Below are positions 1 through 64,000 of a DNA stretch of 64,000 nt, in pieces; positions within the stretch are counted from its first letter, which is position 1; each line of letters opens with the position of its first letter. The notes under the pieces were generated by a model. That model searched no databases. It saw only the letters and a program-made list of their open reading frames with translations, and was not told the origin of the DNA. The position numbers and the translations under genes are program-made. The stretch is taken from IMG/VR virus record IMGVR_UViG_3300027917_004314; one strand, 5' to 3'. The stretch comes from a virus (Duplodnaviria > Caudoviricetes).

Positions 1-645
1 GAAGGAGACGGGGTTCAATACCCCGTTTTTTCTTGTCCAGAACATGGCCCAGACAGTCGCAATGAATGGAAAATATGGTGGGAACAATACCGTGACCGAT
101 GGAGAGAAAAGAGATATTGGGATAAGCCGGCGGATAAGTTGTCCTGTATAATAGGGTATTTTTGTCATAAATATAAAGAGTTCTATGAATATGACTATAC
201 ATTTGATTATAGTAATCCAATTCCTTACAAGAGTAAAGATTTTGTAATAGCAAGAAGGATTCTGGCCATGTTTAATGCGGATGCTAACGATGTGCGAACA
301 TACATCAGATGGGTATTTGCTAAGAAACTAAAATCTCAAAAATATAATGTGACAAGTTTTGGATTCTTTGCTTCCGCACCATTTGTAAATGAATATAAGG
401 CTGCCAAAGCATATAGCCAAGTTTTAAGAAGGTCTACGAAGTTGCCAGATCATTTTCTAAATTGGTGTCGTGCTTATTATCCTGACGTTCTAGAAACACA
501 CAGCCTAGAAACCTGGAATGACCTTAATGGGTTGGTCACATTTATTAATAGCTATGGCAAGGATAATACTGAATATTGTGTAGTTAGAGAGGCGATACAT
601 AGGGGTATGCTTCCAGAACATGGATATAGAAGTTTGGAGGACTAA
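1..645 (+). CDS. hypothetical protein, 5'-truncated by the window edge
   Basis: Frame 1 is open from base 1 (EGDGVQYPVFSCPEHGPDSRNEWKIWW...) into the tracked 139..645 ORF; sits upstream of the replication genes. Confidence 0.75.
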   Translation, partial: EGDGVQYPVFSCPEHGPDSRNEWKIWWEQYRDRWREKRYWDKPADKLSCIIGYFCHKYKEFYEYDYTFDYSNPIPYKSKDFVIARRILAMFNADANDVRTYIRWVFAKKLKSQKYNVTSFGFFASAPFVNEYKAAKAYSQVLRRSTKLPDHFLNWCRAYYPDVLETHSLETWNDLNGLVTFINSYGKDNTEYCVVREAIHRGMLPEHGYRSLED

Positions 646-965
646 TGCTGCTACAACACATTTTATCGAAACACGTAGTAATAATAATGAGTAATGGACA
701 TGTGGCAAGAGGGTTTGTCCACAGTGAAGAGGATGGTTATCTTAAGCTAATAAGAACTGATAATCGTGAAGCAATTATAAAAGTTACGGATATTAGTGTT
801 GCCGAGATCGCGGCCGAGAATCAAATGGCCGACTATCAAGCGTTGGATCGCCAATATGTCCAATCAGATAACGACTTTTCCATGGTGGCATCGCCTATAG
901 AATCTGACAGTACGTACGCCAGTCAGACCGAGTTCGTTAGGCAGACTCCTAGAGGTCGAGAATGA
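645..965 (+). CDS. putative Sm/LSm (Hfq-like) fold protein with acidic tail
   Basis: VVIIMSNGHVARGFVHSEEDGYLKL...IIKVTDIS matches the Sm1/Sm2 pattern by eye; coupled to both neighbours. Confidence 0.45.
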   Translation: MLLQHILSKHVVIIMSNGHVARGFVHSEEDGYLKLIRTDNREAIIKVTDISVAEIAAENQMADYQALDRQYVQSDNDFSMVASPIESDSTYASQTEFVRQTPRGRE

Positions 966-1636
966 TATCCTATAAAAAGGTAGAGGCAGAAAAAAAGAAA
1001 ATAATCAGTAACTGTCGTGCGTGCGACGGGAATGGCTGCAACGCGTGTTTTGGATATGCTGCCTATATTGATAAAATGGCTGCGGCACACATTCCAGTTG
1101 ATTACTGGTTTCGTGATATGAAGGGTTTTTATGGTGAACAACACTTCAAAGATAATGTGTTATCATATATGAATAATTTACATACTGAGTTTAATAATGG
1201 ATTGACGTTATGTTTTACAGGCGAAAGAGGTCGTGGGAAAACGATGGCCGCTTGTGCTATACTTAAACAAGCGTTACTTGATAATTATACCGCTTTTTAT
1301 ACGACCATGGTGGAAGCCGTTGACAGGTTAATGACTCCAGATTCTTATGTTTTTAGAGAAGCCATCAAAAACATTGATTTTTTTGTTATTGATGAAGTGG
1401 ATCGGCGATTTTTCCCGTCGCGAGGCAGCATGGAGTTGTATGGCAATCACTTTGAAAGTATGCTTCGAAGTAGGACACAGAATAGGATGCCAACAATCAT
1501 ATGCACAAATTCTCAAGACACTAAACAGATTTTTGGTGGTGAATTTCAGAAATCATTTGCATCGCTAGAGTCGCAGTTTTTTAGGATACTGCATGCTGGT
1601 GGTAAAGATGCACGAAAAGGCGAGGAAAAGTTATGA
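962..1636 (+). CDS. DnaC/DnaI/IstB-like AAA+ helicase loader
   Basis: N-terminal CxxC-CxxC; Walker A GERGRGKT; Walker B FFVIDEVD; TIICTN; directly precedes DnaB. Confidence 0.85.
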   Translation: MISYKKVEAEKKKIISNCRACDGNGCNACFGYAAYIDKMAAAHIPVDYWFRDMKGFYGEQHFKDNVLSYMNNLHTEFNNGLTLCFTGERGRGKTMAACAILKQALLDNYTAFYTTMVEAVDRLMTPDSYVFREAIKNIDFFVIDEVDRRFFPSRGSMELYGNHFESMLRSRTQNRMPTIICTNSQDTKQIFGGEFQKSFASLESQFFRILHAGGKDARKGEEKL

Positions 1637-3048
1637 TTCCTGAACTCGATATAAGAATCTTAGGATATTTGTTTGCAAACAAATCGTTAACACTAAAAGT
1701 AATAAATTCTGTTTCAGTAGAATATTTAAAGCCCAAGTACCAGCCTTTCATGCATTTGATTAAAGCATGTACTAAATTATATAATGAAACACCTACTAAA
1801 CGAATGCTGGAAAGTCAAGAAGCGTGGGACAACAGTCTCGTAGAGTTTTACGAGCAGGCATTAGGTTTTAGAGACTCAGAAAATTTCGACCAGGCAGATT
1901 TTGCGCTGGACTATGAAGAACTGAAAACTCGATATAACAAGCAGACAATTCTTGTTATGGGTAAGGAAGTGTTCAAGTCAAATTGGGATGGCAGCGATTT
2001 TAAAGATTTAACTGAGGCAAACAGAGCGATCAAAAAAGCTATAGGAACGATAGATAGTATACACACCAATGAAGTCTTCAAGGAAGGTTCTTTGTCAGGA
2101 ACGGCAGCAGAAGCTAGGACACGATATCAGCAGATTAAAGACAATCCGGCACTAGCCAGAGGAATCCATGTCGGTATTAGGGAATTTGATAGAATTACAA
2201 ATGGCCTGCAGCCTGGCGAATTGGTGTTAATTGGCGGTGAATCCAGCGCAGGCAAATCGGCGCTCGCCATGAATATGGCTATAAACGCGTGGAAGGGTAG
2301 TAACCCGTTGCCGGACTCAGCAGATTTTACGTTAGATAATTTTGCGACGGACGGCGTAAATGTAATGTATTTTACAATTGAGATGCCGTGGGATCCGTTA
2401 AGGCGTCGTGTAGATGCATGTGTGTCTGGTGTTAAATTGTATGGCATACGTGATGGTACATTGAGCACAGATGAAGAGTCTCGGTTTGAGGCCGGGCTGG
2501 AATTTCAGGAACGATATCCGAAAGAATTTCAAATTATTGATATTCCTCGAGGATGTACAGTTGGCCAGATAGAATCCAAGTACATAGAGTTGTTGTATGA
2601 TTTCACGCCAGAACTCGTAGTTGTAGATTATATCAGCTTGATGAAGGTTGAACATGATATGGCATCCGACTGGCTCAATATTGGAAAACTTGCTGAGATG
2701 TTGCATGAATTTTGCAGAACATACAACATTCCATGTGTTACGCCTGTGCAGCTTAATAGACCTAAACAAGCTGGCGCAGCTGGAGATATCCAACCCCCCG
2801 ACCAACATAGGGTGGGGAGAAGTATAATGTTACCGCAAAATTGCAACATTATGCTCAATATTACTTCTAGACCAGATGAAGATACGCGATCTGATATGCC
2901 TATTAATATTGCAAAGATGCGGGACGGCGAAAAAGGGGCTTTCACGTTGTGGAAAAGGTTCGATATTATGAGGGTTTATAATGATGCTCCTGAAGGATGG
3001 AGCCCAGAATCATATGATGCCAGTGCGGAGGACGACGATCATGTCTGA
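1633..3048 (+). CDS. dnaB: replicative DNA helicase DnaB
   Basis: GLQPGELVLIGGESSAGKS, FTIEM, VVVDYISLM, PVQLNR, IAKMRDG motifs. Confidence 0.93.
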   Translation: MIPELDIRILGYLFANKSLTLKVINSVSVEYLKPKYQPFMHLIKACTKLYNETPTKRMLESQEAWDNSLVEFYEQALGFRDSENFDQADFALDYEELKTRYNKQTILVMGKEVFKSNWDGSDFKDLTEANRAIKKAIGTIDSIHTNEVFKEGSLSGTAAEARTRYQQIKDNPALARGIHVGIREFDRITNGLQPGELVLIGGESSAGKSALAMNMAINAWKGSNPLPDSADFTLDNFATDGVNVMYFTIEMPWDPLRRRVDACVSGVKLYGIRDGTLSTDEESRFEAGLEFQERYPKEFQIIDIPRGCTVGQIESKYIELLYDFTPELVVVDYISLMKVEHDMASDWLNIGKLAEMLHEFCRTYNIPCVTPVQLNRPKQAGAAGDIQPPDQHRVGRSIMLPQNCNIMLNITSRPDEDTRSDMPINIAKMRDGEKGAFTLWKRFDIMRVYNDAPEGWSPESYDASAEDDDHV

Positions 3049-3310
3049 CATAGAAATAGCTAAACTTCTTAATGTTAAGGTAGATACCAAGACAGGGCGA
3101 GTTTTTTTAGAGATGGAGGTTACAGATCCAACTTGGAAGCAAAAAATCTTAAGAGAATGGCAAGATGTAGAGGTGAAGCTTGTTATTGAAGAGAAACTTT
3201 TTAGTGACGAATTGATAAAAGATTGTGAAGATCGTCTAGAAAAAGGTTTCGGTAAAGAAGATTTTAAAAATATGTTGAAAAGTATGAAAAATTGGTTTCC
3301 TAAAGGATAA
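3041..3310 (+). CDS. hypothetical protein
   Basis: ATG 3041 after GGAGG; overlaps the end of dnaB. Confidence 0.7.
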   Translation: MSDIEIAKLLNVKVDTKTGRVFLEMEVTDPTWKQKILREWQDVEVKLVIEEKLFSDELIKDCEDRLEKGFGKEDFKNMLKSMKNWFPKG

Positions 3311-3314
3311 TAAC

Positions 3315-3575
3315 ATGCCGTTTTATGAATATAGATGTAAACAATGTAAACATGAATTCGAAGAATTTCAAAAAATGTCGGACGATCCGCTGACCGAATG
3401 TCCTGAGTGTAAAGGGATTGTGGTCAGGCTAATTTCTATCGGGATGTGTGACGTGAAATATGACGCACGGGAGCTGTATGAGAAGGTAATAAGGCCTGAA
3501 GCAAAAGAAATTGCCGACAAGATCAGGAACGGCGATGAAGATGCGGCGGCAGATATTTTTGGAGAGCCAAAATAG
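3315..3575 (+). CDS. FmdB-family zinc-ribbon protein
   Basis: MPFYEYRCKQCKHEFEEFQKMSDDPLTECPECKG..RLIS is the family N-terminal signature. Confidence 0.88.
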   Translation: MPFYEYRCKQCKHEFEEFQKMSDDPLTECPECKGIVVRLISIGMCDVKYDARELYEKVIRPEAKEIADKIRNGDEDAAADIFGEPK

Positions 3576-3584
3576 TTGGTTGAT

Positions 3585-3613
3585 TTTACATGCGCTCATA
3601 CGTATTATATTAT
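3585..3613 (+). promoter_or_regulatory. sigma70-like promoter upstream of the prkA operon
   Basis: TTTACA-N17-TATTAT in the intergenic gap. Confidence 0.5.
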
Positions 3614-3664
3614 ATGTGTTTAATTTTACCCTTGTGTATGGGGTTTTAGAACGAAGGAGATAAA

Positions 3665-5644
3665 ATGAAGGTTAAAAATTCTAATGGAAGGAAAGGAGAA
3701 CGGGAAATGAGCGAAATCACAGACATTTTTTCTGCCCTTGCGAAATGTAATGTTAAAGAGGATACCACTCCGTGGTCTGGGACTTTGAAAGATTATCTCC
3801 CTATGGTTATTGATGACCCAAATCTCAACGAGACTGCGCATGCTAGAATATGTAGAATGATTGAAAGTAAAGGGGTAGAGTTTGAAGACGAAGAGAAAAA
3901 AGAACACCCGCGCTATAAATTCTTCACTGACGATTTGTTTGGTATTAATCATGTAATAGAAAAAACTATGAAGTTTTTTAGAGGTGCGGCAGCAGGATCT
4001 GAAGTTAGAAAGAGGATATTGTTACTTTGGGGGCCAACCAGCTCTGGTAAAAGCGAATTTGTAATTCTATTAAAGAAGGGCTTAGAGGAGTTTTCAAAAA
4101 CCAAAGAAGGAAGAGTTTTTGCAATAGATGGTTGTCCCATGTTTGAAAATCCGTTGAATGCTATACCAATTCCGCAGAGGAAACTGCTGAAAGAAAAATA
4201 TGACCTTGTAATTGAGGGAGAGTTGTGTCCGCGTTGTGCTTATAAATTAGCACACGATCCGAAATTTTCTGGTAAGTGGGAAAATATTCCTGTTAAAAGA
4301 ATATTTCTTTCTGAAATGAATAGAACAGGCATTGGTACTTTTCAACCGGGGGATAGAAAAAGCCAATCGCAGTCAGAACTTGTTGGCTCTGTGAATTTTG
4401 CGCAATTGGAAGAATATGGTGTGGAATCACATCCACTCGCTTATAATTTTGACGGAGAATTAAATGTTGCAAACAGAGGCTTAATGGAATTTATTGAGCT
4501 ATTAAAAGTAGATCCCAAATTCCGACACATACTTTTAACCCTTACACAGGAGAAGAGAATCAAAGTAGAACGTTTTCCTCTTATTTTTGCTGATTTGTTT
4601 CCAATTGCACACAGTAATGAAACCGAATTTGTAAAATTCAAAGCCGATAAAGCCGAGGAAGCCTTACATGATCGAACCAGTTTAATGAAATTCCCCTACA
4701 ATCTAATCCTCAACGAAGAAGTAAGAATCTATGAGAAACTTATTTGTCATACGCCGGGCTTTAAAAATATTCATATTGCTCCACATACATTAAAAATTGC
4801 CTCGATGTTTGCTATTTTGTCCCGACTTACGGAACCAAAAGATAAAAGTATTACACTGCTGCAAAAAATGCAACTTTATAATGGGGAAGAAGTAGACGGG
4901 TTTAGCAAAGAAAATATAAAGGATCTACAAAAAGAATCAGAGCGGGAGGGGCTAGATGGTATTTCTCCAAGATATATCGTTAATTGCCTATCTGACTGCT
5001 TCGCTAAGCCTGGAGTTACATATGTTACCCCCATAAGTGCTTTGCGTAGTATAAAAGAGAACCTTCCAACTAATGCGAAACTAGAAAATGATGAAGTGTC
5101 TAGACTTGAGAATTTAATTTCAGATTGCATCGTTGAATATAATAAAATTGCAACCAACGAGGTACAAAAAGCGTTTTTCGTGAATTTTGAGCGCGAAATT
5201 AAAAACTTATTAGAGAACTATTTGGATAATGTTGGTGCCTACTTAGATGACCACAAGACGAAGAACGAGTGGGGTGATATGGTGGATCCAGATGAAAACC
5301 TGATGAGAAGTGTTGAAGAAAAGGTAGAAATTACTAACCCTGGTAAAGACTCATTCCGTGAAGAGGTTTATCGTAAAATGTTGGAATCTAAGAATAAAAC
5401 TGGTGAATATGGTTATCAAAATCATCCAAAACTAAGGGAAGCGCTGGAAAAACAATTGTTTGACGAACGTGCAGATGTAATACGTCTTACAGTATCTTCG
5501 AGAAATCCAGACCCTGAAGCTTTAAGAAAGCTTAATGAAGTGATCGATGCGCTGGTTGTACATTATGGATATAATGCGGACAGTGCTAATGAGTTATTAC
5601 GATATGTAAATAATATTATGTCCAAGACCGCTAACAAGGGGTAA
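3665..5644 (+). CDS. prkA: PrkA/YeaG-family AAA+ serine protein kinase
   Basis: LLLWGPTSSGKS, GELNVANRGLMEFIE, GISPRY; followed by YeaH and SpoVR as in the conserved operon (alternative start 3707). Confidence 0.93.
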   Translation: MKVKNSNGRKGEREMSEITDIFSALAKCNVKEDTTPWSGTLKDYLPMVIDDPNLNETAHARICRMIESKGVEFEDEEKKEHPRYKFFTDDLFGINHVIEKTMKFFRGAAAGSEVRKRILLLWGPTSSGKSEFVILLKKGLEEFSKTKEGRVFAIDGCPMFENPLNAIPIPQRKLLKEKYDLVIEGELCPRCAYKLAHDPKFSGKWENIPVKRIFLSEMNRTGIGTFQPGDRKSQSQSELVGSVNFAQLEEYGVESHPLAYNFDGELNVANRGLMEFIELLKVDPKFRHILLTLTQEKRIKVERFPLIFADLFPIAHSNETEFVKFKADKAEEALHDRTSLMKFPYNLILNEEVRIYEKLICHTPGFKNIHIAPHTLKIASMFAILSRLTEPKDKSITLLQKMQLYNGEEVDGFSKENIKDLQKESEREGLDGISPRYIVNCLSDCFAKPGVTYVTPISALRSIKENLPTNAKLENDEVSRLENLISDCIVEYNKIATNEVQKAFFVNFEREIKNLLENYLDNVGAYLDDHKTKNEWGDMVDPDENLMRSVEEKVEITNPGKDSFREEVYRKMLESKNKTGEYGYQNHPKLREALEKQLFDERADVIRLTVSSRNPDPEALRKLNEVIDALVVHYGYNADSANELLRYVNNIMSKTANKG

Positions 5645-5646
5645 TA

Positions 5647-6828
5647 ATGAGTGATGATTTTAAAGATATTTGGAGTTTGCGCAAACCTGGCGCTAAAGAT
5701 TCAAAGCGTCATAAAGAGCGCATACGGGAAGCTATAAAAGAAAATCTTCACGATCTCATCTCTGAGGAAAATATTATTTCGTCAAGCGGTGGAAAGAAAG
5801 TCAAGGTACCAATAAAATACCTCGACATGTGGCGGTTTAAATTCGGGAAAAATAACAAGCATAAGGGTGTTGGACATGGTAAGGGCGCACCAGGCGATGT
5901 TATTTATAAAGAGGACCCAATGAGTGGGCAAGGAAAAGCTGGTGATAAGGCCGGTGAAGAGGTATACGAAGAAGAAGTAGAAATCGAAGAAATCATAGAG
6001 ATGATGCTCGAAAACCTAGATTTGCCATGGATGGAAGAAAAGGAAAACGTTAGGGAAATAGAAACTGAAGAAACAGTATTCCAAGATATAGCTGAAAGGG
6101 GGTTGCCAGCAAACATAGATAAGAGAAGAACAATTTTGCGCAATCTTAAACGAAATGCACTTAAGGGCAAAATGCGAATTGGTGGTTTTGCCCTAGACGA
6201 TCTGCGCTACAGGGTGTGGGAGCAAGTCATAGAAAAACATTCAAATGCCGCTGTGTTTTTATTGATGGATAGATCTGGGAGTATGACATCCGAAAAAAAA
6301 TATATAGTAAAATCTTTTTTCTGGTGGATGGTGAAATTTCTAGAGAGAAAATATGAAAACGTTGAGTTGATTTTCATTGCACATGATACAGAGGCGCATG
6401 AGGTCGAAGAAGAGAACTTTTTTAAAATTTCACACGGCGGTGGCACAATGGTCAGCTCCGCGTTTAAACTGGCTCAGACCATTATTGAAGACAGATATTC
6501 TCATAAAACCTGGAACAATTATGTGTTTGCATTTTCTGATGGCGACAATTGGCCCGAAGATAATGTAAGATGTGTTCAGTCCATAAAGGACATTTTACCG
6601 TTTTGTCAGGCCGTCGGCTATGGAGAGGTTGATATAAACGACAGTTTTTACAAATGGGGCAGTTCTACCAGTTCTTCAATGTGGTCTAATTTGGCGCAAA
6701 TTTTTGAAAAAGATACAGAATTATCTGAAAATGAAAGGTTTATAGTGGCAACAATAGAGAAGCGAGAAGATATCTACGCCGGCCTTAGAAAGTTTTTGAA
6801 AGGAGTCGATAAACAAAATGAAAGATAG
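5647..6828 (+). CDS. yeaH: YeaH/YhbH (DUF444) vWA-domain protein
   Basis: GHGKGAPGD, LMDRSGSM (MIDAS), FIAHDTEA, GGTMVSSA, FSDGDNW. Confidence 0.9.
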   Translation: MSDDFKDIWSLRKPGAKDSKRHKERIREAIKENLHDLISEENIISSSGGKKVKVPIKYLDMWRFKFGKNNKHKGVGHGKGAPGDVIYKEDPMSGQGKAGDKAGEEVYEEEVEIEEIIEMMLENLDLPWMEEKENVREIETEETVFQDIAERGLPANIDKRRTILRNLKRNALKGKMRIGGFALDDLRYRVWEQVIEKHSNAAVFLLMDRSGSMTSEKKYIVKSFFWWMVKFLERKYENVELIFIAHDTEAHEVEEENFFKISHGGGTMVSSAFKLAQTIIEDRYSHKTWNNYVFAFSDGDNWPEDNVRCVQSIKDILPFCQAVGYGEVDINDSFYKWGSSTSSSMWSNLAQIFEKDTELSENERFIVATIEKREDIYAGLRKFLKGVDKQNER

Positions 6829-8248
6829 AATGGAAGAAATTTTACGGCTTGCAAAAAATCTCGGGCTAGATCCTTATCCAATTGTATATGAAACTGTAGA
6901 AAGAACTACAATGTTCAACGTATGTGCATACGGTCTTCCGACTAGGGCTAGACATTGGAGCTATGGACGATCTTATGATCATCAAAAAACACACGGCGAA
7001 ATGGGGCTATCAAAAGTCTATGAAATTATTTTGAATAATGACCCCTCATACGCATTCCTGTTAGATACCAACAGTGAGGTCCAGAATCTTTTTATTGCTG
7101 CGCATTGCATCGGTCACTCGGATTTTTTTAAAAATAACTGTATGTTTGCAGGTTCTAATCGAAATATGATACGACATGCCGCACAACATGCTGGAAGAAT
7201 TGAAGAATATATAGAACGATTTGGTTTCGAAAAGGTTGAGCACATTATGGATATAGGTTTTGCACTTGATAACAATATCGACTGGAACAAGGGGTTGCAC
7301 AGAAAGCCATATGGACAAAAGCATGTCGTGACCAAATACCGCAAGCGCGGAGAGTTTGATGATTTATTATATAGAGAGCAAAAGCCGACTGTAATTAGGA
7401 AGACGGTAAATGACAAGTTCCCGCCGCGTCCCGAACAAGATTTGCTATGGTTTTTAGTTAACTACGCTCCGCTTGATGATTGGGAGCGCGACGTTCTAGA
7501 TATTATCAGAGAAGAATCGTTTTATTTTTATCCACAAAAAATGACTAAAATTATGAACGAAGGTTGGGCTAGTTATTGGCACGCGGAGTTAATGTTCAGA
7601 TACGAAGGTCTTACTCCCGAAGAGCATATGGATTTTGTGCGCGACCATGAAAAAGTTGTTCAGCCTGGCATGAACCCGTTTAGAATAAATCCGTATTTTC
7701 TTGGATACAGAATTTTTAAGGATATAGAAAAGAGATGGGATGCAAAACATGGGAAAGGAGCTGGCCGCGAAAAAATGTTTCAGGTTAGGTGTGAGGATGA
7801 TGACATTTCGTTTCTGAGAAACTATCTTACTACAGAACTGGTCGAAGAATTAGAGCTATTCACGTATGGATATATGAAAGATTATCCCAAGGACCACGGC
7901 GGTTCAAAATATATCATAATTAAGGAAAGGCTCAGGGATGAAATCGTTGAAAGCATGATTAAACCGCTGTATAATGGCGGAGCCCCCAAAATTTCAATAA
8001 CAGGGGTTGGTCAAGAGGGCGAGCTAATTTTAAAACACGAGAGTGAAGAAATATGTACATTGGATTTTCGCTTTGCTGAAAAAACTATTGAGTATTTGTG
8101 GGATTTGTGGGCCGCTCCCATCGAACTGCATGTAAAAGACGATCCTGGTGATGACGTCGTGTTGTGTTTTGATGAAGCGGGTTTCTACCAAAAAGAGCGG
8201 ATAGATGAGCTTAATTTTGGTGAAGAAGACATAGAGTTGGAGATATAA
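6818..8248 (+). CDS. spoVR: SpoVR/YcgB family protein
   Basis: GLPTRARHWSYG, AHCIGHSDFFKNN, TKIMNEGWASYWH, INPYFLG. Confidence 0.93.
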   Translation: MKDRMEEILRLAKNLGLDPYPIVYETVERTTMFNVCAYGLPTRARHWSYGRSYDHQKTHGEMGLSKVYEIILNNDPSYAFLLDTNSEVQNLFIAAHCIGHSDFFKNNCMFAGSNRNMIRHAAQHAGRIEEYIERFGFEKVEHIMDIGFALDNNIDWNKGLHRKPYGQKHVVTKYRKRGEFDDLLYREQKPTVIRKTVNDKFPPRPEQDLLWFLVNYAPLDDWERDVLDIIREESFYFYPQKMTKIMNEGWASYWHAELMFRYEGLTPEEHMDFVRDHEKVVQPGMNPFRINPYFLGYRIFKDIEKRWDAKHGKGAGREKMFQVRCEDDDISFLRNYLTTELVEELELFTYGYMKDYPKDHGGSKYIIIKERLRDEIVESMIKPLYNGGAPKISITGVGQEGELILKHESEEICTLDFRFAEKTIEYLWDLWAAPIELHVKDDPGDDVVLCFDEAGFYQKERIDELNFGEEDIELEI

Positions 8249-8260
8249 GGGGATATAATT

Positions 8261-8824
8261 ATGGTAAAAATAGCAATTACCGGACACAGGCCTGACGCGT
8301 TCTTGGTGTCACACTATGCACCAGAAACAGTAATGCGAATCGCAGATGATCTGGTTGTGCAATTACAAAGAGAATACAAACATGAGCTATGTCTTAATCT
8401 CGGCGGCGCAATTGGTGTTGATCAATGGGTGGGGACAGCTTGTATGGCGCACGAAGTTAAATTTCATTTATACCTCCCGTTTCACCCAAGCGTTCAGGCA
8501 AAATATTGGTCCGATGAACAGAAAGCAGAGTTGGACAAACAAATGCAATATGCCGCCGGTATAAATATCGTAGAACCAAACCCGGAAGCTCCATATAATG
8601 TAGCATTATATCAAGAGAGAAATAGGAAAATGGTCGACGATGCCAATTTTACGATTGCTTTTTGGGTGGGCAAAAAGAGAGGCGGCACAGTAAATGCTAT
8701 TAAATATTCTTTAAAACAATCGAAATTTGTGTTAAATGCTATGGATGGCCTACGTCCACTTTTCAAAGAGGATATTAAAAATGGTTGGACGCCCCCTACA
8801 ACAAAGGGTTTTAAAGATGAGTAA
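8261..8824 (+). CDS. SLOG-superfamily protein (YspA/DUF1273-like)
   Basis: IAITGHRP, GGAIGVDQW, RNRKMVD, GGTVNAI. Confidence 0.82.
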   Translation: MVKIAITGHRPDAFLVSHYAPETVMRIADDLVVQLQREYKHELCLNLGGAIGVDQWVGTACMAHEVKFHLYLPFHPSVQAKYWSDEQKAELDKQMQYAAGINIVEPNPEAPYNVALYQERNRKMVDDANFTIAFWVGKKRGGTVNAIKYSLKQSKFVLNAMDGLRPLFKEDIKNGWTPPTTKGFKDE

Positions 8825-9452
8825 AAAAGACAATTCAAAATGGAACAAGTATTACGTCAACAATCACGAAGCTCTGGCGTTGGTAAAAATTTGGAAAACA
8901 AGCTCCGCTAAGAATAGAGCAGCTGTAGAGAGACATATAGTTCGAAGATTGTCATATTTAGTGTGTGCTAGAATTCGTCATTATAGAAGTCAGTCTTATT
9001 ACGAAGATTTGTTGCAGGAAGGGAAAGCGGGGTTGATAGAATCGATAAGAAGATTTGATTCAAGTCGTGGCATTAATTTTTTTAAATTTGGTAATTGGTA
9101 TATCAAAAATAAAGTAAATAGGTATCTTAAATCATGCAGAAAATATAATAGGTTCGAGGTACTTAGCGGTGAGATAAGTTGTATTCCAGAAGGTCGTCGT
9201 ATCAACCCAGACGCATGGTACGAAATGGAAGAGGGTAAGAGGATTTTAAGGTCTGCGCTCAATTCTTTGCCGGATATTGACAGGCAAATAGTATCAATGC
9301 GGTTTGGCATGGACGGCAATGGTAGCCGTACTTATCAGCAGATAGGGGATGTGTTTTCTGTATCGCGTCAATATGCAGAACAGGTCACTTCGCGGGCCAT
9401 TGCATCTCTTAGAAAAAACAATCAGGTTAAAAATTTCTTTTGTGAATTATAA
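8817..9452 (+). CDS. RNA polymerase sigma factor, sigma-70 family
   Basis: Region 2 EDLLQEGKAGLIESIRRFDSSRGINF; region 4 HTH RTYQQIGDVFSVSRQYAEQ; ATG 8817 overlaps the previous gene end. Confidence 0.9.
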   Translation: MSKKDNSKWNKYYVNNHEALALVKIWKTSSAKNRAAVERHIVRRLSYLVCARIRHYRSQSYYEDLLQEGKAGLIESIRRFDSSRGINFFKFGNWYIKNKVNRYLKSCRKYNRFEVLSGEISCIPEGRRINPDAWYEMEEGKRILRSALNSLPDIDRQIVSMRFGMDGNGSRTYQQIGDVFSVSRQYAEQVTSRAIASLRKNNQVKNFFCEL

Positions 9453-9465
9453 ATACGGTGGTGAA

Positions 9466-11841
9466 ATGGAGCTTATTTATCTGACCGACGATATAGATGC
9501 GGTAGTGGAACGAATTCTTTCGGACAATGAACTTGATAATTGTGGACTTGGTAAAAGAAAAGTAACAAGATGTTTAAAATCTTTCAGTGGTGATGAAATT
9601 GCATGTTCCGTCTTTTTTAAAAAATATGCTTTAAGAGACGAAAATAATATTATACTGGAGTCTACACTTGAGGAGGCTAAGGAAAGGTGGGCAAAAACTG
9701 TGTCCGAGGCGGAGAACTTATTTAAAAGAAAAAAGGGGCGCTTTCTGAAACCAAGTCCATATGAGTATTTTAGAGAGTTGTACGAATATTTTTTGCCAGC
9801 TGGAAGGCAGATGTTTGCGTTGGGCAACACTTATGTGACCAAAGCCACTTATACAAACTGTTATGTTACAAAAATCGAGGAAGACAGCATAGAAGGCATA
9901 TTTAATGCTGCTAAAAAAATTGCTCGCACATATTCGTACGGCGGAGGTATTGGTTTGTGTATAGGAGAGCTAAGACCTGCTCAATCTAAAGTTTCCAATA
10001 GTGCTAAATTTTCCACTGGAGCTGTCAGTTTTATGGAATTATACTCCAGAACTACGGGGCTGATAGGACAACTTTCTCGTCGAGGGGCTTTGATGATTAC
10101 TTTGCCAGTGAGTCATCCAGATATAGAAGAATTTATAGAAATTAAACATAATAATATTGACAAAGTAAAACATGCAAACCTTAGTGTTAAGATGACCGAT
10201 GACTTTATGCACGCCGTGATGGATAATAAAGATTTTACATTAAAATTTGTTACTCAACACGAAACGCTGGAAAAAACTATTAAAGCTCGTGAACTTTGGA
10301 ACAAAATTGTAAAATCAGCTCGCGACTCCGCAGAACCTGGCATTCTGTTTTGGGACAGGGCCGTAGAAACATCTCCGTCAGAAGTTTACCCAAGTCTGCG
10401 AATTCACTCAACAAATCCATGTGGAGAAGAAATTTTGGAGCCCGGCGGCGCTTGTATGTTGTCTTCTTTATTATTACACAAATTTGTTAAAAAGCCATTT
10501 ACAAATGAAGCTCAATTTGATTACGAATTATTTAGCGAAATGGTTAAAAGAGGAGTTCGTCATTTAGATAATATTGTTGAGCTAAATATGGATAGACATG
10601 GCTTAGAAGAACAAAAAAAGGCTTCTCAACTTGGTCGCAGAATAGGTTTGGGTGTTACTGGTTTGGGCGACATGTATATAGCCCTGGGGGTCAAGTATGA
10701 TTCCGCAGAGGCATTAAAGTTGGCCGAGCAAATTATGGATACAAAAAGACGTGCAGAATATGGTGCTTCTATAGACTTATCAATAGAACGAGGGCCATTT
10801 CCACTCTTTGACCCGAATAAACATTTTACTAGGGGGTTTGCTGCCACTTTGCCAGAAGAGCTTATAAAGATGGCTAAACTTCATGGTTTAAGGAACGTAG
10901 CTATATCCACAGTGGCTCCAAACGGATCGTTGTCAATTATAGCCCAATGTTCAAGTGGAATAGAACCAATATTTGCATTGAAATATCGTAGATTTGTTGA
11001 GATGGGCCAAAAAGAAAAGAAAAGGTTTATAATTCTACATCAAGGATTGGCCAGGTTTCTTGAAGTACATCCAAGTAATAGTAACGGTGACAGTTGGTCA
11101 ACTGATTTATCAGATTTACCAAATTATTGGGTTGTTGCACATGAGATAGATTACAAAAATAGAGTTAAGTTGCAGGGAATTATACAAAAATATACAGATG
11201 CAGGTATAAGTAGTACAATTAACTTACCTAGAGACATTGATGCTGAGACTGTGGGACAAATATATATAGATGCTTGGAAAGAAGGCTTAAAAGGTATCAC
11301 GGTATATAGAGAGGGTTCTCGTGAGGGCATTCTTTTAACGGATGAGTTTGCTAAGCTGGCTGGGTCACCTACCATGGATACAGCTATATATTGCGTACGT
11401 GCTGAGGGCGGCGACAAATTTTATATAATGATCTCTTACAAAAACAAAGATATTAAAAATCCGTATCAGGTTTTTGTGTTAAATTATAAAAGGTCCGAGC
11501 ACGATTCTTTTATAAAAATAAGCAACAGTCTGATAAAAATGCTTTTGGAAAGTGGCGTCCCGCAAAAAAGGGTGGATAAGTATATAACAAGGAGCACAAA
11601 TTCGTTGGCCAAACTCACTAGATTTATATCACTTTCAATGAAAACGGAGAATTTAGAAAAAGCTGTAGATATTCTCGAAGACCATGCATTTGTCGGCACT
11701 TTGGCTTACCAACTGCATGACATATTAAGTAAAAGTGTGGCAGTAAAGTCAGTTGTATGCAGAAATTGCGGCGGCTCTAACATGAGGATGGAGGAAGGAT
11801 GTATGCGGTGTCTTGATTGTGATTGGGCCGGGTGCACATGA
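9466..11841 (+). CDS. nrdJ: class II (adenosylcobalamin) ribonucleotide reductase
   Basis: LPAGRQM, NCYV, STNPCGEE, ACMLSSL, RRIGLGVTGLGD, TVAPNGSLS, C-terminal Zn ribbon; no beta subunit gene nearby; likely start 9466. Confidence 0.9.
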   Translation: MELIYLTDDIDAVVERILSDNELDNCGLGKRKVTRCLKSFSGDEIACSVFFKKYALRDENNIILESTLEEAKERWAKTVSEAENLFKRKKGRFLKPSPYEYFRELYEYFLPAGRQMFALGNTYVTKATYTNCYVTKIEEDSIEGIFNAAKKIARTYSYGGGIGLCIGELRPAQSKVSNSAKFSTGAVSFMELYSRTTGLIGQLSRRGALMITLPVSHPDIEEFIEIKHNNIDKVKHANLSVKMTDDFMHAVMDNKDFTLKFVTQHETLEKTIKARELWNKIVKSARDSAEPGILFWDRAVETSPSEVYPSLRIHSTNPCGEEILEPGGACMLSSLLLHKFVKKPFTNEAQFDYELFSEMVKRGVRHLDNIVELNMDRHGLEEQKKASQLGRRIGLGVTGLGDMYIALGVKYDSAEALKLAEQIMDTKRRAEYGASIDLSIERGPFPLFDPNKHFTRGFAATLPEELIKMAKLHGLRNVAISTVAPNGSLSIIAQCSSGIEPIFALKYRRFVEMGQKEKKRFIILHQGLARFLEVHPSNSNGDSWSTDLSDLPNYWVVAHEIDYKNRVKLQGIIQKYTDAGISSTINLPRDIDAETVGQIYIDAWKEGLKGITVYREGSREGILLTDEFAKLAGSPTMDTAIYCVRAEGGDKFYIMISYKNKDIKNPYQVFVLNYKRSEHDSFIKISNSLIKMLLESGVPQKRVDKYITRSTNSLAKLTRFISLSMKTENLEKAVDILEDHAFVGTLAYQLHDILSKSVAVKSVVCRNCGGSNMRMEEGCMRCLDCDWAGCT

Positions 11842-12188
11842 GCGAAACTATCATTTTAGCTGATCGAGGAGATCAGAATAGAGTTATCGCAGAAGAAAAG
11901 CGAGAATGGCTGGTCAATGTTTTGTTGGCGCTCGGAGTCAGGGAAGAGGCATTAGAGCTTGGGTCACACGAGCTTGTAAAATATCTTTCTATGGCAGGTA
12001 TAGAGGTGTGGAGTAATTGTGACGGGTCATTGGACATATATAGGTTCGATGGAGAAGACAACAAGAAAATTGTCGCCCAATGGAAAGTGCCAGATTTGAT
12101 ATTGATTAAAGATACACCACGAAAATGGTACTATGAAATACATCTAAACGAATGGGCCCTGCCGTTTCAGATGAAAAATAGGAGATAG
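11838..12188 (+). CDS. hypothetical protein
   Basis: ATGA overlap with the nrdJ stop. Confidence 0.75.
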   Translation: MSETIILADRGDQNRVIAEEKREWLVNVLLALGVREEALELGSHELVKYLSMAGIEVWSNCDGSLDIYRFDGEDNKKIVAQWKVPDLILIKDTPRKWYYEIHLNEWALPFQMKNRR

Positions 12189-12189
12189 C

Positions 12190-12651
12190 ATGTCAGAGTT
12201 TTATATGAAAAACGCAGATGGTAAATATATACCAATAAGTTTTAAGCAAATTATTACCAAAGATTGGGAAAATAAACTGATCGTTGTGCGAATAGGTAGC
12301 GATGAGTGCCCGGCCGAGGAATCAGAAATTGAGGAGACGTTAGATAGTTTAAACGACGCTGACGCTCTAGAAAGTCTAGAGAATACTAGTTTTCTAATTA
12401 CAATGCATAGCTTAAGTTTTGAAGTGCTAGACAGTGTAAAGGATGTGGCTTCTAAATGTGTAGCAGTTAAAGTTACCGGAGACGATGACCTTTCTCGCTT
12501 AGGAAAGTTGCAAAAAAAAGCTAGAGAACAGTTGAGAGGGAAGGCAAAGAAGGTTGTTGTATTACCTACTCCGCTAACAGTTGATGAATATAATAAAATT
12601 ATGGATATAAAAAAGAGGTGCGACACAAGAAGGAGCAGAAGGGGTAGTTAG
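12190..12651 (+). CDS. hypothetical protein
   Basis: AGGAG RBS; 153-aa ORF. Confidence 0.75.
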   Translation: MSEFYMKNADGKYIPISFKQIITKDWENKLIVVRIGSDECPAEESEIEETLDSLNDADALESLENTSFLITMHSLSFEVLDSVKDVASKCVAVKVTGDDDLSRLGKLQKKAREQLRGKAKKVVVLPTPLTVDEYNKIMDIKKRCDTRRSRRGS

Positions 12652-12713
12652 ACTACTAATATTTTTGTATAATACCAGCCGCAAGAAACCTACCTACAGG
12701 AGGCTAGTACATT

Positions 12714-14000
12714 TTGAAAAAATTTATTTTGGATGCGAATGTTTTGTTACACGATCCAAAAGCCCTCCAGGTGTTCGACGACAATGAGGTCGTCATTCCC
12801 GTCTCAGTACTAGATGAACTCGACAATGCTAAAACAAGACCAGATGAGCGCGGAAGAAACGCCAGGGCAGTAGTGCGCCTTTTGGATAAGTTGAGGGCAA
12901 GTGGATCTTTAAGCGAAGGGGTCAAGTTACATGAATCAATAATTAAAGTGGAATTGAATCACAGGGGTAATGTACCTCGAGGATTGTCGTCTGATAAGAC
13001 AGATAATCGCATTATTAGCACTGCATTAGGGCTTAAAGCGGAGTGCGATTGCCCTGTGATAGTCGTATCTAAAGACATTAATCTGAGAGTAAAATGTGAT
13101 GCCCTCAGCATAGAGGCGCAAGACTATGTTAAAGATAAAATTACTACAGATTTAGAGTCCATTTATAGTGGAGTTAAGACAGTCAGAGTTACTCCGCGTA
13201 CCATAGACCAATTGTACGATGAGGGGTATCTTGAAGGAGATCCTGGGTACGGCAAATGTTATCCCAATCAATTTGTCATACTAAAATCCCATAATAATCA
13301 ATCTGGTATAGCAAGATGTGTAGGATCTAATAGGTTTGAGAAGTTTAACCCACCACAAGAGATTTGGGACATTAGGCCAAGAAACGTGGAGCAAAAGTGC
13401 GCCATGGAACTTTTGATGGATCCCAATATCAAGCTGGTAACTCTCATAGGACGCGCTGGAGCTGGGAAAACATTGCTTGCCGCCGCTGCTGCTCTTCACC
13501 ATATCCTTAATAATTCTGGCACGTTCCAAAGAGCGCTAATTTCTAGGCCAATACAACCTATGGGTAGAGATATAGGTTTCCTTCCTGGCGACCTGGAAGA
13601 CAAACTTAAACCGTGGATGCAACCTATTTACGATAATTTGGAGTTTCTATTAGGCTCTGATTATCAGATGCTTAATGAATATAAGTATAATGGACTTATT
13701 CAGGTTGAACCACTTACCTACATAAGAGGCAGAAGCATACCTAAGTCCTTCATATTATTGGATGAAGCTCAAAATTTAACCGCCAAGGAAATCAAGACCG
13801 TTATTACGCGCATTGGCCAAGATAGTAAGATTGTCATAACTGGGGATATCGAGCAGATTGACAATCCTTACGTAGACTTTGCCGACAACGGACTGACGCA
13901 TGTTGTTGAAAGGTTTAAGGATAAGGCTGTTGCTGGCCACGTAACCTTGCGAAAAGGTGAGAGATCTGAGCTTGCCACCCTTGCCTCTGAAATCCTCTAA
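12714..14000 (+). CDS. phoH: PhoH2/YlaK-type PIN-PhoH ATPase
   Basis: PIN domain FILDANVLLHDP; Walker A GRAGAGKT; LLDEAQN; ITGDIEQID. Confidence 0.93.
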   Translation: MKKFILDANVLLHDPKALQVFDDNEVVIPVSVLDELDNAKTRPDERGRNARAVVRLLDKLRASGSLSEGVKLHESIIKVELNHRGNVPRGLSSDKTDNRIISTALGLKAECDCPVIVVSKDINLRVKCDALSIEAQDYVKDKITTDLESIYSGVKTVRVTPRTIDQLYDEGYLEGDPGYGKCYPNQFVILKSHNNQSGIARCVGSNRFEKFNPPQEIWDIRPRNVEQKCAMELLMDPNIKLVTLIGRAGAGKTLLAAAAALHHILNNSGTFQRALISRPIQPMGRDIGFLPGDLEDKLKPWMQPIYDNLEFLLGSDYQMLNEYKYNGLIQVEPLTYIRGRSIPKSFILLDEAQNLTAKEIKTVITRIGQDSKIVITGDIEQIDNPYVDFADNGLTHVVERFKDKAVAGHVTLRKGERSELATLASEIL

Positions 14001-14096
14001 GATATCATAAATATATTAATAATGTCACATTTATACGGATATCTATGGTATCCTTATTAGGATACGTGTAAATAAAATAGATGGGGTTATAACGAT

Positions 14097-15350
14097 ATGG
14101 CTGGTAGTAGAAGATTTCTTAATTTTCTGTATCCTGGTGGCACTTTTAATCATTATACGATAATTAATAGAATAATTGTGGAATTCGCCACGCAGGTGTT
14201 GGGGTGGACCCTCTATGATTCAAGTGGGTCTGGTTGGACTAGTGTTGTAGCTAGCGGGTCTTCTGCTGATACCACCTCATATCCTGATACGCTTGATATG
14301 ACCGGTTCTGGCAGGTCATGGTCTGCAGGTGATGAAGACATGCTTATTACATTAACCGGCGTATCTGGCGCAGATGCTGCAGAAGAACAGTGCAATGGTA
14401 TTTATAGAATTAAGGAAGTGGTTGATTCAAACACAATTAAGGTTAATATACAGCGTGGCGTCCATAGCGATGGCCTAATTGATGGTTACACAAATTTGAG
14501 CTGGCGTTTATTCGATCCTGAAAACTCTTCTTACAGTCCATCCGCTGCCGATTGGGCAGTCATTAGGTCTTCTTATTCACATGCGCCGTCGGAGCCGAAT
14601 TTTGATATTAGAATAGAAGTGGGCCCTAATGATAATACTTGGAAAATGTTGCCGCGATTTGAAATGGGACCATACGGAACTTGGGATAGCGGCAGTCATT
14701 CGTGGGGCGACAGCAGAAATACAGGACAACTTTTGCGGGGATCAAGCACCGCACTCGCAGCTAACGGCGTCGATTCGGTGTTTGCGTTTGGCGATAGTGA
14801 TCATATATGGATGTGGTGGAACCACGGCACTACCACAACATATTGGCATTGTCTCGGGTTAGGCCAGATAATTGACCCCTTTAACCCCAACGAAGATACA
14901 AACCCAGGATCTATTTACTATGCGCATGATAGCATGACATTACCTGATCAGATGGTCGGAATTGAGTCTGGCGGGACCAACTTTACGGACAAAGGTTATA
15001 TGTTAGCCGAAGATGATGCAACTTCAATCGTTTTTTATACGATGATTCCTTCTTGTCCTCCAGTAAATCACGCGGAATCTGCGATACCAATTTGGCATGG
15101 ATACCAAAGACGAATCTCGAGAAGAGGGAATGGGTATTTTAGAGCAGAAATATTAGCCGAGTCCATTACAGCTTCGCATATGGAAATTAGAGGGAGATTG
15201 GTTGATATGTGGGTGGGCGGGGCCTATCCGCCATTTGGGCGCCCATTTGGAAACTCATATATTCATTTGTTTAGCGGATTAAGCCATCCGTGGCATAATA
15301 GTGATGTACTTTATTTAGTGCCATATTCTTTTGATTGGCCGACTACGTAG
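14097..15350 (+). CDS. putative virion structural protein
   Basis: G/S/T/W/D-rich beta-type composition; GIYRIKEVVDSNTI segment resembles the next ORF. Confidence 0.55.
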   Translation: MAGSRRFLNFLYPGGTFNHYTIINRIIVEFATQVLGWTLYDSSGSGWTSVVASGSSADTTSYPDTLDMTGSGRSWSAGDEDMLITLTGVSGADAAEEQCNGIYRIKEVVDSNTIKVNIQRGVHSDGLIDGYTNLSWRLFDPENSSYSPSAADWAVIRSSYSHAPSEPNFDIRIEVGPNDNTWKMLPRFEMGPYGTWDSGSHSWGDSRNTGQLLRGSSTALAANGVDSVFAFGDSDHIWMWWNHGTTTTYWHCLGLGQIIDPFNPNEDTNPGSIYYAHDSMTLPDQMVGIESGGTNFTDKGYMLAEDDATSIVFYTMIPSCPPVNHAESAIPIWHGYQRRISRRGNGYFRAEILAESITASHMEIRGRLVDMWVGGAYPPFGRPFGNSYIHLFSGLSHPWHNSDVLYLVPYSFDWPTT

Positions 15351-15361
15351 GAGTGTGAGTT

Positions 15362-16594
15362 ATGGCGATACATTGGACTAGAGAACTAATACATACTGCA
15401 GGCGAGCCACGTAATGGATTTTCTTTGTGGGTTAAGCAAATTGTTATGATGATGTACCATATCGGTGGTTTCACTAATTTTAGCGAGTCGGTCAGTGGGG
15501 GCACTTGGGATCCAACAAGCTTTACCAAAAGCGGATCAGACGGCTATTTTACCGGCTCTGACAAACGGTTCACGGACAATGTGGCGTCGTCTTTTACGGT
15601 AACCGACACCGGGTCTTATATATTAATTAAGGATACTACCTATCCTAGAAATTCTGGCTGGTATAAAATGACTTACGTTGATTCTAGCAATATAGATCTT
15701 GACTTTCGTAGTGGTGCAACTGAGTATCCAGACGCTTCCGGCGGCTTATCTTGGTGGACACTAGATAAACTTAGCGGTTTTCCAGCTGGAAATGGCGATT
15801 ATTGCAGAATACGTGGAGATACTGGTTGGGAAATTGAATTTAAAAACTATTATCACGTAGGTCAGTGGCAAAGAACAAATATAGACATTAGAGTGAGTAT
15901 GGATGGTGATTGGTCTGGTAGCGGCAAAATTGTCGGGAGCTGGAGATATGGAACAGGCAGTACGTATGAAACCGATATTTCTGCGGAACAAGTGCGCTAT
16001 ATGATTGTTGATACAGATGCAAGTACAATAATATTTTGGCAAGAATTTAGTGTGGATGGTGGCAATATTGGCTTCGCTCATGTGCCTGTAATACCTTATG
16101 AATCGATTCCACCCAGAGACAACACTGAAAAATATGCTATGGCTGGGTCAGGATATGGCCCAACGGTTATTGGTACCAATCTAATTTCCATTACTTGGGC
16201 TCAGAGCGGTAATCGCTATTGGGGAGATGGTGTTCGCCACTGGAACGAACAAAATGGAGGTAACGATCGTGAATTGTGGCCGATAGATTATTCAAGATGG
16301 GCTAGTGCACAAGGACTAATTGGATGGACCGGCAGAGAGATTAATGCCCGAAGTGGTAGATGGGATGTGTTAAATGGCATACCAATGTGGGCAGATATTA
16401 GTAACTCTAATAATGAACATACGCCTTTCGCTTCTATGGGCGAGATTAACAATCTAATGTTTACTATACCAGGGTGGTCTGTTGCCGTATCTCCGCGCGC
16501 CGCGCTTGATATAGATTCTGCCGATGGTTATGCTTTTCATATTAGTTATGGCATTGGTGTGATCTGGCCGCTCAACATTACACCGCAGTATTAA
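15362..16594 (+). CDS. putative virion structural protein, paralog-like to 14097..15350
   Basis: Similar size and composition; GWYKMTYVDSSNI segment. Confidence 0.55.
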   Translation: MAIHWTRELIHTAGEPRNGFSLWVKQIVMMMYHIGGFTNFSESVSGGTWDPTSFTKSGSDGYFTGSDKRFTDNVASSFTVTDTGSYILIKDTTYPRNSGWYKMTYVDSSNIDLDFRSGATEYPDASGGLSWWTLDKLSGFPAGNGDYCRIRGDTGWEIEFKNYYHVGQWQRTNIDIRVSMDGDWSGSGKIVGSWRYGTGSTYETDISAEQVRYMIVDTDASTIIFWQEFSVDGGNIGFAHVPVIPYESIPPRDNTEKYAMAGSGYGPTVIGTNLISITWAQSGNRYWGDGVRHWNEQNGGNDRELWPIDYSRWASAQGLIGWTGREINARSGRWDVLNGIPMWADISNSNNEHTPFASMGEINNLMFTIPGWSVAVSPRAALDIDSADGYAFHISYGIGVIWPLNITPQY

Positions 16595-16600
16595 ATTATT

Positions 16601-17929
16601 ATGGCATCGTTTTCGGCTAATATAACTACAGAACAACTAGAAGACCCCAAGCTGGTGGCGGTCCACGAATACCAAGGATCGAATCAGGCAGCTTTGTGGC
16701 GAAACTCAGATTTTGGGTGGGATTTATTTGATCCACAACCTTCTTGGCGTACGGATTCTCAAGCCCAGGCTGTGTGGAGCGATGGATATGGGCGAATCGT
16801 AGTCCATGACTCTATTTCAACTAACCGTTTTATGCATTATGACGGATACTCCTGGTCAAATGTGTTAGGATTTCTACCGGACGCTTGGGTATGTGAAGCT
16901 TTGGGTGGCATGAGTATGTCAGAATTGTGGGCTGGCGGTGATGGTTATGTGGGATTTTATGATGGCTATTCGTGGACGGAAGCGCTAGGGCCTTTAGATG
17001 AACTGGTTCCAGTATACAGCATATGGTCCAAACGCTCTGAAATGATTACCAAAACGTGGGTAGTTGGCGGGTCCGCTGGTAATGAGGGCGTATATTACTA
17101 CGATGGCTATTCATGGACTAATTTCTATTCAGATATAGAGCTAGTTGACGAATATGTTGGTGTTCCGATGGCAGTTTGGGGCAGTTACTTAGCAGATGAT
17201 GTTTGGGTTGCCTTTGATCTTTGTGATAATCCTACCGTAAGTGGCCGAGTGGCTCATTATAATGGTGTAAGTTGGTCTATTATAGGTGGCGTGTTAGACG
17301 AGGGTCAACAAGTGTTGTGGGGCTTAACTTTTACTGCCAACGAATTATGGTCGGCAGGAGATGACAGCGCCGGTATCGCTCCTATCGTAGTTGGCTGGAA
17401 TGGTTCAACCTGGGACAATAAACTAACTGGCGATTATGTAGCACGTCGTATGCTCGGGCTTCAATCAGGACTAAGTAACGGCGTATATCTTGCTACTGGT
17501 ACCGGTGCTACCTCTAATGGCGCGGTTTACAGACGATGGGATCGCAGCGGGTTAGACGGGGAACATGTATGGCTTTCAGATCAAGTTATACCTCGGCAGT
17601 GGCGTGATTTGGCGGTTCTAGAAGATGCGCCAGTACAACCGTATTTTTATATGGAAATAGAGGAGGGGTATGGTTTAGGATATGAGACAGCTTTCGACGG
17701 TTATTTCTTGCCGCCATTTGAAAATTCTACCGTTACGTTTAGCGATGCTGACGGCTGGCAAGGTTACGATATTGAAATCATAAAAGATTCTTATTGGGAT
17801 CTGGGAAGAATCACTATGGATATAACCATTGATGCGTACAACAACCCAGTCAATTTAGAGCCAGAGCCTGGGTCTTTTGATCGAAGCAGAGACTCTGTGG
17901 TTAGATTTCGTTTAAGAAAAACGCCTTAG
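16601..17929 (+). CDS. putative virion beta-propeller protein
   Basis: Repeated (H/F/Y)YDGxSW blade-like units. Confidence 0.6.
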   Translation: MASFSANITTEQLEDPKLVAVHEYQGSNQAALWRNSDFGWDLFDPQPSWRTDSQAQAVWSDGYGRIVVHDSISTNRFMHYDGYSWSNVLGFLPDAWVCEALGGMSMSELWAGGDGYVGFYDGYSWTEALGPLDELVPVYSIWSKRSEMITKTWVVGGSAGNEGVYYYDGYSWTNFYSDIELVDEYVGVPMAVWGSYLADDVWVAFDLCDNPTVSGRVAHYNGVSWSIIGGVLDEGQQVLWGLTFTANELWSAGDDSAGIAPIVVGWNGSTWDNKLTGDYVARRMLGLQSGLSNGVYLATGTGATSNGAVYRRWDRSGLDGEHVWLSDQVIPRQWRDLAVLEDAPVQPYFYMEIEEGYGLGYETAFDGYFLPPFENSTVTFSDADGWQGYDIEIIKDSYWDLGRITMDITIDAYNNPVNLEPEPGSFDRSRDSVVRFRLRKTP

Positions 17930-18028
17930 GAGATTTTGTAGAGCCAGAAGCTGGCTCATATGACCAGCCAAAAGGTTCGGTGATCAAATTTCGGTTAAGA
18001 AGTGTTTAATTGTGGAGTGCCTATATAA

Positions 18029-20497
18029 ATGGTAACTTACTTATCAGATAAATTATTTTTGGATGGATACGCAACAAATGACGTATCATTTGGTTCCGAC
18101 AACTCTCCTTGTCAAGGGTGGAGTGATAGGCCGTTATGTCTTGCTGGCAAAACCATGGTCGGTGGTAGTCCAACCAAAGATACTTCACGAGGCGAGTTGG
18201 ATGTCTGGAACTGGAATTCGGCTCTTGATACCTGGGTACGCAAGCATCACATTACCCACCCAGATGATGCTCCAAATACTTTGTTCGGGTTTCATGTCGC
18301 TATGGACAAGACAATGCTGGTGCCGCTCGTCCTCGTCGTCGGGTGTTTCGGATACGCGACACAGACAGGTCGCGTCTACGTCTTTGAACGTGCCGACATC
18401 AACTCCGACTTCAGCTTGGTCACCAAGTTGGAGGCCAGCGACAAAGGGGCGAACGACCAATTCGGGTGGCGAGTCGCAGTAGACGAGATCAACGGTATCA
18501 TTGCTGTGACCGCCAGGGGCTGGGACGATCCAACGTACAGCAATGCCGGGAAGATCTACCTGTTCGAAAAGGACGGTGACTCGTGGCCTGGTAGTGTGGT
18601 TACCCCCGGCACCGAGGATGCCTCCGTTGTTCTGCCTGGTAGTGAGTTGCTCGGTGGTAACTACTATCTTGGCATCGGCCTAGCACTCCGCAATGGGCAC
18701 TTGCTCGCAACTGGTGGGGGGCAAGCGTACAAGAAGGTCAACTACTGGTTAAGGTCGTCTAAGACCAGCTGGCCACATCAGCAAACGCTTGACTACAGCA
18801 CCGATGTTGGATTGACAGACGTCGATATGGATGCCACCGCCACCTATGCTGTGACCGGCGTTGATGACAGCGATAGGATTCGTTTATTGAAGCGTACCGG
18901 ATCCGGGTCCTCAACGTGGGAAGAGAAGGACGTCGAGACCCGGGACGGCGGCGGTGGGGCGGGTTGGTTCGGCGTGATCGTCAAGTTGGCTCCAGATGGT
19001 ACAAGCGTGGCAACGTCCGCAGGTTTTTACGATGACGCTTACAACGAGCAGGGCCGAGCTTGGATTATCCCGATTGTTTCCGATGCTTTTGATACAGGCA
19101 ATGAGGAGATTTTTGCAGCAGCGGATGCAGAAGACTATCATTATTTTGGCAGTTCTCTTGATTGGAATGGCCACCACATAGCAATTGGCGCGTGCGGCGA
19201 TGATGAAGCTGCCGAGAATGCTGGAGCGTTATATTATGATCTGGCAGGCGAAGATTATCCAGGAGGCGGTTTTTTGGATAATCAAGATCCACCGCACGAT
19301 TCTTACGGGGCTCTGCCGTCTACGAACATATCTACGGACATATTAGGTCTGTACACGGGTATAAATCTCAACACAATAGATGCATATGTTAACGGAGCCT
19401 TAGCATTTACCGGTCCGTCAACCTTTATATCGCCATACAACGGACCCTCATCTTCAATTACTGCCACCACTGTGGACGGCTATGATGGTTATAACATAGT
19501 ATTCGACAATACAACCGATTTCAGTATAGGCTCGGCCGTTACTACTAGAATCGTATGTCAAGATAACTATGGAGCTTCTATAGATGAAAGTTGGACATTT
19601 CATATAGCACAAACCGTACTTTCATTGGTGCACGGCCCTTATGAAATTACCTTTGATATTACTTTTTCTGGCGAAGTATCCTCTAGTGCGCTAAATCCTG
19701 CTTACTATTTGTTTGATAATGGAATGTATGCCAGATTAGTAGAGCACATGGAAAACGATACGTATAGGCTGTGGACAGAACTTTATGAGGGTGATTCAAC
19801 ATTTAGCCTAACTGTTTCGCCCAATCTAAAAGACAGTTACGGCGGTTCTATATATACGGATCCCATAACTACCACACCTTTTTATTCTTCTGCCGATATG
19901 AGTAATTATGATGGAAAAGTTAGATCGTGGCGTCAGAGCAATTTGATAAGCGCAGATAGTCAGAGAATTTATTTAGCTGGCACAAGAGGAATAGATGTTT
20001 TTCGTAAAGTTACTGAAGTAAATCCAGTAAGATGGGGTCAAATATTAGACGAATACGGTATTAACGCCATGTTTGTGGCCAATTACACTAGCGACTTAGT
20101 GATTACTGATACAGTGCCGCCATACGTAACAGATCAGGATCCGCCGGCCTCGGGCACTTCTTACACTTCAGATCCTATATTGTTTACGGTTACAGACGTT
20201 TCTTCAGCGGTGGAAATCCCTTCCACCACCGTATATGTCAACGATGTCATAGCTTTTAATGGTGGCGACGGCGGCTGGGATAATGGATATACTGGCACTA
20301 TTACAGTGGAGTTTAGGAGACTTGATTTTGTTATAAACCCACCTGTACCATTCACTCCAGAGTCCACTGTAAGAGTTAGAGTGGTGGCATCAGATTTGCT
20401 CGGAAATCTTTTAGACATCACATATTCATTCACGGTTACTTCCACTACCGGGTTTGGGTTTTCAATATACGGCACGTCGTCATTTGGAGGGGTATAA
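18029..20497 (+). CDS. putative virion adhesin/tail protein with FG-GAP-like repeats and Ig-like domains
   Basis: FGFHVA, FGWRVA, FGVIVK, FGSSLD repeats with AGKIY/AGALY; DNQDPP/TDQDPP Ig-like modules. Confidence 0.7.
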   Translation: MVTYLSDKLFLDGYATNDVSFGSDNSPCQGWSDRPLCLAGKTMVGGSPTKDTSRGELDVWNWNSALDTWVRKHHITHPDDAPNTLFGFHVAMDKTMLVPLVLVVGCFGYATQTGRVYVFERADINSDFSLVTKLEASDKGANDQFGWRVAVDEINGIIAVTARGWDDPTYSNAGKIYLFEKDGDSWPGSVVTPGTEDASVVLPGSELLGGNYYLGIGLALRNGHLLATGGGQAYKKVNYWLRSSKTSWPHQQTLDYSTDVGLTDVDMDATATYAVTGVDDSDRIRLLKRTGSGSSTWEEKDVETRDGGGGAGWFGVIVKLAPDGTSVATSAGFYDDAYNEQGRAWIIPIVSDAFDTGNEEIFAAADAEDYHYFGSSLDWNGHHIAIGACGDDEAAENAGALYYDLAGEDYPGGGFLDNQDPPHDSYGALPSTNISTDILGLYTGINLNTIDAYVNGALAFTGPSTFISPYNGPSSSITATTVDGYDGYNIVFDNTTDFSIGSAVTTRIVCQDNYGASIDESWTFHIAQTVLSLVHGPYEITFDITFSGEVSSSALNPAYYLFDNGMYARLVEHMENDTYRLWTELYEGDSTFSLTVSPNLKDSYGGSIYTDPITTTPFYSSADMSNYDGKVRSWRQSNLISADSQRIYLAGTRGIDVFRKVTEVNPVRWGQILDEYGINAMFVANYTSDLVITDTVPPYVTDQDPPASGTSYTSDPILFTVTDVSSAVEIPSTTVYVNDVIAFNGGDGGWDNGYTGTITVEFRRLDFVINPPVPFTPESTVRVRVVASDLLGNLLDITYSFTVTSTTGFGFSIYGTSSFGGV

Positions 20498-20527
20498 AAC
20501 TATAAGGAGATGAGTTTTTAAAAAAAC

Positions 20528-22108
20528 ATGCCCACTTGGTATTTTGAAACAGGCAACCCGCCTTTCTATGATAATCAAAGTCCTCAAGATGGCTACTCTA
20601 ATGTGGACAAGTTTACACTTGTTTCCATAGATGTTGCAGACGCAGAATCTTACGTAGATTTATCAACGCTTGATGCGTATGTCAACGGTGCTGATGCTTA
20701 TAGAATTGGCGTTGGGTTTGTAGCTCCTTATGATGGATATTTTTCCAGCATTACACCTACGATTCTAGATGGTTATGATGGATATACTATTACCTTTGAT
20801 AGAACTGGATATTATCCTCCGCTATCTTACGTTACTTTTCGCATTGTGGTTGATGATTACGGCGGCAATACGCTGGACGAGTCATGGACTTTTCAAATTG
20901 AGACGTCATTAGATCCGTTTGTTGATAATGAGAGTCCTGCTAGAAATGCCACTGGCGTGTCTCAGTCGTCACTCATTTCCTTTGACGTGCTGGATCCAGA
21001 GGGCGAGATGGGCTCGGATACTATAAATATATATGTAGAAGGAAATCTTGCGTACGGTGGCGGTACATTTATATCGCCGTATGACGGTGTTAGCTCTTAT
21101 GTTTCCTTTACGAGTCAGCCCGGTGGAGATGGCTATCATGTTGTTATTGATAAAACCTCTGCGCTCGATGCTATAGTACCGGTCAGAGTTATAGCTAGCG
21201 ACCCAACCGGCGGCACCCTAGACGACTCCTGGGGTTTTACAACACTTTTTGAAAATATCAATGTCATCTATTACTCTGATGGGTATGGCATAAAGAAAAT
21301 ATATATTGCCAATATAGCTGGAGAAAGTCAGAGTCAAGCCGTTACGATTTTGGATTATCCGCTGATACCATCAAATAACGTAATCTCGCTTTCTGGTAAT
21401 TTCATATCCAGCAATTCTTATCTGGTTTCTTGCTATGACGACTATGGAGGTGTAATAGATGCTTATGGTATGGCTGACGATGCGTACGGAGTATCTGTCA
21501 TACGTAATGAGGCCGGTGTCACACAGTATTTAGATGGGTACAGCACCAATGACGGTGCTATAACTGATAAAGGAATTTTATATGTAATAAATAGAAATCT
21601 TAACAGAATAGAAGTCTACTATGGGGCTCATTTCAGAAGCGGCAGTAGAGGTCCAGACTTTATTTACAATACCGCGTCTTCACCGTCTTTGTTTCCAGGA
21701 GAAATTCTATGTATGCATGTAGAAGATGGGAATTCAGTTGTGCTAAGCGGTGGTGCTAGACTATTTGTTGGGACATCTCTGGGTATGACTCGCATTGATA
21801 CATATGATCAGCAAACGGTAGACGGATATAGCGACGGATATGATGGGTATGGTCTTGCCACAACATTTGGCATAATAGGAAGCGGCGCCGAATATGAATC
21901 AATTGGTGGAACAATTCCGAGGGTTACGGCCGTGTCCTCAGACGAATTGTCGACTATTTTCGTCGTAACGAATGATGGATATGGTGATGGCGGTTTAACA
22001 CAAATCGCTATTTCTGGAAATCGCAGATTGGCATTTTTGACGGAGGCCACCGGTTTTGTGCCGTCAAATGATATAAGAGATATTTTTGGTAAGAATTTTA
22101 GTAATTAA
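20528..22108 (+). CDS. putative virion protein with two Ig-like modules
   Basis: DNQSP...DESWTF and DNESP...DDSWGF modules resemble those in 18029..20497. Confidence 0.65.
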   Translation: MPTWYFETGNPPFYDNQSPQDGYSNVDKFTLVSIDVADAESYVDLSTLDAYVNGADAYRIGVGFVAPYDGYFSSITPTILDGYDGYTITFDRTGYYPPLSYVTFRIVVDDYGGNTLDESWTFQIETSLDPFVDNESPARNATGVSQSSLISFDVLDPEGEMGSDTINIYVEGNLAYGGGTFISPYDGVSSYVSFTSQPGGDGYHVVIDKTSALDAIVPVRVIASDPTGGTLDDSWGFTTLFENINVIYYSDGYGIKKIYIANIAGESQSQAVTILDYPLIPSNNVISLSGNFISSNSYLVSCYDDYGGVIDAYGMADDAYGVSVIRNEAGVTQYLDGYSTNDGAITDKGILYVINRNLNRIEVYYGAHFRSGSRGPDFIYNTASSPSLFPGEILCMHVEDGNSVVLSGGARLFVGTSLGMTRIDTYDQQTVDGYSDGYDGYGLATTFGIIGSGAEYESIGGTIPRVTAVSSDELSTIFVVTNDGYGDGGLTQIAISGNRRLAFLTEATGFVPSNDIRDIFGKNFSN

Positions 22109-22118
22109 GGAGAACAAC

Positions 22119-22391
22119 ATGGTAGTTGAAAAGCTTTCACTCACAGAGCTATTACTAACGAGACAATGGCTAATAATGGTCGGAAATTCGCGCGATTCTT
22201 GTGGCATGAAGAAAGAGCAGGCCGCAAAGGTTAGCCTTAGAATTCGTGAAGTAGATGCTGAATTAACTCGCAGAGTTATAGACGGCGACTTCAGTGTTAT
22301 CTGGTTTAATGACCCAGATTTTGAAAACACATTGCAAGAATTAAGAGAAAATAGGGAGATGTCTGAAGGAGATTCAGATGATGGAACATGA
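22119..22391 (+). CDS. hypothetical protein
   Basis: AAGGAG RBS, ATG 22119. Confidence 0.7.
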   Translation: MVVEKLSLTELLLTRQWLIMVGNSRDSCGMKKEQAAKVSLRIREVDAELTRRVIDGDFSVIWFNDPDFENTLQELRENREMSEGDSDDGT

Positions 22392-22659
22392 TAAAATAGT
22401 AGCCGCCATTTTGAAGGAAAAAATGGACCTGGAAAAAAATGGTTTCAAACCTAGAATTATTTTGCTTGGAAGCGAAATACATCAAATGATAGAAGATGAA
22501 TGGATTGAATCCGTAAAAGAGCTTCCTTGGGGCGATACATTAATATATGAAATGGAGCAAAAACGAGCTATTGGCAAAAATGTTTTTTTGGGCGATGGGT
22601 CTATGTTTGGCTTGTGGGTAATAAGAGTTGACACCATTGACAACTTTAAGGTTTATTGA
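22378..22659 (+). CDS. hypothetical protein
   Basis: Coupled ORF in the operon. Confidence 0.7.
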   Translation: MMEHDKIVAAILKEKMDLEKNGFKPRIILLGSEIHQMIEDEWIESVKELPWGDTLIYEMEQKRAIGKNVFLGDGSMFGLWVIRVDTIDNFKVY

Positions 22660-23415
22660 ATGATAGTTTATATAAAAGATAGAGAAGATATAGAAAATTT
22701 TAAATTGGTTGGCAAATGCACTGCGGAAATACTTTCAATATTACTTAACAAAGCAAAAGAAGGAGTAACTACTAGAGAACTTGATTCAGTGGCACAAACA
22801 GAATGCCAAAATCGCGGCGTCACGCCGGCATTTTTAAACTATCGCGGCTTCCCGGCCGCGATTTGCACATCTGTCAATAAAACTTTGGTGCACGGGGTTC
22901 CTGATGATACGGCCCTTGTAAACGGTGACATATTGTCGATAGATATTGGTGTAGAAAAACAAGGATATATAGGAGACTCAGCTGAGTCCATTATCGTGGG
23001 CGGCGAACCAAATGATTTGATAGAGAAATGTAGGATCGCTTTAAAAAATGGAATTGACAAGGTTAGGGCTGGCAACAGACTGAGCAACATATCACAAGCA
23101 ATTTATGACGTTTCTAGAAAAGCTGGATATTCGATAGCGCGTGGATATGGGGGGCATGGGATTGACAGACACCGTTTACATGCGGATCCCTTTGTGTCGA
23201 ACATTCCAGTTGAAGATGAAGACGACATAAAGTTGCGTCCAGGTATGATTATTGCCATAGAACCAATGTTAATCGCTTATAATAATGGAAAGACACGTGT
23301 GTCGGATCAAGACAACTGGTCCGTTATCGCAAGTGGCATGGCTGCTCATTGTGAACATACTATTTTAGTAACAGACGGGAAGCCATTTATTTTAACAGAT
23401 AGGAGTAATAATTGA
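22660..23415 (+). CDS. map: type I methionine aminopeptidase
   Basis: FPAAICTSVN, VHGVP, SIDIG, GDSAES, GHGI, AIEPM, HCEHTILVT metal-ligand motifs. Confidence 0.93.
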   Translation: MIVYIKDREDIENFKLVGKCTAEILSILLNKAKEGVTTRELDSVAQTECQNRGVTPAFLNYRGFPAAICTSVNKTLVHGVPDDTALVNGDILSIDIGVEKQGYIGDSAESIIVGGEPNDLIEKCRIALKNGIDKVRAGNRLSNISQAIYDVSRKAGYSIARGYGGHGIDRHRLHADPFVSNIPVEDEDDIKLRPGMIIAIEPMLIAYNNGKTRVSDQDNWSVIASGMAAHCEHTILVTDGKPFILTDRSNN

Positions 23416-24458
23416 TATCTCTAGATTCTTTGTTGTTGACCCCAAGCGGAGCCAAAAGGGCTGAAGAGATAGGGCCTGGAGATGACGTCTATATTTATAG
23501 GGGATCTAATATGGGTGTACAAGCTGTTACTTTTGTGAAAAGTGTTTCAAGTGAAGCCGTCGCTATAAAATATTACTCTAAAAACATATGCGTGGTGCCA
23601 AAAACAGCAAAAGTGATTGTTAGTGACGACAGAAGAAAACACTTATCAAAGGAAAAACAAGTGTCGGATGTTGGCCGGCATGACCTTGTTCATAGGAAAT
23701 TCGTAGATATTAGTATGGGCACAGCTGACGAGCCGCATGCCTATTCCATTGGCGCTTTACTCGGAGACGGTTGTTGTTGTGAAGGAAAAAACGCAATATA
23801 CATTAGCTCAGATAGCCGGCACATACCACAGTTTGTTGGAGAACAGCTAGGTGCCAAACATATAAGAAAACAAAGGGGAGATAACTACACATATATTATA
23901 AGCAATGGCATAGGGTGTGCGGGTAATGTGGGGCATCCGGCCGTTATTTGTCATCACTATAATAAGTGGTGTAAAAACAGAAAAGCACATCAAAAAATTG
24001 TTAACCTAGACATAATTAAGACATGGAATAGGGATAGCTGTATAAGATTTCTTTCCGGACTGTTGGACACAGACGGATCAATAGAAGTTGATGATATGCG
24101 CATTACCGTTAATTGGTTTAGTCAGTCGAAATCCATCATAGATGGTATATATTTTATAATTTTGTCGCTATGGCAGACTGAACCACTTATTTGTGTAGAT
24201 GGAAGGAGCAAATATGTGAACGGACCAGTGTACAAAATATATGTAAGGAAAAATTTATTCTCAAAAAGAATACTAGAGGAGTGTTCTCCACACCTATTAA
24301 AAAAGAAATGCGGTGAATTTGTCGGTAGGACACACAAAGCCTGTTATGGGTTTATAAAACCACAATTTATTTGTCAAGGCGAACAGCGTTTTTTAGATTT
24401 TGGCTTTGACGGCTTTTTTATAACTTCAAACCAAGGTGTTTTGGTGAGGGGAGATTAA
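23412..24458 (+). CDS. free-standing intein-like LAGLIDADG (DOD) homing endonuclease with degenerate Hint ends
   Basis: YSIGALLGDG and RFLSGLLDTDGSI blocks; N-terminus resembles intein block A, C-terminus resembles block G, but there is no Cys1 and no His-Asn. Confidence 0.75.
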   Translation: MISLDSLLLTPSGAKRAEEIGPGDDVYIYRGSNMGVQAVTFVKSVSSEAVAIKYYSKNICVVPKTAKVIVSDDRRKHLSKEKQVSDVGRHDLVHRKFVDISMGTADEPHAYSIGALLGDGCCCEGKNAIYISSDSRHIPQFVGEQLGAKHIRKQRGDNYTYIISNGIGCAGNVGHPAVICHHYNKWCKNRKAHQKIVNLDIIKTWNRDSCIRFLSGLLDTDGSIEVDDMRITVNWFSQSKSIIDGIYFIILSLWQTEPLICVDGRSKYVNGPVYKIYVRKNLFSKRILEECSPHLLKKKCGEFVGRTHKACYGFIKPQFICQGEQRFLDFGFDGFFITSNQGVLVRGD

Positions 24459-25123
24459 TGAAACCATTATTTATTTCTTTTGAAGGTATAGACGGGAGTT
24501 CTAAAACTACACAAGCAGAGTTGCTTTCAGGATGGATGGGTGAACGTGCTATTGGACACGTTTTAACTAAAGAACCAGGTACTCCGTATATAGTGGAGTG
24601 CAAGGTTATAAGAAACTTACTACTTAGCCCAGAATATAATCTTTCGGATAAGTCAGAATTATTTTTATTTCTAGCAGATAGGTCGCAACATGTACACAGT
24701 CTCATTAGACCGTCGCTAGATGCAGGAAAGCATGTAATATGCGATAGATATTCAGATTCAACACGAGTATATCAGTGTGCTAGAGGATTAAGCAGGGATA
24801 AGGTAGATATACTTTTAGACTTCGCTACTGATGGTTTGCTGCCAGACCTAACTTTTGTTTTAGACATTCCTGTGGATGTTGGGTTGGCAAGAGCAAAGGC
24901 CAAGAGCATTTACAAGGAAGGGGACAGGATGGAAAAGGCCGGTACCAAATTCCATGAAGATGTGCGGTACGGTTTCCTAAAGCTGGCGGAAAGCATCAAG
25001 GAACAACATAGATTTCAAATAATTAACGCCGCGCCCCCAAAGACCATAGAGCAGATCCATGATGAAATAGTTGAACACATCTCAAAAAGAATATGGATAA
25101 CTAATGTGATGGAGGAGGCATGA
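24458..25123 (+). CDS. tmk: thymidylate kinase
   Basis: FISFEGIDGSSKTTQ (P-loop variant), TKEPG, ICDRYSDSTRVYQ, PDLTFVLD. Confidence 0.92.
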   Translation: MKPLFISFEGIDGSSKTTQAELLSGWMGERAIGHVLTKEPGTPYIVECKVIRNLLLSPEYNLSDKSELFLFLADRSQHVHSLIRPSLDAGKHVICDRYSDSTRVYQCARGLSRDKVDILLDFATDGLLPDLTFVLDIPVDVGLARAKAKSIYKEGDRMEKAGTKFHEDVRYGFLKLAESIKEQHRFQIINAAPPKTIEQIHDEIVEHISKRIWITNVMEEA

Positions 25124-26157
25124 ACACATCTATTGTCGTTTGTGGGAAGAAATACGATATAGGGACAAGGGTTGTTTTATGGGATGAACCTGGCGGGCTA
25201 AATGCGTATGATACCTCCAAATATACCTACACTCAAACCGTACAGGATAGAAAAACCGGCAAAGAAAAGAAAAAGAAGGTAACGGTATCTGGGGTTAGAT
25301 ATAGTAGGAGAAACAAACTCAAGAAAAATTTATCGTTGAAACAGTTGCAGGGAATGGTAGACCAGTTTTTTTTACACCATTCTGGTCTATATAGAGCAGA
25401 AGATACATTTCATGTGCTACACCGACAGAGAAGACTATCCGTACATTTTATTTTGGACGATGATGGGATATTATATCAGACGTTAGATCTTAGAGAAAAG
25501 GCGTGGCATGGAGGGAAAAATAACCCCCAGTCTGTAGGCATTGAGATAGATTCTAGAGCGCATGCGGAAAGGTTTCCCAACGCCTATGATGAAGCCCATC
25601 AGAAGAAACATAGGGTGGGAAGTAGAAAGAAAAGAATCGATTTCGTCGGCAATCGTTGGATTTTGGGCTACGAATATAATGACAAACAATATATTACACT
25701 GATGCGGTTAGGAATTGTATTAAAGAAAACATTCCCGCTCATGAGTGGCTCTGCTGTTGGAACTTATATGGATTTTCCAAGAAATTCGAAAGGAAGGATT
25801 ATCACATCGGAGCTTAAAAAACCTCATAAACATAGTGGCCTTATCTGTCATTATAACAACAGCGCAACCAAAAACGATCCTATATCTTTAGACCACTACA
25901 GGTTAATTAAAGGCATCATGAATGATAATCCATATCAATCATCGACTTTTATGCGAACTGATAATTGGCGTGACAGACAAAAATGGTTAGCAGCGGTTGG
26001 TTATGATCCTGGGCCCGTTGATGGTGATTTTGGGCCAAAAACAAAAGTTGCTTTGCAAAAGTTTCAGAAGGATAATAAATTAAGCCCCGATGGAGTTTGG
26101 GGAGCAAAAACTGAGTACATGTTGGATTTAGTAACGAAAGAAAAAGGAGTAAGATAG
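25120..26157 (+). CDS. endolysin: Amidase_2 N-acetylmuramoyl-L-alanine amidase with C-terminal peptidoglycan-binding domain
   Basis: LHHSG, SVHFILD, AWHGG.NN..SVGIEI, ICHY...KNDP; GYDPGPVDGDFGPKT..ALQKFQ...DGVWG. Confidence 0.87.
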   Translation: MNTSIVVCGKKYDIGTRVVLWDEPGGLNAYDTSKYTYTQTVQDRKTGKEKKKKVTVSGVRYSRRNKLKKNLSLKQLQGMVDQFFLHHSGLYRAEDTFHVLHRQRRLSVHFILDDDGILYQTLDLREKAWHGGKNNPQSVGIEIDSRAHAERFPNAYDEAHQKKHRVGSRKKRIDFVGNRWILGYEYNDKQYITLMRLGIVLKKTFPLMSGSAVGTYMDFPRNSKGRIITSELKKPHKHSGLICHYNNSATKNDPISLDHYRLIKGIMNDNPYQSSTFMRTDNWRDRQKWLAAVGYDPGPVDGDFGPKTKVALQKFQKDNKLSPDGVWGAKTEYMLDLVTKEKGVR

Positions 26158-26159
26158 CT

Positions 26160-27035
26160 ATGGACGGCAGTAGACAAGGAATTATAGATGCAATTGAACA
26201 CGAGGCTGATCTAAAAAAGAAATATTTAAATTCTCAAATTGGGTGTCTGGACAAAGGGTTTGTGCGACTGGTGGACTTCATGGGTTCTGACGCCTCAGTT
26301 GTCCAAGCAGCGCGAGTTAGCACTAATAAAGGAACAACTGATAAGAAAAGAGATGAAATGCTGATTAGATATTTAATGCGTATGCGTCATACAAGTCCTT
26401 TTGAACAAGTGGAGTTTAAGTTTCATTGTAAATTGCCAATTTTTTGTGCTCGACAAATGGTGCGACATAGAACTGCCAGTTTGAATGAAATGAGCGGCCG
26501 GTATTCGCAAATGCCTGAAGAATATTACATACCAGAAATTGACAGGCTGCGAACACAAGATAAGGTAAATCTACAGGGTAGTGGCGAAGAGCAAATAGAA
26601 GAGGCCACTTGGATACAAGATTCTTTCAAGGATGAATGTAAACTGTCGTTCGAGAATTATAATAGTTACTTAAAATGCGGATTGGCTAGAGAAATAGCAC
26701 GTATTAATCTTCCGCTTTCTACCTACACCCAGTGGTATTGGAAGATGGATTTACATAATCTTTTTCATTTTCTTGCACTTAGACTGCATCCGCACGCCCA
26801 GTATGAAATGCGGCAATACGCTAAAGCGATTTTCGCATTGATACAACCAATTGTTCCAGTGTCTTGTCAGGCCTTCGCAGAATATAAATTGAATGCTAGA
26901 ACGTTTTCTGGCAAAGAAATGAATATTATAAAGGGGTTACTCAATAAAATTCATCCAAATGACATTTCTACGATGCTATGTGATAGCGGGCTCAGTAAAC
27001 AAGAGCAGGAAGAATTACTGGATAAAATAACATAA
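26160..27035 (+). CDS. thyX: FAD-dependent thymidylate synthase
   Basis: HTSPFEQ, RQMVRHRTASLNEMSGRY, AREIARINLP, HAQYEMR. Confidence 0.95.
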   Translation: MDGSRQGIIDAIEHEADLKKKYLNSQIGCLDKGFVRLVDFMGSDASVVQAARVSTNKGTTDKKRDEMLIRYLMRMRHTSPFEQVEFKFHCKLPIFCARQMVRHRTASLNEMSGRYSQMPEEYYIPEIDRLRTQDKVNLQGSGEEQIEEATWIQDSFKDECKLSFENYNSYLKCGLAREIARINLPLSTYTQWYWKMDLHNLFHFLALRLHPHAQYEMRQYAKAIFALIQPIVPVSCQAFAEYKLNARTFSGKEMNIIKGLLNKIHPNDISTMLCDSGLSKQEQEELLDKIT

Positions 27036-27123
27036 ATGTAACTAATAATTGTCGACTACGCCCGTTATTCTGGAATATATTGTTTTTATAGAAGGGAAAT
27101 AATAATTTGAGGTATTTATCAAA

Positions 27124-27405
27124 TTGCCGTTTGATTTTCTAGATGAATATAAAAAGATAAAAGTTGGCGGATTAGTGAGAATTAAGAACAAGTATCTTCC
27201 GCCAAATCATATACTCACTGGAGTGGTACCGGTGCATTCTGATTTTGTGGATTATATATTGAAGAATGAAAATGTATTTACCATTACGTGTATCCAAGAA
27301 TATTACGATGACGTATTAATTTCTGTATTTGAACTTAAACACGTTTTGGAATATTATCAAGTATCTCCATTTAGCAGACGGGTGTTAAATTGGCACAAAA
27401 CATGA
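27124..27405 (+). CDS. hypothetical protein
   Basis: GAGGT RBS, TTG start. Confidence 0.6.
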   Translation: MPFDFLDEYKKIKVGGLVRIKNKYLPPNHILTGVVPVHSDFVDYILKNENVFTITCIQEYYDDVLISVFELKHVLEYYQVSPFSRRVLNWHKT

Positions 27406-27614
27406 CAAAAGAAAAAATATTAAAATTCGAAGACGAAAGTTTTTTACGAGTAACAATAGAAGAAAACGGGGCAACAACTATTACTTTGCAGGCTAAGCAT
27501 CTGGGAAGCAATATTAAAACCACATCGGCTACTATAAATTTAAAGCCGGATGAAGTTATTGAGTTGGTTGCCTGGATGGGTCAGGAGTTAACGGATGAAT
27601 GCTCAAATGGTTGA
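27402..27614 (+). CDS. hypothetical protein
   Basis: ATGA overlap. Confidence 0.65.
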   Translation: MTKEKILKFEDESFLRVTIEENGATTITLQAKHLGSNIKTTSATINLKPDEVIELVAWMGQELTDECSNG

Positions 27615-28314
27615 ACGTGATTATTTGCCCATGTTGAGGCAGCTTGAAGAAAAAATCAAGAAAAATGTCCCAACATATGAGCTACGTTTTAAAAATGAAA
27701 GCACACTTATGAAAATAATGAGTAAAATTCTTTTTTTTAACAAGGGCTTTATGACGAAAGTTAAAACTGTGCTTGGTACGAAAGTATATTGGACAAGTAG
27801 GGAAGATTATGACCGAAACCCGCGCGAGACTTTTGGATCATTGGCACACGAATTCGTACATGTTATGGACTATAAAAGAAACCCAGTGAAATTTGCACTG
27901 GGTTATCTTTTTCCGCAAATTCTAGCTACGCCCGCACTATTGTTTGTGTTGTTGTCTCCCATATTGATTCCTTTGATTGTCTTCGGCGTGGTACCTGCTT
28001 GTGTACTGTGGGTGTTGCTTACAGCATTGTTCCTGGCACCAATACCATCTCTTGGTAGAAAATGGGCAGAAATGAGGGGCTACGGAATGAACATTAAACT
28101 TATGGTGTGGCTCTATGGCTTGTTTCCTAAACATTATAGAGAATGGTATGTCAGGCATTTTACGGGGCCAACATATTATTATATGTGGCCTTTCAAAAGA
28201 AGCATAGAAGAAGAAATAGATAAGTGGTCAGATCCATTTAATTTAGATTGTCTTGATGATACAAACCCAGCATACAGGGAAGTATATGACTTGTTGTTTC
28301 AACTAAGAGCATGA
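27595..28314 (+). CDS. putative membrane-associated HEXXH zinc metallopeptidase
   Basis: LAHEFVHV, then two hydrophobic helices and a WAEMRGY Glu. Confidence 0.6.
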   Translation: MNAQMVERDYLPMLRQLEEKIKKNVPTYELRFKNESTLMKIMSKILFFNKGFMTKVKTVLGTKVYWTSREDYDRNPRETFGSLAHEFVHVMDYKRNPVKFALGYLFPQILATPALLFVLLSPILIPLIVFGVVPACVLWVLLTALFLAPIPSLGRKWAEMRGYGMNIKLMVWLYGLFPKHYREWYVRHFTGPTYYYMWPFKRSIEEEIDKWSDPFNLDCLDDTNPAYREVYDLLFQLRA

Positions 28315-29432
28315 AAATATTCGATTTAATTATCATAGGCTCAGGACCTGCCGGGACTGCTGCCGCCAAGGTTGTTTCATCAAAAGGCATGTCAGTTCTT
28401 TTAATAGAACGTGGGAAAGATTTAAATAGGCGAAGAGACCTAACTTGCGGGTGGTTTGGGCACGGTTTGTACGCCATGAATCGACTGGAATTGGAAGACC
28501 CAGTACTTCAAAATGCTAAAGCTATCAGAGAAGCGTTCAAAATAGTACAAAACGTTTCCCTAGAGAGACCTACAGTCCTAAAAGCCAAGGGTTTTGGAGA
28601 GGGGAAATATTGTGTTCTTCCCGATGGTTTTGGCAGAGAGTTAGCGACATATTTTTTTAATGCCATTTCGAGAAATGGAACCATCGCATTTAACACAGAT
28701 GCCGAGAAAATTACTCGCGATGGCAACGTATTCTACATAAAGACAAACAGAGGTACATATGCTGGGTCCAGGTGTTTAATAACCACGGGCAAAAACTCCC
28801 TGGAATGGTTAGAAAAAATATGTGTCCAATTCGGCATCGAGCCAGTTGAGCAGCCGGTGAGAATTGGCGTAAGAGTTGAAGTTCCAACGTTCAGGATGCG
28901 CAAAGTAATATCTGAGATTGGAGATATAAAATTAGATTGCGGTGAGGCAAGTACAGACGACGCTCGTCTCAATGCTTTCGTTGGTGAGTGGGAAGACTCT
29001 AATTTACTGTCTGCTTTCGGGCATTGCATGCCGGGTAAAAAATCTGAAAGGACCAATTTTATGGTTGGGCTTGACTCGGATGAAGAAGGTATCAGGGACG
29101 CACGGATTGCTAATGTATTATCTAATGATAAAATCCGCCCAGAGAGAGTTAGTGAATATGTAGAAGGAAGATCGGCACTTGAACACATAAATACATTTCG
29201 AATGCTTAGAGAAGCGTTCAGAAATTTAGAGAAAGTGTTTCCTGCATTTATGTCATACGCAATAATGTATGCGCCGGAGATACGATTAAGGGGCATACTG
29301 GATGTTGATCAATATATGAAAACCAAGGTGCCAGGCCTATATGGGGCCGGAGAGTGCACTTCTAGAGTAAGCTCTTTAATAGGAGCCATAGCGTCTGGCT
29401 TAATTGTCGGGCGAACTATATTAAAGGAGTAG
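28311..29432 (+). CDS. FAD-dependent oxidoreductase (COG2509-like)
   Basis: DLIIIGSGPAG, IGVRVEVP, YAPEIR, GLYGAGE. Confidence 0.82.
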   Translation: MKIFDLIIIGSGPAGTAAAKVVSSKGMSVLLIERGKDLNRRRDLTCGWFGHGLYAMNRLELEDPVLQNAKAIREAFKIVQNVSLERPTVLKAKGFGEGKYCVLPDGFGRELATYFFNAISRNGTIAFNTDAEKITRDGNVFYIKTNRGTYAGSRCLITTGKNSLEWLEKICVQFGIEPVEQPVRIGVRVEVPTFRMRKVISEIGDIKLDCGEASTDDARLNAFVGEWEDSNLLSAFGHCMPGKKSERTNFMVGLDSDEEGIRDARIANVLSNDKIRPERVSEYVEGRSALEHINTFRMLREAFRNLEKVFPAFMSYAIMYAPEIRLRGILDVDQYMKTKVPGLYGAGECTSRVSSLIGAIASGLIVGRTILKE

Positions 29433-29437
29433 AAAAA

Positions 29438-30160
29438 ATGAGTAATGAAGAAGCTGTGAAGGCAGCTAAAAAAGCTGAAGAAGCACTGAATAAAGTTAGA
29501 GAAGCCGAGGCTGCTAAATTACAAGCTGAATTGGCATTTGAGGCCGCCAAGCTAGAGGCGAAAGCAGCTGCTGAAGCTGCTAAATTGGCTGGCAAAAAGA
29601 AAACTGAAGAAGCGCCCGCAACAAAGCTGGCGGATCCACCTGAAGAAGCGGTGGTTTTGGAAAAAGCTGATCCCAGGGAAATATTTGAGAACAACGAACC
29701 ATTAATTACGGACATTGAAGAGGTTCCAGAAGATAAAGATGTTGTAGAAGCTTCAAAAGAGACCAGTGGCGCAGATAAAAAGTTGGTCTTAGCTTTTCTA
29801 CAGAAAAAATCCTGGGATTTAAGAAAAACAATTCCTGGTGTTGTAGATATAAGATTTGAGGATGATCCGCCTAGAGTAATTTTTGCTGCAGCGTCGTCTG
29901 AAGTTAAAATACCTGAGCTTGAGTATAACGGCGTTAAAATAGATTCTGAGCTTGAGGTAAGAGCGGCAACCAAAACTGGAACAGTTTCCGTAGGAGAAGA
30001 CGGCAGCGAAGATGGCGCATATCATAGAAGCATTTCTGGCGAAGGAGCGAAAGTGTTGGGAGTTACAGAGGCTATGGGCCCACATTCTAGCAAAGAAGCT
30101 AAACAACGAGCAGCATATGAAGCGTGGCTGAAGAGGCATCCTGGTATTAAGAGGTCGTAA
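29438..30160 (+). CDS. hypothetical protein with Ala/Glu/Lys-rich helical N-terminus
   Basis: AGGAG RBS; low-complexity coiled-coil-like start. Confidence 0.75.
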   Translation: MSNEEAVKAAKKAEEALNKVREAEAAKLQAELAFEAAKLEAKAAAEAAKLAGKKKTEEAPATKLADPPEEAVVLEKADPREIFENNEPLITDIEEVPEDKDVVEASKETSGADKKLVLAFLQKKSWDLRKTIPGVVDIRFEDDPPRVIFAAASSEVKIPELEYNGVKIDSELEVRAATKTGTVSVGEDGSEDGAYHRSISGEGAKVLGVTEAMGPHSSKEAKQRAAYEAWLKRHPGIKRS

Positions 30161-30162
30161 AA

Positions 30163-30360
30163 ATGGTTGATTTTACTACCCTCATGAATCGCGGTCATAG
30201 AAGATTCCTAGCACACCAAAAGAAAAGAAATTTTGGGCCATGCGAAGATTGCGGGGAATATTCTTTGCTTCTAGAATATAAAGACCCTACAGATAAAGAT
30301 GCGAACTGGCTCGTCTGCGATTATTGTTACAAAAAACTGGAAACTGACGAGGATGAATAA
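30163..30360 (+). CDS. small zinc-finger protein
   Basis: CEDC...CDYC. Confidence 0.65.
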   Translation: MVDFTTLMNRGHRRFLAHQKKRNFGPCEDCGEYSLLLEYKDPTDKDANWLVCDYCYKKLETDEDE

Positions 30361-30371
30361 AAGGCGGAGTT

Positions 30372-30671
30372 ATGAAATTGGTTAATAGCAAAGATATTAA
30401 ACAAATCGTTGATGATAAATCCGATCCAGGAGATCTATACGATTTTTTAGAAGAAGAATTAAAAAGCCCCTGCTGGGAAGTTAATGTTGACTGGGAGAAC
30501 GGCAAGCTTAGATTTCTAATTGATTCCAGGGAGCTAATGAATTATCCGTTATCTAAGCTTAATAAAGACGATATTAATTTACCCAACATATATGAGTGGC
30601 TTCAGATACTTAAGACCGAGGATATAAAGCTGCTTAGAAATACACTAAAAACTTTCGAGAAAAGGAAATGA
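30372..30671 (+). CDS. hypothetical protein (MKLVNSK N-terminus)
   Basis: GGAG RBS. Confidence 0.7.
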   Translation: MKLVNSKDIKQIVDDKSDPGDLYDFLEEELKSPCWEVNVDWENGKLRFLIDSRELMNYPLSKLNKDDINLPNIYEWLQILKTEDIKLLRNTLKTFEKRK

Positions 30672-31150
30672 AGGATAAAATCATGGCAAAAGAAGGAAAT
30701 GCGTTAGTTAGTAAGACTATATTGATAGTGTCACTGTGTGTGCTTGGGCTTGTTGCAGCGGTAGCCGGCGGATATTTATTGTGTGATCATCTCTGGGCTG
30801 GTGCGACTTGCAGCGAAGAAAGTCGTATACAATTATCAGCAAAGATGATAACAGATTTTGAGCAAGGCAAAGCGTTGTTTTGTGATTTATCAGAAGACGA
30901 AAGATTTGCGATTTGTCCCACTTATAGACTAACTGAGAAGTTTGACGATGGTGGTACAATTACAACGTACATATGTAGCCATACCACAGCGTATGCAGAG
31001 ACGCGCGATTTGGGTACGGAATCTAGGGCTAAGATTAATGAAAAATTAGAACTTTTTAGAGAAGTGGCAGATATCGAGGCTCATTGTACTACTAAAAGAG
31101 GAGTGGTGTACAAAATTGTCCAAGATGCACAAGAACCGACATTATACTAA
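30668..31150 (+). CDS. hypothetical membrane-anchored protein
   Basis: N-terminal hydrophobic helix; ATGA overlap. Confidence 0.7.
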   Translation: MKDKIMAKEGNALVSKTILIVSLCVLGLVAAVAGGYLLCDHLWAGATCSEESRIQLSAKMITDFEQGKALFCDLSEDERFAICPTYRLTEKFDDGGTITTYICSHTTAYAETRDLGTESRAKINEKLELFREVADIEAHCTTKRGVVYKIVQDAQEPTLY

Positions 31151-31424
31151 TGATTCGACGGGCCAGATACCACAAATACTCGAGAGTCTAATGAAAGCTC
31201 TGCACGATTTAGAAGTTGTGATGGAAAATTCTGCAGTTAAGGATAACCCAAGAGTGCAAGCTGCTAGAGAGAAACTGATCGAAACCATAAGGAAAGAAGT
31301 AGTTGCCACAGCAGACTTGGCCGCGTCAATTAAATTGGCCTATCCGCTATTAGAGCAACTGCAGAATGTTATGCCGGTCTCGTTTCCGTTTTCTAAAAAG
31401 GAAGATGATGAGGATAAATCCTAA
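31116..31424 (+). CDS. hypothetical protein (true start uncertain, possibly 31191)
   Basis: Helical ORF filling the operon. Confidence 0.55.
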   Translation: MSKMHKNRHYTNDSTGQIPQILESLMKALHDLEVVMENSAVKDNPRVQAAREKLIETIRKEVVATADLAASIKLAYPLLEQLQNVMPVSFPFSKKEDDEDKS

Positions 31425-31444
31425 CAGGGAGTGTCTACGGGATT

Positions 31445-31858
31445 TTGAAAAAAATCTTTCCGGCGCACAAGCCAAAACAATTGGAGTTTATTCAGCAGCG
31501 ACATACCAAGGATTGTGGTGTGGCTTGCGCAGCTATGCTCGCAGATCGAATGTATAAAGAGATAGAAGCTATTTTCCATATTTTAGAGAAATCTACAAGA
31601 AGCATATATCCCGATGATGTATTTGAAGTGTTGGATGAAATTGGCTATGACTATGATGAGGTGGCTCATCTGCCAAAAAGAGGCAGAGCGCTCGTAGCCA
31701 TAGAATGGAAAAATGAAGGTTTTACTGGCCATTATGTCGTTTGGGATAGTTCAAGGGGTCAATTTTTAGATCCCTTGCACGGTGTAATGGGCAAAAGAGA
31801 GATGCTGAAGTATGCTTCTATTGATTATATATGGAGAATAATAAGGAGAAAGAAGTGA
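31445..31858 (+). CDS. peptidase C39-like cysteine protease domain
   Basis: QQRHTKDCGVACAAM and GHYVVWD catalytic motifs. Confidence 0.8.
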   Translation: MKKIFPAHKPKQLEFIQQRHTKDCGVACAAMLADRMYKEIEAIFHILEKSTRSIYPDDVFEVLDEIGYDYDEVAHLPKRGRALVAIEWKNEGFTGHYVVWDSSRGQFLDPLHGVMGKREMLKYASIDYIWRIIRRKK

Positions 31859-32106
31859 AGCTGCTTAACGTAAAAAAATTGAAAAAAACCTCTGAGTATT
31901 CGATCTCTACGGCGAGTCCAATATTCAGGATAAAGGTTGTTAAGAAAGAACCATTAAAAATGCCCACAGCCTTCTCTTTTTTTATTCAGTATGTGTATGG
32001 CGTGGAGATCATACCATCATATAGAACTATACAAAAGAGCCAACGGGCTCTGAACAGAAAAGGTATGGGTAATATAGATGAGATTAATAAATACGAAAAA
32101 AGGTAA
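31855..32106 (+). CDS. hypothetical protein (VKLLNVKK N-terminus)
   Basis: AAGGAG RBS, GTGA overlap. Confidence 0.6.
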   Translation: MKLLNVKKLKKTSEYSISTASPIFRIKVVKKEPLKMPTAFSFFIQYVYGVEIIPSYRTIQKSQRALNRKGMGNIDEINKYEKR

Positions 32107-32662
32107 TCAACAACTCATAAGGCTCGTTGGACTGACCCCGGGAACTAGACTGGGCATATATTATGCCGATGCTATTGGCAGCGATAGAATTTTGTACACA
32201 GAATTTGCGGTCGGAAATATTGGAGATTATAATACGGCTCAAAGTAAAATAGTTCTTCTAAAAGATTACTTTAGAAGTGTGAGTCCGCTTCCCAGGGACA
32301 TACCAAAAAAAGGCGTCCTGAGAATTAGAAACCCTGACTCTGGTGCGTATATGAGGTTCCCGTATTGGTCAGTAAACAGGGCATCTAATATATTTTTTCT
32401 TAATAATGCTATCGGAAATATAACTGGTGGCAAAGATTTAGTAGAGGGACGCGAAGTGTTCATACCGTTTGTTGAACAACAAATCGTTGAAGGGTCAGAA
32501 ATATCTTATACAATTCAAAACGATGGCCAAGATATATCTGTGGTTATTAGGGCTAGAAAAAAAGGTTATCTCCCCATGCAACGGATAGCTTCCGCATCAA
32601 CATATATGCTCTTGAACCAACAAATCGACCCGATCTTTGAGCCGCTTGACAACCGCTCGTAA
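32078..32662 (+). CDS. hypothetical protein (MRLINTKK N-terminus)
   Basis: 194-aa ORF. Confidence 0.7.
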   Translation: MRLINTKKGNQQLIRLVGLTPGTRLGIYYADAIGSDRILYTEFAVGNIGDYNTAQSKIVLLKDYFRSVSPLPRDIPKKGVLRIRNPDSGAYMRFPYWSVNRASNIFFLNNAIGNITGGKDLVEGREVFIPFVEQQIVEGSEISYTIQNDGQDISVVIRARKKGYLPMQRIASASTYMLLNQQIDPIFEPLDNRS

Positions 32663-32702
32663 AGACTTATGTTATTAAGACTATAACATAAGGAGGCAAG
32701 AA

Positions 32703-33443
32703 ATGATGATGAAAATTAATAATATAGAACAAGCTCTTGAGATTATTGCAGAAAGTATCAGGCAGTCAACAGTGAGTGTAGAAATTCTCGCACCAGGTGC
32801 TAGTTCAAAAGAACAGCTGCTACATATCGTACATCAAATCAAGAAAGAAATATTCTGGAAAAGCATACGGTTAATGGCTTTTGGTGTGTTATTCCCAGAC
32901 AAAATATATCGCTCTAAAAAGAAAGAGTTCAAGAAAATCAAACGAGCCTGCAAGTTTATACTTAAATATAAGGGCTTGGACGAATATTTAGGAAAATTAT
33001 CATGGACGCATTTATTCGAGTTTGGCCCGTTTGCAAATGTTAGTTGGGTGCTTAAATACTATAGTTCTGGTGATTTACAAAGATCACAATCCAAATATAG
33101 AAGTGCAGATTCTAAAGGGCGTCCGCTTTTTGGTGGGTGTTTTGAGCGTTCTGGAGCAAAGTTAAAAGAGAATGAAACATACAGAGTGATCAGAATTGTT
33201 GATGAAAAAACAGGCCAAGACACATTTACAGTAGAAAAAAGGGAAAAGACACCGATAGAACAGAGACTTAAGATGCTTCCGATGTCTGCAACTATAGTAG
33301 TGTCCGAAAACGATAATATAATGATTGTCAAAAACATCTTAGAAGAGACACTAAAACAACTAAATCTGGAGCTTAATAAAGATTCAGAAGAAAAAATTGT
33401 CAAAAATGTGAGCAAAAAGATGGGGTTTCATGAAGATGAATGA
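32703..33443 (+). CDS. hypothetical protein
   Basis: AAGGAGG RBS. Confidence 0.75.
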   Translation: MMMKINNIEQALEIIAESIRQSTVSVEILAPGASSKEQLLHIVHQIKKEIFWKSIRLMAFGVLFPDKIYRSKKKEFKKIKRACKFILKYKGLDEYLGKLSWTHLFEFGPFANVSWVLKYYSSGDLQRSQSKYRSADSKGRPLFGGCFERSGAKLKENETYRVIRIVDEKTGQDTFTVEKREKTPIEQRLKMLPMSATIVVSENDNIMIVKNILEETLKQLNLELNKDSEEKIVKNVSKKMGFHEDE

Positions 33444-33741
33444 TAGGCTTAAAGAGTGGTTTGATACGAAAGGAAGAAGACTGGCTGAACTAAAAGCTGC
33501 TGGCGGCCAGGAGTATATGATTTTGGGGTACACGGAAAAGCTCACTAAAAAAGAGCTTGAAGAATTTAAGACTCTTGGAATACAAATGGATGCGCTTATC
33601 TGGGCGTTCATGCCGGACAATCTCGATGATCAAGAAAATTATATCCTAGAAATTAAAGAATTCTTTTCTGATATAGAAGATCCGTATTTTAAAGCAAAAG
33701 AGATTGTGAAAGGCAAAAAACTACCTAGAGGATACGCTTAA
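33430..33741 (+). CDS. hypothetical protein
   Basis: Coupled ORF. Confidence 0.65.
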   Translation: MKMNDRLKEWFDTKGRRLAELKAAGGQEYMILGYTEKLTKKELEEFKTLGIQMDALIWAFMPDNLDDQENYILEIKEFFSDIEDPYFKAKEIVKGKKLPRGYA

Positions 33742-33930
33742 ATGGCAAAAGTCATAAATTCTAAGGAGATAAGGGCCAAAAAACTTGTTGATGCTCTTAT
33801 CAAATCTATATCAAGACACTTCCAAAAACATCTGAATAAGTGTGTTGGTGATATCGCCACTGATCCCAACGGAAATTTTGATGTTTTCACCGATCCTATT
33901 TTACCCAAAAATAATAATAAAAAGTTATAA
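33742..33930 (+). CDS. hypothetical protein (MAKVINSK N-terminus)
   Basis: Abuts the previous stop. Confidence 0.6.
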   Translation: MAKVINSKEIRAKKLVDALIKSISRHFQKHLNKCVGDIATDPNGNFDVFTDPILPKNNNKKL

Positions 33931-33952
33931 ACATTGAGGAGGGTTATGGAAT

Positions 33953-34174
33953 TTGACAACTGTAATCAATAGTTCACAAAAAATATCTTATAAGGTTTAT
34001 GTAAGAGGTGTGGGCATGCGAATGGTTACGTTTGAGACGCTCCGGGTACCATGGTGGTACCGCATATTTCGGAAGCCAAATGGCAGGTTAATAGCGCTCG
34101 AAGAAATGGATGAGGGTTATCGAAGAGGGTGGAGCTTCGTGGCTTCGATCTTGATACCAGACGAATTAAAATGA
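33953..34174 (+). CDS. hypothetical protein
   Basis: GAGGAGG upstream; TTG start. Confidence 0.5.
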   Translation: MTTVINSSQKISYKVYVRGVGMRMVTFETLRVPWWYRIFRKPNGRLIALEEMDEGYRRGWSFVASILIPDELK

Positions 34175-34335
34175 AATTATTAAATGCGGGCAAACCATTG
34201 CTAATACATGAGTTAAAACAATGCCATGAATGCAAGCATATCTTTGTTTACAGTAGAAACATTATCAACCCCAAGCTAAATAAAATACTAATATATTGTC
34301 CAAATTGTGGGTATAAGATACGCATTTATCTATGA
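34171..34335 (+). CDS. zinc-ribbon protein (MKLLN family)
   Basis: ATGA overlap; CHEC...CPNC. Confidence 0.7.
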   Translation: MKLLNAGKPLLIHELKQCHECKHIFVYSRNIINPKLNKILIYCPNCGYKIRIYL

Positions 34336-34595
34336 GATGTTTTAATCCAAATAATAAAAACAGAGCCATAGTAAAAGAATTTTTCTGGACTTCTCAGTTT
34401 AATTGGCAGGGCAATAGGTATGTCAGCGCGGGTTCACATACGTTTACAGTAAAGTATCTTTGCCCCCGCTGTCGGTATCGGTCAGTGCAGATTACAGAAT
34501 ATGATGACGATGGGCCGTGGGAAATCGAATGCCCGCACTGTGGTCTTGATGTATTTATTCCGGCATCCGCCGAATTGACTAATAGGAAAAGATAA
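34332..34595 (+). CDS. zinc-ribbon protein
   Basis: CPRC...CPHC; ATGA overlap. Confidence 0.7.
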   Translation: MRCFNPNNKNRAIVKEFFWTSQFNWQGNRYVSAGSHTFTVKYLCPRCRYRSVQITEYDDDGPWEIECPHCGLDVFIPASAELTNRKR

Positions 34596-34936
34596 TGAAA
34601 GAAAAGAATAGCAACGACATATATATCAAAAAGATATCTGACAATCCAATACAAAATGGGCCAGATGAAAAGGATGCTTCGGATTTATATGTTACTTCTC
34701 CGTATCCATGGACACCAGTGTATGATATAGGCTCCTCAAAGGCAGAATATGTGCCCAGATGTGTTTCAATAAAGTTGCAGTTTTATTGTCCTACATGCTT
34801 TTCTATGTTTGTAATAGAACGTTCATATTTTAGGACAACTGATAAAATGACTTGTTTTTGTGGGACTAAGCTAAAATTTGAGAAGGCGCAGTGTTTTCGT
34901 ATGAGGAACGAGGAGTTTTTTTATGAAATTGCTTAA
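34595..34936 (+). CDS. zinc-ribbon protein
   Basis: CPTC...CFC. Confidence 0.65.
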   Translation: MKEKNSNDIYIKKISDNPIQNGPDEKDASDLYVTSPYPWTPVYDIGSSKAEYVPRCVSIKLQFYCPTCFSMFVIERSYFRTTDKMTCFCGTKLKFEKAQCFRMRNEEFFYEIA

Positions 34937-35108
34937 TGCAAAACGGAAATCTGAGAAATATGAAAGATTAGAAAAAAGTCTAAATATGTTAGTGGAAGAC
35001 GGTTATATAAAGGGCTGGAAAGATCTAAAGATTGATGGTAACGGTATATCGTATACAATAGTGCCTGTCGAACCTGTGAAATTCTGGGTATGTGACATAA
35101 AACTGTGA
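34923..35108 (+). CDS. hypothetical protein (MKLLNAK N-terminus)
   Basis: Coupled ORF. Confidence 0.6.
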   Translation: MKLLNAKRKSEKYERLEKSLNMLVEDGYIKGWKDLKIDGNGISYTIVPVEPVKFWVCDIKL

Positions 35109-35265
35109 GATTACTAAACTCCAGAGGCGGAACAGTAGTTGTGTCGCTTGCGAAAAATGTGCAGCAGCATTATATTTTTATATACGCCGGAATTATAAAA
35201 ATGCAAGCACATCTGTTTTTTGTCCATCTTGTGGGCAAGATTTGCTTGTGACCATAAAATCATGA
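35105..35265 (+). pseudogene. frameshifted MKLLN-family zinc-ribbon gene
   Basis: The GTG frame gives VRLLNSRG; the CEKC...CPSC ribbon lies in the -1 frame, which has no start codon and ends at TGA 35265. Confidence 0.55.
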
Positions 35266-35474
35266 GGGTTTTGAATAAAAAAACAAAAGTCCTGACATTT
35301 GACGAAGAACAAGACGATCCGCCTAATGGATTCCATTTTTTCTTGTCATGTCATTGTTTCCATTGTGCAGAAATGATTTATATCTACTGCAATAAAACGA
35401 AGCCGCGAAGATTTAATACGAATTGCCCATCTTGCGGGGCGGCAGCAAGTTGGTTTACTTCCCATGGATCATGA
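35262..35474 (+). CDS. zinc-ribbon protein (MRVLNKK), paralog 1
   Basis: CFHC..MIYIYC...CPSC. Confidence 0.75.
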   Translation: MRVLNKKTKVLTFDEEQDDPPNGFHFFLSCHCFHCAEMIYIYCNKTKPRRFNTNCPSCGAAASWFTSHGS

Positions 35475-35725
35475 AGATATTAAATAGCAAAATAAAAGTT
35501 CTGTCTTTCGTTAGCACAATTACAACTCACGAAGGTTTCTTTTTTTGGGGTAGTTGGACGTGTGACAGCTGCGATAAGAAAATGTTTATATACTGTAGTC
35601 ACAAGGGTCCTCATAAGTGGCTAAAAACACAATGCCCGCATTGCTCCGAGAAAGTATTTATAATGACGGTTCATGGGATTTTCGATGCACTTTCCACCAA
35701 GCTGGCCAAAACGCACAAATTATGA
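35471..35725 (+). CDS. zinc-ribbon protein (MKILNSK), paralog 2
   Basis: CDSC.KKMFIYC...CPHC. Confidence 0.75.
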   Translation: MKILNSKIKVLSFVSTITTHEGFFFWGSWTCDSCDKKMFIYCSHKGPHKWLKTQCPHCSEKVFIMTVHGIFDALSTKLAKTHKL

Positions 35726-35913
35726 AACTCCTGAACTCAAAAGTAAAAATTACGGTATTCGCAAAAAGAAAAACTCCATATCACGGCTTTCGACTTATCT
35801 GGGCCAGCAAATGTTGGGGCTGCAAAAAAGAAATGTACGTCTACTGTAACAAGAAATGCTCCTCGCCTTTTTGGTTTAATTGTCCCCATTGCAACTTCCC
35901 TTATTACGTATAA
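35722..35913 (+). CDS. zinc-ribbon protein (MKLLNSK), paralog 3
   Basis: CWGCKKEMYVYC...CPHC. Confidence 0.75.
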   Translation: MKLLNSKVKITVFAKRKTPYHGFRLIWASKCWGCKKEMYVYCNKKCSSPFWFNCPHCNFPYYV

Positions 35914-35924
35914 CCTATTAATAA

Positions 35925-35944
35925 CCTAGCATAATTATGCTAGG
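35925..35944. promoter_or_regulatory. perfect 20-bp palindrome CCTAGCATAATTATGCTAGG (operator or hairpin candidate)
   Basis: In the intergenic gap before the topoisomerase polyprotein, flanked by TATTAATA on both sides. Confidence 0.45.
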
Positions 35945-35978
35945 AGTATATTAATATTACGGCTGGTGGATTTAAATA

Positions 35979-38636
35979 ATGGTTTTTTACATCTCTAAAA
36001 GAGCTGGGGAAGTTGTTGAATTCCCTGAGAAAACACAACAAATGCATCGTTTCAGGACGGCTCCAGATACTAGTATTCACAAGTATTTTCACCCAGAAAA
36101 TTTTACAACATGGGATGACTACCTGACAGACGACCCTAAAATGGATCCTGCTGAATATATACATACATGGAAGGTATTTCATTTTGCAGATGGCACTGTA
36201 GCTGCGTCTCTTAACGTGCGCGGCGACCAAAAAACGTTCTCTTTGTATCTGCAATGGCCTGATTTCTTTGGGAAAGCTTTTCCGGCTGCCCAGACTAGAG
36301 ATGATACTTATATCATAAATTTTGAAAATCAGCCGATTTACATGCTCCCTGTTCTGTTAAAGAGTTTAAACCCTCTCCTGCGGGCTGTCAGCGCCTATGA
36401 GGCATATGTGGAAGAGGATGATGAGTATGAAGCGGACGATGATACAGCAAAGTCAGATCTTACAGATCTCAGAAAATATTTCCCCGTTTCTACTTTTGCT
36501 ACCATGGACGCCGATAAACCAGAATGGTTTATTAACAAATATGAAGCGAATGAAATCAAAGCACGTTTGCGTTTCGAAGAAGGAGACGTTACGTTTATCG
36601 TTGCAAGAGCTATTTTCTCAGATATATTCGGTTTTCGACTCGCATGGCCGCAATCTTTTCGAATGGGCGGTTTTAAAGAAAATGAATCACAAAGTAGTGT
36701 GTTTCATGGCACTAGCCTTAAAAAAGAAGAGTTCGAAGAACTCCTGCCGCAAATTTACGATTTGATTGGTGAATTTACATTGAAAAAAGAGCTGGAACGC
36801 CCACAGCGTCCAGTTCAACGACTAGAATCGCTTTTACCCAAGGAATTGTTTAGAGGATGGGATTTTGTAGAGTATTATAGCCACGTGTTGAATGCTTCTA
36901 TTTCCCGCCCTACCTTTCACTTATTAATAACATATGAACCAAAAATGTTAAGCGTGCCTGGCTTTTATGAAATCCGAGTCGGGCCGGCAGCACATAATAT
37001 CTGGACAGAAACAGAAGATGAGTTCCCTTCAGAAAAATTGCTCAAATTAATAAAAACAAAAGGCGAAGAAAATCAGCCGGTAAAACTACAAAATCAGCAT
37101 TTTCCAATATCTAAGCGCGCTAAATCAAAATATATCGAAAAAAAAGAAGAAGAATCCGGCAATATAACATATATCTACTCGGAAAAACACATCAAAGAAA
37201 GAAATAAGAAAAAAGCTAAGAAAATCTTGGAACTAGAAAAATCTATCAAAGATGTGAGAAAACAGGTCCAAAAAGATATCTCATCCAAAGAACCTGTGCT
37301 CGAAGATATAGCCGCCGTCGTTGGACTGATCGATGATACATACGAAAGAGTGGGAAACCCAAGCTCCGCTAAAGAAGATCACCACGGCGTTACAACCTGG
37401 AGAAAGAAACACGTCACGTTCTCCAAAGGAAAAGCTACTATTAAATATGTAGGAAAATCCGGCGTCAAACAAGAAAAAATTGTGGAATCAAACCCCCTCG
37501 TCGCTGCTCTTAAAAGAGCTATAAAAGATAAAAAACCAAATGATGAAATATTTCCTGATATTAATGGCAGACTGGTAAACCTTTACCTTAAACCTTATAA
37601 TATAACTGCCAAAGATATAAGAGGATTCCACGCCAACGAAGAGATGAAAAAAGCTCTTAAATCAAATAGGAATGGAACTCTACCAAAAGATCAAAAGGAG
37701 AAAGAGAAGAAGCTTAAAGAAGAGTTCAAAGAAGCTTTAGAAATAGCCGCAAAAAAAGTAGGACACGAGCCCGCTACCCTTAAAAACCAATATCTTATCC
37801 CATCTATAGAAGAACATTATCTAACTTCCGGCAAAATTAAAGTGCAAGCACAACTTAAACTTGCCCAAGAATTAGACCTCAGAAAATTGTTCCCACCGGC
37901 AACATTTGGAAGTATGGGAGGAGATAAAATCTGGAAATTTGTGATTTTTGAGCCAAATGCGGTAGTTACCAACTTATTTACGAAACATGGCTCAATGGAG
38001 TTTTATGTAAAGCTCTCAACCCACGAGAATAAATATATTCTACATATTGATTGGCCCAAACATTACGATATTAAAGGATTAAAAACGCTACCACTAAAAC
38101 CGGATGAGTCCAAAATAGGACAGAGGCTCTTCGGACCACAAGGCTGGGTCCAAATTGATGACTATATAACACAAGATCAATTGTTGAACCTTGTCCCAGA
38201 AATCCATGAACTTATTGGATCTTTAACGCTTGAAACAGAAAAAGAGCTAGAACATGTCGAAAATATGATCGAAAGAGTATTTCCTCATAATGTTTTCGAA
38301 GGTTGGAGCTTAATATATGATAAACTAGCACATAGATATACATTGTCAGGAAATACTTTTTCTCCAACATGCCACTTTTCTATATCAGAATTTCCAAGCC
38401 GCGATGCGTTCTATGTCTCGATAAGTTGGCCAAGAGATTTGGGAAGACTCCTAGTACCCACTAGTAGATCAAAACATGAGTTTACATCTGGTGGATATAT
38501 GTCGTTCGACGACGAAGATAAATTAGATAAGCTTAAGAAAGTGATCAAATACCTTGGAGATTTGGCTAAAGCAAATACCCTAGATCTACCAGAACCAGAA
38601 CCGCTTCAACAGGAGAACCCTGAACCAGAACAATGA
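35979..38636 (+). CDS. multidomain protein: type IB DNA topoisomerase (about 37122-37850) embedded between novel repeat domains
   Basis: Topo IB catalytic residues in order: YERVGN (R), VGKSG (K), AKDIRG (R), VGHEPAT (H), NQYLIP (Y); also HHGVTTW..KHV. Confidence 0.85.
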   Translation: MVFYISKRAGEVVEFPEKTQQMHRFRTAPDTSIHKYFHPENFTTWDDYLTDDPKMDPAEYIHTWKVFHFADGTVAASLNVRGDQKTFSLYLQWPDFFGKAFPAAQTRDDTYIINFENQPIYMLPVLLKSLNPLLRAVSAYEAYVEEDDEYEADDDTAKSDLTDLRKYFPVSTFATMDADKPEWFINKYEANEIKARLRFEEGDVTFIVARAIFSDIFGFRLAWPQSFRMGGFKENESQSSVFHGTSLKKEEFEELLPQIYDLIGEFTLKKELERPQRPVQRLESLLPKELFRGWDFVEYYSHVLNASISRPTFHLLITYEPKMLSVPGFYEIRVGPAAHNIWTETEDEFPSEKLLKLIKTKGEENQPVKLQNQHFPISKRAKSKYIEKKEEESGNITYIYSEKHIKERNKKKAKKILELEKSIKDVRKQVQKDISSKEPVLEDIAAVVGLIDDTYERVGNPSSAKEDHHGVTTWRKKHVTFSKGKATIKYVGKSGVKQEKIVESNPLVAALKRAIKDKKPNDEIFPDINGRLVNLYLKPYNITAKDIRGFHANEEMKKALKSNRNGTLPKDQKEKEKKLKEEFKEALEIAAKKVGHEPATLKNQYLIPSIEEHYLTSGKIKVQAQLKLAQELDLRKLFPPATFGSMGGDKIWKFVIFEPNAVVTNLFTKHGSMEFYVKLSTHENKYILHIDWPKHYDIKGLKTLPLKPDESKIGQRLFGPQGWVQIDDYITQDQLLNLVPEIHELIGSLTLETEKELEHVENMIERVFPHNVFEGWSLIYDKLAHRYTLSGNTFSPTCHFSISEFPSRDAFYVSISWPRDLGRLLVPTSRSKHEFTSGGYMSFDDEDKLDKLKKVIKYLGDLAKANTLDLPEPEPLQQENPEPEQ

Positions 38637-39574
38637 TTAAATATATCTCGCAAAAATTGTCCATACCAGAAAGATATCTGAAAACTCTATCCCAACAACA
38701 ATTAAAGAATATCAAGATCCTAGTGGACCTGAATAAACTAAAAGAGGCTAGAGACCTATATGTCAAATATCAGATCCAAAACTACCGACAGAAAAAAGCC
38801 ATGTCTAAACGAGCAATAGAAGTTGTTAATGTTACTCGTAAAATGCCAGAAGAAGTCGAAGAACAAGAAAAAGAAATGGAAGAATGGTCTCAACAAAAAG
38901 GCTTCGACCTAAGAGAATTGTTCCCAAAAGAAGCATTCGTTATGCCTCAATGGGAATTTGCAGTTTTTAATACATACCAAGTATGGGCAGATACCATCGG
39001 AGGCCTTAGCCCATCTAAAGATCCAGAATACAATATACATAAAAGAATCGAATTTCTGGCGGAAGCTACATCGCCGTCCCGACAACCATACCCTAAAAAT
39101 GCTACGTTTATGATATATATGAGCTTTCCCAAAATAGCTAATATGGAAAGTAGTGTGTTCGAAATAGAAAAAGGATACGCAGGAATAGAATTTGTCCGCA
39201 TCGAAGACCTTAATTTAGAACAATTGAAAAAACTGGCGCCCTATATATTGAATTTCATTAATAAAGCTAGCTCTCGTGTTCTTGCAGTAAAAGCATATAA
39301 GGATTTCCCGCTGTCTAAACGAGCAGGAGAAATAATACCCTTCCCAACAAAAGAAACCGAAACCATACAATCCGAACCCGCTCAAATTCTGCCCCTACCA
39401 AAAATTAAACAGAAAAAACTCAAAGGTTTCATGGATCTAACTATCGATTACCTGAAATCTATTATAGATAAATACCAGAGCGGAGAAATGTCAGCAGCAG
39501 AATTCGCTAGCAGATTGACGTACCTCGCCGCCGAAACCCAAGAACATATGTTTGATGAACCTATAAAAACATGA
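38633..39574 (+). CDS. repeat-domain protein with SKRA motifs (putative internal head protein)
   Basis: DLRELFPKEAF unit; two SKRA motifs. Confidence 0.75.
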   Translation: MIKYISQKLSIPERYLKTLSQQQLKNIKILVDLNKLKEARDLYVKYQIQNYRQKKAMSKRAIEVVNVTRKMPEEVEEQEKEMEEWSQQKGFDLRELFPKEAFVMPQWEFAVFNTYQVWADTIGGLSPSKDPEYNIHKRIEFLAEATSPSRQPYPKNATFMIYMSFPKIANMESSVFEIEKGYAGIEFVRIEDLNLEQLKKLAPYILNFINKASSRVLAVKAYKDFPLSKRAGEIIPFPTKETETIQSEPAQILPLPKIKQKKLKGFMDLTIDYLKSIIDKYQSGEMSAAEFASRLTYLAAETQEHMFDEPIKT

Positions 39575-41160
39575 GATTATCTAAACGAGACTTCTACCTC
39601 TCAAAACGAGCGGCAGACAACATGGATCTAACTCAAATACTACCTAAACAAATATTCGGCGGAATGGGTGGAGCTGGAGCAGCAATCCCCTGGACAATAC
39701 TACAATATACGCCAAAATCAATAGCAGCTTATCTAAATACTACACAACCATCAAACTCGCCAATAACAGAAACCAGAAAAATATTCTTTAAAACAGAATT
39801 ATATCAAAATGCCTTCATAGTTGTCATCTCATGGCCTCCAAAATATAAAATAGATACAAACCTGGAAGTAAAGTACAAAATAGAAGACAATGATGAAGAT
39901 TACTCAGATTTTCTAGAGGAATACCAAGACGAAGTACTATATGTGTCCCAAACAGTTACAAAAGAAGAACTAATGGCCCTAAAAGATGAAATAGCATATA
40001 TATTGGGACAACTTAATCATCAACTAAATCAAGAACTTGAGGAGTTTCAGCCACCAAGCGTTGTTGAAAGAATTTTCCCCAGAAGCTTGTTTTCAGGATG
40101 GGATTTCCTGGAATTACATGAAGATGAAGGGTTTACAACTATACACGCCGAAGCATTTTTCAATAGCATTAAAAGTATTGATGTTAGCTTGGTCATACAA
40201 GAAAAATTGAACGACGAAATAGGTTTCTATATTCACCATAAAAACGATTCCGTAGAATACGATATCTCATTAGATGATGAAAACAAACTAAACGAGCTAA
40301 AACAATGGATTAAAGAAATAGGAGAAGAAAACCAACGAAGCAAAGTGGCTCCCATTACACACCTCTCAAAACGAGCACAACAAGATGTTAACCTTTTTCA
40401 AATATTTCCTAAAGATAAGTTCCCTAATTGGATAGAATCTCGGATCTCTAAGCCAGATAATCTCTATAGACAACTGCCCTTGCCACCAGGAATAAATGAC
40501 GCCGGATTCCGAGCTGAACTAATACCAGACCCAACAAAAGATATCCATGATTACGATATCTTCCAAGAAGGTATGTACGAAGAAGAATACCAAGAAGCAA
40601 TGAATACCTTTAAACCACCAAAAACACACGCGGAAGTGTCCCTGTACTACGACCCAACCATTAGTTCGTACGAAGAAAAAGATTTCATAAAAATTACAAA
40701 ACCAGAAGAAAATTGGGAAAGTAAATGGAAAGAATTCAAAGAAATCGTAACTATAGAAGAATTACCAGCACTGGCTAACAAAATTATGCCACTAATAGAA
40801 CACCTGTCAGAAATATACTACACCATGCAAGATAAATTCGAAGAATCCCTTCCAGTAGATTCGCCATACAGAATATTGCCTCCGCAAATATTCCCAGGAT
40901 GGAAAACACACATAACACCAAATGAAAAAATGCTCGTCGCCGGCATGGAAACTAAAAAACGATTCCAAATCATCCAAACAAGATTGACTATAGAAAATGA
41001 CCAAGCAACACTAGAACTACTCTGGCCTGAAGAATTCCTCCATAGAGCAGGACTCAAACAAACAAAAATAACCGCGCCAATAAATAATATCCCAAACCTA
41101 CAACGTATAGTAGATACTATCAAATTTATAGGACAACAAAAATTGAAAGGAAATATATAA
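39571..41160 (+). CDS. repeat-domain protein with SKRA motifs (putative internal head protein)
   Basis: Four (I/L)(L/F)PxxxF units; SKRD plus two SKRA. Confidence 0.78.
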   Translation: MRLSKRDFYLSKRAADNMDLTQILPKQIFGGMGGAGAAIPWTILQYTPKSIAAYLNTTQPSNSPITETRKIFFKTELYQNAFIVVISWPPKYKIDTNLEVKYKIEDNDEDYSDFLEEYQDEVLYVSQTVTKEELMALKDEIAYILGQLNHQLNQELEEFQPPSVVERIFPRSLFSGWDFLELHEDEGFTTIHAEAFFNSIKSIDVSLVIQEKLNDEIGFYIHHKNDSVEYDISLDDENKLNELKQWIKEIGEENQRSKVAPITHLSKRAQQDVNLFQIFPKDKFPNWIESRISKPDNLYRQLPLPPGINDAGFRAELIPDPTKDIHDYDIFQEGMYEEEYQEAMNTFKPPKTHAEVSLYYDPTISSYEEKDFIKITKPEENWESKWKEFKEIVTIEELPALANKIMPLIEHLSEIYYTMQDKFEESLPVDSPYRILPPQIFPGWKTHITPNEKMLVAGMETKKRFQIIQTRLTIENDQATLELLWPEEFLHRAGLKQTKITAPINNIPNLQRIVDTIKFIGQQKLKGNI

Positions 41161-41450
41161 TGCAAAAACTCTACCCAATCCAATCAACCTTTAATTGGCC
41201 AAATGAATATAAAATCTATGAATCTATCACCACAAAACAAGATATATTAAACGTACTGCCAAAACATGATGTGACGCATGGAGTTAAAACCCTCTATCGT
41301 GAAAAACCGAAAAAATATTACCCCACAGTAAGATCTATGCAAAAAGCTGTACACATCCCGCGACTGCCAAAAAAAGAGCTAGAGAAAATAATAGCCAAAG
41401 TTAGAAAGAAATATCCACAACAATTAACCCTCCCAGGCTATAAAATATAA
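41160..41450 (+). CDS. hypothetical protein carrying part of the same repeat (NWPNEY...ITTKQDILNVLP)
   Basis: The translation reads on the + strand (ATG 41160, TAA 41450), although the supplied track labels it minus. Confidence 0.65.
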   Translation: MQKLYPIQSTFNWPNEYKIYESITTKQDILNVLPKHDVTHGVKTLYREKPKKYYPTVRSMQKAVHIPRLPKKELEKIIAKVRKKYPQQLTLPGYKI

Positions 41451-41820
41451 TCAGATTTATCTGACCCAAACGTACTAATATCATTACACTTTTTAAGCCT
41501 AAATACCCCCTCTGCAACTAACCAATATCATTAAAGAAATATACATACAAATATTATACAAGAACCCACCACAAAGGTATCCATAAATATCCAAATAAAG
41601 AGCATATAAAAAAGACATTACATACACACATAAGAGTAATATATACTACCACTACTCCCATTATCACTTACTTATACTAACTATAAGAATAAAATACTAC
41701 AACATTACCCTAAAATAACTCATGATGTGAAATAACATTACCCAAAATAGCTCTATAATATGAAACTCTATACAAAATTCCCTTTTCGGGGGGGGCCGTG
41801 CGCGGTGGGGACACTGTGCT
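41451..41820. other. AT-rich non-coding region and abrupt GC-skew/GC-content junction (candidate origin or genome end)
   Basis: 41641-41700 has 1 G and 15 C; G8 run at 41788-41795; short direct repeats AACATTACCC(T)AAAATA and AATATCATTA. Confidence 0.55.
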
Positions 41821-42054
41821 TTTATGGCACCCGTGAAGAATTTGCAACAAGTGTGAAATTAATTCACTAAACTTAACGTTGCGAAATCATTAAACTTCCA
41901 AGAACGTGAAGCTTTTCCGCTTTCAGGGGTTGAAGGCATCGCTCTGTCTGCGACGGGCGGTGGTTTCCTATGGCAAGGATCGTGCCATCCTTGACCATAG
42001 TATGGGCTTGTTGTGTCTCCTTCTGGATACTAACATCCAACAAGGAGAATCGCA

Positions 42055-42462
42055 ATGGCGAGCAACAACGAGAACGGCGAGAAGAGGGTCCCCGTCATGA
42101 TCAACGCGACGGTGGCACTCGAGGGGTCGAAGGCTTTCTTCGCGGGGATGGATACCCTCCCCAAGGACTTCGAACAGTTGGACGAGAAGGGCCAGGAGCG
42201 GGCGTTGACCGAGGCCGACAAGGTCGGCCAGAAGAGGAAGGCCGCGACCCAGAAGAAGATGGACGAGTTGGAGGCGAAGGGCCAGCAGTTCGTGCTGACC
42301 ATCAACATCAACGGCCAGCTCGTCAGCGGCGCCGTCGACTGGAATTCGGAGAAGACCGGTCTCCGGGCCAGGATCAACCTCGGCCGCACGACCGCCAAGC
42401 AGGCGGTGGCCAAGGCGACCGCCAAGAAGAACAACAACCTCCGCACCTTCCTGGGTCTCTAG
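42055..42462 (+). CDS. hypothetical early protein with strongly GC3-rich codon usage
   Basis: AAGGAGA RBS; nearly all codons end in G/C. Confidence 0.8.
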   Translation: MASNNENGEKRVPVMINATVALEGSKAFFAGMDTLPKDFEQLDEKGQERALTEADKVGQKRKAATQKKMDELEAKGQQFVLTININGQLVSGAVDWNSEKTGLRARINLGRTTAKQAVAKATAKKNNNLRTFLGL

Positions 42463-42680
42463 AGACCCATCACCCACAGGAGGAGCACGCAAGACCATCC
42501 GGTACAAGGGACATGGACGCTGGGCGTCCCATATACATCCGTGTATGTGGTGCTGTGTTCGATACCAGGTGTCCCTCTAATGCTGTGTCTTTATACGCAT
42601 TTGCGTAAATGACGCAGTGGGTCTAACAAGGTTTTGCTCCTAGAGAAGTTGGGAGGAGGAGTCGTGGGCTTTGCCCACAT

Positions 42681-42784
42681 GGACGTATAGCTCAATGGTA
42701 GAGCACTCGTGGGACCTATGTGTGATCGATTACACATAGGTTTTCTCCAGGAGGATATAGGTTCGATTCCTATTGCGTTCGCCG
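42681..42784 (+). ncRNA. tRNA-like RNA with anticodon arm extended into a long hairpin
   Basis: Acceptor GGACGTA/TGCGTTC; D arm GCTC-AATGGTA-GAGC; T arm ATAGG-TTCGATT-CCTAT; 13-bp inner hairpin 42714-42741. Confidence 0.7.
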
Positions 42785-43054
42785 CTAGAGGCGTAATAGG
42801 CAAAAGCCTCTAGTTTCAATGGGTTTGAGCGAAAGGAGGGTTGTTGGAGATCGCAATGACTCTCCCCGTCTGTATCTCAGGGACGGGGAGTCGCATATAA
42901 CTGGGTGGGTACTTATGTTCTTGTGTACCCGTAAGTGCCTGTAATAGTAGGGTTCTGCGTGAAACTTGTGTTGTGATGACATGGGGATTAGCGTGGAGAC
43001 ATGCTATTGGGATTTTCCCCCAGACGGCTTACGAAGGTCGCGCAACAAGAACGT

Positions 43055-43170
43055 GGTATAGATCTCGGCTAGGTGGTTGACCTTAGCAGGTTGATCAAAC
43101 TCGCAGGACAGAGATCTGGATTGGTTTGGGCCACCGATCTTTGTGGGTTCGACTCCCACATGTACCGCCA
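43055..43170 (+). ncRNA. tRNA-like RNA, 116 nt, non-canonical interior
   Basis: GGTATA/TGTACC, then GCCA; T arm GTGGG-TTCGACT-CCCAC. Confidence 0.5.
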
Positions 43171-43549
43171 AGCTCTCGTGTGTTGTGTATCCATGATACA
43201 CACCTGGATGGTGAAAGCCAAGGTGAATACACGAGAACTTTTTAGCCGCCCTATGGCTTGAGATGAAGGGCGGAAGAATGCAAAGCCGCACACGTACACA
43301 TATAGGCGGTACGCATCTTCTTAGCCCTAAATCAACAGAGTACTGCGTGGCTAAATGTCTTGGAGCGTCAGGCTGTAGAGGATCTTGGCCAAGTACGTAC
43401 CTCTGATCCTTACAGTGGAAGAACTTATCTAAGCTTGGTACACTTAGGTGAAAAGAGCTATGCTGACGTATGTGAAGGTAGGCGGGGACCTTTACCTTGG
43501 CCCTACAAGAGCGGCTAAATAATGCATGTTTCTAATGCTTTAAACATCT

Positions 43550-43623
43550 TGCCCCATAGCTCAACGGTAGAGCAAGCGGCTTATAACCGTTAGATCCAGG
43601 TTCAACTCCTGGTGGGGCGACCA
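43550..43623 (+). tRNA. tRNA-Ile (anticodon TAT)
   Basis: Full cloverleaf, loop CT-TAT-AA, encoded CCA. Confidence 0.9.
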
Positions 43624-43625
43624 AT

Positions 43626-43702
43626 GGATCCTTAGCTCAGTTGGTTAGAGCTGCCGGCTCATAACCGGTCGGTCGCTGGTTCGAATCCAGCAGGGTCCAC
43701 CA
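43626..43702 (+). tRNA. tRNA with CAT anticodon, probably Ile2 (lysidine); elongator Met not excluded
   Basis: Cloverleaf, loop CT-CAT-AA, encoded CCA; body resembles bacterial Ile2 tRNAs. Confidence 0.88.
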
Positions 43703-43711
43703 AACACCAAT

Positions 43712-43787
<76 letters not shown>

Positions 43788-44067
43788 AATATGATCCAGC
43801 GCCATTGGCGCTCATCACCATGAAAGATCTACCATATATACATACACTTATGTGTGTGATCCTAGATCCGAAGCGAGGGTGGGTGCCGTAAACCTGTGAA
43901 TTTAAAGCGTTATATGAGGGCACCGGGGGGGCTCTCGTGCTATACGTAAAAATTCCCAAAATGGCGTATAAGTTCTTGGGAATACTGGTGTTATGGCTCT
44001 TAAGCCTATTATCTCCTTCCCCGATGAATAGGGGATTCGGCCCAAGAGGGCCGTAAAAGGAGATAGC

Positions 44068-44304
44068 ATGATTAAGACGGCAAAGGAACTGAGAGACTCG
44101 GGTCTCGGCACGGCTGAGGTCCGAAGCAACCTGGACGCTTCTGGCTGGACCCTTCTGCATACAGAAGTCGTCAGGTACTGTCACGACGATGGTAGCCCTG
44201 TGGGCTACCAGTGGTGGCGGAACCCGTCCGCCGAGATCGTACACACGCGTCTAACGTGTGTGGGAGTAATCGCAGCCTCGGCAGTGGCCGTGCTGCAGTT
44301 GTAG
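44068..44304 (+). CDS. hypothetical protein
   Basis: AAGGAG RBS. Confidence 0.65.
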   Translation: MIKTAKELRDSGLGTAEVRSNLDASGWTLLHTEVVRYCHDDGSPVGYQWWRNPSAEIVHTRLTCVGVIAASAVAVLQL

Positions 44305-44384
44305 CAACTAGAAGCCGAACAGCAGGTAACACCTGGTAAGGAAGAGAGCTGTCTAGCACTGCCAGGGGCTTCTATGAAGAGTTG

Positions 44385-44486
44385 CAATACATTTCCTTGC
44401 AACTTAGGGAAACTCCTACATAAACATGGTGGTAGGGGCTCAGCCCAGGGCGTTAGCCAAGCCTTAAGTTGTAGGGAAATGTGTTG
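44385..44486 (+). ncRNA. long G-U-containing hairpin RNA element
   Basis: About 24-bp stem 44385-44408/44462-44486; mismatches at DNA level are G-U pairs on the + strand. Confidence 0.55.
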
Positions 44487-45127
44487 TAGAGTTTTAAGAT
44501 CCCGATTTTGTTCTGGAAAAAATTTTTCTGGAACAGGCGTATAACTTTTTGTTATGTAGTACGGAAGAGAGACGATGGATTAGGTTGGTGCTCAAGTGTC
44601 CAGAGTGTGGGCATCACCTTTGTTAGTTTTAGCTTATGGGCTGAGGTGTTACAAGGACCTACTGGTCCTCCATCTCTCATGGACCCCTGCGTGAACGGGC
44701 ACGTAGGGAGAGATGTAAAGGCTCCATGTAGTCTGTATAGGATAGGTGGGAGGCTCCTGCCGAGCTTGGAATACCACCCTGACTTATTGGGGCGAGGAGC
44801 GAGGCTAATAGGAGACTTGGCACCTCAACTCATAAGTGTAATACAACTCCAACAATCTGAGGGCGTTGGCGTAGTTAGGCATGCCATGTTGACGCGCTTG
44901 GTCTTTCCTACCTCGGGCAACCAAGGAGACTTGGGCAACAACGAAGTAGATGTGGCCATGGTGATACGTGTCCATGGTTTAGGGGAATTGTGAGACCTCG
45001 CAAACCTACACAGCGTTCCCGGTCCTCATTGTCTTGCTCCCATTTGAGCGGGGATGAGGGTGAGAAAGAGAGGCTGAGTTATAGATCTTCTTTGCTTGGG
45101 AATCCGGAACTCAAGCAAGGAGGAGCA

Positions 45128-45691
45128 ATGGAGATTCGACGTATGTGGACCATGATCGCTACGATCTGTTGTCTTTCTAAGCGTGGCGATAAGTGGGTTG
45201 CCAAGGTATCGGAAGGGAGCAAGGTAATCCTCTTGGACAAAAGCTCTCGTCATTCTGTCGAGCCGGGCATGAAGGTGCCTGTGGACATCGCCAAGGAGAT
45301 CGAGAGTTGCATGTTCGGTCGCATCGAGACCGGCATCTTCATCAACGGTCGCGGGGTCTGGCTTCCCCTCGATATCGAATTCGAGAATGACAGAGCGGTC
45401 CTAGAGGCTGCCAAGGTCATCAAGAAGAAGTGGGACGAAGACGCCGAGAAGCACAAGGCGGAAGCGGCGAAGTATGCTGCTGAGCAGGCCGAACGAAAGC
45501 TAGTGGTCGAAAGACTGCTGGACTTGGCGACTCGAAAGCCTGCTGGCAATTACATGAGTCGCATTCAGAAGAGGGACAAGGCTCCCTTGACTTCTGAGGA
45601 GAAGGAGACGATCCGAGCGTATTTCCAGCTGCCGCCGTGGGGAGTGACCGATCGCGGCGAATTCATCGTCACGGACTCTTGCACTGACTAG
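45128..45691 (+). CDS. hypothetical protein
   Basis: AAGGAGGAG RBS, ATG 45128. Confidence 0.75.
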   Translation: MEIRRMWTMIATICCLSKRGDKWVAKVSEGSKVILLDKSSRHSVEPGMKVPVDIAKEIESCMFGRIETGIFINGRGVWLPLDIEFENDRAVLEAAKVIKKKWDEDAEKHKAEAAKYAAEQAERKLVVERLLDLATRKPAGNYMSRIQKRDKAPLTSEEKETIRAYFQLPPWGVTDRGEFIVTDSCTD

Positions 45692-45698
45692 AGTTCAA

Positions 45699-45774
45699 GA
45701 AACCTAACCTGCTCTGGGCAGGCTCCATGATAAGGACATGGAGGAAAGCGGTTCGAATCCGCTAGGTTTCGCCA
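45699..45774 (+). ncRNA. anticodon-less tRNA-like element, GRRACCT/AGGTTTC family, copy 1
   Basis: GAAACCT/AGGTTTC-G-CCA; CCTGC-TCTGG-GCAGG; 7-bp middle stem; AGCGG-TTCGAAT-CCGCT. Confidence 0.8.
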
Positions 45775-45790
45775 TCAACAAGGAGGAGGC

Positions 45791-46003
45791 ATGGAGGTCG
45801 AGCGTTTCAAGTGCCCAGGGTGTGGGGCACTAAACGCTCCTGAGATGCAATTGGAAAAGCATCGCGGGAGATTGGGCTTTTTGTTGTACCGCAAAGAGCC
45901 CGGTCGTGATGGGTTATACGGTGATGAGGACTGCGCTTTTGTGGCGTGGTGCGATAAGTGCCAGGCGACTCATCATGACGGGCGTTACTCTGCGCCGAAG
46001 TAA
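45791..46003 (+). CDS. zinc-ribbon protein
   Basis: GGAGG RBS; CPGC...CDKC. Confidence 0.7.
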   Translation: MEVERFKCPGCGALNAPEMQLEKHRGRLGFLLYRKEPGRDGLYGDEDCAFVAWCDKCQATHHDGRYSAPK

Positions 46004-46020
46004 CAACTAAGGAGGAGGTG

Positions 46021-46140
46021 GTGTACCACGTTTACATCGTATATTGCATCTTGGTATGGATGGAGTACACGATCACATCCATCATTCCTGGCGGTAGGAC
46101 TTTGGCGATCATCGATGCAATCTTCAAGAAACTTCTGTAG
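46021..46140 (+). CDS. small hydrophobic peptide (39 aa)
   Basis: AGGAGGAGG RBS, GTG start. Confidence 0.5.
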   Translation: MYHVYIVYCILVWMEYTITSIIPGGRTLAIIDAIFKKLL

Positions 46141-46153
46141 CCCGGATTTCAAC

Positions 46154-46231
46154 GAGACCTAGCCCATATGTTGGTGGGGACCGGCGATCTTTGATCGCGG
46201 TTGTGGTGGTTCGACTCCATCAGGTTTCGCT
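46154..46231 (+). ncRNA. anticodon-less tRNA-like element, family copy 2
   Basis: GAGACCT/AGGTTTC; middle stem with TTT loop; GGTGG-TTCGACT-CCATC. Confidence 0.75.
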
Positions 46232-46248
46232 GCCGAAAGGAGACGGTA

Positions 46249-46359
46249 ATGGAGTGTCCAGTGTGCAAAGGTAAGGGAGAAGTCTACAGCGCACTCCATG
46301 GTAAGAAGACGTGTCCTTGCTGCTTTGGGCGCGGGCATGTGAAGAAGCGTAACAGATAA
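46249..46359 (+). CDS. DnaJ-type zinc-finger microprotein (36 aa)
   Basis: CPVCKGKG...CPCCFGRG; AAGGAG RBS. Confidence 0.65.
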   Translation: MECPVCKGKGEVYSALHGKKTCPCCFGRGHVKKRNR

Positions 46360-46373
46360 AAGGAGGTATCCGT

Positions 46374-46580
46374 ATGGACAGACTAATCCGGTCTCTCGGA
46401 TGGCAACTTGGAAAGAAGTTGCCACAGGGACCCTTGTGGTCCGAAGAGCCTCACCAGGAGGACTTGGGAAGGCTCCGCGACCTGCTTGGCCGCGAGCCGA
46501 CCCTTGATGAGGCGGAGACCTTTTCCTGGGAGTTCAGGCTTTCCAGGAGAAGGCAGCAGGCGACGGCGTACCGGGGGTAG
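46374..46580 (+). CDS. hypothetical protein
   Basis: AGGAGG RBS. Confidence 0.65.
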   Translation: MDRLIRSLGWQLGKKLPQGPLWSEEPHQEDLGRLRDLLGREPTLDEAETFSWEFRLSRRRQQATAYRG

Positions 46581-46937
46581 AGTACAGCGACCGGCTAGCA
46601 TGGTGGTCTTGGGACCAAGCTGGTCGCGCCGGGTGCAGCAAATCAATCTGCCTTTAAAACAGGCTTCCACGCGCAAAATTGTGAGATCGCGCACAGTGTG
46701 GAAGTGCGCTAGAGTTCGGTTGCTGCATGGTAAAGTGGGAGGGTGCTTTACCAATCTATTGGCACCGGCGCGTTAGACTCTGCTCGTCTTTGGACGGCGT
46801 GAGGTGTGCCCTCGAAAGGGGTTTACAAGAGAAGGCTAACGCAGGTGGGATCGCAGGAAGTGGGGCATCTCACCAACTTTTAGTTTTGGGTATAATGTAA
46901 TTCGGCGTGGCAATTTGCGCATACTAGTATGCATTAT

Positions 46938-47014
46938 CGACCCTTAGCGCAGTCCGGTAGCGCAGGCGTCTTATAAGCGTCAGGTCCCGGGTTCGAATCC
47001 CGGAGGGTCGACCA
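46938..47014 (+). tRNA. tRNA-Ile (TAT), second divergent copy
   Basis: CGACCCT/AGGGTCG-A-CCA; loop CT-TAT-AA. Confidence 0.88.
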
Positions 47015-47027
47015 AAAGGAGGACAGG

Positions 47028-47288
47028 ATGAAGTACACTATCTTGCTGATAATTCTTGCCATTCGTTGGGCGGGTCGAGAGGAGGGCTTCGAACTGCCGA
47101 ATCTCATTTCCTATATCCTCACGGATATGCACTACCCTATTTCTCCACCAGAGGTGGGAAAGTTGTTGGGTGAGTTGGAGAGAGACGGGCTGATAGAAGA
47201 GGCTTCTGGGCGGCCGGATCTCACTAGCAAAGGGGATGAGTACCTCTCAGACAAGTTAAAAGAGAGGGCTCTACGTCTACACAGATAA
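47028..47288 (+). CDS. putative winged-helix protein
   Basis: SPPEVGKLLGELERDGLIEE...LTSKGDEYL; GGAGG RBS. Confidence 0.6.
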   Translation: MKYTILLIILAIRWAGREEGFELPNLISYILTDMHYPISPPEVGKLLGELERDGLIEEASGRPDLTSKGDEYLSDKLKERALRLHR

Positions 47289-47292
47289 AGAT

Positions 47293-47391
47293 GGGCCTGT
47301 AGCTCAATTGGTAGAGGGGAAACATGGGGTGACCGCAATGCCTAGTGGCCCCGCTGGGAGGTTGCCGGTTCGAATCCGGCCAGGTCCACTA
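47293..47391 (+). ncRNA. tRNA-like RNA with irregular extended anticodon arm
   Basis: GGGCCTG/CAGGTCC; GCTC-AATTGGTA-GAGG; GCCGG-TTCGAAT-CCGGC. Confidence 0.7.
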
Positions 47392-47591
47392 CAAAGAAAT
47401 TAACGGTTCCCACACGGATGATCCCTAGATCCTCATCTAACGTGGGTGTGTGTACAAAGGGTGCGCGATACAGGCAGCGTTGTTGGCGCATTGGCAGGCT
47501 CGGAGCTGTCCTGACACTTGCAGGTAGAGATCTTCCATTCTAGGGCTCTGGAAGCTCTACTATTGTTATTTTCCGTATAAGGAAGTGATTC

Positions 47592-47897
47592 ATGTGTAAG
47601 GATGGAACGACCGAGAGTGTCGAGCAGCTAAGGGACGAAGTGGTGAGACTACGTAAGTTGGAGTCTGACACCTGGAACTCTTACAAGAAACTGTGGAATA
47701 CCTACAGCCAGCTCAAAAAACATAACGACGAGGTGTGGGAAGCCTATGAGAAATCGCACCACGCGCATTGCAGTGATTTGGATGAGCTGAGTGAGCTACA
47801 TGCTAAGCAAAGGCGGCAGTGGTTATTTTTTGCGCTGGGTCTCTCAGTGTTCTGGGCCATCATCAACTTGCTAACGATATGGTATTATAGCTGCTAG
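47592..47897 (+). CDS. coiled-coil protein with C-terminal transmembrane helix
   Basis: Heptad-like N-terminus, hydrophobic C-terminus. Confidence 0.65.
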   Translation: MCKDGTTESVEQLRDEVVRLRKLESDTWNSYKKLWNTYSQLKKHNDEVWEAYEKSHHAHCSDLDELSELHAKQRRQWLFFALGLSVFWAIINLLTIWYYSC

Positions 47898-47926
47898 CTT
47901 TTTCACCCGACAACAAGGAGAGCATA

Positions 47927-48205
47927 ATGCTCATCAAAATTCCTAGCAGCAGACGTGGACACAGATGCGACTGCTGTCAGGTCGCAATTGCGACTCTTAA
48001 ACATACTTCTGGCATCTTTGTCCAGTTGGTGTGTGATGGGTGCAAGCAGCGCTATTGGTGGAGGTTTGGGATAGAGGACGTGGTGTCGGAAGACACGGAG
48101 TCCGTGTACCTCCGCAGCCCTGGGCTGCTAGGACTTAACGGAAGGACATACCGTTGCTGCAAGAAGTGCTGCAAGCGGTGGGAGAATTGTAGTTGTAGGA
48201 GGTAG
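47927..48205 (+). CDS. Cys-rich hypothetical protein
   Basis: AAGGAG RBS; several CxxC. Confidence 0.65.
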   Translation: MLIKIPSSRRGHRCDCCQVAIATLKHTSGIFVQLVCDGCKQRYWWRFGIEDVVSEDTESVYLRSPGLLGLNGRTYRCCKKCCKRWENCSCRR

Positions 48206-48206
48206 C

Positions 48207-48467
48207 GTGCGAGAGATACCGGAAAAACTTTGGACTACGTCCGACTGTTTAACATGTCGACACATAGGACGTTGGCCAGATGGGAACGTTGAAGTGCCAA
48301 GGATCTACGTCTACGCGGGCTGGATACGATGTGGTAGGTGGCGCAGTCCTGGACGCTGGGCATATCCAAACTCGCATGATGTGAAGTGGAACAGCGGGCC
48401 ATGCGGGGACTATGAGCGTTCTAGATGGGCCGCTTTTAGAAAGTGGCTTAAAACGATACTTAAGTAG
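48207..48467 (+). CDS. hypothetical protein
   Basis: GGAGG RBS, GTG start. Confidence 0.6.
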   Translation: MREIPEKLWTTSDCLTCRHIGRWPDGNVEVPRIYVYAGWIRCGRWRSPGRWAYPNSHDVKWNSGPCGDYERSRWAAFRKWLKTILK

Positions 48468-48473
48468 CAGTAT

Positions 48474-48548
48474 GGCCCTGTGGTCCAGCGGTCAGGACAT
48501 CGGTCTTTCACGCCGATAACCCGAGTTCGACTCTCGGCAGGGTCACTA
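48474..48548 (+). tRNA. tRNA-Glu (TTC)
   Basis: GGCCCTG/CAGGGTC; loop CT-TTC-AC; no encoded CCA. Confidence 0.9.
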
Positions 48549-48565
48549 AGGAAAGGAGGTACATC

Positions 48566-48784
48566 ATGTTTGACAGAGTGGATCTGCACGTGATGCATCC
48601 CGATGGAATGATGGAGCGAGTGGTTGTGCTTCATCAGGAGGCCGATTTCTTTGGTTTGGTGGCCAGGGAAATCGCCTTGCAAAAGAGGCGCGGTTGTGTC
48701 GTCAGGGGAGTTTCGACGGAGCAACATGCGCTCATCCCGCCGATGCTCATGCCGGGAAGACTTCCGGTTGGAGCCTTGAGATGA
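48566..48784 (+). CDS. hypothetical protein
   Basis: AGGAGG RBS. Confidence 0.65.
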   Translation: MFDRVDLHVMHPDGMMERVVVLHQEADFFGLVAREIALQKRRGCVVRGVSTEQHALIPPMLMPGRLPVGALR

Positions 48785-48845
48785 GTTTCTCCGTTCTCTA
48801 AAAACGGAGTGGTGGAGGAGCGACGGGGAAACCTGTCGCCCCCTT

Positions 48846-48949
48846 GGGCCAAAGATGCTGGTGCATCACGACCTCCGTAACGGGTCGTATGGAGTTCGAT
48901 TCTCTTTAGCCTTGGAGGTGTGCAGGTTCGATCCCTGCTTGGCCCACGG
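48846..48949 (+). ncRNA. tRNA-like RNA with two T-loop hairpins
   Basis: GGGCCAA/TTGGCCC; GGAG-TTCGATT-CTCT and GCAGG-TTCGATC-CCTGC. Confidence 0.6.
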
Positions 48950-49003
48950 CCCTCCCGTTAGCGACGGGGTCAGGGAATTACGAGCCGGTTAGCGACCGGC
49001 GCT

Positions 49004-49154
49004 GGTCGATTCTCGTGCTTCATGGTTTTTGGGACTTATTGTGTCCGCTGCAAGTTCTAGGCTATGACAGCAGGGAGAGCGCCTCTAGGATAGGCGGAGT
49101 TCTTGGCACTAGCCATGTGCAAACGGTGCGCAGGTTCAATTCCTGCATCGACCA
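49004..49154 (+). ncRNA. 151-nt structured RNA closed by a tRNA-like acceptor stem and T arm
   Basis: GGTCGAT/ATCGACC-A; GCAGG-TTCAATT-CCTGC; internal hairpins. Confidence 0.6.
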
Positions 49155-49258
49155 CTGAAGCTGGCAGGTAAGATGCTGAAGGTGTCCATAAGAAAGTACC
49201 AGCCTTTAGCAGGACGGAGTAGGACTTAAATCGGGCAGTTCCGCTGCCAGCTTCTTTT

Positions 49259-49608
49259 GGGCTCGACAAGGTTTCGACGTGGGTGATGGAGCATAGGGAT
49301 GCAAGCCGGGGATGGTTACAGCCTCGTTAAAAAGTGACCACACAATAACTTCCAACGAAGTTGAATTCAGAGCTGCTGCATAGCAGTTCCGTTCTACCAG
49401 CTCTCCCGTCTGTGACGGCTGGATAGAGCGACGACGGACAGGCTGGGCGCTAGCAATCTCGGCTAGCTAGCGCTAAGATTCAGTCGGGAAACGAAGTCAA
49501 GAAGCCTGCTGCTGGGCGTCTCGGTGGGTATACAAAACATCAGCTAAGCTTGTAGAATCTCGTGTGAAGCACTTGCGGACCCGGGTTCGATTCCCGGCGA
49601 GTCCACGA
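49259..49608 (+). ncRNA. ssrA: tmRNA, tag peptide (A)SNEVEFRAAA
   Basis: GGGCTCG/CGAGTCC with G3-U70; 5' GAC-AAGG-TTTCGAC; ATAACT resume context; tag ORF 49351-49383; T arm CCGGG-TTCGATT-CCCGG. Confidence 0.92.
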
Positions 49609-49729
49609 TGCGGTGTCGCTCTATGAGGGCACGCAGAAGTCCCACAGCCGTTTAGTCCGAGGTCTTCTATCCGTGACGGGATGGAAGTCGCTGTGGGCGT
49701 CAATTTTCGTACAACCAAAAGGAGGTCGC

Positions 49730-49933
49730 ATGGATACGAGGAAGCGTAGAAGACGCAACCAGCGTAGACGGGAGAGACGTCGTAAGCAGAGGGAGAGTCA
49801 GGGTCCGAAGAAGCTGACCAAGGGCCAGCGGAAGGCCCGCCTGCAGCAGTCGATGAAGCAGAGGCGCAAGTATCAGCGGCCAGACGGTGCTGACTACATC
49901 GTGTTGCTCGAAAGGCGGGCGTCGAAAGCGTAG
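49730..49933 (+). CDS. very Arg/Lys-rich small protein
   Basis: AAGGAGG RBS; RKRRRRNQRRRERRRKQR. Confidence 0.7.
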   Translation: MDTRKRRRRNQRRRERRRKQRESQGPKKLTKGQRKARLQQSMKQRRKYQRPDGADYIVLLERRASKA

Positions 49934-50027
49934 TAGCGCATGGCGGTAGGTCTACCACGGCAAGTGCGAGGCACTTTGCCCTGAGAAGTTCCAGCCCAAA
50001 TCCACCTTTGAATTTCCAGAGGAATAA

Positions 50028-50186
50028 ATGGACGCATACAGAGACTATTTGCGCCTGTTAAAACAATTACATAGACTAGATCGCAAAGGTAAGCTCGACT
50101 CTGACCAGGCAGAAGCTATTAGAGAAAAGATGGATGGCTTGTGGAGGGAGTTGAGCAACGAGGAGCGAAAGCGTGCTGGACGTTAG
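50028..50186 (+). CDS. hypothetical protein (52 aa)
   Basis: GAGGA RBS. Confidence 0.55.
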   Translation: MDAYRDYLRLLKQLHRLDRKGKLDSDQAEAIREKMDGLWRELSNEERKRAGR

Positions 50187-50203
50187 TCGGCGAAGCTTTC
50201 TGA

Positions 50204-50245
50204 GGGCGATTAGCTCAGTTGGAAGGGCGATTAGCTCAGTTGGAA
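50204..50245 (+). repeat. exact 21-nt tandem duplication of the tRNA-Val 5' end
   Basis: GGGCGATTAGCTCAGTTGGAA twice. Confidence 0.9.
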
Positions 50246-50300
50246 GAGCAATTGGTTTACACCCAATAGGTCGTAGGTTCGAGCCCTGCATCGCCTACCG
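50225..50300 (+). tRNA. tRNA-Val (TAC)
   Basis: GGGCGAT/ATCGCCT; loop TT-TAC-AC. Confidence 0.88.
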
Positions 50301-50321
50301 ACTCTAGCCAGGAGGATGAAA

Positions 50322-50489
50322 ATGAGTCGCATTGTGGCATTGATGAAGATGGCCATGTTCGCCATGAGGCAGATTCCTCGCCAGCTTCCTGAGCCTCGCG
50401 TAATTTCTCGCGAGGTTGTTGCGCAGGACAGCGATGGTCTGCGGCGCGTCGAGTTCAAGGAGACGAGGGTCTTGACCCTTTATTTCTAG
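50322..50489 (+). CDS. hypothetical protein (55 aa)
   Basis: GGAGG RBS. Confidence 0.5.
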   Translation: MSRIVALMKMAMFAMRQIPRQLPEPRVISREVVAQDSDGLRRVEFKETRVLTLYF

Positions 50490-50628
50490 GCTTGCGTCGT
50501 ACCCTAGCCGGCAGGTTGGGGAAAGCGTCTGGGCTTTGGTTTGGACATTTTCCCCAATCTGCAAGCATAATGCTCTCTGGCCCCCCTGGGTAACAGTGCC
50601 CAGGGGGGCAGTAACAGTGGAGGCTTTT

Positions 50629-50874
50629 ATGCTAATGAGAACTTTAAACAACGGCAATTCTGAGTGGCTGCCAGAGAAGGCATGTCGCATGGCTTATTGG
50701 AATCCTACGGCGGGGACCTTAATCCTTTCTGGTCCTGGTCCAGACAGCGGAGGCGAGGTCGTATCAAGATGCTACAAAGCGCCGGCTGACTGGGAAGGTC
50801 GCCCTCATAAGGTTGTCCGCGCATGGATGACCTATGGTCATTTGCCGCTTCGTCCTTGGCGTAGAGCGATATAG
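50629..50874 (+). CDS. hypothetical protein
   Basis: GGAGG RBS just after an 11-bp GC hairpin (50580-50609). Confidence 0.6.
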   Translation: MLMRTLNNGNSEWLPEKACRMAYWNPTAGTLILSGPGPDSGGEVVSRCYKAPADWEGRPHKVVRAWMTYGHLPLRPWRRAI

Positions 50875-50883
50875 GAGACAGTC

Positions 50884-51243
50884 ATGGTTCCTAAGAAAGG
50901 AGATATAGTTAGATTTAGTCCGGAATTCATCAAGTATTTGGAAGACCGTGGGGACTCTAGCTGGTTTGAGCGATGGTATACGGACCTAGAGATAGAGAGC
51001 TGTTGGCGCAGAACAAATGGCGACTATAGAGTGGCTTGGAAGAAGATAGCCGGCAAAGATAGCGACGATATTAACTATATAGGCCTTGATGAGAATGGGG
51101 TTGGTACACACTCTGGCGTTGTGATATTCGTCCCGGTCCATGCGTCGTCTTGCGCCACAGATCCTATCTGCACTGATTGCAACGTTCCAATGGAGTACGT
51201 GAACTTTGCTTACAAGTGCCCGCGATGTTGGAAGCGAGCTTAG
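50884..51243 (+). CDS. hypothetical protein with C-terminal zinc ribbon
   Basis: AGGAG RBS; CTDC...CPRC. Confidence 0.7.
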   Translation: MVPKKGDIVRFSPEFIKYLEDRGDSSWFERWYTDLEIESCWRRTNGDYRVAWKKIAGKDSDDINYIGLDENGVGTHSGVVIFVPVHASSCATDPICTDCNVPMEYVNFAYKCPRCWKRA

Positions 51244-51753
51244 GCTTCATAAGCTAGAGCGAACAGGAAAATTCTTAGAGTGCTGGTGCCTTTTTTCCGT
51301 TCTTTTGAACTAAAGACGGGTAAGCGCACATTCATCGTGCCGCCGAAGGAGAACGCGAAACAAGAACCTGGCACATACTGAGTTTCTTTTTTGCTTTAGC
51401 TTATGAGGCTTATATCTAGCGCGGTACAGTGCGGCTGAGGTCGCAGACATATGTCTATGCTCTGCCAGCCCTTTGGGCCATGAGAAGAGAGCTATACGGC
51501 TAGGATATAATAGCGGTTGAGGGTAAGTAAGTGTCCCCACAAAGAAGCGTCATTGGCTTTGTACCAGGCGTGAGAATGGTACGCACAACCGTGATGGGGT
51601 AGATCCGCTATATAAATAAACCCTACGAAGAGTTCAAGTGTTCATAGTTGCCCCAGATCAGAGTGGTGCGCCTCTTAAACCGGGTGCGGCAGTGAGCGAT
51701 GGCGGAAGACTCCATGCCGGATGATAGCCTAGACCGGCAATTTTTAGGAGAGT

Positions 51754-52275
51754 GTGATGGCTAAGAGACATTATTTTAGGATGTTGCGAACGGATACACA
51801 GATTGCTTCGATGTGGTCTTTATGTGGTATGGCTGCCGGTTATTCTGATGGAGCTAGTCACGTGGCCACAGATATAGAAAACACAGATTGTAAGACGTGT
51901 ATTCGTATTTATAATAAAGATAAACAAAGTACAGTTCATTATTTAGTTGGTAGATTAGGAGATCCTTCTCTATGTGGGCGTTGGGTAGGATCTGCGCTTC
52001 GAGAACTCGAACCTACTGGCAAAATAACGGAGTTGCCAGAACTGGTTACTTGTAAGACGTGTCTGAAGTATATGGGTGAGTCTACTTCAAACGATCTTCT
52101 ACATGTTATTGAATACTTTAAGAAGCAAAGCGACTCTTTCGATGTAGTACCTGTCGGTGGTGAAGTAGGAGCACTTAAAATAGTCACTGTTGAGGACAAT
52201 ATTGACAACCTTAGAGTGTTAGTAGATTTATTATTAGAGAGAGCACCTGGTTTCTTAAAGCCACCAAAGGAATGA
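51754..52275 (+). CDS. protein with two H..CG..CKTC zinc-binding modules
   Basis: SLCG...DCKTC and SLCG...VTCKTC; paralog of 60275. Confidence 0.72.
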   Translation: MMAKRHYFRMLRTDTQIASMWSLCGMAAGYSDGASHVATDIENTDCKTCIRIYNKDKQSTVHYLVGRLGDPSLCGRWVGSALRELEPTGKITELPELVTCKTCLKYMGESTSNDLLHVIEYFKKQSDSFDVVPVGGEVGALKIVTVEDNIDNLRVLVDLLLERAPGFLKPPKE

Positions 52276-52325
52276 GTGTTGATAGAATTTGGTCTGAAGG
52301 GGTTCGAATCCTCTATCACTCGCCA
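52274..52325 (+). ncRNA. minimal tRNA-like element lacking an anticodon arm
   Basis: GAGTGTT/ATCACTC-G-CCA; small D-like hairpin with TGG loop; AGGGG-TTCGAAT-CCTCT. Confidence 0.6.
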
Positions 52326-52344
52326 ACTTTAGAAGGAGTTTCGC

Positions 52345-52554
52345 ATGAAGTTCTTCGCCGTGCATTACTCTGCTGGTAATAGCATGGACGTTAGGATAAG
52401 TCTTCGACTTAACCTGCATACGTCTATTGCTTCTGACATCGGGATTCTCGTTGCCGGTCAAAACAGGTATCTGCTCTGTACGTGCAGCGACCGTGCGGCG
52501 AAGTCGCTGTTAGGTTTGTTGCAGCGGCATCCTCAGTTTCACATGGTTTCGTAG
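52345..52554 (+). CDS. hypothetical protein
   Basis: AAGGAG RBS. Confidence 0.6.
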   Translation: MKFFAVHYSAGNSMDVRISLRLNLHTSIASDIGILVAGQNRYLLCTCSDRAAKSLLGLLQRHPQFHMVS

Positions 52555-52570
52555 TAACGGAAAGAAGGCA

Positions 52571-52807
52571 ATGAATAGACTGTTTCGTAGAATCGATGAC
52601 TGGTGTCGAGGTGTAGCTGCTCACATCATTGTGGCCCCCATGAGATTGTTCGATAATGGAGAAGCGAACATTCCTACCGAGATAGCGTTCTTGTGGTTTC
52701 TCATGATCGTGTGTCTGCCGGTCACTGGCCCCATATCGCTGCCTTTTTGGGCAGTGGCATATGTGGCTAGCAAGGCTGCCGGGCCGGAAGAAGAGGATGT
52801 GGGATGA
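52571..52807 (+). CDS. hypothetical membrane protein
   Basis: Hydrophobic segment. Confidence 0.6.
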   Translation: MNRLFRRIDDWCRGVAAHIIVAPMRLFDNGEANIPTEIAFLWFLMIVCLPVTGPISLPFWAVAYVASKAAGPEEEDVG

Positions 52808-53019
52808 CTGTAGAGGGTTTGGTCGGTAGGTTAAAAACACAGAAAGTGTATGCGGGACAGGTGCAGAGCGGAGATATCCTGGTAGAAGGCACTCCAACAT
52901 TTATCCAGGCCGTGGCTTTCGTTGCGGATAGGGCGATCTTTGTTTTTGAGGATGGAAGCAGGAGAGTCTACTGGGACTACGAAATGGTCAGTATTGTCGA
53001 CCGTGGTTGTTTTAAGTAA
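52804..53019 (+). CDS. hypothetical protein
   Basis: ATGA overlap. Confidence 0.6.
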   Translation: MTVEGLVGRLKTQKVYAGQVQSGDILVEGTPTFIQAVAFVADRAIFVFEDGSRRVYWDYEMVSIVDRGCFK

Positions 53020-53237
53020 CGCGGCGTGGCAAGCGGCATGAGCACGGGCTGCCCACACGGGGTAGGCTACGGGGCCGGACTCCCACGCCGCCATATATAA
53101 GGAAACGCGGGGCGGCGGCTCGTTTATCAACAAAAAAACGTCGAGCTTGCAGCAATTTGGGCCGCCGCCCCGATTTTCCGGGTTTGCTGCCCGAAAAAAT
53201 TTTCTTACATAGCCGTTAAAACGGTCGAGGGAGTAAA

Positions 53238-53425
53238 GGCTAAGTCTTGCGTTATCTAGGCTGATGATACTTCTTCCCGGTTTGCCCCTATGAAGGGTAA
53301 GCATGGTTGCTGGGAAGTCTTAGGCCGTGGTAGCGAGGTAGAGCGGTACCGGAACTAGGCAACGGTTTGGGCGTGTTTCCGGGACATGCAGCGCCGCGTG
53401 GGTTCGATTCCTACCTTAGCCTCCA
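53238..53425 (+). ncRNA. 188-nt structured RNA closed by a tRNA-like acceptor stem, T arm and CCA
   Basis: GGCTAAG/CTTAGCC-T-CCA; GTGGG-TTCGATT-CCTAC. Confidence 0.62.
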
Positions 53426-53594
53426 AGTACGTCTAGCAGCCGGTAACGATGGGATGGTTGTCCGGTTATCGCCAAAGATCAACTCGTTACAATGGTCGGC
53501 TCGAGCCGCCGAGTTGTAGGACATCGACTGGGCAGATGGCTGCATAAATCTACCCCATGACGTTCAATTTTTCACTTTTAACCAAGGAGGAGAT

Positions 53595-54038
53595 ATGGTA
53601 ACGGCGTACTACGTCATCTGTGTGCTCGCGTCTGTGTTTGTATACACGGTTCTCGGGTTGGTCTTCTACTCGCAAATCGTGGGGTGGTGGTGGGAGTTCG
53701 AGACGGTCATATCTTCAGCCGGCGCGACCTTTCGGCTGAAAAATCCGGCAGCAGGAAGCTATTGTGCTGCTGCTGCCATCTTCTGGCCTTTATCGCTGGC
53801 GGCGGCAATCGTGTCGCTAGTCATGAAAATCGTGATTCACGGCATCATACGCATCGCCGACATGACGTTGGGGCGCTTCTGGCGATTGCTCAAACGCTTG
53901 TTTAGTTCCATTCTAGGGGCGTTAATTCTGCCGCAAAGAGCCGCCTTCCCTGACATAATGGGTACATCGTTGGAGCCACTTGAGCCGGCGACCTGCGACA
54001 TGTGTCGGGAAAAGTTATCCCAGGCCCCGTACCGCTAG
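53595..54038 (+). CDS. hypothetical membrane protein
   Basis: AAGGAGGAG RBS; 2-3 hydrophobic helices. Confidence 0.7.
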   Translation: MVTAYYVICVLASVFVYTVLGLVFYSQIVGWWWEFETVISSAGATFRLKNPAAGSYCAAAAIFWPLSLAAAIVSLVMKIVIHGIIRIADMTLGRFWRLLKRLFSSILGALILPQRAAFPDIMGTSLEPLEPATCDMCREKLSQAPYR

Positions 54039-54046
54039 GAGGTCAC

Positions 54047-54274
54047 ATGGCACAGCAACACAAGCCACTAGCAGCAGTGGTTGCGCTGCTCGATGATGGA
54101 GCGAAGGAAGATAGAATGATCGCCTACTTCCATCATCTCAACAAGACTCGCCGAACCGCCGAAGTAGTGCAGATATTTGAGGAGTTTTTCCAGGGCAGCG
54201 AGCATGTCCTAGAGAACAAGTTCCCGAGTCTGCACGAGCTTCTGCGGAAACATCGCGAGGCAACCCAGACTTAA
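54047..54274 (+). CDS. hypothetical protein
   Basis: AGGAGG RBS, ATG 54047. Confidence 0.65.
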   Translation: MAQQHKPLAAVVALLDDGAKEDRMIAYFHHLNKTRRTAEVVQIFEEFFQGSEHVLENKFPSLHELLRKHREATQT

Positions 54275-54275
54275 C

Positions 54276-54343
54276 GAAACCTATCTGCTGGCGGGGCAGG
54301 GGCTTTTAGCCTGATGGTGGTTCGAATTCACCAGGCTTTGCCA
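54276..54343 (+). ncRNA. anticodon-less tRNA-like element, family copy 3
   Basis: GAAACCT/AGGCTTT-G-CCA; CTGCT-GGCGG-GGCAG; GGGCT-TTT-AGCCT; GGTGG-TTCGAAT-TCACC. Confidence 0.75.
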
Positions 54344-54366
54344 GGAGAATAACCAAGGAGACTACT

Positions 54367-54789
54367 ATGGCTGTTGATAAAAGAAGGGTTGCAATGCCTG
54401 ACTGCTGGTCTCCGGTACGGAAGTTGGCCAGCGAGTTGGCAGATGGTTGCCAGCTTCAGAAGGGTGCCATTAGCTTGAAGCGAGATGGAGATTGCAAGTA
54501 TACGCTCGCTCTTCGTAGTGGGCAGAAGCCTTTCACTTGTCCAGTGAAAGCGGTCTTCATGTTCATCTACTACGCCGGTGGCCCCGAGTCTATCGAGGTT
54601 ATCGAGTACAAGGAACCGGAGCATAATTGGCGGGCTTATATCAACACTAGTGGGGCGTATGAAGGTGGAGATGATGTTGTCGTTTGCCCCCAGTGTTTGA
54701 AGGAGGACCCGTCATTGGAGGCTGATATCTATTGCTCTACCAGAGAGCCTTGTCTGAAGCATCAAGACCCGGCCAAGAACGGCCGGTAA
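54367..54789 (+). CDS. Cys-containing hypothetical protein
   Basis: AAGGAG RBS. Confidence 0.7.
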   Translation: MAVDKRRVAMPDCWSPVRKLASELADGCQLQKGAISLKRDGDCKYTLALRSGQKPFTCPVKAVFMFIYYAGGPESIEVIEYKEPEHNWRAYINTSGAYEGGDDVVVCPQCLKEDPSLEADIYCSTREPCLKHQDPAKNGR

Positions 54790-54950
54790 GATCTCATGCC
54801 GCATGGCAGCGTTAACGTTAGGTCTGGATGCGTTGTTGCCATGCGTGAAGTCGTATAGGTTTGATGAGGACCTTTGGCTTCGGCTACCTCCCTCGCCTAG
54901 CGTGCGGTCAGTTTGACGAGGCGGAATAATAATCCAGATCACACTGACGT

Positions 54951-55064
54951 ACTATCGTAGTTTAGCGGAAAAGCGACCAAGGCCTACCGCATAACTTCTT
55001 AGAGGTGCTTGCGGATTCATAGGTTGGGGTAGACGAGAAGTTCGACTCTTCTCCGATAGTGCCA
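54951..55064 (+). ncRNA. tRNA-like RNA with long extended anticodon arm
   Basis: ACTATCG/CGATAGT-G-CCA; GTTT-AGCGGAA-AAGC; GAGAAG-TTCGACT-CTTCTC. Confidence 0.7.
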
Positions 55065-55075
55065 AGGAGGTCAAA

Positions 55076-55435
55076 ATGGCAAAGTATCATTATTCCTCTT
55101 ATTGGGGAACATGGAGCCGTAGGCTCTCAAGTGACCACGAGAGCGGGCCATACGTGGAAGTAAACCTCACTCCAATCAAGGATGCGAACTATGCTTCTAG
55201 GTGGGACGATGAGGTAATACCAATCATCATTCGCACTCATTGCACGGCTTCAACGCCGAGAGACATCGATACCAACATCCTGCCGCTTGCAGTTGGTGAG
55301 GACATGGTAAAATTTCTTGGAGTTGAGCTGACCAAGAAGCTGTTGGATTACGACTTTCTCGCCGACATCGATCCTGAACTTCTCAGGACCAAGATGACGG
55401 GCGGAGGCGTGCCATTCCGCGACTTGGTGAAGTGA
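55076..55435 (+). CDS. hypothetical protein
   Basis: AGGAGG RBS. Confidence 0.7.
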   Translation: MAKYHYSSYWGTWSRRLSSDHESGPYVEVNLTPIKDANYASRWDDEVIPIIIRTHCTASTPRDIDTNILPLAVGEDMVKFLGVELTKKLLDYDFLADIDPELLRTKMTGGGVPFRDLVK

Positions 55436-55467
55436 AGTGCTACACGAGATAACCAAGGAGGCCAACA

Positions 55468-55908
55468 ATGCCTTTTAGAGTTGAGGCGAGAGAGAGATAC
55501 ATGAATGGTCGCCTCGTTGTCCAGATTTACGAGGACGACGATGGGCCGTTCTCCGGAATGCCGTATTGTACGCTGAGCACCAATGTACCTGGAGTGGAGC
55601 TGGAAGACGACGAGTTCGTACTGAACCATGACCTTAACGGTCCTTTGTTCGACGAACTCAGGACCGAGATCCTGGCGAAGTGGTGTGAGGACACCGGTAA
55701 GCGGTGTAGTTACGGGTTCGTTCGCGACCAGCCGATTTGGAGGGTCGCGTTAGACGATACTAAGGTATCAGCTGATAAACTCAAGGCAGTTCCTTTTCCT
55801 GAATGCGGCGGCAAATGTGCAGCCGTCGAATACCTCGGTGTGGGCGAGTGTGAGGCTGTTTGTCCACATAAGTTTGATGGCAATGGTGATCCTATAGCCG
55901 ATTTTTAA
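55468..55908 (+). CDS. hypothetical protein, N-terminal half DUF4313-like
   Basis: PYCTLSTNV..ELEDDEFV....TGKRCSYGF pattern; AAGGAGG RBS. Confidence 0.55.
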   Translation: MPFRVEARERYMNGRLVVQIYEDDDGPFSGMPYCTLSTNVPGVELEDDEFVLNHDLNGPLFDELRTEILAKWCEDTGKRCSYGFVRDQPIWRVALDDTKVSADKLKAVPFPECGGKCAAVEYLGVGECEAVCPHKFDGNGDPIADF

Positions 55909-56107
55909 AGATAGGTTTACGGTGACAATAGACAGGTAAAAGATCTCGATGGCAAGACTTGGGGCGTGTGCAACTTTATCACCTGCAAAGCTTGCGACGG
56001 CGATGATGTCTTGGACCGCTGGGTTCAGGCCAACGAGGAAGCCCACCAGAGATTTTGGTGGCTATTATGATCACGCTAAGGTGACGCAATGAGTAAAGGG
56101 ACTGAAG

Positions 56108-56227
56108 ATGAGAAAAATCGTTAAGCTTATTCGCAGGCTGTGGTTTTGTGATCCACCTCCCTTTGCTCGCTGCGAGATTTGTGGCGAGGACATTGAGGAG
56201 TGCAACACAAGAGATCATATGCGTTGA
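56108..56227 (+). CDS. small Cys-containing peptide (39 aa)
   Basis: CEIC motif; stops 1 nt before tRNA-like copy 4. Confidence 0.45.
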   Translation: MRKIVKLIRRLWFCDPPPFARCEICGEDIEECNTRDHMR

Positions 56228-56228
56228 T

Positions 56229-56297
56229 GGGACCTATCTGCTAGTGGAGCAGGAGTCTTTATGACTCGAGGCTGGTTCGAATCCAGTAGGTTTCACT
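56229..56297 (+). ncRNA. anticodon-less tRNA-like element, family copy 4
   Basis: GGGACCT/AGGTTTC; CTGCT-AGTGG-AGCAG; GAGTC-TTTAT-GACTC; GCTGG-TTCGAAT-CCAGT. Confidence 0.8.
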
Positions 56298-56313
56298 GAC
56301 TGAGGAGGATACA

Positions 56314-57084
56314 ATGGAGAAGACAGTGGACACTGCGTTCGTTTTCATTTGCTGCTTTGGCTTCAAATCTCACTACTGCCCATCGGATCTCGCTGATGGC
56401 TTGGTAGAGGACTTGGAGTCCAGGGAAGCTGACATCAGGTTCATCGAGAGCACGGACAAGGGCTACATCGACCTGCCCGGGATGTGCATGGCTGACAGGC
56501 CGATGGAGGAGGTGGTGCTTGGGGAGTTCAGACTTTCCATTCCGTCCCAGGACTTCGCATCCATGCTGAGTCGACTCAAGGCTGCTCCGCTAAGGAAATT
56601 TGCGGACGGCAGCGAGTACTTCAAACTTCACGGCTTCCATCAGTGCCTCGTGGTGAGCCCGGAGCAGCGCGATGAGCTTATCCGCATCATGGACGAGATG
56701 GTGGCCGACGCCGAGAAGCGAGCCGATGAGGCGGTTGTGGAGTTTGGCAAGCGCATGGAGAAAGTCGTCGAGAATCGTAATGTGTGCATCCTCGGCGACT
56801 CGGAAAGGAAGACGGTTGTACACCACGATGGCGGTGAGGAGTATCCCGAGGGAGTCACGATGGGGGATGGATCGGTCATGAAATATCGACCTCTCGCCAC
56901 CATCAAGTGCATGTACTGTGGTAGGCTTGCTACCATGGCGAAGTTTCAGGACGGCTCTGTCGGCGGCATCCATGAGACTCCAGAGTGCGCCGAGTTCGCG
57001 GCCATGGACGTGTTGGTCTTTTTCCGCGAGAATCGGAAGAAGATGGAACAAGAGGTTGACGAGGGTAAGTTCAAGCCCAATTAG
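56314..57084 (+). CDS. hypothetical protein
   Basis: GAGGAGG RBS; GC3-rich. Confidence 0.78.
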   Translation: MEKTVDTAFVFICCFGFKSHYCPSDLADGLVEDLESREADIRFIESTDKGYIDLPGMCMADRPMEEVVLGEFRLSIPSQDFASMLSRLKAAPLRKFADGSEYFKLHGFHQCLVVSPEQRDELIRIMDEMVADAEKRADEAVVEFGKRMEKVVENRNVCILGDSERKTVVHHDGGEEYPEGVTMGDGSVMKYRPLATIKCMYCGRLATMAKFQDGSVGGIHETPECAEFAAMDVLVFFRENRKKMEQEVDEGKFKPN

Positions 57085-57315
57085 GAGGCTACGTTGCGCA
57101 GTGGTAGGCACAAAAAGGTAATAGAGGCACAACCGTTTGGAGTCGGCAAATGGCTGTTATTCTTGGAATGCGGCCATGAGCTGATTCTCCCAAGGCGCAA
57201 AAGGAAGAGTGCGCCGAGGACGGCGGCATGCAAAGAGTGCCGCAGAAAGCCCTGAGTTGTTGAGTGCCGCTTGTACTTTAGCGAGTGCAAGCGATACTAA
57301 ACAAAGGAGGCAGAG

Positions 57316-57582
57316 ATGAAGGTAGCGTTTTGCGACAAGTGTAAGAAGCGGCTGCCAGGTGAGTTGTGGCATGGCCCACCGTGTCAGTGTCCTGGCAGCG
57401 AGAAGATCACCCAGATGTGGGAGAAAATCGGCGAAGCAACACTCGGAATTCCGGCCAGCGAGGACAACGATCTCACGCCTCTCCAGGGTTTAAGCGTGCT
57501 GGCGTACGTGGAGCGGAAGAGGAGAGACCCCGAGGAGTGGTGGAGGGAGCAGTACCTCATCGCCCAGATCAACAAGATGTGA
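57316..57582 (+). CDS. hypothetical zinc-finger protein
   Basis: AAGGAGG RBS; CDKC...CQC. Confidence 0.68.
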   Translation: MKVAFCDKCKKRLPGELWHGPPCQCPGSEKITQMWEKIGEATLGIPASEDNDLTPLQGLSVLAYVERKRRDPEEWWREQYLIAQINKM

Positions 57583-57589
57583 GGTCCAG

Positions 57590-58009
57590 ATGCGAAATAA
57601 AGACATTCGTGGTTCAGTTTGCTACGACTGGAGAGACCGGATCGAACTGGTGATCGACAACGCTGGGCGGTGGCATCTGTGTCGTATTGTCCATATGGAC
57701 CTCGTGCCAATCGAGGACGTAACGGACAAGCTAGACGAGCTAAACCAGGAGCGAGTCTCCGTTGCTTGGCAGTACGGCCAGATTGACAATCACATCAAAG
57801 CTATGAGGGCTCGCGAGAACTTCCTGGGGTGCCTGAGAGAGCTTGAGGCTGAAGCCTTCTGGCAGAAGGAGAGACGTAATTTCGGCAATGCTGCCGAGTA
57901 CCAGAGGCTGGTCAAGAAATACGAGTCCGTCGCGGACGCTGTATGGACACGAGAGTGGTATGAGGGCTTGGAGATCATGCAATCGGTACTGGCGCGACTA
58001 GAGCCGTAG
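57590..58009 (+). CDS. hypothetical protein
   Basis: GAGGT RBS. Confidence 0.68.
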   Translation: MRNKDIRGSVCYDWRDRIELVIDNAGRWHLCRIVHMDLVPIEDVTDKLDELNQERVSVAWQYGQIDNHIKAMRARENFLGCLRELEAEAFWQKERRNFGNAAEYQRLVKKYESVADAVWTREWYEGLEIMQSVLARLEP

Positions 58010-58019
58010 GAGGCGAAAG

Positions 58020-58274
58020 ATGAAGCTATATTACGTGAGGCACCAAGCAGAGTGTGTCAGATTTGATACGGTGTCAATCGACTCTGGAGTCGCAAAGCGT
58101 TCGTGGGCCATATGTGGTAGAGATGCTGCTGGCAATCCTTGTATCATTAAAGGAGAGGGTAGCATTGCCGGCATCGCGAGTTTTCGCGAGACGATGTCTG
58201 TACATGAGGTGCCACGCGAGCAGTACATCAGGGCGTTGGAGGCGGCGACCAGATTGGCTCCGCCCGCGAGCTAG
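58020..58274 (+). CDS. hypothetical protein
   Basis: AGGAGG RBS. Confidence 0.65.
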   Translation: MKLYYVRHQAECVRFDTVSIDSGVAKRSWAICGRDAAGNPCIIKGEGSIAGIASFRETMSVHEVPREQYIRALEAATRLAPPAS

Positions 58275-58285
58275 GAGACATAGAC

Positions 58286-58903
58286 TTGTCTAAAAGATAT
58301 CGCAGACACTTATACCTGGCCCCTCCTAGCAATTTTTGTTTTTCGTACTGTGGAATATCTATTTCTCCATCTTGGAGATTGTCGTCAAGAAACTGCGAGT
58401 GGTGTAAGTTATGCTTAAAGTACGCGACTGCAAAGAATTCCTTTGCGGCGACCACGTTGAATGTAGCAGGGCGATCGATGTTTATAGTTGCCAAGACGAA
58501 CATATATTATTTGAATCCATCTAAATTCTTGAATGCTGCTACTCAGTTAGATACCATTGCACATGGTCAGATGGTATACAGAGGTATTCCATATCCATCG
58601 AGTAGTTGTGGTTTCCCATCTGCCGTTGCGCGATTGGGTGGCTTTATTATTATAACCACAGATGGCCGACACGGACGAGGCGATTGGTTTGAATTCAGAC
58701 AATGGATGTACGAGATCTTTTGGTCCATGCTTACAGCGGATGCTGACAGCCTAGAGTGTAAATGTGCTTGGGAAGTATTAACGAGTCGCGAGAACAGCGA
58801 CCCTGGCGATGCATTAGTTGGGTTGATGCACGTTGGCAATACTGGACCGATAACAGACCATTTTAAGGAATGGGCGAAAGCATTTGGTCATACTATATTA
58901 TGA
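58286..58903 (+). CDS. hypothetical protein with N-terminal H..CG..CxxC module
   Basis: AGGAG RBS, TTG start. Confidence 0.65.
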   Translation: MSKRYRRHLYLAPPSNFCFSYCGISISPSWRLSSRNCEWCKLCLKYATAKNSFAATTLNVAGRSMFIVAKTNIYYLNPSKFLNAATQLDTIAHGQMVYRGIPYPSSSCGFPSAVARLGGFIIITTDGRHGRGDWFEFRQWMYEIFWSMLTADADSLECKCAWEVLTSRENSDPGDALVGLMHVGNTGPITDHFKEWAKAFGHTIL

Positions 58904-58961
58904 TTGTTGAGTGCCTCGTGGGTTCTGAGGAACCCAGGCGGGACCTAACAAAGGAGGAGAG

Positions 58962-59204
58962 ATGTCCAAGACCAGAAGGCAGCGTATCGAGGCGAAGCTG
59001 ACCAGTGCGAAGGAGAACTTGAAGAGCCAGGTCGAGGTGATGGCGAAGAAAAACCGCAAGCAGGCCGGGATGCTCGCTGACCGGAACGGGACCCTCCGGG
59101 TCCTCGTTTCCATGCTCACTCCCGAGCAGCACGCCGAGATCGAGAAGCTCGATGACGAGAAGCACGCGGAGGTCAAGAAGCTGGTGAAGGAGTTCATGCC
59201 GTAG
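58962..59204 (+). CDS. helical hypothetical protein, GC3-rich
   Basis: AAGGAGGAG RBS. Confidence 0.72.
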   Translation: MSKTRRQRIEAKLTSAKENLKSQVEVMAKKNRKQAGMLADRNGTLRVLVSMLTPEQHAEIEKLDDEKHAEVKKLVKEFMP

Positions 59205-59211
59205 CGGGGCA

Positions 59212-59284
59212 GGGGATGTAGCTCAGACGGCAGAGCCCCACGATAACGTGGAGGGCGTAGGTTCGACTCCTACCATCCCCTCTA
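59212..59284 (+). ncRNA. tRNA-like RNA with a 4-nt anticodon loop (degenerate Ile-GAT-like)
   Basis: GGGGATG/CATCCCC; canonical D and T arms; CCACG-ATAA-CGTGG. Confidence 0.75.
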
Positions 59285-59309
59285 AGCAGGCGACTAGACG
59301 AAAGGTCTG

Positions 59310-60248
59310 GTGGAAAGGAAGAACGTGATGCCTTCTCCTAGGCTTGAAAAAGGTGGAGTATCAGATAAATCAGACTGGGTGGTCAATTGCAACACGCACA
59401 AGTGTCCCTTTGGGTGTGTCTATTGTGCCAGCAATGGTCTCAAAAATATCAGGGGAAAGAAGTTCAGTTGGGATGAGGGGAAGGTAACAATTCGCCGTTT
59501 AGATAGACATTGTGGCACAAACATATCCGAAAGTCTTTGGGAAATCAGGCCGGGGGACGTAGTTCAAGTTCCCAGCTCTCATGACATAACCTCATGCAAG
59601 ATGGCCATGAAACTGGTAAAGCCAATCAGAGAGATTTTGGAGCGCGACGGCATAGTAGTGGTCCACTCGAAAATGAGTCTCAGCGTAGCTAAGATAATAG
59701 GATCTGAATTATACAAGTACCGGAAGAAAAACCTAGTAATTCAGATCACTATCGGAACAACTAACGCGAAGCTGATGTCTGCTGTTGAACCAAAGGCTCC
59801 AGGGTTGCAGGAAAGGCTTGGGTCTCTACAGTTTCTTTACAAGCTCGGGTTTAGGACTGGTGTGGCGTGCACGCCAGCGCTAGATGTCGATGTAAAGAGT
59901 ACGCACAGAATGGTTTCACCGTATACCAAAATGCGGTTTCATATAGGATCGATTAGGCTGGTGGGGAACGGCGCACTCGGCGACCGCGCGATGCATGCTT
60001 TTAATCGTGCATATGGTTGCCGGGATGCCAATGTCGCCAACGTACATCCGGAGAGTTGTAAGGCAAGAAAAATACTATCCGATTGGCTGTACAGTTACGG
60101 CGACCTCTTCGACGCCAATTGGGCCGAACGGGTGATTGGCTTTGCAAAGCGGCGTAAGAAGGTTGTGTGCGAACGAGACGTATATGACCTTACCAAGGCT
60201 TGGCACTTCTTTGTGGCACCACGGTATACGCTGTTTGATTTTCTATAG
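59310..60248 (+). CDS. radical SAM protein, spore photoproduct lyase (SplB/COG1533)-like
   Basis: CPFGCVYC; VEPKAP...RL..L..L...GFRTGV..TP. Confidence 0.75.
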   Translation: MERKNVMPSPRLEKGGVSDKSDWVVNCNTHKCPFGCVYCASNGLKNIRGKKFSWDEGKVTIRRLDRHCGTNISESLWEIRPGDVVQVPSSHDITSCKMAMKLVKPIREILERDGIVVVHSKMSLSVAKIIGSELYKYRKKNLVIQITIGTTNAKLMSAVEPKAPGLQERLGSLQFLYKLGFRTGVACTPALDVDVKSTHRMVSPYTKMRFHIGSIRLVGNGALGDRAMHAFNRAYGCRDANVANVHPESCKARKILSDWLYSYGDLFDANWAERVIGFAKRRKKVVCERDVYDLTKAWHFFVAPRYTLFDFL

Positions 60249-60274
60249 ATTTTGCTTAGTGCTGGAGAGAAGTA

Positions 60275-60742
60275 ATGGCAAACAAGAAGGTTCATTGGCG
60301 AGCGATGCCACGGCGATTTGGAAGAGAGGGCTCGCCTGATACTATGTGTGGTCACTACGGTACTACTACCAACATACTGAAGCGAGTAACGTGCAAGACC
60401 TGTATTAGGATTCTAAAAAAGGCTGGGAAAGAGATTCCAGGTCCTATGCCAGACCTTCATTTATATAGCCCATCGTTTAGCCTTAGACATGGGGCAAACG
60501 GCAAGGCTCAGCTTGTCATCACGACTGTCCCAAAGGATCCTGACGATCTGCGCCCCTTTATGGATTTGGTCCTAGAAAGGGGATACGATTACATACTGCC
60601 GCCGGCAGTTGCAAAAGAAGTAAATAAAGAGACGGCCAAGAAGAAGGTAGCCAAGAAGAAAGTGGTTAAGAGGAAGAATGTAGGGAAAAGAGCCATAGGG
60701 GGTAGAAGGAGAAGGACATTTGTGCCAGTCGTTTATCGCTGA
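60275..60742 (+). CDS. H..CG..CKTC zinc-module protein with basic tail, paralog of 51754
   Basis: VHW...TMCG...VTCKTC; DDLRPFMDLVLERG resembles DNLRVLVDLLLERA. Confidence 0.72.
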   Translation: MANKKVHWRAMPRRFGREGSPDTMCGHYGTTTNILKRVTCKTCIRILKKAGKEIPGPMPDLHLYSPSFSLRHGANGKAQLVITTVPKDPDDLRPFMDLVLERGYDYILPPAVAKEVNKETAKKKVAKKKVVKRKNVGKRAIGGRRRRTFVPVVYR

Positions 60743-60819
60743 CATGTCCAAGTTCCCGTTCGGCGGCCAGTCGATTTTGTGTCGCTACTTTCTTGTATCC
60801 CATGAAAAAGGAGAGTGCA

Positions 60820-61047
60820 ATGATTCCAAATACGCATTACTATGAGACGCCAGACGGCGAGTTTACCTACGTCACGAAGCGTCTGTTTCTCGCATACCAT
60901 TCCGAGGAAGAGTGGAAGGTTTTCTCGAAGTGGATGACGGGGCAGACCGTCGGGCTAGTAGGTGGTCAGCAGGCGATCTACTCATGGGACTACGAGAGGT
61001 GGGCTCGTCAGGGAAAGCAGACCGAGCAAGGACCGGATTGGGATTAA
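60820..61047 (+). CDS. hypothetical protein
   Basis: AAGGAG RBS, ATG 60820. Confidence 0.68.
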   Translation: MIPNTHYYETPDGEFTYVTKRLFLAYHSEEEWKVFSKWMTGQTVGLVGGQQAIYSWDYERWARQGKQTEQGPDWD

Positions 61048-61072
61048 AGAGGCTTGAGAAACAATACAAGTT

Positions 61073-61133
61073 GGCCGCTGAACGTTAAGTGGTAACGTGT
61101 CAGTAATATCGGTTCGATTCCGAACGGCGGCCC
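61073..61133 (+). ncRNA. minimal tRNA-like element lacking an anticodon arm
   Basis: GGCCGCTG/CGGCGGCC; CGTTA-AGTGG-TAACG; TCGG-TTCGATT-CCGA. Confidence 0.68.
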
Positions 61134-61152
61134 TAGAGAAAGGAGGCCAATA

Positions 61153-61326
61153 ATGGCGCGAAGGAAGAGGAGCTTCATCAGCTGGCTGATTTTGATCGTG
61201 GTCCTCACCATGGCGGTTGTGGGTGGTTACCACCTCTACAACAGCGACACGGGGCAGGCGACCTCGCGAGTGGTGAAGGAGGCGGTGAAGGCCGGTCACA
61301 ACCAGGCAAAGAAGGAGATCGACTAG
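61153..61326 (+). CDS. small single-pass membrane protein (57 aa)
   Basis: AAGGAGG RBS; basic N-terminus plus TM helix. Confidence 0.65.
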   Translation: MARRKRSFISWLILIVVLTMAVVGGYHLYNSDTGQATSRVVKEAVKAGHNQAKKEID

Positions 61327-61338
61327 AAAGGAGGCCTA

Positions 61339-61569
61339 ATGAAACGTTATCGTGCGTGGAAGGTTCACTGTACCAAGAGTACATTCACCGAGGCAAACGC
61401 TGTGCGGGACGAGTTGCTGGCCAGCGATGAGCCGATTTATCTGGAGGAGCATACCTTGTGTCCTTCGGACAAGCCGGTGAAGGTGCGGAGGAAGCCAAAC
61501 GGCACCTTCGACGTGAAGGTTCTGACCATCGACAAAGAGGTGGAGGACGACGATGCCCAAGGAGTTTGA
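61339..61569 (+). CDS. hypothetical protein
   Basis: AAGGAGG RBS. Confidence 0.68.
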   Translation: MKRYRAWKVHCTKSTFTEANAVRDELLASDEPIYLEEHTLCPSDKPVKVRRKPNGTFDVKVLTIDKEVEDDDAQGV

Positions 61570-62008
61570 CGTTCTACTCATATCCGTCATGGGGAGCTGC
61601 AGCGGCGAAGCCTGTGTGAACGGGATGAGGAGTTCTACCACCGGTCTCCACGGGGTTGAAGAGAACTTCGAGAGAGTCAAATCGGGTGGATGGATCGTAG
61701 ACCTCCGCGCCGTCCAAGACCCCGTGGTGAAGGTCATCAGGGCCCCGATGTTGGGGTTGAACCTGCAGCCGGACGAAGTGGACAGGTTGTCGAAGGAAGA
61801 ACTCGACAGCAGCCTCGTCGCTCAGGCTGTAAAGTCTCAGCCCGGTAATCCTCTCGGGGCCATCGTGCGTCTCGAAGAGGCGTGCAGGGAGCAGGGTTTC
61901 TCGTCTCTCGACACTGTGGGCATTGACATATGGCTGCAGTACTGGAGGGAGAACGGCGCGAAGATCGGAAGGGTGGACGACGGCGAGGTGAAGTGGGAAG
62001 GAGGCTAA
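61553..62008 (+). CDS. hypothetical protein
   Basis: GGAGG RBS; GC3-rich. Confidence 0.7.
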   Translation: MPKEFDVLLISVMGSCSGEACVNGMRSSTTGLHGVEENFERVKSGGWIVDLRAVQDPVVKVIRAPMLGLNLQPDEVDRLSKEELDSSLVAQAVKSQPGNPLGAIVRLEEACREQGFSSLDTVGIDIWLQYWRENGAKIGRVDDGEVKWEGG

Positions 62009-62010
62009 GA

Positions 62011-62271
62011 ATGCTGAGGTACTGTCTGGTCATTCGGGAGAGCGAGTCGAGCGAAGACCACATCATGGCGACGGCGCCCAAAACGTTCGGGTCTGTGAAG
62101 GAGGCGTACGAGCACTTCTCTTCTTGCCTGAGCGGGCTGAGTGTTCATCCTTCTTTGCCCGAGAGCATGCCGTGTGGCGGATTCCTTGTTGCCGACGCCC
62201 CAGACTTCCCTGGAAGATTCTGGGAGATCGTAGGGGTGTTGAGTAGCGAGACGCCGCGCGACCTGACATAG
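62011..62271 (+). CDS. hypothetical protein
   Basis: AAGGAGG RBS, ATG 62011. Confidence 0.62.
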   Translation: MLRYCLVIRESESSEDHIMATAPKTFGSVKEAYEHFSSCLSGLSVHPSLPESMPCGGFLVADAPDFPGRFWEIVGVLSSETPRDLT

Positions 62272-62282
62272 ACTGCCAAGAC

Positions 62283-62354
62283 GGAACCTATCCGACAATG
62301 GGTCGGGGCATATAGAGTATGCTGAAGAGGGTTCAACTCCCTCAGGTTTCGCTA
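62283..62354 (+). ncRNA. anticodon-less tRNA-like element, family copy 5
   Basis: GGAACCT/AGGTTTC; CCGAC-AATGG-GTCGG; GGCATA-TAGAG-TATGCT; GAGGG-TTCAACT-CCCTC. Confidence 0.8.
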
Positions 62355-62365
62355 AGGAGGAAACA

Positions 62366-62824
62366 ATGGATAAGTTCAGAGAGAGTCTGTTGACGCTAAA
62401 AGAAAACGGCCATAAAGTGGTGGACATGCTGCGCGCTCATCGTTCATCTGCAGAAACCCTCTTGGAGCTTGGAGTGGTGGAGACAACCGATGTTTTGGAC
62501 CGCATTAATCGCGAGATCGAACATTTTTTAATTTTGCCGTACATAGAGGCGGCTAGGGCGTCTCGCGAGGAGGAGTTCAAAGCGATGGGGACAGACGGTA
62601 CGATCCGGCTACCGGATGAATGGGAGCCGATCCCCGACGACGCTCACCTTTTCACCAAGAGTGATTTTATCCAGATGTGTATGGCCGGCGTTATCATTGA
62701 TGACGATGGCACGGGTTGCTACGCCCTTCCCGGCGGGATGACTCACATCGAAGTCTCTCCGTCTGATGTTGTTGGAGGACTCTGGGAACAGCCATGGACG
62801 CACGTTGTGTGGTTCGACAAGTAA
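62366..62824 (+). CDS. hypothetical protein
   Basis: AGGAGG RBS. Confidence 0.72.
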   Translation: MDKFRESLLTLKENGHKVVDMLRAHRSSAETLLELGVVETTDVLDRINREIEHFLILPYIEAARASREEEFKAMGTDGTIRLPDEWEPIPDDAHLFTKSDFIQMCMAGVIIDDDGTGCYALPGGMTHIEVSPSDVVGGLWEQPWTHVVWFDK

Positions 62825-62857
62825 CTTATTTTCAGGAGACGGTTGTGGGTCAGCTGA

Positions 62858-63057
62858 CTAGTTGGTTGAATGCAGCTACTAACTGGATGTGGGTGCAGAT
62901 AAATTGGATTCCCAGTTCGGTTTATTCTGTGGAATATTGCAGACCCGTATTCTGGGGCAAGCCTGTTGCCAACGTGGCGTTCCACTGCGTCCAGAGCATT
63001 GACTCACGAGAAGAGTCACACCAAGTGGCGGGTTGGTAGCTGCGTTCAGCCAATTAG
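62858..63057 (+). ncRNA. about 200-nt multibranched RNA closed by a 27-bp helix
   Basis: 62858-62884 pairs with 63031-63057 with 5 G-U pairs and no mismatches; internal hairpins. Confidence 0.65.
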
Positions 63058-63069
63058 AGGAGAAACGTC

Positions 63070-63765
63070 ATGAAACACTACCAGCGTGTTAATAAATATG
63101 GTGGGTACAGGAAAATGGAGAGTTCCGTTGTCAATTTGGGTGGACTTTGGAGAAACGCCTTGCGCGTTGCATTTGGCGGAATAAATCTGTTTCCGCTACC
63201 AGTGAAGCCAGATAGTGGTTTTACCATTTATGCGAGTTTTGGACGCAAGTTCGATGCGATGAGCGAGCAAGTCATCCCCGTCACGACAACTTTTCATCTA
63301 CGTAAAAGCCGAGCATATAGGCTTTTAACTGAGAGTATACTTGAAGAGGCAGACAATTCAATACGGCCAAGACTCGTTGACAAACGAGGATGGAGTCCGG
63401 GCCCCGTTATTTTCAATGTCGTCTGGAGACATACTGGAGGCACTGGCAACTTTGCCAAGAATTTCCTCGTAGAAGCTGGAGGAGAGTTGTGGTTGCTTGT
63501 CAAGTTGAAGAACAGGTACAACCTTTTTCACGGCGACAAGGAGATTTTGGCAGTTATCCCAGACCACATGTTTCCGTCGGCGTCGGATGCGCTGTATAAG
63601 TTTGAGCAAACTGGACGTGGCGTATGGTTTCCAGAAAGCCGAGATCAATGGGTGCGGGAGAATTTTCCGTCCAAGCATCCTCCGTGGCGTATGCCACAAT
63701 CAAGTTGGTATCGACATCAAGCAAGGCTTCCAGACAATACTAGAGAGTTTGTTGGGGTATGGTAA
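63070..63765 (+). CDS. hypothetical protein
   Basis: GAGGAG RBS. Confidence 0.72.
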   Translation: MKHYQRVNKYGGYRKMESSVVNLGGLWRNALRVAFGGINLFPLPVKPDSGFTIYASFGRKFDAMSEQVIPVTTTFHLRKSRAYRLLTESILEEADNSIRPRLVDKRGWSPGPVIFNVVWRHTGGTGNFAKNFLVEAGGELWLLVKLKNRYNLFHGDKEILAVIPDHMFPSASDALYKFEQTGRGVWFPESRDQWVRENFPSKHPPWRMPQSSWYRHQARLPDNTREFVGVW

Positions 63766-63775
63766 GGAGGACATC

Positions 63776-64000
63776 ATGTATGTCGTTAAATCAAGAGATA
63801 CGCAGTGGAAGTATGTTTGCGGAGTTTGCGGCAAATGGTGTATGGTCGATTTCTATCAAATTGTAGTACCTTTAGCTGATAGTGGTCTCATGTATCGCTA
63901 TGCTTGTTGTAAAAAGCATGCTGCAGAGATCCAAGAGACTCCGGGCGCTGCAAAACCTGAGAAAGGATCAATATTTCCAAGCAGTTCTGCATGGTTGTAG
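63776..64000 (+). CDS. zinc-finger hypothetical protein
   Basis: AAGGAGG RBS; CGVC...CCKKH. Confidence 0.62.
   Translation: MYVVKSRDTQWKYVCGVCGKWCMVDFYQIVVPLADSGLMYRYACCKKHAAEIQETPGAAKPEKGSIFPSSSAWL

Follow-up and report, generated by a model that had tools for sequence, protein, structure and literature searches.

In one group of uncultured huge phages, dozens of small, otherwise unrelated proteins open with a common short peptide, M-[K/R]-hydrophobic-hydrophobic-N-[S/T], in which the next residue is often K, N or S. We consider it reasonably probable that this peptide is a short linear address tag, placed at the N terminus of small accessory (orphan) proteins and recognized by one common partner.

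The window, the whole 64,000-nucleotide stretch of DNA analyzed here, contains a cluster of genes with this N terminus, which are listed in Table 1 with two untagged neighbors. Accessory genes of this kind are set here among nucleotide-metabolism and lysis genes. A known function was sought for the tagged proteins, and none could be assigned to any of them.

Table 1. Tagged genes and candidate readers in the window
Feature	Coordinates	Strand	Length (aa)	N terminus	Remarks
Zincin-like HExxH protein, untagged	27595..28314	+			Just 5' of the cluster
Family A tagged gene	30372..30671	+	99	MKLVNSK	Acidic linker and small alpha/beta domain
C39-like cysteine peptidase, untagged	31445..31858	+			Within the cluster; weak reader candidate
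Tagged gene	31855..32106	+	83	(M)KLLNVK, GTG start	GTGA overlap with stop of C39-like peptidase
Tagged gene	32078..32662	+	194	MRLINTK	
Family C tagged gene	33742..33930	+	62	MAKVINSK	One additional residue ahead of the core
Family D tagged gene	33953..34174	+	73	MTTVINSS, TTG start	Not in the initial list of ten
Family E tagged zinc-ribbon gene	34171..34335	+	54	MKLLNAG	
Family F zinc-ribbon gene	34332..34595	+	87	MRCFNPN	Decayed tag
Family H tagged gene	34923..35108	+	61	MKLLNAK	
Frameshifted zinc-ribbon paralogue	35105..35265	+		RLLNSR, GTG start	Read directly from sequence
Family G tagged zinc-ribbon paralogue	35262..35474	+	70	MRVLNKK	
Family G tagged zinc-ribbon paralogue	35471..35725	+	84	MKILNSK	
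Family G tagged zinc-ribbon paralogue	35722..35913	+	63	MKLLNSK	

Enrichment of the peptide at gene starts

The initial annotation had listed ten starts bearing the motif, and all ten were recovered in place (10/10), together with two further copies, the TTG-initiated one at 33953 and the decayed one at 34332, whose orthologues retain intact tags (MRLINVS and MKVVNTK). The pattern [KR][LIV][LIV]N has 32 matches in the three forward frames of the window, of which 9 lie directly 3' of a start codon within 30.3-35.8 kb. Outside the cluster, the only start-codon matches are at 47988 and 51666, in ORFs that are 28 and 9 codons long. Among real genes of the GC-rich right half, none has this opening, which agrees with the earlier remark that the motif starts no ORFs there. 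Internal frequency was estimated in real proteins with a broader pattern, [KR][LIVMTA][LIVF]N[STA], which is found at 3.2e-4 per residue. At this rate ∼0.1 tagged starts are expected by chance among the ∼110 gene starts of the window, compared with the 9 to 12 present in 5.5 kb (Poisson P < 1e-14), and N-terminal enrichment is thereby confirmed. For the window and its relatives taken together, 25 to 34 of 292 gene starts are tagged, against the same internal rate, and a 316-kb relative has 11 strict matches on the coding strand, with none on the opposite strand and none in a reversed-sequence control.

Across 46 tags, only 5 to 6 residues are informative: Asn at position 5 is invariant (46/46), Lys or Arg occupies position 2 in 45 and Ser or Thr occupies position 6 in 39. 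The core can shift by 1 to 3 residues relative to the start codon, as in MAKVINS, MTTVINS, MKIKAINS and MIICGINS. Codon use at the tags follows that of the gene bodies (Asn is AAT in 76% of cases in tags and 73% in bodies), and selection therefore acts on the peptide. The synonymous variation noted initially is borne out, with Ser encoded by AGY 14 times and by TCN 16 times and Leu by both TTR and CTN, and so is the proposal of a peptide-level rather than a nucleotide signal.

Diversity of the tagged proteins

The initial description of the carriers as otherwise unrelated fails for 5 of the 10, which are CxxC...CPxC zinc-ribbon paralogues (34171, 35105, 35262, 35471 and 35722), and holds for the rest, among which similarity is not detectable; because half are paralogues, the copies in the window are not independent. 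When tag-trimmed carriers were compared by blastp, they fell into 11 multi-member families and 29 singletons, and hhalign linked the zinc-ribbon families alone (probability 47-62%), with every other pair below 7%. The tag is carried by at least 12 unrelated protein families, and at distant genome sites its carriers include helical proteins, zinc ribbons and SH3-like paralogues. At tag positions 2 to 6, pairwise identity exceeds that of the rest of the protein in families A (0.85 versus 0.37), C (1.0 versus 0.33) and H (0.60 versus 0.24). Orthologues of the family A gene keep the tag in all clade relatives, those of family C begin MKVINSK, MTKVINSR or MRTINSR, and the architecture of the gene at 31855 recurs in four relatives (L002 7900, L006 2757, L036 13756 and L109 2196); a search for relatives of the 194-aa protein encoded at 32078 detected none. 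Between the window and its closest relative, L030, two tagged genes have been swapped for two unrelated tagged genes, with the homology breakpoints outside the tag codons, and the tag thus outlasts the turnover of whole gene cassettes. At 35105 the tag lies in frame 0 and the CxxC...CPxC body in frame +2, which ends at the TGA at 35263-35265 (an ATGA overlap) and has no start codon in the ORF list.

Structure predictions place the tag outside the modeled fold, at low confidence, in two proteins with different folds. In the AlphaFold2 model of the family A protein (30372), residues 1 to 30 have a pLDDT around or below 50 and the fold spans ∼31-95, and in that of the zinc-ribbon protein at 35722, residues 1 to 6 fall below 50 ahead of a first strand at 9-13, although a low pLDDT does not establish disorder and the alignments were shallow, with 11 and 6 sequences. 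These models suggest that the tag is flexible. In SH3-like paralogues of a relative, it stands immediately ahead of an F-x-I-G-D strand.

Distribution of the tag

The tag is restricted to one clade, in which it occurs in at least 10 related huge-phage contigs with GC contents of 0.31 to 0.45. Among loci that carry the zincin-like gene, the four closest have 13 strict tags; in the other 66 (0.98 Mb), both strands are free of them. Phage G shows no excess (3 matches versus 3 control matches), LR756511 has 0 matches, and the tag is absent from ∼25 neighboring small genes in outgroup L103 and across 16 kb of outgroup L008. Orthologues of family A in L008 and L103 are untagged, starting with MRLKMDLEKE and MKTQKEIDK, and judged from such N termini the tag is apparently dispensable for the fold and acquired. 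About half of 61 family A cluster representatives are tagged, and the family A tree, which requires 19 tag changes versus 20.6 in shuffles, is too poorly resolved to demonstrate a single gain.

Alternative explanations

The initial annotation read the peptide as a capsid-packaging, ejection or compartment-targeting signal. The T4 capsid-targeting sequence (CTS) is ∼10 residues long, ends in a Glu-type prohead-protease site and has a demonstrated role in encapsidation. By analogy, the tag would bind the scaffolding core and the small proteins would enter the head and be injected with the DNA, after which the prohead protease may trim the tag; we regard this explanation as unlikely. It would fit a hyperplastic locus with cassette turnover and tandem duplication, the low-confidence peptide outside the fold in both AlphaFold2 models, and the position of the cluster immediately 5' of large proteins that, in the same genomes, bear another N-terminal motif, [LI]-S-K-R-A. 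The CTS is likewise an extreme N-terminal peptide, the sole conserved part of diverse, fast-evolving small proteins at variable loci (PMC3012670). The tag is unrelated to the CTS in sequence and combines few informative residues with an invariant Asn. It also has almost no Glu in positions 1 to 10 (one at position 7, three at 8 and four at 10; n = 46) and therefore no T4-type protease site. Its neighbors serve nucleotide metabolism, lysis and accessory functions and are not head genes. The clade genomes, moreover, hold a second candidate cargo motif: [LI]-[ST]-K-[RK] is more widespread, occurs also in tag-less outgroups and is already present on putative cargo proteins, so that a second capsid signal would be unnecessary. 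Given the near absence of Glu, the accessory-gene setting and the second motif, the capsid packaging or ejection claim is unsupported, whereas the reading of the motif as a peptide-level tag on several unrelated small proteins is supported.

A rather unlikely explanation, with about the same odds as capsid loading and, like it, a special case of the address tag, is timed removal or trimming of the accessory proteins by a protease or unfoldase that reads the basic-hydrophobic-Asn peptide. N-terminal ClpX recognition signals, as reportedly described by Flynn et al. in 2003 (cited in PMC5415555), are typically exposed basic/hydrophobic peptides; like these and other AAA+ signals (lambda O, Dps), the tag is short, sets a basic residue beside hydrophobic ones, is predicted to be flexible and would act whatever the fold. 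Such signals, however, form loose consensus classes across a proteome, and known ClpX N-motifs have no invariant Asn, whereas the tag is near-invariant, with a fixed Asn, in one phage clade. One candidate protease nearby is the zincin-like protein, in which H85, E86, H89 and E159 are invariant, a long hydrophobic stretch is apparently membrane-spanning and the predicted structure weakly resembles M48/M90-type zincins. Its gene tracks the tag: all tag-bearing relatives with contig coverage of the syntenic site have it there, and 2/2 tag-less outgroups do not, but this co-occurrence may be one single evolutionary event, and no tag lies near the zincin genes of the 66 other loci. The C39-like peptidase scores 21.4 bits against Pfam PF03412 (cut-off, 22), and its invariant columns include Q12, Q18, C24, H96, D101 and D109, which we read as the C39 catalytic set, apparently intact. 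Double-glycine leaders cut by C39 peptidases are likewise N-terminal on small proteins, but they span 15 to 30 residues and the tag is far shorter and has no Gly-Gly site; the C39-like gene, furthermore, is present in tag-less outgroups and missing from the 316-kb tag-rich contig G001. The phage PrkA shares 70 to 72% identity with the PrkA proteins of two tag-bearing relatives, and PrkA of B. subtilis is a Lon-like ATP-dependent AAA+ protease (PMC9512850), but PrkA is found also outside this clade, for example in Thermus phages.

That the first 5 to 6 codons, or the nascent peptide, simply favor re-initiation and early elongation with no protein partner seems quite unlikely to us. Codons 3 to 5 and their amino acids (K|N, then I|Y) can strongly alter expression at both the nucleotide and peptide levels (PMC6920384), and the tag resembles such ramp motifs in lying within the first five codons and in its richness in Lys, Asn, Ile and Leu. 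In 45 of 46 tags the first base of codon 2 is A, and all 12 Arg codons are AGR. This A (Lys, or AGR Arg) is the only feature of the tag that looks nucleotide-driven, making K/R at position 2 partly a nucleotide effect, and it fits the ATGA/GTGA start-stop overlaps of tightly coupled genes. ATGA or -1 overlaps with the upstream stop are found in 52% of tagged genes versus 21% of untagged small ORFs, and this more frequent coupling leaves room for a translational contribution. A ramp, however, is a general property of ribosomes, whereas the tag is confined to accessory genes of one clade, has another residue order and tolerates shifts of 1 to 3 residues from the start codon with its Asn intact. 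AT-rich outgroups with the same gene order (L008 and L103, the latter at GC 0.32) also lack it, as do phage G, a further ∼1 Mb of phage DNA and the scanned N termini of the window's long ORFs; its synonymous codons track the gene bodies, and an ordinary Shine-Dalgarno-like 4-mer is present for 73% of tagged genes. We find it very improbable that the N terminus is a relic of one ancestor that has merely yet to diverge after tandem duplication, frameshift and overprinting. Tandem duplication is evident in the zinc-ribbon array, and the frameshifted gene at 35105 illustrates how a new body could form behind an old start, but tag identity far exceeds body identity in deeply diverged contigs while synonymous sites are free to vary, families at distant sites are unrelated, and the family A outgroup orthologue has a different N terminus.

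A proposed address tag read by a common partner

Under the address-tag explanation, a single shared partner of phage or host origin would bind the extended tag peptide, with specificity provided by the invariant Asn and the two hydrophobic residues before it; specific binding would then lead all tagged proteins to be handled as a single class. Were the peptide such a tag, the leading outcome, though short of an even chance, would be timed turnover or proteolytic processing, with the zincin-like protein, the C39-like peptidase, the phage PrkA and a host Clp protease as candidates. Loading into the prohead for co-injection, by analogy with the T4 CTS, would be an almost equally likely outcome, and docking on another hub would take up the remainder. 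Thr replaces Asn in both tagged genes of the relative L109 (MKFFTT and GTG-KLITKK), a lead toward co-variation of the tag inside one genome.

The window, which comes from an uncultured huge phage, has all of its long open reading frames (ORFs) on the + strand and a GC content of ~39% in the left 41.7 kb versus ~52% in the right part. Recognizable genes include those for DnaB, PrkA/DUF444/SpoVR, ribonucleotide reductase, PhoH, methionine aminopeptidase, dTMP kinase, an amidase, ThyX, an FAD oxidoreductase, and a topoisomerase-IB-like protein, and ~21 closely spaced small genes occupy 30.1-35.9 kb. The initial annotation had listed ten starts in this cluster that share an N-terminal tag, M-[K/R]-hydrophobic-hydrophobic-N-[S/T]; all ten are present, and we add two further copies, one of them decayed (see table). 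The core pattern [KR][LIV][LIV]N has 32 matches in the three + frames of the window, 9 of which directly follow a start codon within the 5.5 kb of this cluster. Only two other matches follow a start codon, heading ORFs of 28 and 9 codons, in keeping with the earlier statement that the motif does not head genes of the right half.

The tagged proteins had been described as otherwise unrelated, which stands for half of the ten; the remaining five are CxxC...CPxC zinc-ribbon paralogues. When profiles were compared with hhalign after removal of the first nine residues, the zinc-ribbon families were linked only with each other (probability, 47 to 62%) and every other family pair fell below 7%, so that the tag in the window is carried by ~7 unrelated families, not ten. 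One zinc-ribbon paralogue is frameshifted between its tag and its body, which may reflect a pseudogene, an error of sequencing, or a gene being born.

Selection on the tag peptide

Codon usage at tag positions 3 to 6 matches that of the gene bodies: Ser codons are split between AGY and TCN (14:16), Leu is drawn from both of its codon families, and Asn is AAT in 76% of cases versus 73% in bodies. The tag is kept across a GC range of 0.31 to 0.45. The earlier argument from synonymous variation to selection on the peptide is thus supported, and a nucleotide-level signal can be rejected for these positions. Such a signal is kept only for codon 2, whose first base is A in 45 of 46 tags (Arg is AGR in 12/12). 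This A is compatible with ATGA/GTGA start-stop overlaps, which occur at 52% of tagged genes versus 21% of untagged small ORFs. Tagged genes have a Shine-Dalgarno-like 4-mer at least as often as is seen elsewhere (73% versus 50%). Tag codons do not serve as recombination junctions, as homology between the window and its closest relative (L030) breaks off where genes end or in the DNA between them. Nor does the tag form an N-x-S/T glycosylation sequon, because Ser/Thr comes right after the Asn; Ser or Thr occupies position 7 in only 8 of 46 tags. An isopeptide "catcher" formed through Lys and Asn was a further, speculative reading considered.

The tag is far better conserved than the body, with identities of 0.85 versus 0.37, 1.0 versus 0.33, and 0.60 versus 0.24 in three orthologue families. 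Between the window and L030, two tagged genes have been swapped for two unrelated tagged genes with breakpoints outside the tag codons, and the zinc-ribbon array has been exchanged for an epimerase gene and another tagged gene. AlphaFold2 models of two different folds place the tag outside the modeled fold with a pLDDT of ~50 or below, the fold spanning residues ~31 to 95 in family A (the gene at 30372 and its orthologues) and the first strand residues 9 to 13 in the zinc ribbon; the underlying alignments are shallow, making these models supportive, not conclusive, and the low pLDDT is consistent with an exposed, unstructured N-terminus.

Distribution of the tag among related phages

Relatives were sought with three queries, namely the neighboring FAD oxidoreductase, the upstream HExxH protein, and family A. 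Syntenic regions were found in at least 10 related contigs (L001/G001 [316 kb], L002/L003, L005, L006, L010/G002, L030, L034, L036, and L111), every one of which bears the tag on window-gene orthologues as well as on many additional unrelated small proteins, extending the confirmed observation to a whole clade. Enrichment at gene starts, on which the initial annotation depended, was borne out, the motif being found at 25 to 34 of 292 starts in the window and its relatives against an internal frequency of 3.2e-4 per residue. A logo of 46 instances reads M, K/R (45), L/V/I (39), I/L/V (43), N (46/46), and S/T (39), then K/N/S/R; ~15 variants have 1 to 3 extra residues ahead of the hydrophobic-hydrophobic-Asn-Ser core. 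On the 316-kb contig the strict tag heads 11 ORFs of 55 to 130 aa, all on the coding strand, versus 0 in a reversed-sequence control. They are spread over the syntenic cluster and four other sites and include four SH3-like paralogues in a sugar-metabolism operon. In two relatives, tagged small genes alternate with genes for sugar-nucleotide epimerases and glycosyltransferases, which may be coincidental or may point to a functional link.

In the comparisons made, the tag is confined to this clade. We found no strict tags on either strand of 66 loci of other phages (0.98 Mb), obtained through distant homologues of the HExxH protein, versus 13 in the four closest HExxH-homologue loci; phage G yielded as many pattern matches as the control (3 each), and none came from an uncultured phage of 595 kb. 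Two outgroups with the same gene order, L008 (16 kb) and L103 (~25 small genes; GC, 0.32), also lack the tag. Their family-A orthologues begin MRLKMDLEKE and MKTQKEIDK, respectively, and the L008 protein aligns with family A from residue 9 onward (hhalign probability, 98.9%). Family A comprises 68 cluster representatives in a large library, with the tag on about half of the 61 usable ones; the tree of these 61, whose labels are also noisy through start-codon miscalls, is compatible with either a single gain of the tag or several. In one relative, L109, both tagged genes carry Thr where all other genomes have Asn, which may reflect genome-wide covariation of the tag and offers a small lead for coevolution with a reader.

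Interpretation of the tag

Taken together, these features fit a short linear motif that a single common partner would recognize. They speak against a relic of common descent, given the outgroup orthologue without a tag, the unrelated bodies of the tagged proteins, and synonymous sites that are free to vary, and the codon data oppose a nucleotide signal. The case against a general translational optimum is less decisive and consists in the limitation of the motif to one clade and to accessory genes, its absence from long ORFs in the window, and the variation in its spacing. For a recognition motif, the closest precedent by genomic signature is the capsid-targeting sequence of T4 internal proteins (PMC3012670), with which the tag shares its occurrence as a short N-terminal peptide common to otherwise unrelated proteins and its hyperplastic loci with cassette turnover. 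T4-like capsid targeting is possible but unsupported: the T4-type, Glu-specific prohead-protease site is absent, Glu appearing within positions 1 to 10 of the 46-tag logo only once at position 7, three times at position 8, and four times at position 10, with no conserved site after the tag, although a protease of other specificity may act on it. The large downstream proteins, moreover, bear a different and more widespread motif, [LI]-[ST]-K-[RK]-[AQ], which is found in the tag-less outgroups as well. In its x-[LI]-S-K-R-A form, often followed by G-E-V-x-x-F-P, it also heads some small proteins. A longer shared N-terminus on another huge-phage contig (L041), which also has a zincin homologue, may be related to it.

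Handling of the tag by a protease is a further candidate reading of the recognition motif, for which we considered three enzymes. Wherever the contig of a tag-bearing relative covers the syntenic site, the gene for the zincin-like HExxH protein is found there, and both tag-less outgroups lack it at this site. Zincin homologues elsewhere have no tag nearby, however, and with 0 tags in 66 loci the zincin is not a sufficient marker of it. The zincin family is large and almost purely viral, and its Atlas clusters reach 526 members. We think it rather unlikely that tag and membrane zincin-like protein were acquired together at one node and constitute a phage-encoded sorting or processing system whose reader coevolves with its code, as the Asn-to-Thr change in L109 hints. 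Under this reading, a single membrane protease would recognize a code of six N-terminal residues, Asn being the decisive one, shared by dozens of orphan effectors that evolve fast.

The C39-like peptidase gene, which lies within the cluster, is conserved at its place in most of the relatives, the tag-less outgroups among them, and is absent from G001; its presence does not track the tag, and it is therefore unlikely to be an obligatory reader. Whereas double-glycine leaders of C39 peptidases span 15 to 30 residues and end in a Gly-Gly or Gly-Ala/Ser cleavage site, the conserved part of the tag spans only 6, with Gly rare at positions 7 to 12 and no GG. A predicted complex of this peptidase with residues 1 to 35 of family A scored 0.03, which counts neither way. 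As for the N-motifs of ClpX, M-basic-hydrophobic-hydrophobic agrees with how one class begins, but the invariant Asn does not fit. The third candidate, PrkA, is 70 to 72% identical in two tag-bearing relatives, and its Bacillus subtilis homologue is a Lon-like protease (PMC9512850). In both relatives PrkA is interrupted by insertions that look like one intein (G001) and two inteins (G002).

A search of the open literature turned up no description of the motif. In huge phages, orphan genes beyond homology annotation number in the hundreds; the conserved tag unites several dozen of these as one functional class and provides an experimental route to the machinery that deals with them. Should the tag direct packaging or timed removal, it would show how these phages deploy accessory or anti-host proteins and would be a portable signal, very short, by which cargo could be loaded or controlled.

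Features of the window and of related huge-phage loci (L and G numbers); positions without a prefix refer to the window
Feature	Position	Description
PrkA	3665-5644	659 aa, uninterrupted
LAGLIDADG-type ORF	23412-24458	Between methionine aminopeptidase and dTMP kinase genes
Zincin-like HExxH...E protein	27595-28314	Long hydrophobic stretch between motifs, apparently membrane-spanning; no Pfam match
C39-like cysteine peptidase	31445-31858	Stand-alone, 137 aa; invariant Gln, Cys, His, Asp
Tagged genes, zinc ribbon	34171, 35262, 35471, 35722	CxxC...C(P)xC pattern and mutual similarity
Tagged genes, other	30372, 31855, 32078, 33742, 33953, 34923	Neither zinc-ribbon pattern nor similarity to that family
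Added tag copies	33953; 34332	TTG start, MTTVINSS; decayed, MRCFNPN
Frameshifted zinc-ribbon paralogue	35105-35265	Tag and first ~10 codons in frame 0; CxxC...CPxC body in frame +2, similar to the zinc-ribbon family, no start codon of its own; ends in ATGA overlap with next gene (35263-35265)
Perfect palindrome	35925-35944 (region 35910-35953)	8-bp stem; between small-gene cluster and topoisomerase-like gene
x-[LI]-S-K-R-A motif	35979, 39571; L030 16973, 18280; L103 7953, 8265; L109 2682	
Tagged genes with Thr for Asn	L109 1267; L109 2196	MKFFTT; GTG-KLITKK
Epimerase and glycosyltransferase genes	L030:14712-15659; L011:3676-8494	
Shared N-terminus MK[IV]TK[RK]QLRRII[RK]E	L041:1760-5900; also L039/L040:6032-6760	At least 8 genes
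PrkA of relatives	G001:C1:125931-129128; G002:C1:42637-46926	Open frames of 1073 aa and 1436 aa; unmatched insertions between matched segments

Database searches and other features of the region

The tag region had no megablast matches among GenBank phages, and a locus search with the downstream topoisomerase-IB protein recovered no relatives. None of 20 tagged proteins scored above threshold against Pfam and PHROGs, and a Foldseek search with the family-A model gave no matches in PDB or the AlphaFold DB clusters at an E value of 0.001 or better. Promoter-like sites in a promoter and terminator scan of 22-41.9 kb were at chance level, with none patterned with the tagged genes. The palindrome that follows the cluster is likely a conserved terminator or operator, its region being 93% identical to that of L030 while the coding DNA on either side is only ~70 to 75% identical. 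The LAGLIDADG-type ORF is missing at the same site in L030, with a similar-sized ORF in L001, and is probably a free-standing homing endonuclease insertion.

What the first reader, a model, noticed from the sequence alone, without database searches (positions are those of the whole stretch)
35991..40377. Recurrent (I/L/M)SKRA motif: candidate prohead-protease cleavage code with basic specificity
Seen: SKRA at 35991, 37107, 38801, 39311, 39598 and 40363, plus LSKRD at 39577. All lie near N-termini or at domain boundaries in three consecutive genes, with varied codons. Two are followed by GE(V/I)(V/I).FP. Known: T4 gp21 and phiKZ gp175 cleave head proteins after short Glu-ending motifs. Inference: an analogous maturation signal with K-R-A specificity marking internal or ejected proteins.
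Basis: partly seen in the sequence, partly recalled or inferred. Interest (0 to 1): 0.78.

Follow-up and report, generated by a model that had tools for sequence, protein, structure and literature searches.

The report
Cut-site-like motif punctuating megaphage proteins
Three neighbouring genes of a roughly 460-kb uncultured phage related to Bacillus phage G carry a short peptide (Phe-x-Leu/Ile-Ser-Lys-Arg-Ala) at each start and most module joints; it is most likely where the phage's head protease cuts, but no cutting has been shown.

Summary
[I/L/M]SKRA occurs six times in frame in three coupled genes (0.02 expected) and nowhere else in six frames of 64 kb.

The genes encode an intact type IB topoisomerase, ten copies of a near-orphan ~120-residue domain, and short leaders and tails.

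- **Conservation:** I collected 102 distinct instances from metagenomic relatives. The consensus is (S/D)-F-(P/Y)-(L/I)-S-K-R-A. In the eight homologues mapped against Pfam, every site lies between domains or at an N-terminus. All Ser and Arg codons are used.
- **Relatives:** A complete 442-kb relative is colinear with the window. Its capsid protein is 52% identical to phage G gp27.
- **Head-module link:** In that relative, and in six others, motif-delimited multi-enzyme proteins lie between the portal gene and a protease-scaffold fusion gene. The topoisomerase module is often among them.
- **Protease sites:** The protease has conserved hydrophobic-x-K-x-A and A-S sites flanking its catalytic domain.

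Most likely the motif is a head-protease processing signal cut after Ala, and possibly a loading signal. Cleavage, packaging and the identity of the enzyme are all inferred.

The window's locus lies outside the head module and lacks the helical tag seen on head-module proteins.

This scan has already noted the same motif in this genome's head module and in at least six other genomes. I found no published description.

The parts
35979..38636 (+). Gene A, 885 aa: leader, three D domains, ISKRA, type IB topoisomerase, degenerate joint, two D domains
35991..36005 (+). Motif 1, ISKRA, residues 5-9 of A (leader MVFYISKRA). A stop codon lies two codons before the Met, so the site is truly N-terminal.
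   Evidence: orthologue P0002 has LSRRA here
36006..36026 (+). GEVVEFP element directly after motif 1
   Evidence: the same element follows SKRA/SRRA in B, P0013 and P0019
36069..37094 (+). D domains A1-A3 (FPxxxF..W / WP / C-terminal helix repeat)
37107..37121 (+). Motif 2, ISKRA (context HFPISKRA), immediately before the topoisomerase module
   Evidence: S, K, R and A are invariant or nearly invariant at this position in 22 aligned homologues
37188..37787 (+). Type IB topoisomerase catalytic core (PF01028, E 8.5e-30). The catalytic pentad R-K-R-H-Y is conserved against variola TopIB 2H7F.
37851..37865 (+). Degenerate joint QLKLA between the topoisomerase and D domain A4. Orthologue P0002 has EISKRA plus six more residues here.
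37872..38606 (+). D domains A4-A5 (AlphaFold2 pair model, pLDDT 79)
38633..39574 (+). Gene B, 313 aa: 56-residue leader (begins MIKYISQKL, a decayed copy of A's start), MSKRA, one D domain, LSKRA, 82-residue tail
38801..38815 (+). Motif 3, MSKRA
38903..39310 (+). D domain B1
39311..39325 (+). Motif 4, LSKRA (context DFPLSKRA)
39326..39571 (+). C-terminal tail of B: GEIIPFPTKE element, Pro-rich linker, helical end. A similar tail follows LSRRA at the C-terminus of P0013.
39571..41160 (+). Gene C, 529 aa: leader MRLSKRDFYLSKRA, D domains C1-C2, LSKRA, D domains C3-C4
39577..39612 (+). LSKRD followed by motif 5, LSKRA, in the 14-residue leader of C. The leader is conserved in P0057 (MRLSKRDFHISKRA).
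39622..40365 (+). D domains C1-C2
40363..40377 (+). Motif 6, LSKRA, between C2 and C3. It shares an identical 16-mer with motif 5. P0057 looks like a deletion between the two.
40387..41157 (+). D domains C3-C4

Best explanation
The heptapeptide F-x-(L/I)-S-K-R-A is a portable processing signal of phage-G-like megaphages. I propose that the head-maturation protease cuts after the Ala. This protease is gp19-like and, in the three relatives where I found it, is fused to a long scaffold-like protein. The essential residues would be K/R at the third position before the cut, Ala at the first, and a hydrophobic residue at the fifth.

In this window, cutting would:
- remove 9- and 14-residue leaders from A and C and a 61-residue leader from B;
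- free a three-domain D unit and a type IB topoisomerase (possibly still joined to two D domains) from A;
- free one D domain and an 82-residue tail from B;
- free two D-domain pairs from C.

By analogy with T4 internal proteins, the N-terminal copy may also help load the proteins into the prohead. They would then travel with the DNA into the host.

Shown: the motif, its conservation, its position at joints, its peptide-level selection, the lineage, and the head-module location of the same kind of protein in relatives.

Inferred: cleavage, the cut position, the enzyme, packaging and ejection.
For: 1. Six in-frame copies against 0.02 expected, and none elsewhere in the window.

2. About 30 of the 55 proteins returned with A as query (A itself and its homologues) carry 1-5 copies. 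Across homologues and loci there are 102 distinct instances with consensus (S/D)-F-(P/Y)-(L/I)-S-K-R-A. The residue after Ala is never Pro or aromatic, and the flanks are rich in E/K/P.

3. In eight homologues mapped with Pfam, every copy lies between domains or at the N-terminus. The domains are SET, TopoIB, CCA-transferase/HD, ASCH and a Zn ribbon. Unrelated folds follow the motif, so it is not part of one fold.

4. Selection acts on the peptide. 51 DNA instances give 42 distinct 12-mers and use all six Ser and all six Arg codons.

5. Variants at homologous sites keep [KR]-x-A: LSRRA, LAKRA, MSKNA, LSKYA, ISRHA, LSKSA, QLKLA, and LSKR(M/Y)A read as R-x-A. This fits K-x-A cut after Ala better than a dibasic K-R cut.

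6. Lineage. Window 1-38 kb is colinear with a complete 441,904-bp relative, G001, at 36-62% amino-acid identity. G001's capsid protein is 52% identical to phage G gp27.

7. In G001 the strict motif occurs only in multi-enzyme proteins. These are the topoisomerase locus, syntenic with the window, and a cluster lying between the protease-scaffold gene and the portal. The cluster carries a PTP phosphatase, a ferritin-like domain, LigD-PE plus 2H, and a DNA ligase plus PrimPol.

8. In six further relatives (L004, L006, L007, L009, L010, L012) the topoisomerase module itself lies inside such head-module proteins.

9. The protease domain matches phrog_18299, 'head maturation protease' (E 1e-13 to 1e-19), and is 34% identical to phage G gp19. 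PMC12484599 also calls gp19 the head maturation protease. Four aligned proteases share hydrophobic-x-K-x-A before the catalytic domain (RFTKYA, RFKKFA, RFVKLA, LVKTA) and [IVK]-[IV]-A-S right after it.

10. Phage G proteins scattered over its genome start with MKRLISKTA, MKRLIKKA, MKRLFKKA, LKRLKKKA or ISRLKKTA. One of them, ferritin-like gp346, is encoded far from the head genes and was reported in particle proteomics (PMC12484599).

11. G001's capsid-protein leader ends in LIKRA where homology to phage G's capsid protein begins.
Against: - No cleavage, N-terminus or virion-content datum exists for any motif-bearing protein.
- The window's three genes sit among nucleotide-metabolism genes, small zinc-ribbon genes and a tRNA array, not among head genes. 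Their timing of expression is unknown.
- They lack the helical hairpin tag that I found eight times in G001's head module.
- In G001 the strict motif is absent from the capsid protein, portal and scaffold. The relaxed pattern is only modestly enriched proteome-wide (93 seen, 64 expected).
- The N-terminal copies are conserved even where nothing needs separating, so the motif may do more than, or something other than, mark a cut.
- The protease domain matches no Pfam protease family or solved structure by sequence. Its specificity is inferred from conserved sites only.
- I could not read this genome's own head module. The 460,921-bp contig gave no DNA, and no whole genome is held.
Confidence: 0.55

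Rival explanations
1. The motif is an uncleaved docking or loading peptide. Each module carries a short handle that binds a common partner such as the scaffold, portal, protease or a chaperone. Multi-module proteins stay whole.
For: N-terminal copies are conserved where no separation is needed. The motif is often followed by a strand-like element, GE(V/I/L)(V/I/L)xFP. T4 capsid-targeting sequences show that very short N-terminal peptides can address proteins to the prohead (established knowledge).
Against: Copies also lie near C-terminal ends, for example P0020 and the last site of B. Up to five copies per chain, exactly at domain joints, suits punctuation better than a single address. The K-x-A / A-S pattern recurs at the edges of the protease's own catalytic domain, where self-release is the usual reading.
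Confidence: 0.15
2. The motif is a cleavage site read by another protease, outside the capsid. Candidates are a phage or host enzyme with dibasic specificity (cut K-R / A, as kexin or flavivirus NS3 do), or a peptidase carried in some of the chains. The proteins would then be cytoplasmic polyproteins, not cargo.
For: The window's locus lies outside the head module and lacks the head tag. One D-domain homologue, P0063, carries an HExxH motif. G001 has a DJ-1/PfpI domain in a neighbouring giant protein. Phage G encodes a zinc peptidase next to its terminase, and also ClpP/ClpX.
Against: Arg at the position before Ala is the least conserved core residue in variants (N, Y, H, S, L), which a K-R-specific enzyme would not tolerate. 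No M16 peptidase was found in five relatives. Neither A, B, C nor most homologues contain a recognisable peptidase. In most relatives the same modules are encoded in the head module.
Confidence: 0.15
3. The repeats are mainly recombination joints. Short identical stretches of DNA at module borders let modules be gained, lost and shuffled, and the peptide itself has no function.
For: Motifs 5 and 6 share an identical 16-mer, and P0057 looks like a deletion between them. Modules occur in many orders, always with the motif in front. CGA is over-used for Arg in the motif (37% against 11% in the same ORFs).
Against: There are 42 distinct 12-mers among 51 instances, including AGY and TCN serine codons and all six Arg codons, so the DNA is not conserved. 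Identity around the copies does not extend beyond 14-22 bases. Upstream residues (F at -3, P/Y at -2) are conserved as amino acids.
Confidence: 0.05
4. The motif is the conserved first turn of one repeated domain, copied by tandem duplication, and is not an independent signal.
For: In the window, five of the six SKRA sites precede a D domain at a fairly constant distance (SKRA, a linker of some 5-33 residues, then the (D)L-x-x-x-FP start of the domain).
Against: The same motif precedes the topoisomerase, CCA-transferase, ASCH, PTP, ferritin-like, LigD-PE and zinc-ribbon modules. It also precedes a short tail in B. D-D joints inside pairs have no motif.
Confidence: 0.03

Closest known systems
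T4 prohead protease gp21 with its substrates (gp23, gp24, IPI-III, Alt) and the capsid-targeting sequence of the internal proteins
   Same: Short N-terminal leaders of about ten residues end in a fixed cleavage motif. The motif is shared by unrelated proteins that are packed in the head and injected. The protease also trims itself.
   Different: T4 cuts after Glu in (L/I)-x-E. Here the first residue before the presumed cut is Ala, with Lys/Arg two residues earlier. T4 cargo proteins are single modules, whereas here chains of up to five or more modules are punctuated by the motif. In this window the genes lie far from the head genes. Nothing has been shown biochemically.
phiKZ gp175 / SPN3US gp245 prohead proteases and their ejection proteins (PMC10052503)
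   Same: These are giant phages whose heads hold many internal and ejected proteins, processed at a short consensus that can be read from sequence. Propeptides carry several sites.
   Different: The phiKZ and SPN3US consensus is (S/A/G)-x-E. The lineage is unrelated (chimalliviruses, not phage G-like). Their substrates are not beads-on-a-string enzyme chains.
Herpesvirus assemblin (pUL26-type protease-scaffold fusion; release and maturation sites (V/L/I)-x-A / S)
   Same: The protease is fused to a long scaffold-like protein (1289-1353 residues in three relatives). Ala is followed by Ser right after the catalytic domain, and Ala is the residue before the presumed cut.
   Different: There is no detectable sequence similarity to Pfam S21, S77 or S78. 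Lys/Arg is required at the third position before the cut. The presumed substrates include enzyme cargo, which herpesviruses do not process this way.
Polyvalent proteins of phages and conjugative elements (Iyer, Burroughs, Anand, de Souza, Aravind 2017; PMC5512222)
   Same: Many unrelated enzyme domains (2H, phosphatases, nucleic-acid enzymes, LPD-type domains in some homologues) are strung in one phage protein. These proteins are proposed to be delivered with the DNA and to be processed into units.
   Different: That paper proposes processing by embedded zincin-like peptidase domains and describes no linear junction motif. The proteins here have no such peptidase, but do have a fixed heptapeptide at every joint.
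Poxvirus virion type IB topoisomerase
   Same: It is a small viral TopIB with the R-K-R-H-Y pentad (best PDB match 2H7F, E 1e-14). In poxviruses it is carried in the virion (established knowledge).
   Different: Packaging of the phage enzyme is only inferred. The poxvirus active site happens to read S-K-R-A-Y, which is unrelated to the junction motif; the phage active site reads L-K-N-Q-Y.

Membership tests
Substrates of a phage head-maturation protease (T4 gp21 / phiKZ gp175 kind of system) | The genome encodes a head-maturation protease in its head module | tested here: inconclusive
   Met in relatives. G001, G002 and G004 have a gp19-like domain (phrog_18299, E 1e-13 to 1e-17; 34% identity to phage G gp19) fused to a scaffold-like protein between the portal and capsid genes. 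This genome's own head module could not be read. Notes of this scan say it lies about 100 kb upstream.
Substrates of a phage head-maturation protease (T4 gp21 / phiKZ gp175 kind of system) | The same short motif recurs in several head proteins, including the protease's own ends and the capsid or scaffold leaders | tested here: inconclusive
   The strict motif occurs only in multi-enzyme proteins. Looser K-x-A is conserved before the catalytic domain, and A-S after it, in four proteases. LIKRA ends the capsid-protein leader of G001. K-Q-A occurs in both portal N-termini.
Substrates of a phage head-maturation protease (T4 gp21 / phiKZ gp175 kind of system) | Cleavage at the motif demonstrated (N-terminal sequencing or mass spectrometry) | not testable with these tools
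   No peptide-level data were held for the phage G proteomics paper. The phage G structure paper is not held.
Substrates of a phage head-maturation protease (T4 gp21 / phiKZ gp175 kind of system) | The proteins are components of the prohead or virion | not testable with these tools
   The evidence is positional only. Homologous modules lie in the head module in seven relatives. Phage G gp346, with leader MKRLFKKA, is reported in particles.
Polyvalent proteins (PMC5512222) | Two or more unrelated effector or enzyme domains in one polypeptide of a phage or conjugative element | tested here: met
   A combines TopoIB with five D domains. Homologues combine TopoIB with SET, CCA-transferase/HD, 2H, ASCH, PTP, PAP2 and PF18796.
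Polyvalent proteins (PMC5512222) | Embedded zincin-like metallopeptidase proposed to process the chain | tested here: not met
   No peptidase family was found in A, B or C, or in the eight mapped homologues. Only P0063 has a bare HExxH.
Type IB topoisomerase (PF01028), for the central module of A | Match to the family profile above the curated cut-off | tested here: met
   E 8.5e-30, 104 bits against a cut-off of 23.7, residues 404-603.
Type IB topoisomerase (PF01028), for the central module of A | Catalytic pentad Arg-Lys-Arg-His-Tyr | tested here: met
   In the alignment to variola TopIB 2H7F, R130, K167, R223, H265 and Y274 align with R (ERVGN), K (GKSG), R (DIRGF), H (GHEP) and Y (NQY) of A. 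These columns are invariant in 22 homologues.
Herpesvirus-type assemblin (MEROPS S21) and phage S77/S78 proteases, for the relatives' protease | Sequence match to the family profiles | tested here: not met
   PF03420 and PF04586 gave no match in five relatives. Pfam scanned at E <= 10 and a PDB profile search found no protease. Likeness rests on the PHROG annotation, gene position and site pattern.

The most novel reading that the evidence does not exclude
The heptapeptide is a self-sufficient address-and-cut code. Any protein that begins with it, wherever its gene lies in the genome, would be loaded into the prohead and trimmed by the head protease. On this reading, phage-G-like megaphages inject a large arsenal that can be predicted from sequence. 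In this phage it would include a type IB topoisomerase and ten copies of a near-orphan alpha/beta domain that may bind or inhibit host factors. Modules would be reshuffled between phages at the motif itself.
Probability: 0.3. Interest if true: 0.8.

Novelty: new variant of a known kind. Interest (0 to 1): 0.66.

Why it matters
If the motif is the head protease's cutting signal, the proteins that megaphages of the phage G lineage carry in their capsids could be read directly from sequence. These genomes are 400-500 kb, are found in many environments, and are almost all uncultured.

The predicted cargo would be a kit for DNA and RNA repair and modification: ligases, LigD modules, 2H phosphoesterases, a CCA-adding enzyme, phosphatases, a ferritin-like protein and a topoisomerase IB.

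This would also define a protease specificity not described for phages in the papers I could search: Lys/Arg-x-Ala, against Glu in T4 and phiKZ. It would also give a way to deliver foreign proteins into large capsids.

The window adds two things to the head-module cases. The motif also marks a locus far from the head genes. It also delimits a repeated domain family with almost no relatives in 1.8 billion proteins.

Phage G is in culture, so the idea can be tested at the bench.

Tried and rejected
**Searches for relatives**
- blastn of the locus against 50,697 phage records gave no match.
- tblastn of A matched only the topoisomerase core of an uncultured 485-kb phage (LR745208) and of PaBG. 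The LR745208 region has no SKRA, so I dropped it.
- tblastn of C gave no match.
- Single-protein scans of viral contigs with C and A found nothing. An alignment query worked.
- No whole genome is held for the window, and the 460,921-bp contig gave no DNA. This phage's own head genes and protease were therefore not examined.

**Protease identity**
- Pfam S77, S78 and M16_C gave no match in five relatives.
- PF05065 (capsid) gave no match in G001. The capsid protein was found with PHROGs instead.
- A PDB profile search and a lenient Pfam scan of the protease domain found no protease.

**Structure**
- The AlphaFold2 single-sequence model of C was useless (pLDDT 37).
- Fold searches with the D-pair model gave nothing significant in PDB with Foldseek and only weak, unnamed matches in AFDB clusters.
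- VIA-align gave Z of 5-8 to frataxin/CyaY, the TriTu immunity protein, PsiB, Med17 and type III secretion chaperones. These values are within the range of common alpha/beta arrangements, so I assign no fold family.
- Complex prediction of the G001 protease domain with a 41-residue LSKRA segment returned no verdict (score 0.08). It counts neither for nor against binding.

**Other checks**
- A profile of the G001 helical hairpin tag found no copy in the window.
- Homologues of G001's ferritin-like and PTP proteins were not found in phage G by sequence. The ferritin family search found gp346.

**Literature**
- Searches for LSKRA/ISKRA returned only unrelated words.
- No paper found describes this motif or a K-x-A specificity.
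- No supplementary tables are held as text for the phage G multi-omics paper, and the phage G structure paper is not held.

Full report
**What is there**

The window is one strand-uniform stretch of a very large phage genome. Its proteins include:
- a DnaB helicase and its loader;
- the PrkA/DUF444/SpoVR trio;
- ribonucleotide reductase, PhoH, ThyX and thymidylate kinase;
- a cell-wall amidase.

It also holds a tRNA array with a tmRNA. Protein A of the finding is on record on a 460,921-bp contig.

The finding covers three genes joined by ATGA overlaps: A 35979-38636, B 38633-39574 and C 39571-41160.

No other frame of the 64 kb contains SKRA. Composition predicts 0.019 copies in these 1727 residues. 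The six copies use two Ser, two Lys, three Arg and three Ala codons.

The sites lie at residues 5-9 and 377-381 of A, 57-61 and 227-231 of B, and 10-14 and 265-269 of C. GEVVEFP and GEIIPFP follow two of them.

**What the genes encode**

A has a type IB topoisomerase core at residues 404-603 (PF01028, E 8.5e-30). Aligned to variola TopIB (2H7F), all five catalytic residues are conserved.

The rest of A, the middle of B and nearly all of C consist of ten divergent copies of a domain of about 100-150 residues. The copies are 17-32% identical. The domain has three hallmarks: L-x-x-(I/L)-F-P-x-x-x-F..W, then a strand ending in W-P, then a C-terminal helix.

A profile of the ten copies, searched against 1.84 billion representative proteins, found only nine proteins. 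Three are the window's own and two are low-complexity false positives. An AlphaFold2 model of one pair reached pLDDT 79. It shows two alpha-beta(4-5)-alpha sandwiches. Fold searches gave only weak, common-arrangement matches. I leave its function open.

The junction motif precedes D-domain singles, pairs or triples, never the joints inside them.

**The motif is conserved far beyond this window**

Fifty-five proteins were returned with A as query. They share the topoisomerase module and combine it with SET, CCA-adding enzyme plus HD, 2H/LigT, ASCH, tyrosine phosphatase, PAP2 and other domains. About thirty of them (A itself and its homologues) carry [LI]SKRA one to five times.

With the loci fetched later I collected 102 distinct instances. 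The consensus is (S/D)-F-(P/Y)-(L/I)-S-K-R-A, followed by K/A/Q/G/E and never by Pro or an aromatic residue.

In eight homologues mapped with Pfam, every copy lies between domains or within the first dozen residues. P0013, for example, reads SET | motif | TopoIB | motif | unknown | motif | CCA-transferase/HD | motif | unknown | motif | unknown.

The topoisomerase module starts with the motif whether it is internal or at the very N-terminus of a gene.

Fifty-one instances with DNA give 42 different 12-mers and use all six Ser and all six Arg codons, so selection acts on the peptide.

**Variants point to K-x-A**

The 74%-identical orthologue P0002 has LSRRA at the first site and ISKRA at the second. 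It has a third ISKRA at the topoisomerase/D4 joint, where the window's A has a six-residue deletion and reads QLKLA.

Other homologous sites read LAKRA, MSKNA, LSKYA, ISRHA and LSKSA. Sites reading LSKRMA or LSKRYA can be taken as R-x-A. Lys/Arg and Ala persist while the residue between them varies.

**Lineage and genomic setting**

An alignment query found twelve viral contigs with relatives. One of them, IMGVR_UViG_3300029288_005873 (here G001), is 441,904 bp and rated complete. I fetched it whole.

Window positions 1-38,000 are colinear with G001 positions 290.7-256 kb at 36-62% protein identity. G001's major capsid protein is 52% identical to Bacillus phage G gp27. The window's phage therefore belongs to the phage G lineage.

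In G001 the strict form, P-[LIF]-S-[KR]-[RH]-A, is confined to multi-enzyme proteins in two places:
- the topoisomerase locus that matches this window;
- a cluster at 387.7-403.9 kb.

The cluster encodes a PTP phosphatase, a ferritin-like protein, LigD phosphoesterase plus 2H, and DNA ligase plus PrimPol, next to a DJ-1 protein. It lies between the portal and terminase genes (405.5-410.5 kb) and a 1289-residue gene.

The first 250 residues of that gene are 34% identical to phage G gp19. They match phrog_18299, 'head maturation protease'. The same protease-scaffold fusion exists in two more relatives.

In L004, L006, L007, L009, L010 and L012 the topoisomerase module is itself part of these head-module proteins. 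The window's locus therefore looks like a displaced branch of a head-module gene set.

**The protease and its likely sites**

I aligned three fusion proteases with phage G gp19. The alignment shows:
- the conserved D-H and S-M-G catalytic motifs;
- a conserved hydrophobic-x-K-x-A just before the catalytic domain (RFTKYA, RFKKFA, RFVKLA, LVKTA);
- a conserved [IVK]-[IV]-A-S directly after it.

In herpesvirus assemblin, the release site occupies that second position. This is the basis for placing the cut after Ala.

The protease domain has no match to Pfam S77, S78 or any solved structure by sequence.

**Phage G itself**

In the first 200 kb of phage G, 19 of 254 ORFs have hydrophobic-x-K-x-A in their first 30 residues, against 5 of 28 in the head module. 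Several share one leader form:
- MKRLISKTA (gp13)
- MKRLIKKA (gp38)
- LKRLKKKA (gp141)
- RLLKLKKLA (gp233)
- ISRLKKTA (gp20, scaffold-like)

Ferritin-like gp346 starts with MKRLFKKA and is encoded at 255 kb, far from the head genes. The 2025 multi-omics paper lists it among proteins detected in particles (PMC12484599). This parallels the window's situation. That proteome also lists many replication enzymes, so contamination cannot be excluded.

**What speaks against the head-cargo reading for this window**

- A, B and C are not in a head module.
- A profile of the helical hairpin tag (L-x-x-L-A-x-x-L-D-x-x-G...) finds nothing in the window. I found that tag eight times in six G001 head-region proteins.
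- The strict motif is missing from the capsid protein, portal and scaffold of G001. Only looser forms occur, such as LIKRA at the end of the capsid-protein leader and K-Q-A in both portal N-termini.
- N-terminal copies are conserved where nothing needs to be separated, so the peptide may also, or instead, serve as a handle.

The rivals are therefore an uncleaved docking peptide, cleavage by another enzyme outside the capsid, or a mere recombination joint. For the last, motifs 5 and 6 share an identical 16-mer, and P0057 looks like a deletion between them. The codon diversity shows the peptide is what is kept.

**Earlier work**

The polyvalent-protein paper proposes processing by embedded metallopeptidases and names no junction motif. 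Papers on T4, phiKZ and SPN3US describe Glu-ending motifs. No paper found mentions this peptide.

Notes of this scan had already reported the same motif in this genome's head module, about 100-114 kb upstream, and in at least six other phage-G-like genomes. They gave me the lead to phage G and to Ala as the residue before the cut. I then checked both on G001 and on phage G itself. I could not check the same-genome claims directly.

**Verdict**

The motif is real and conserved, is undescribed in the papers I could search, and is tied by lineage and gene position to the head-maturation machinery. Cleavage, the enzyme and packaging remain inferences. For this particular locus the link to the capsid is weaker than for the head-module proteins.

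Noticed in passing
window 42000-64000: GC content jumps from about 0.37-0.39 to 0.49-0.55 at about 42 kb. This 22-kb stretch holds a tmRNA (49259-49608, 165 bits), about ten tRNAs (two with long or odd anticodon loops) and only short ORFs. Much of it has no obvious coding assignment.
   Followed up: partly
window 34129-35913: A run of at least five small, partly overlapping paralogous genes. Each has a start like MK(L/I)LN(A/S)K and two CxxC pairs (zinc-ribbon-like). They lie directly upstream of gene A. Function unknown.
   Followed up: no
window 3665-8248: A PrkA kinase / DUF444 (YeaH-like) / SpoVR trio is encoded by the phage. The closest phage matches are Thermus phages (phiYS40, TMA) and other 340-640-kb phages.
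   Followed up: partly
window 22660-24458: A phage-encoded methionine aminopeptidase (M24) is followed by a gene with a LAGLIDADG domain.
   Followed up: no
window 14097-22108: Five large genes (410-822 aa) lie in a stretch of higher GC (0.43-0.48). One carries FG-GAP repeats. None matches a PHROG, and only two have relatives in G001.
   Followed up: no
window 39596-39611 and 40361-40376; protein P0057: The two LSKRA sites of gene C are encoded by an identical 16-mer. A metagenomic relative (P0057) has the leader joined directly to the second half, as if the DNA between the repeats had been deleted. This suggests modules are lost and gained at the motif.
   Followed up: partly
G001 (L034-L036), 377-418 kb: A helical hairpin tag (L-x-x-L-A-x-x-L-D-x-x-G-x4-A-x-x-hydrophobic-D) occurs eight times in six otherwise unrelated proteins around the head genes of the complete relative. 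It is absent from the window.
   Followed up: partly
protein P0063 (D-domain homologue): It starts with three motif copies in 25 residues (MISKRLKLSKRAGIKAMSLSKRA) and carries an HExxH motif in its C-terminal half. This is a possible embedded metallopeptidase in this protein class.
   Followed up: no
window 37740-37790 (active-site region of the topoisomerase): The poxvirus TopIB active site reads S-K-R-A-Y (variola 2H7F), a coincidental match to the junction motif. The phage enzyme reads L-K-N-Q-Y at that position.
   Followed up: yes
Bacillus phage G NC_023719.1, genes 141 and 233: Two paralogues far apart in phage G share the leader (L)KRLKKKA / RLLKLKKLA, followed by ELYHHTSS / ELFHTTSS. 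They are candidates for testing leader removal in a cultured phage.
   Followed up: no

Follow-up and report, generated by a model that had tools for sequence, protein, structure and literature searches.

The analyzed window, a stretch of 64,000 nucleotides from the genome of a giant marine-sediment phage, contains five copies of a tRNA-like element, two related mini elements and a gene for a TRAM-fold protein, located as follows.

45128..45691, + strand: TRAM-protein gene, 187 aa, N-terminal TRAM-fold RNA-binding domain
45699..45774, + strand: family member 1; acceptor GAAACCU/AGGUUUC; D arm CCUGC-UCUGG-GCAGG; 7-bp middle arm, loop of 7 nt; spacer GAA; T arm; G73 and encoded CCA; 71.3 bits (covariance model)
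46154..46229, + strand: family member 2; acceptor GAGACCU/AGGUUUC with G3-U70; bulged 10-bp middle hairpin, loop UUU; G73; 40 bits as the copy held out of the model
52274..52325, + strand: mini element consisting of acceptor, D arm and T arm, without middle arm; G73-CCA
54276..54343, + strand: family member 3; acceptor GAAACCU/AGGCUUU (pair G1-U72, mismatch A4-C69); 3-4 bp in the middle arm, loop (C)UUUUA(G); G73, CCA encoded; 71.9 bits (covariance model)
56229..56295, + strand: family member 4; acceptor GGGACCU/AGGUUUC (G-U pairs G2-U71, G3-U70); 5-bp middle arm, loop of 5 nt; A73; 80 bits (covariance model)
61074..61132, + strand: mini element without middle arm; acceptor GCCGCUG/CGGCGGC; D stem of 6 bp with loop AGUGG; 11-nt linker; short T arm; 23.7 bits (covariance model)
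62283..62351, + strand: family member 5; acceptor GGAACCU/AGGUUUC; middle arm GGCAUAU-AGA-GUAUGCU; G73; 84.9 bits (covariance model)

All five elements located by an earlier, sequence-only reading of this DNA were found at these positions on the + strand (members 1 and 3 as 45699-45771 and 54276-54340). They share a 7-bp acceptor (GRRACCU/AGGUUUC, with the variant AGGCUUU at 54276), an A at position 8, a D stem of 5 bp with a loop of 5-6 nt, and a canonical T arm (UUC(G/A)A(A/C)U). The D loop ends in GG in four of the copies, and in the one at 46154 the final loop G abuts the first G of the 3' strand of the stem. The D arm is joined to the middle hairpin with no intervening nucleotide, the latter varying from 3 to 10 bp, and the spacer is GAN in four of the five. 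The G73-CCA encoded at 45699 and 54276 corrects the earlier description of these two copies.

A covariance model was built from four copies, the one at 46154 being held out. The held-out copy was recovered at 40 bits (E 6e-11), confirming the proposal that the five constitute one family. Moreover, a scan for T arms closed by an acceptor stem resulted in 17 matches in the window vs. 0.08 in shuffles. According to RNAfold, the cloverleaf was the minimum-energy fold in four of the five copies (z = -2.8 to -4.4), including that at 46154. The copy at 54276 did not form a cloverleaf on its own (z = -0.9), and may therefore be the weakest one, possibly decaying after being weakened by its mismatch. 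An Rfam scan of the five loci, the test suggested by the earlier reading, gave no match at the gathering score of any family; the tRNA model (RF00005) scored 22 bits or less, or gave no match (22.1 bits at 46154, for a cut-off of 29 bits). ARAGORN called three of the copies as tRNA-Leu(AAG), tRNA-Lys(UUU) and tRNA-Ser(AGA). The statement that these elements lack a U33-anticodon-purine37 pattern was valid for the family as a whole, but a drawing with a 7-nt loop, U33 and purine 37 is possible for the copies at 45699 and 62283.

The distance from the upstream stop codon to the element was 7, 13, 1, 1 and 11 nt for members 1 to 5, and that from the discriminator to the next ATG was 19, 19, 26, 18 and 14 nt, respectively. 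Considering both the window and its relatives, nine of ten elements began at -2 to +16 nt relative to a stop codon, the gap of 45 nt in contig G001, a relative of this phage, being due to a tandem repeat. The mini element at 52274 overlaps the upstream TGA stop by two bases. Where spacers were long (G001, G002 and the copy at 359-427 of L073), the element was found beside the upstream stop codon instead of the following start codon. A good sigma-70-like promoter lies 3' of the element in G002; promoter-like and terminator-like sites were not enriched in the 44-64 kb region of the window. Spacers of this kind also house the true tRNAs of the island, which means that these transcripts must undergo tRNA processing anyway. 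Most gene junctions of the island carry no element, so the family is not a general punctuation system, and the "early" timing ascribed to these operons was an assumption of the sequence-only reading.

Relatives of the family were found in four other phage or metagenome contigs. Among the 136 pairs in the acceptor, D and T stems of the eight full members there were 122 Watson-Crick pairs, 13 G-U pairs and a single mismatch. The D, T and middle stems covaried across members: taking the G001 ortholog together with the five copies, 96% of the pair cells were paired (27-50% with slid partners), and double (compensatory) changes were observed in 4/5 pairs of the D stem, 5/5 of the middle stem and 3/5 of the T stem. 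The covariation on which the sequence-only reading had made its idea depend was therefore strong, both across paralogs and across homologs in other phage contigs. Read from the opposite strand, the 13 G-U pairs would turn into A-C mismatches; the fold is thus a property of the sense strand, as fits an RNA. The length of the middle arm lies between 0 bp, in a positional ortholog (L072), and 10 bp, and its loop measures 3-7 nt and is not conserved; the arm is dispensable, and where present it stays a paired hairpin despite its changes in length.

These sequence comparisons support a real family, shaped by selection. The location in a tRNA island with fast turnover, the acceptor mismatch and poor unaided fold at 54276, and the tRNA calls still made by ARAGORN for three of the five copies would be expected from decaying tRNA pseudogenes with no present function. 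Such an origin, already disfavoured, appears very improbable given the single mismatch in 136 pairs, the numerous compensatory changes and the paired state of a middle arm of changing length. Moreover, every member retains an intact T loop and D-loop GG (at 46154 with the junction described above), and the ortholog has been kept while the neighbouring protein is only 46-53% identical.

That protein is encoded by the TRAM gene, the only ORF common to the window and G001 among the approximately 54 listed (+ strand, 42-64 kb), its 187-aa product being 53% identical between the two. In the window, in G001 and in L073 a family member lies behind the gene; L072 has an arm-less version there, whose acceptor covaries; member 1 thus has positional orthologs in G001, L072 and L073, with TRAM proteins 46-53% identical next to the element. 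The element and the upstream TRAM gene are inherited together at one locus in the four contigs. In distant homologs of the gene, a plain hairpin takes the place of the element, and only one of the five window copies adjoins the TRAM gene.

Pairwise identity was higher in the acceptor (0.84) than in the D (0.49) and T (0.58) stems, a contrast partly due to the family having been found and defined by its acceptor sequence. A signal of pure shape would need no conservation of that sequence, which hints at a sequence-reading partner or at a role in trans of the released RNA. In addition, phage genes for tRNA-Lys(UUU) and tRNA(CAU) share the GAAACCU/AGGUUUC acceptor (L030, L054, L016, L036), three middle loops resemble remnants of a UUU anticodon loop, and tRNA-Lys(UUU) is a target of anticodon nucleases, PrrC and PARIS among them. 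In the island, canonical tRNAs are also outnumbered by non-decoding tRNA shapes. Together with the kept discriminator (G in five of the eight members, A in three), the CCA encoded in three of them, and the TRAM-fold protein gene co-inherited with one element, these features could indicate mimics of the tRNA body acting in trans, either as decoys or sponges for a tRNA-binding factor (a host defence nuclease or a CCA-end-modifying enzyme) or as partners of phage proteins such as the TRAM protein, the operon location serving expression only. We consider this unlikely, although worth weighing. The acceptor covaries in L072 and in the copy at 359-427 of L073, its conservation derives in part from the way members were found, and the TRAM gene is a neighbour of a single window copy. 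No defence gene or target can be named, and a decoy lacking the anticodon loop would not be bound by nucleases that read it. Moreover, the hugging of stop codons, the plain hairpins of distant homologs and the sufficiency of the arm-less version are left unexplained. The decoy function proposed in the sequence-only reading, directed at tRNA-targeting defences, is not supported and does not account for the tie to ORF 3' ends.

The intact acceptor stem, discriminator and T arm, the CCA encoded in some members and the G3-U70 pair of two window copies would also be compatible with non-ribosomal acceptors, i.e., RNAs matured, CCA-tailed and charged by an anticodon-blind synthetase (Ala, Ser or Leu type) for a non-decoding use, or mimicking charged or uncharged tRNA before a sensor. 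This appears improbable: G3-U70 occurs in only two of the eight members, making alanylation, suggested earlier, unlikely as a property of the family, and the discriminator is mixed. Furthermore, the long variable arm that a bacterial SerRS would need is absent, A8 replaces the near-universal U8 in a rearranged core, many synthetases are sensitive to the shape of the tRNA core, and arm-less relatives lie at orthologous sites.

The ORFs flanking different copies are mutually unrelated, and the middle arm of the copy at 359-427 of L073 is near-identical to that at 62283 while the flanking genes differ. In another sample, one low-depth contig of a near-identical strain lacks both the mini element at 52274 and its upstream ORF. 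A hairpin with the ends of the family, GGGACCUAU...AUAGGUUUU, is also found inside the anticodon region of a tRNA-like gene at 42681-42781. Each of these observations would suit elements acting at the DNA level, whose inverted ends (GRRACCT...AGGTTTC) mark recombination or cassette borders, in the manner of the attC sites of integrons or the regulatory cassettes repeated in T4-type phages, the resemblance to tRNA being incidental or ancestral. We regard this as distinctly improbable, since the 13 G-U pairs make the fold strand-specific, and the tRNA-like conservation of the T loop and the D-loop GG makes sense only for recognition as RNA. The ends differ from the core sites of attC (RYYYAAC/GTTRRRY), no integrase or recombinase domain was detected among the scanned ORFs of 44-64 kb, and the left border of the strain deletion does not fall at an element.

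The explanation we prefer, to which we give about an even chance, is that the elements are tRNA-derived, non-decoding modules at ORF 3' ends, read by RNase P and 3' tRNA-processing enzymes, that would shape the ends of mRNAs and yield a small RNA resembling a tRNA. The processing role put forward in the sequence-only reading is consistent with the predicted anatomy, in which the acceptor/T minihelix and the D-T elbow are kept and the anticodon arm is dispensable, and with the location directly after stop codons. The tie to ORF 3' ends is further seen in the joint absence of the mini element at 52274 and its upstream ORF from the low-depth contig of the near-identical strain, and in the plain hairpins of the distant TRAM-gene homologs. 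The elements would be transcribed within operons of small phage genes, immediately 3' of an ORF, and selection would retain the parts read by end-processing enzymes: the 12-bp acceptor/T-arm stack, the T loop and D-loop GG that jointly form the elbow, and the discriminator base, at times with an encoded CCA, leaving the anticodon arm free to grow, shrink or vanish. Host RNase P would cut on the 5' side, and the 3' side would be trimmed by RNase Z, or by RNase E and then exonucleases. These cuts would define where the upstream message ends and where the downstream one begins, with possible effects on mRNA stability or translation, and would release a stable tRNA-like RNA of ~65-75 nt. An RNase P cut would leave the upstream mRNA ending 1-13 nt past the stop codon with no protective hairpin, which seems destabilising unless rapid turnover is intended.

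Among known systems, the plant mitochondrial t-elements have been proposed as cis-signals for RNase P and/or RNase Z in the generation of mRNA 5' and 3' ends (Forner et al. 2007, PMC1920247). Both these and the tRNA punctuation of animal mitochondria resemble the phage elements in being non-decoding tRNA-like folds within longer transcripts, beside mRNA ends. They are organellar, with mRNA ends mapped by experiment, while the elements described here belong to a giant phage and are known from sequence alone; moreover, the latter form a sequence family with a conserved acceptor, placed 3' of ORFs. In the mascRNA/MEN-beta RNAs of MALAT1 and NEAT1 (RF01684), likewise tRNA-like cloverleaves with a poorly conserved anticodon arm, an RNase P cut on the 5' side forms the 3' end of the upstream RNA, and RNase Z and CCA addition then yield a small stable RNA. 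These derive from eukaryotic nuclear lncRNAs, and the upstream RNA carries a protective triple helix with no counterpart seen at the phage elements; RF01684 gave no match at the five loci. The same was true of RF02553, the YrlA RNA, a bacterial Y RNA-like molecule in which a long Ro-binding helix reportedly replaces the anticodon stem; it shares a tRNA-like acceptor/D/T module on a non-decoding RNA, and no Ro/Rsr gene was seen.

Within phages, the stable RNAs C and D of T4 lie in a tRNA gene cluster, and the M3 RNA of phi80 and the precursor of the C4 RNA of P1/P7 are RNase P substrates. Compared by description only, these are also small phage RNAs other than tRNAs, which either share a transcript with tRNAs or are matured by RNase P by way of an acceptor end resembling that of a tRNA, but they are single genes, whereas the family is dispersed after ORFs. 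No publication on such elements in phages was found in the literature searched, so the description of the system as new holds to that extent, with the qualification that true tRNAs of the island share the spacer type. Canonical phage tRNAs (RF00005) have in common with the family a 7-bp acceptor, a 5-bp T stem, a canonical T loop, G18-G19, a discriminator with or without CCA, and sites between small ORFs in a tRNA island. The family differs from them in having A8 instead of U8, a 5-bp D stem with a 5-6-nt D loop, no nucleotide 26, a 3-nt variable region, an anticodon loop and arm length that are not conserved, and scores below the tRNA gathering threshold. The two probably share a common ancestry.

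The five tRNA-like elements that the sequence-only reading had placed between genes of this phage were all present at those loci. Parsed arm by arm, the family copies were:

45699-45771, plus strand, family copy
46154-46229, plus strand, family copy
54276-54340, plus strand, family copy
56229-56295, plus strand, family copy
62283-62351, plus strand, family copy

All five have a 7-bp acceptor stem (GRRACCU/AGGUUUC; AGGCUUU and one A-C mismatch in 54276), an A at position 8, a 5-bp D stem with a loop of 5-6 nt, and a canonical T arm. The D loop ends in GG in four copies, and in 46154 the final loop G abuts the first G of the stem 3' strand. The D arm is directly joined, with zero nt between, to a hairpin standing at the place of the anticodon arm (hereafter middle arm), whose size is highly variable among copies; the spacer before the T arm is a purine-rich trinucleotide (GAA, GAU, GAG, GAA), reduced to 2 nt in 46154. 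The discriminator is G73 in four copies and A73 in one, and CCA is encoded in 45699 and 54276. The alignment was based on a covariance-model alignment and a manual parse; MAFFT misaligned copy 46154.

The minimum free energy structure given by RNAfold was the cloverleaf in four of the five copies (z = -2.8 to -4.4), the exception being 54276 (z = -0.9). A covariance model, proposed together with the sequence-only reading, was built from four copies and scored the fifth, which had been held out, at 40 bits, higher than any true tRNA in the window, and a crude scan for T arms closed by a 7-bp acceptor gave 17 matches in the window vs. 0.08 in shuffles. Nothing in Rfam matched at gathering score at the five loci. 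The gathering cut-off of the tRNA model RF00005 (29 bits) was not reached, and a permissive search with it matched 46154 alone (22.1 bits); the other best sub-threshold matches were tRNA-Sec (22.2 bits, 56229) and Tymo_tRNA-like (19.7 bits, 62283). ARAGORN called three of the five copies, as tRNA-Leu(AAG), tRNA-Lys(UUU) and tRNA-Ser(AGA), and some pipelines would therefore annotate family copies as tRNAs. The proposed lack of a U33-anticodon-purine37 pattern held insofar as the loops have no common pattern, but U33 and R37 can be placed in a 7-nt loop in 45699 and 62283.

A pattern scan of IMG/VR with the acceptor and T arm retrieved two true members, on contigs G001 and G002, plus ordinary tRNAs; the same scan yielded only ordinary tRNAs or weak matches in JGI metagenomes and none in GTDB genomes, and neither megablast nor blastn found a relative of the region or of any element among the INPHARED cultured phages. 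G001 (301 kb) belongs to a true relative, with syntenic neighbouring genes at 53-60% amino-acid identity. Its single element lies directly 3' of a homolog of a 187-aa window protein (45128-45691), encoded just upstream of copy 45699, and this is the only ORF from 42-64 kb found anywhere in G001. The high-G+C patch of G001 in the same island consists of pentapeptide-repeat genes. G002, a 41.8-kb fragment (36% G+C) of a phage essentially unrelated to that of the window, carries a tRNA array and one family member, which ends in G73-CCA.

Word-based searching with the 187-aa protein retrieved itself alone, and a peptide-pattern locus search retrieved nothing; an exhaustive HMMER profile search yielded six homologs. 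Contig L073 has a truncated family member and a full one at 359-427 (77 bits), with acceptor AAGACCU/AGGUCUU and a middle arm almost identical to that of 62283. The element on contig L072 has a T arm and the D-arm style of the family but no middle arm, and its acceptor (GAGUCUG/CAGACUC) differs in sequence while remaining paired. The family thus retains all four arms of the cloverleaf elsewhere, and this one orthologous site captures its change to the arm-less form. For three more distant homologs, there is no spacer in L074 and a plain hairpin at the same place in L075 and L076. L073, a metagenome contig of 1951 nt, carries three tRNA-like elements, at 9-52, 359-427 and 1928-contig end, with an 83-aa ORF, a GNAT acetyltransferase and the gene of the 187-aa protein homolog between them. 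A link between this acetyltransferase and window ORF 55468-55908 was considered and rejected, as the two have just two short Cys-rich motifs in common and the window ORF has no GNAT domain.

Pairing was strongly maintained among these sequences. In the model-based alignment of the five copies and the G001 element, 96% of pair cells were paired, vs. 27-50% when partners were slid by 1-3 columns, and double changes were found in four of five D-stem pairs, all five middle-stem pairs and three of five T-stem pairs, values that no shuffle reached. Covariation across homologs, which the original proposal depended on, is thus present in the D, middle and T stems, and the different but paired acceptors of L072 and L073 indicate that the acceptor can covary as well. 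Among the eight full members (relatives' copies included), the acceptor, D and T stems comprise 122 Watson-Crick pairs, 13 G-U pairs and one mismatch; since G-U pairs become A-C mismatches on the opposite strand, the fold belongs to the coding strand, as expected for RNA. Complementarity between positions -1 and 73, by which the acceptor could be extended to 8 bp, occurred in five of the eight, not beyond chance.

Pairwise identity was 0.84 in both the acceptor stem and the T loop, falling to 0.49 in the D stem and 0.58 in the T stem, a contrast that for the acceptor is partly one of ascertainment, because members were searched by acceptor sequence. The 12-bp acceptor/T stack, the T loop, the D-loop GG and a discriminator base have all been retained, and it is these that RNase P, RNase Z, the CCA-adding enzyme and further elbow-recognising proteins read in tRNAs. 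Decoding features are not kept: the middle arm ranges from 0 to 10 bp with no common loop pattern, and the canonical core (U8, nt 26, variable loop of 4-5 nt) is replaced. The elements are very probably real, selected, non-decoding tRNA-derived RNAs.

As to their origin, the same acceptor (GAAACCU/AGGUUUC) was found in phage tRNAs, namely tRNA-Lys(UUU) at loci L030 and L054 and tRNA(CAU) at L016 and L036, and three family middle loops (CUUUUAG, UCUUUGA, CUUUAUG) look like vestiges of a UUU anticodon loop. A phage tRNA, possibly tRNA-Lys, is a plausible candidate ancestor.

The source is a giant phage of ~461 kb (the longest contig in the protein cluster of one window gene has 460,879 bp), whose DNA is present in marine-sediment metagenomes. 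Bases 1-42,000 have ~39% G+C and carry genes for PrkA, SpoVR, ribonucleotide reductase, PhoH, a DnaB-like helicase and a type IB topoisomerase; the PrkA and SpoVR homologs are encoded, along with a protein whose catalytic core is of the eukaryotic topoisomerase IB type, in 3665-8248 and 35979-38636. The G+C content rises from ~39% to ~52% at a boundary within 42000-44000, and stays high to the window end at 64000. From ~44 kb onward there are small ORFs on one strand, without known families, interspersed with tRNA genes and a tmRNA gene (the real tmRNA, 49259-49608). Of the 44-64 kb ORFs that were scanned, none had an integrase domain, and the ORFs flanking the elements had almost no Pfam or PHROGs matches. 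Directly 3' of element 46154 there is a 36-aa ORF (46249-46359) that scored 26.9 bits against DUF5351, of the CxxCxGxG zinc-ribbon type (cut-off 27). The flanking ORFs of the five copies were mutually non-paralogous in an all-against-all BLASTP comparison, and a recent duplication of larger cassettes was therefore rejected.

The intergenic placement described from the sequence proved correct: the copies start 7, 13, 1, 1 and 11 nt past a stop codon (in the order 45699, 46154, 54276, 56229, 62283). The gap to the next ATG, preceded by a Shine-Dalgarno sequence, measured 14-26 nt from the discriminator. In relatives, the element starts 5 nt past the stop in L072; in L073 the distances are 8 nt (the truncated member) and 16 nt. 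The distance in G001 is 45 nt, with the final 12 nt of the upstream gene including its stop (gactgattagtt) occurring three times in tandem before the element (L014 8737-8790, minus strand). In G002 the start is at -2 nt, the TGA overlapping G1-A2, and the same overlap is seen at window position 52274. Where the downstream spacer is long (G001, G002, and L073 359-427), the element stays at the upstream stop codon; in G002 a good promoter match (TTGATT-17-TATAAT) lies 3' of it. Promoter-like and terminator-like sites showed no enrichment in 44-64 kb, and from this and the same-strand layout we infer that the elements are transcribed within the operon. DNA contigs from two marine-sediment samples were also compared: in a near-identical strain, on the weak support of one contig of the second sample at depth 2, positions 51751-52343 (exactly an ORF, its arm-less element and the next ribosome-binding site) are replaced by the 10 nt GAGGTTTATA.

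Besides the family, the island and the relatives contain other tRNA-like shapes, some of them arm-less, i.e. with acceptor, D arm and T arm only:

52274-52325, arm-less relative, same D-arm style as the family
61074-61132, arm-less relative, same D-arm style as the family
59212-59281, tRNA-scoring gene (56 bits), anticodon arm CCACG-AUAA-CGUGG with a 4-nt loop
42681-42781 (tRNA-scoring gene, 46.9 bits) and 47293, tRNA bodies carrying large insertions within or beside the anticodon arm
48846-48945, two successive T-arm hairpins, GGGCCAA pairing perfectly with UUGGCCC only after the second
G001, L014 9716-9773, minus strand, 58-nt element without D arm
G001, L014 10913-10952, minus strand, 40-nt acceptor/T minihelix with a 9-nt linker
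G002, 40227-40293, minus strand, 67-nt element not called by ARAGORN

The gene at 59212-59281 cannot decode, because its anticodon arm ends in a 4-nt loop. The anticodon region of 42681-42781 contains a perfect 34-nt hairpin (42711-42744) whose ends, GGGACCUAU...AUAGGUUUU, match the family acceptor helix; it could be the relic of an inserted family member, or the helix itself could be a recognised motif. As for ordinary tRNAs, tRNA-Val(UAC) at 50225-50297 has its first 21 nt duplicated in tandem immediately upstream (50204-50224). With six ordinary tRNAs in the window island, the more numerous non-decoding shapes are the majority, and counts of the ARAGORN type therefore overstate its decoding capacity.

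The sequence-only reading had proposed that the mimics cut an early transcript into mRNAs or act as decoys. On the simplest account that takes in all these observations, which is close to the first proposal, tRNA genes lying inside phage operons would necessarily be excised by host tRNA-processing enzymes, and some of them may have lost decoding and been kept since their excision or structure serves the neighbouring messages, the main benefit presumably falling to the 3' end of the upstream gene. Processing of the elements by RNase P and 3' enzymes is predicted with somewhat better than even confidence, while to the cis-acting reading as a whole we give an even chance. This reading does not account for why the acceptor stem is so strongly conserved in sequence or why most gene junctions in the island are without an element, and a cut 1-13 nt past the stop codon risks destabilising the mRNA.

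The 187-aa protein bears on a different, trans-acting explanation. Together with its homologs (G001 L014 8777-9331, minus strand, and proteins P0002-P0007), it has an N-terminal TRAM fold followed by a long helix and a conserved C-terminal motif (LPPWGV.DRG..I.TDSYTD); the family is found in tRNA islands and was without prior family assignment. Pfam TRAM matched three of the seven members (best E 3.5e-7), and a PDB profile search matched two stand-alone archaeal TRAM proteins alone, weakly. The AlphaFold model was confident (pLDDT 91.7), and its best Foldseek matches were the TRAM domains of RlmCD, RumA, MiaB and RimO (E 4e-3 to 5e-2; rmsd ~2 Å for MiaB). TRAM domains in modification enzymes bind tRNA or rRNA, and as an RNA-binding protein gene is inherited here alongside a tRNA-like RNA, the two may form a protein-RNA pair. 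That association is part of a rival reading in which the elements go beyond directing cleavage and act in trans. As anticodon-less tRNA bodies with a common acceptor stem and the TRAM protein as partner, they would either inhibit or titrate away a host defence or sensor directed at tRNAs, or provide a dedicated non-ribosomal acceptor. On this view the partner would recognise the conserved acceptor sequence as an identity mark; the TRAM gene adjoins one of the five window copies, however, and its distant homologs are without an element, and we regard this explanation as rather unlikely.

If the elements are processed like tRNAs, giant phages would use host tRNA-maturation enzymes to shape their own messages, and the reading of phage "tRNA islands" would change. 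Such shaping of messages is known in mitochondria and for a few eukaryotic long non-coding RNAs; no paper was found on phages turning these enzymes to that use. The family is also a compact test object: its members are ~70 nt long, arm-less variants occur naturally, and an RNA-binding protein is co-inherited, so that it could be used to ask which features of a tRNA body count beyond translation. Full-text literature searches gave no account of tRNA-like elements without an anticodon lying between genes of phages, and the three bacterial tRNA-mimic families of a 2026 preprint have motifs other than those of the present family.

Compared with known systems, all eight full members share with canonical tRNAs the 7-bp acceptor stacked on a 5-bp T stem, the T loop UUCRANY and the D-loop GG. 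Whereas canonical tRNAs have U8, a 4-bp D stem, nt 26 and a variable loop of at least 4 nt, all eight have A8, a 5-bp D stem, a D loop of 5-6 nt, a D arm that directly abuts the middle arm, and a spacer of 3 nt, or of 2 nt in one member. The canonical anticodon arm (5-bp stem, 7-nt loop, U33, R37, fixed elbow distance) is likewise unlike the middle arm of the family, which has a stem of 3-10 bp and a loop of 3-7 nt; the "anticodon" of the 62283-type middle arm differs between the window (AGA) and L073 (AAA). The tRNA-like domain of tmRNA has G3-U70 and no D stem and is joined to a tag-coding pseudoknot RNA; the family has a 5-bp D stem throughout, with G3-U70 in two of the eight full members, and the tmRNA model gave no match at the five loci. 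YrlA (RF02553), in which a long Ro-binding helix replaces the anticodon arm, did not match at the five loci either, its sole weak match in the window overlapping true tRNAs at 43654-43764. Viral 3' tRNA-like structures (RF00233 and relatives) have a pseudoknotted acceptor at the 3' end of a genomic RNA, unlike the plain 7-bp helix of the family, and 62283 scored below the cut-off of 40 bits for the viral model (E 3.8). The core sites of integron attC (RYYYAAC/GTTRRRY) do not match the family ends GRRACCT/AGGTTTC. Of the traits of tRNA-like processing signals of the t-element and mascRNA type, a non-decoding fold and a place on the coding strand at -2 to +16 nt from stop codons were confirmed for the family, while inclusion in a longer transcript is putative and 5' cleavage by RNase P and 3' cleavage by RNase Z or an equivalent are predicted; the working principle proposed for the family elements would be the same as that of mascRNA at the 3' end of MALAT1 and of plant mitochondrial t-elements (PMC1920247).
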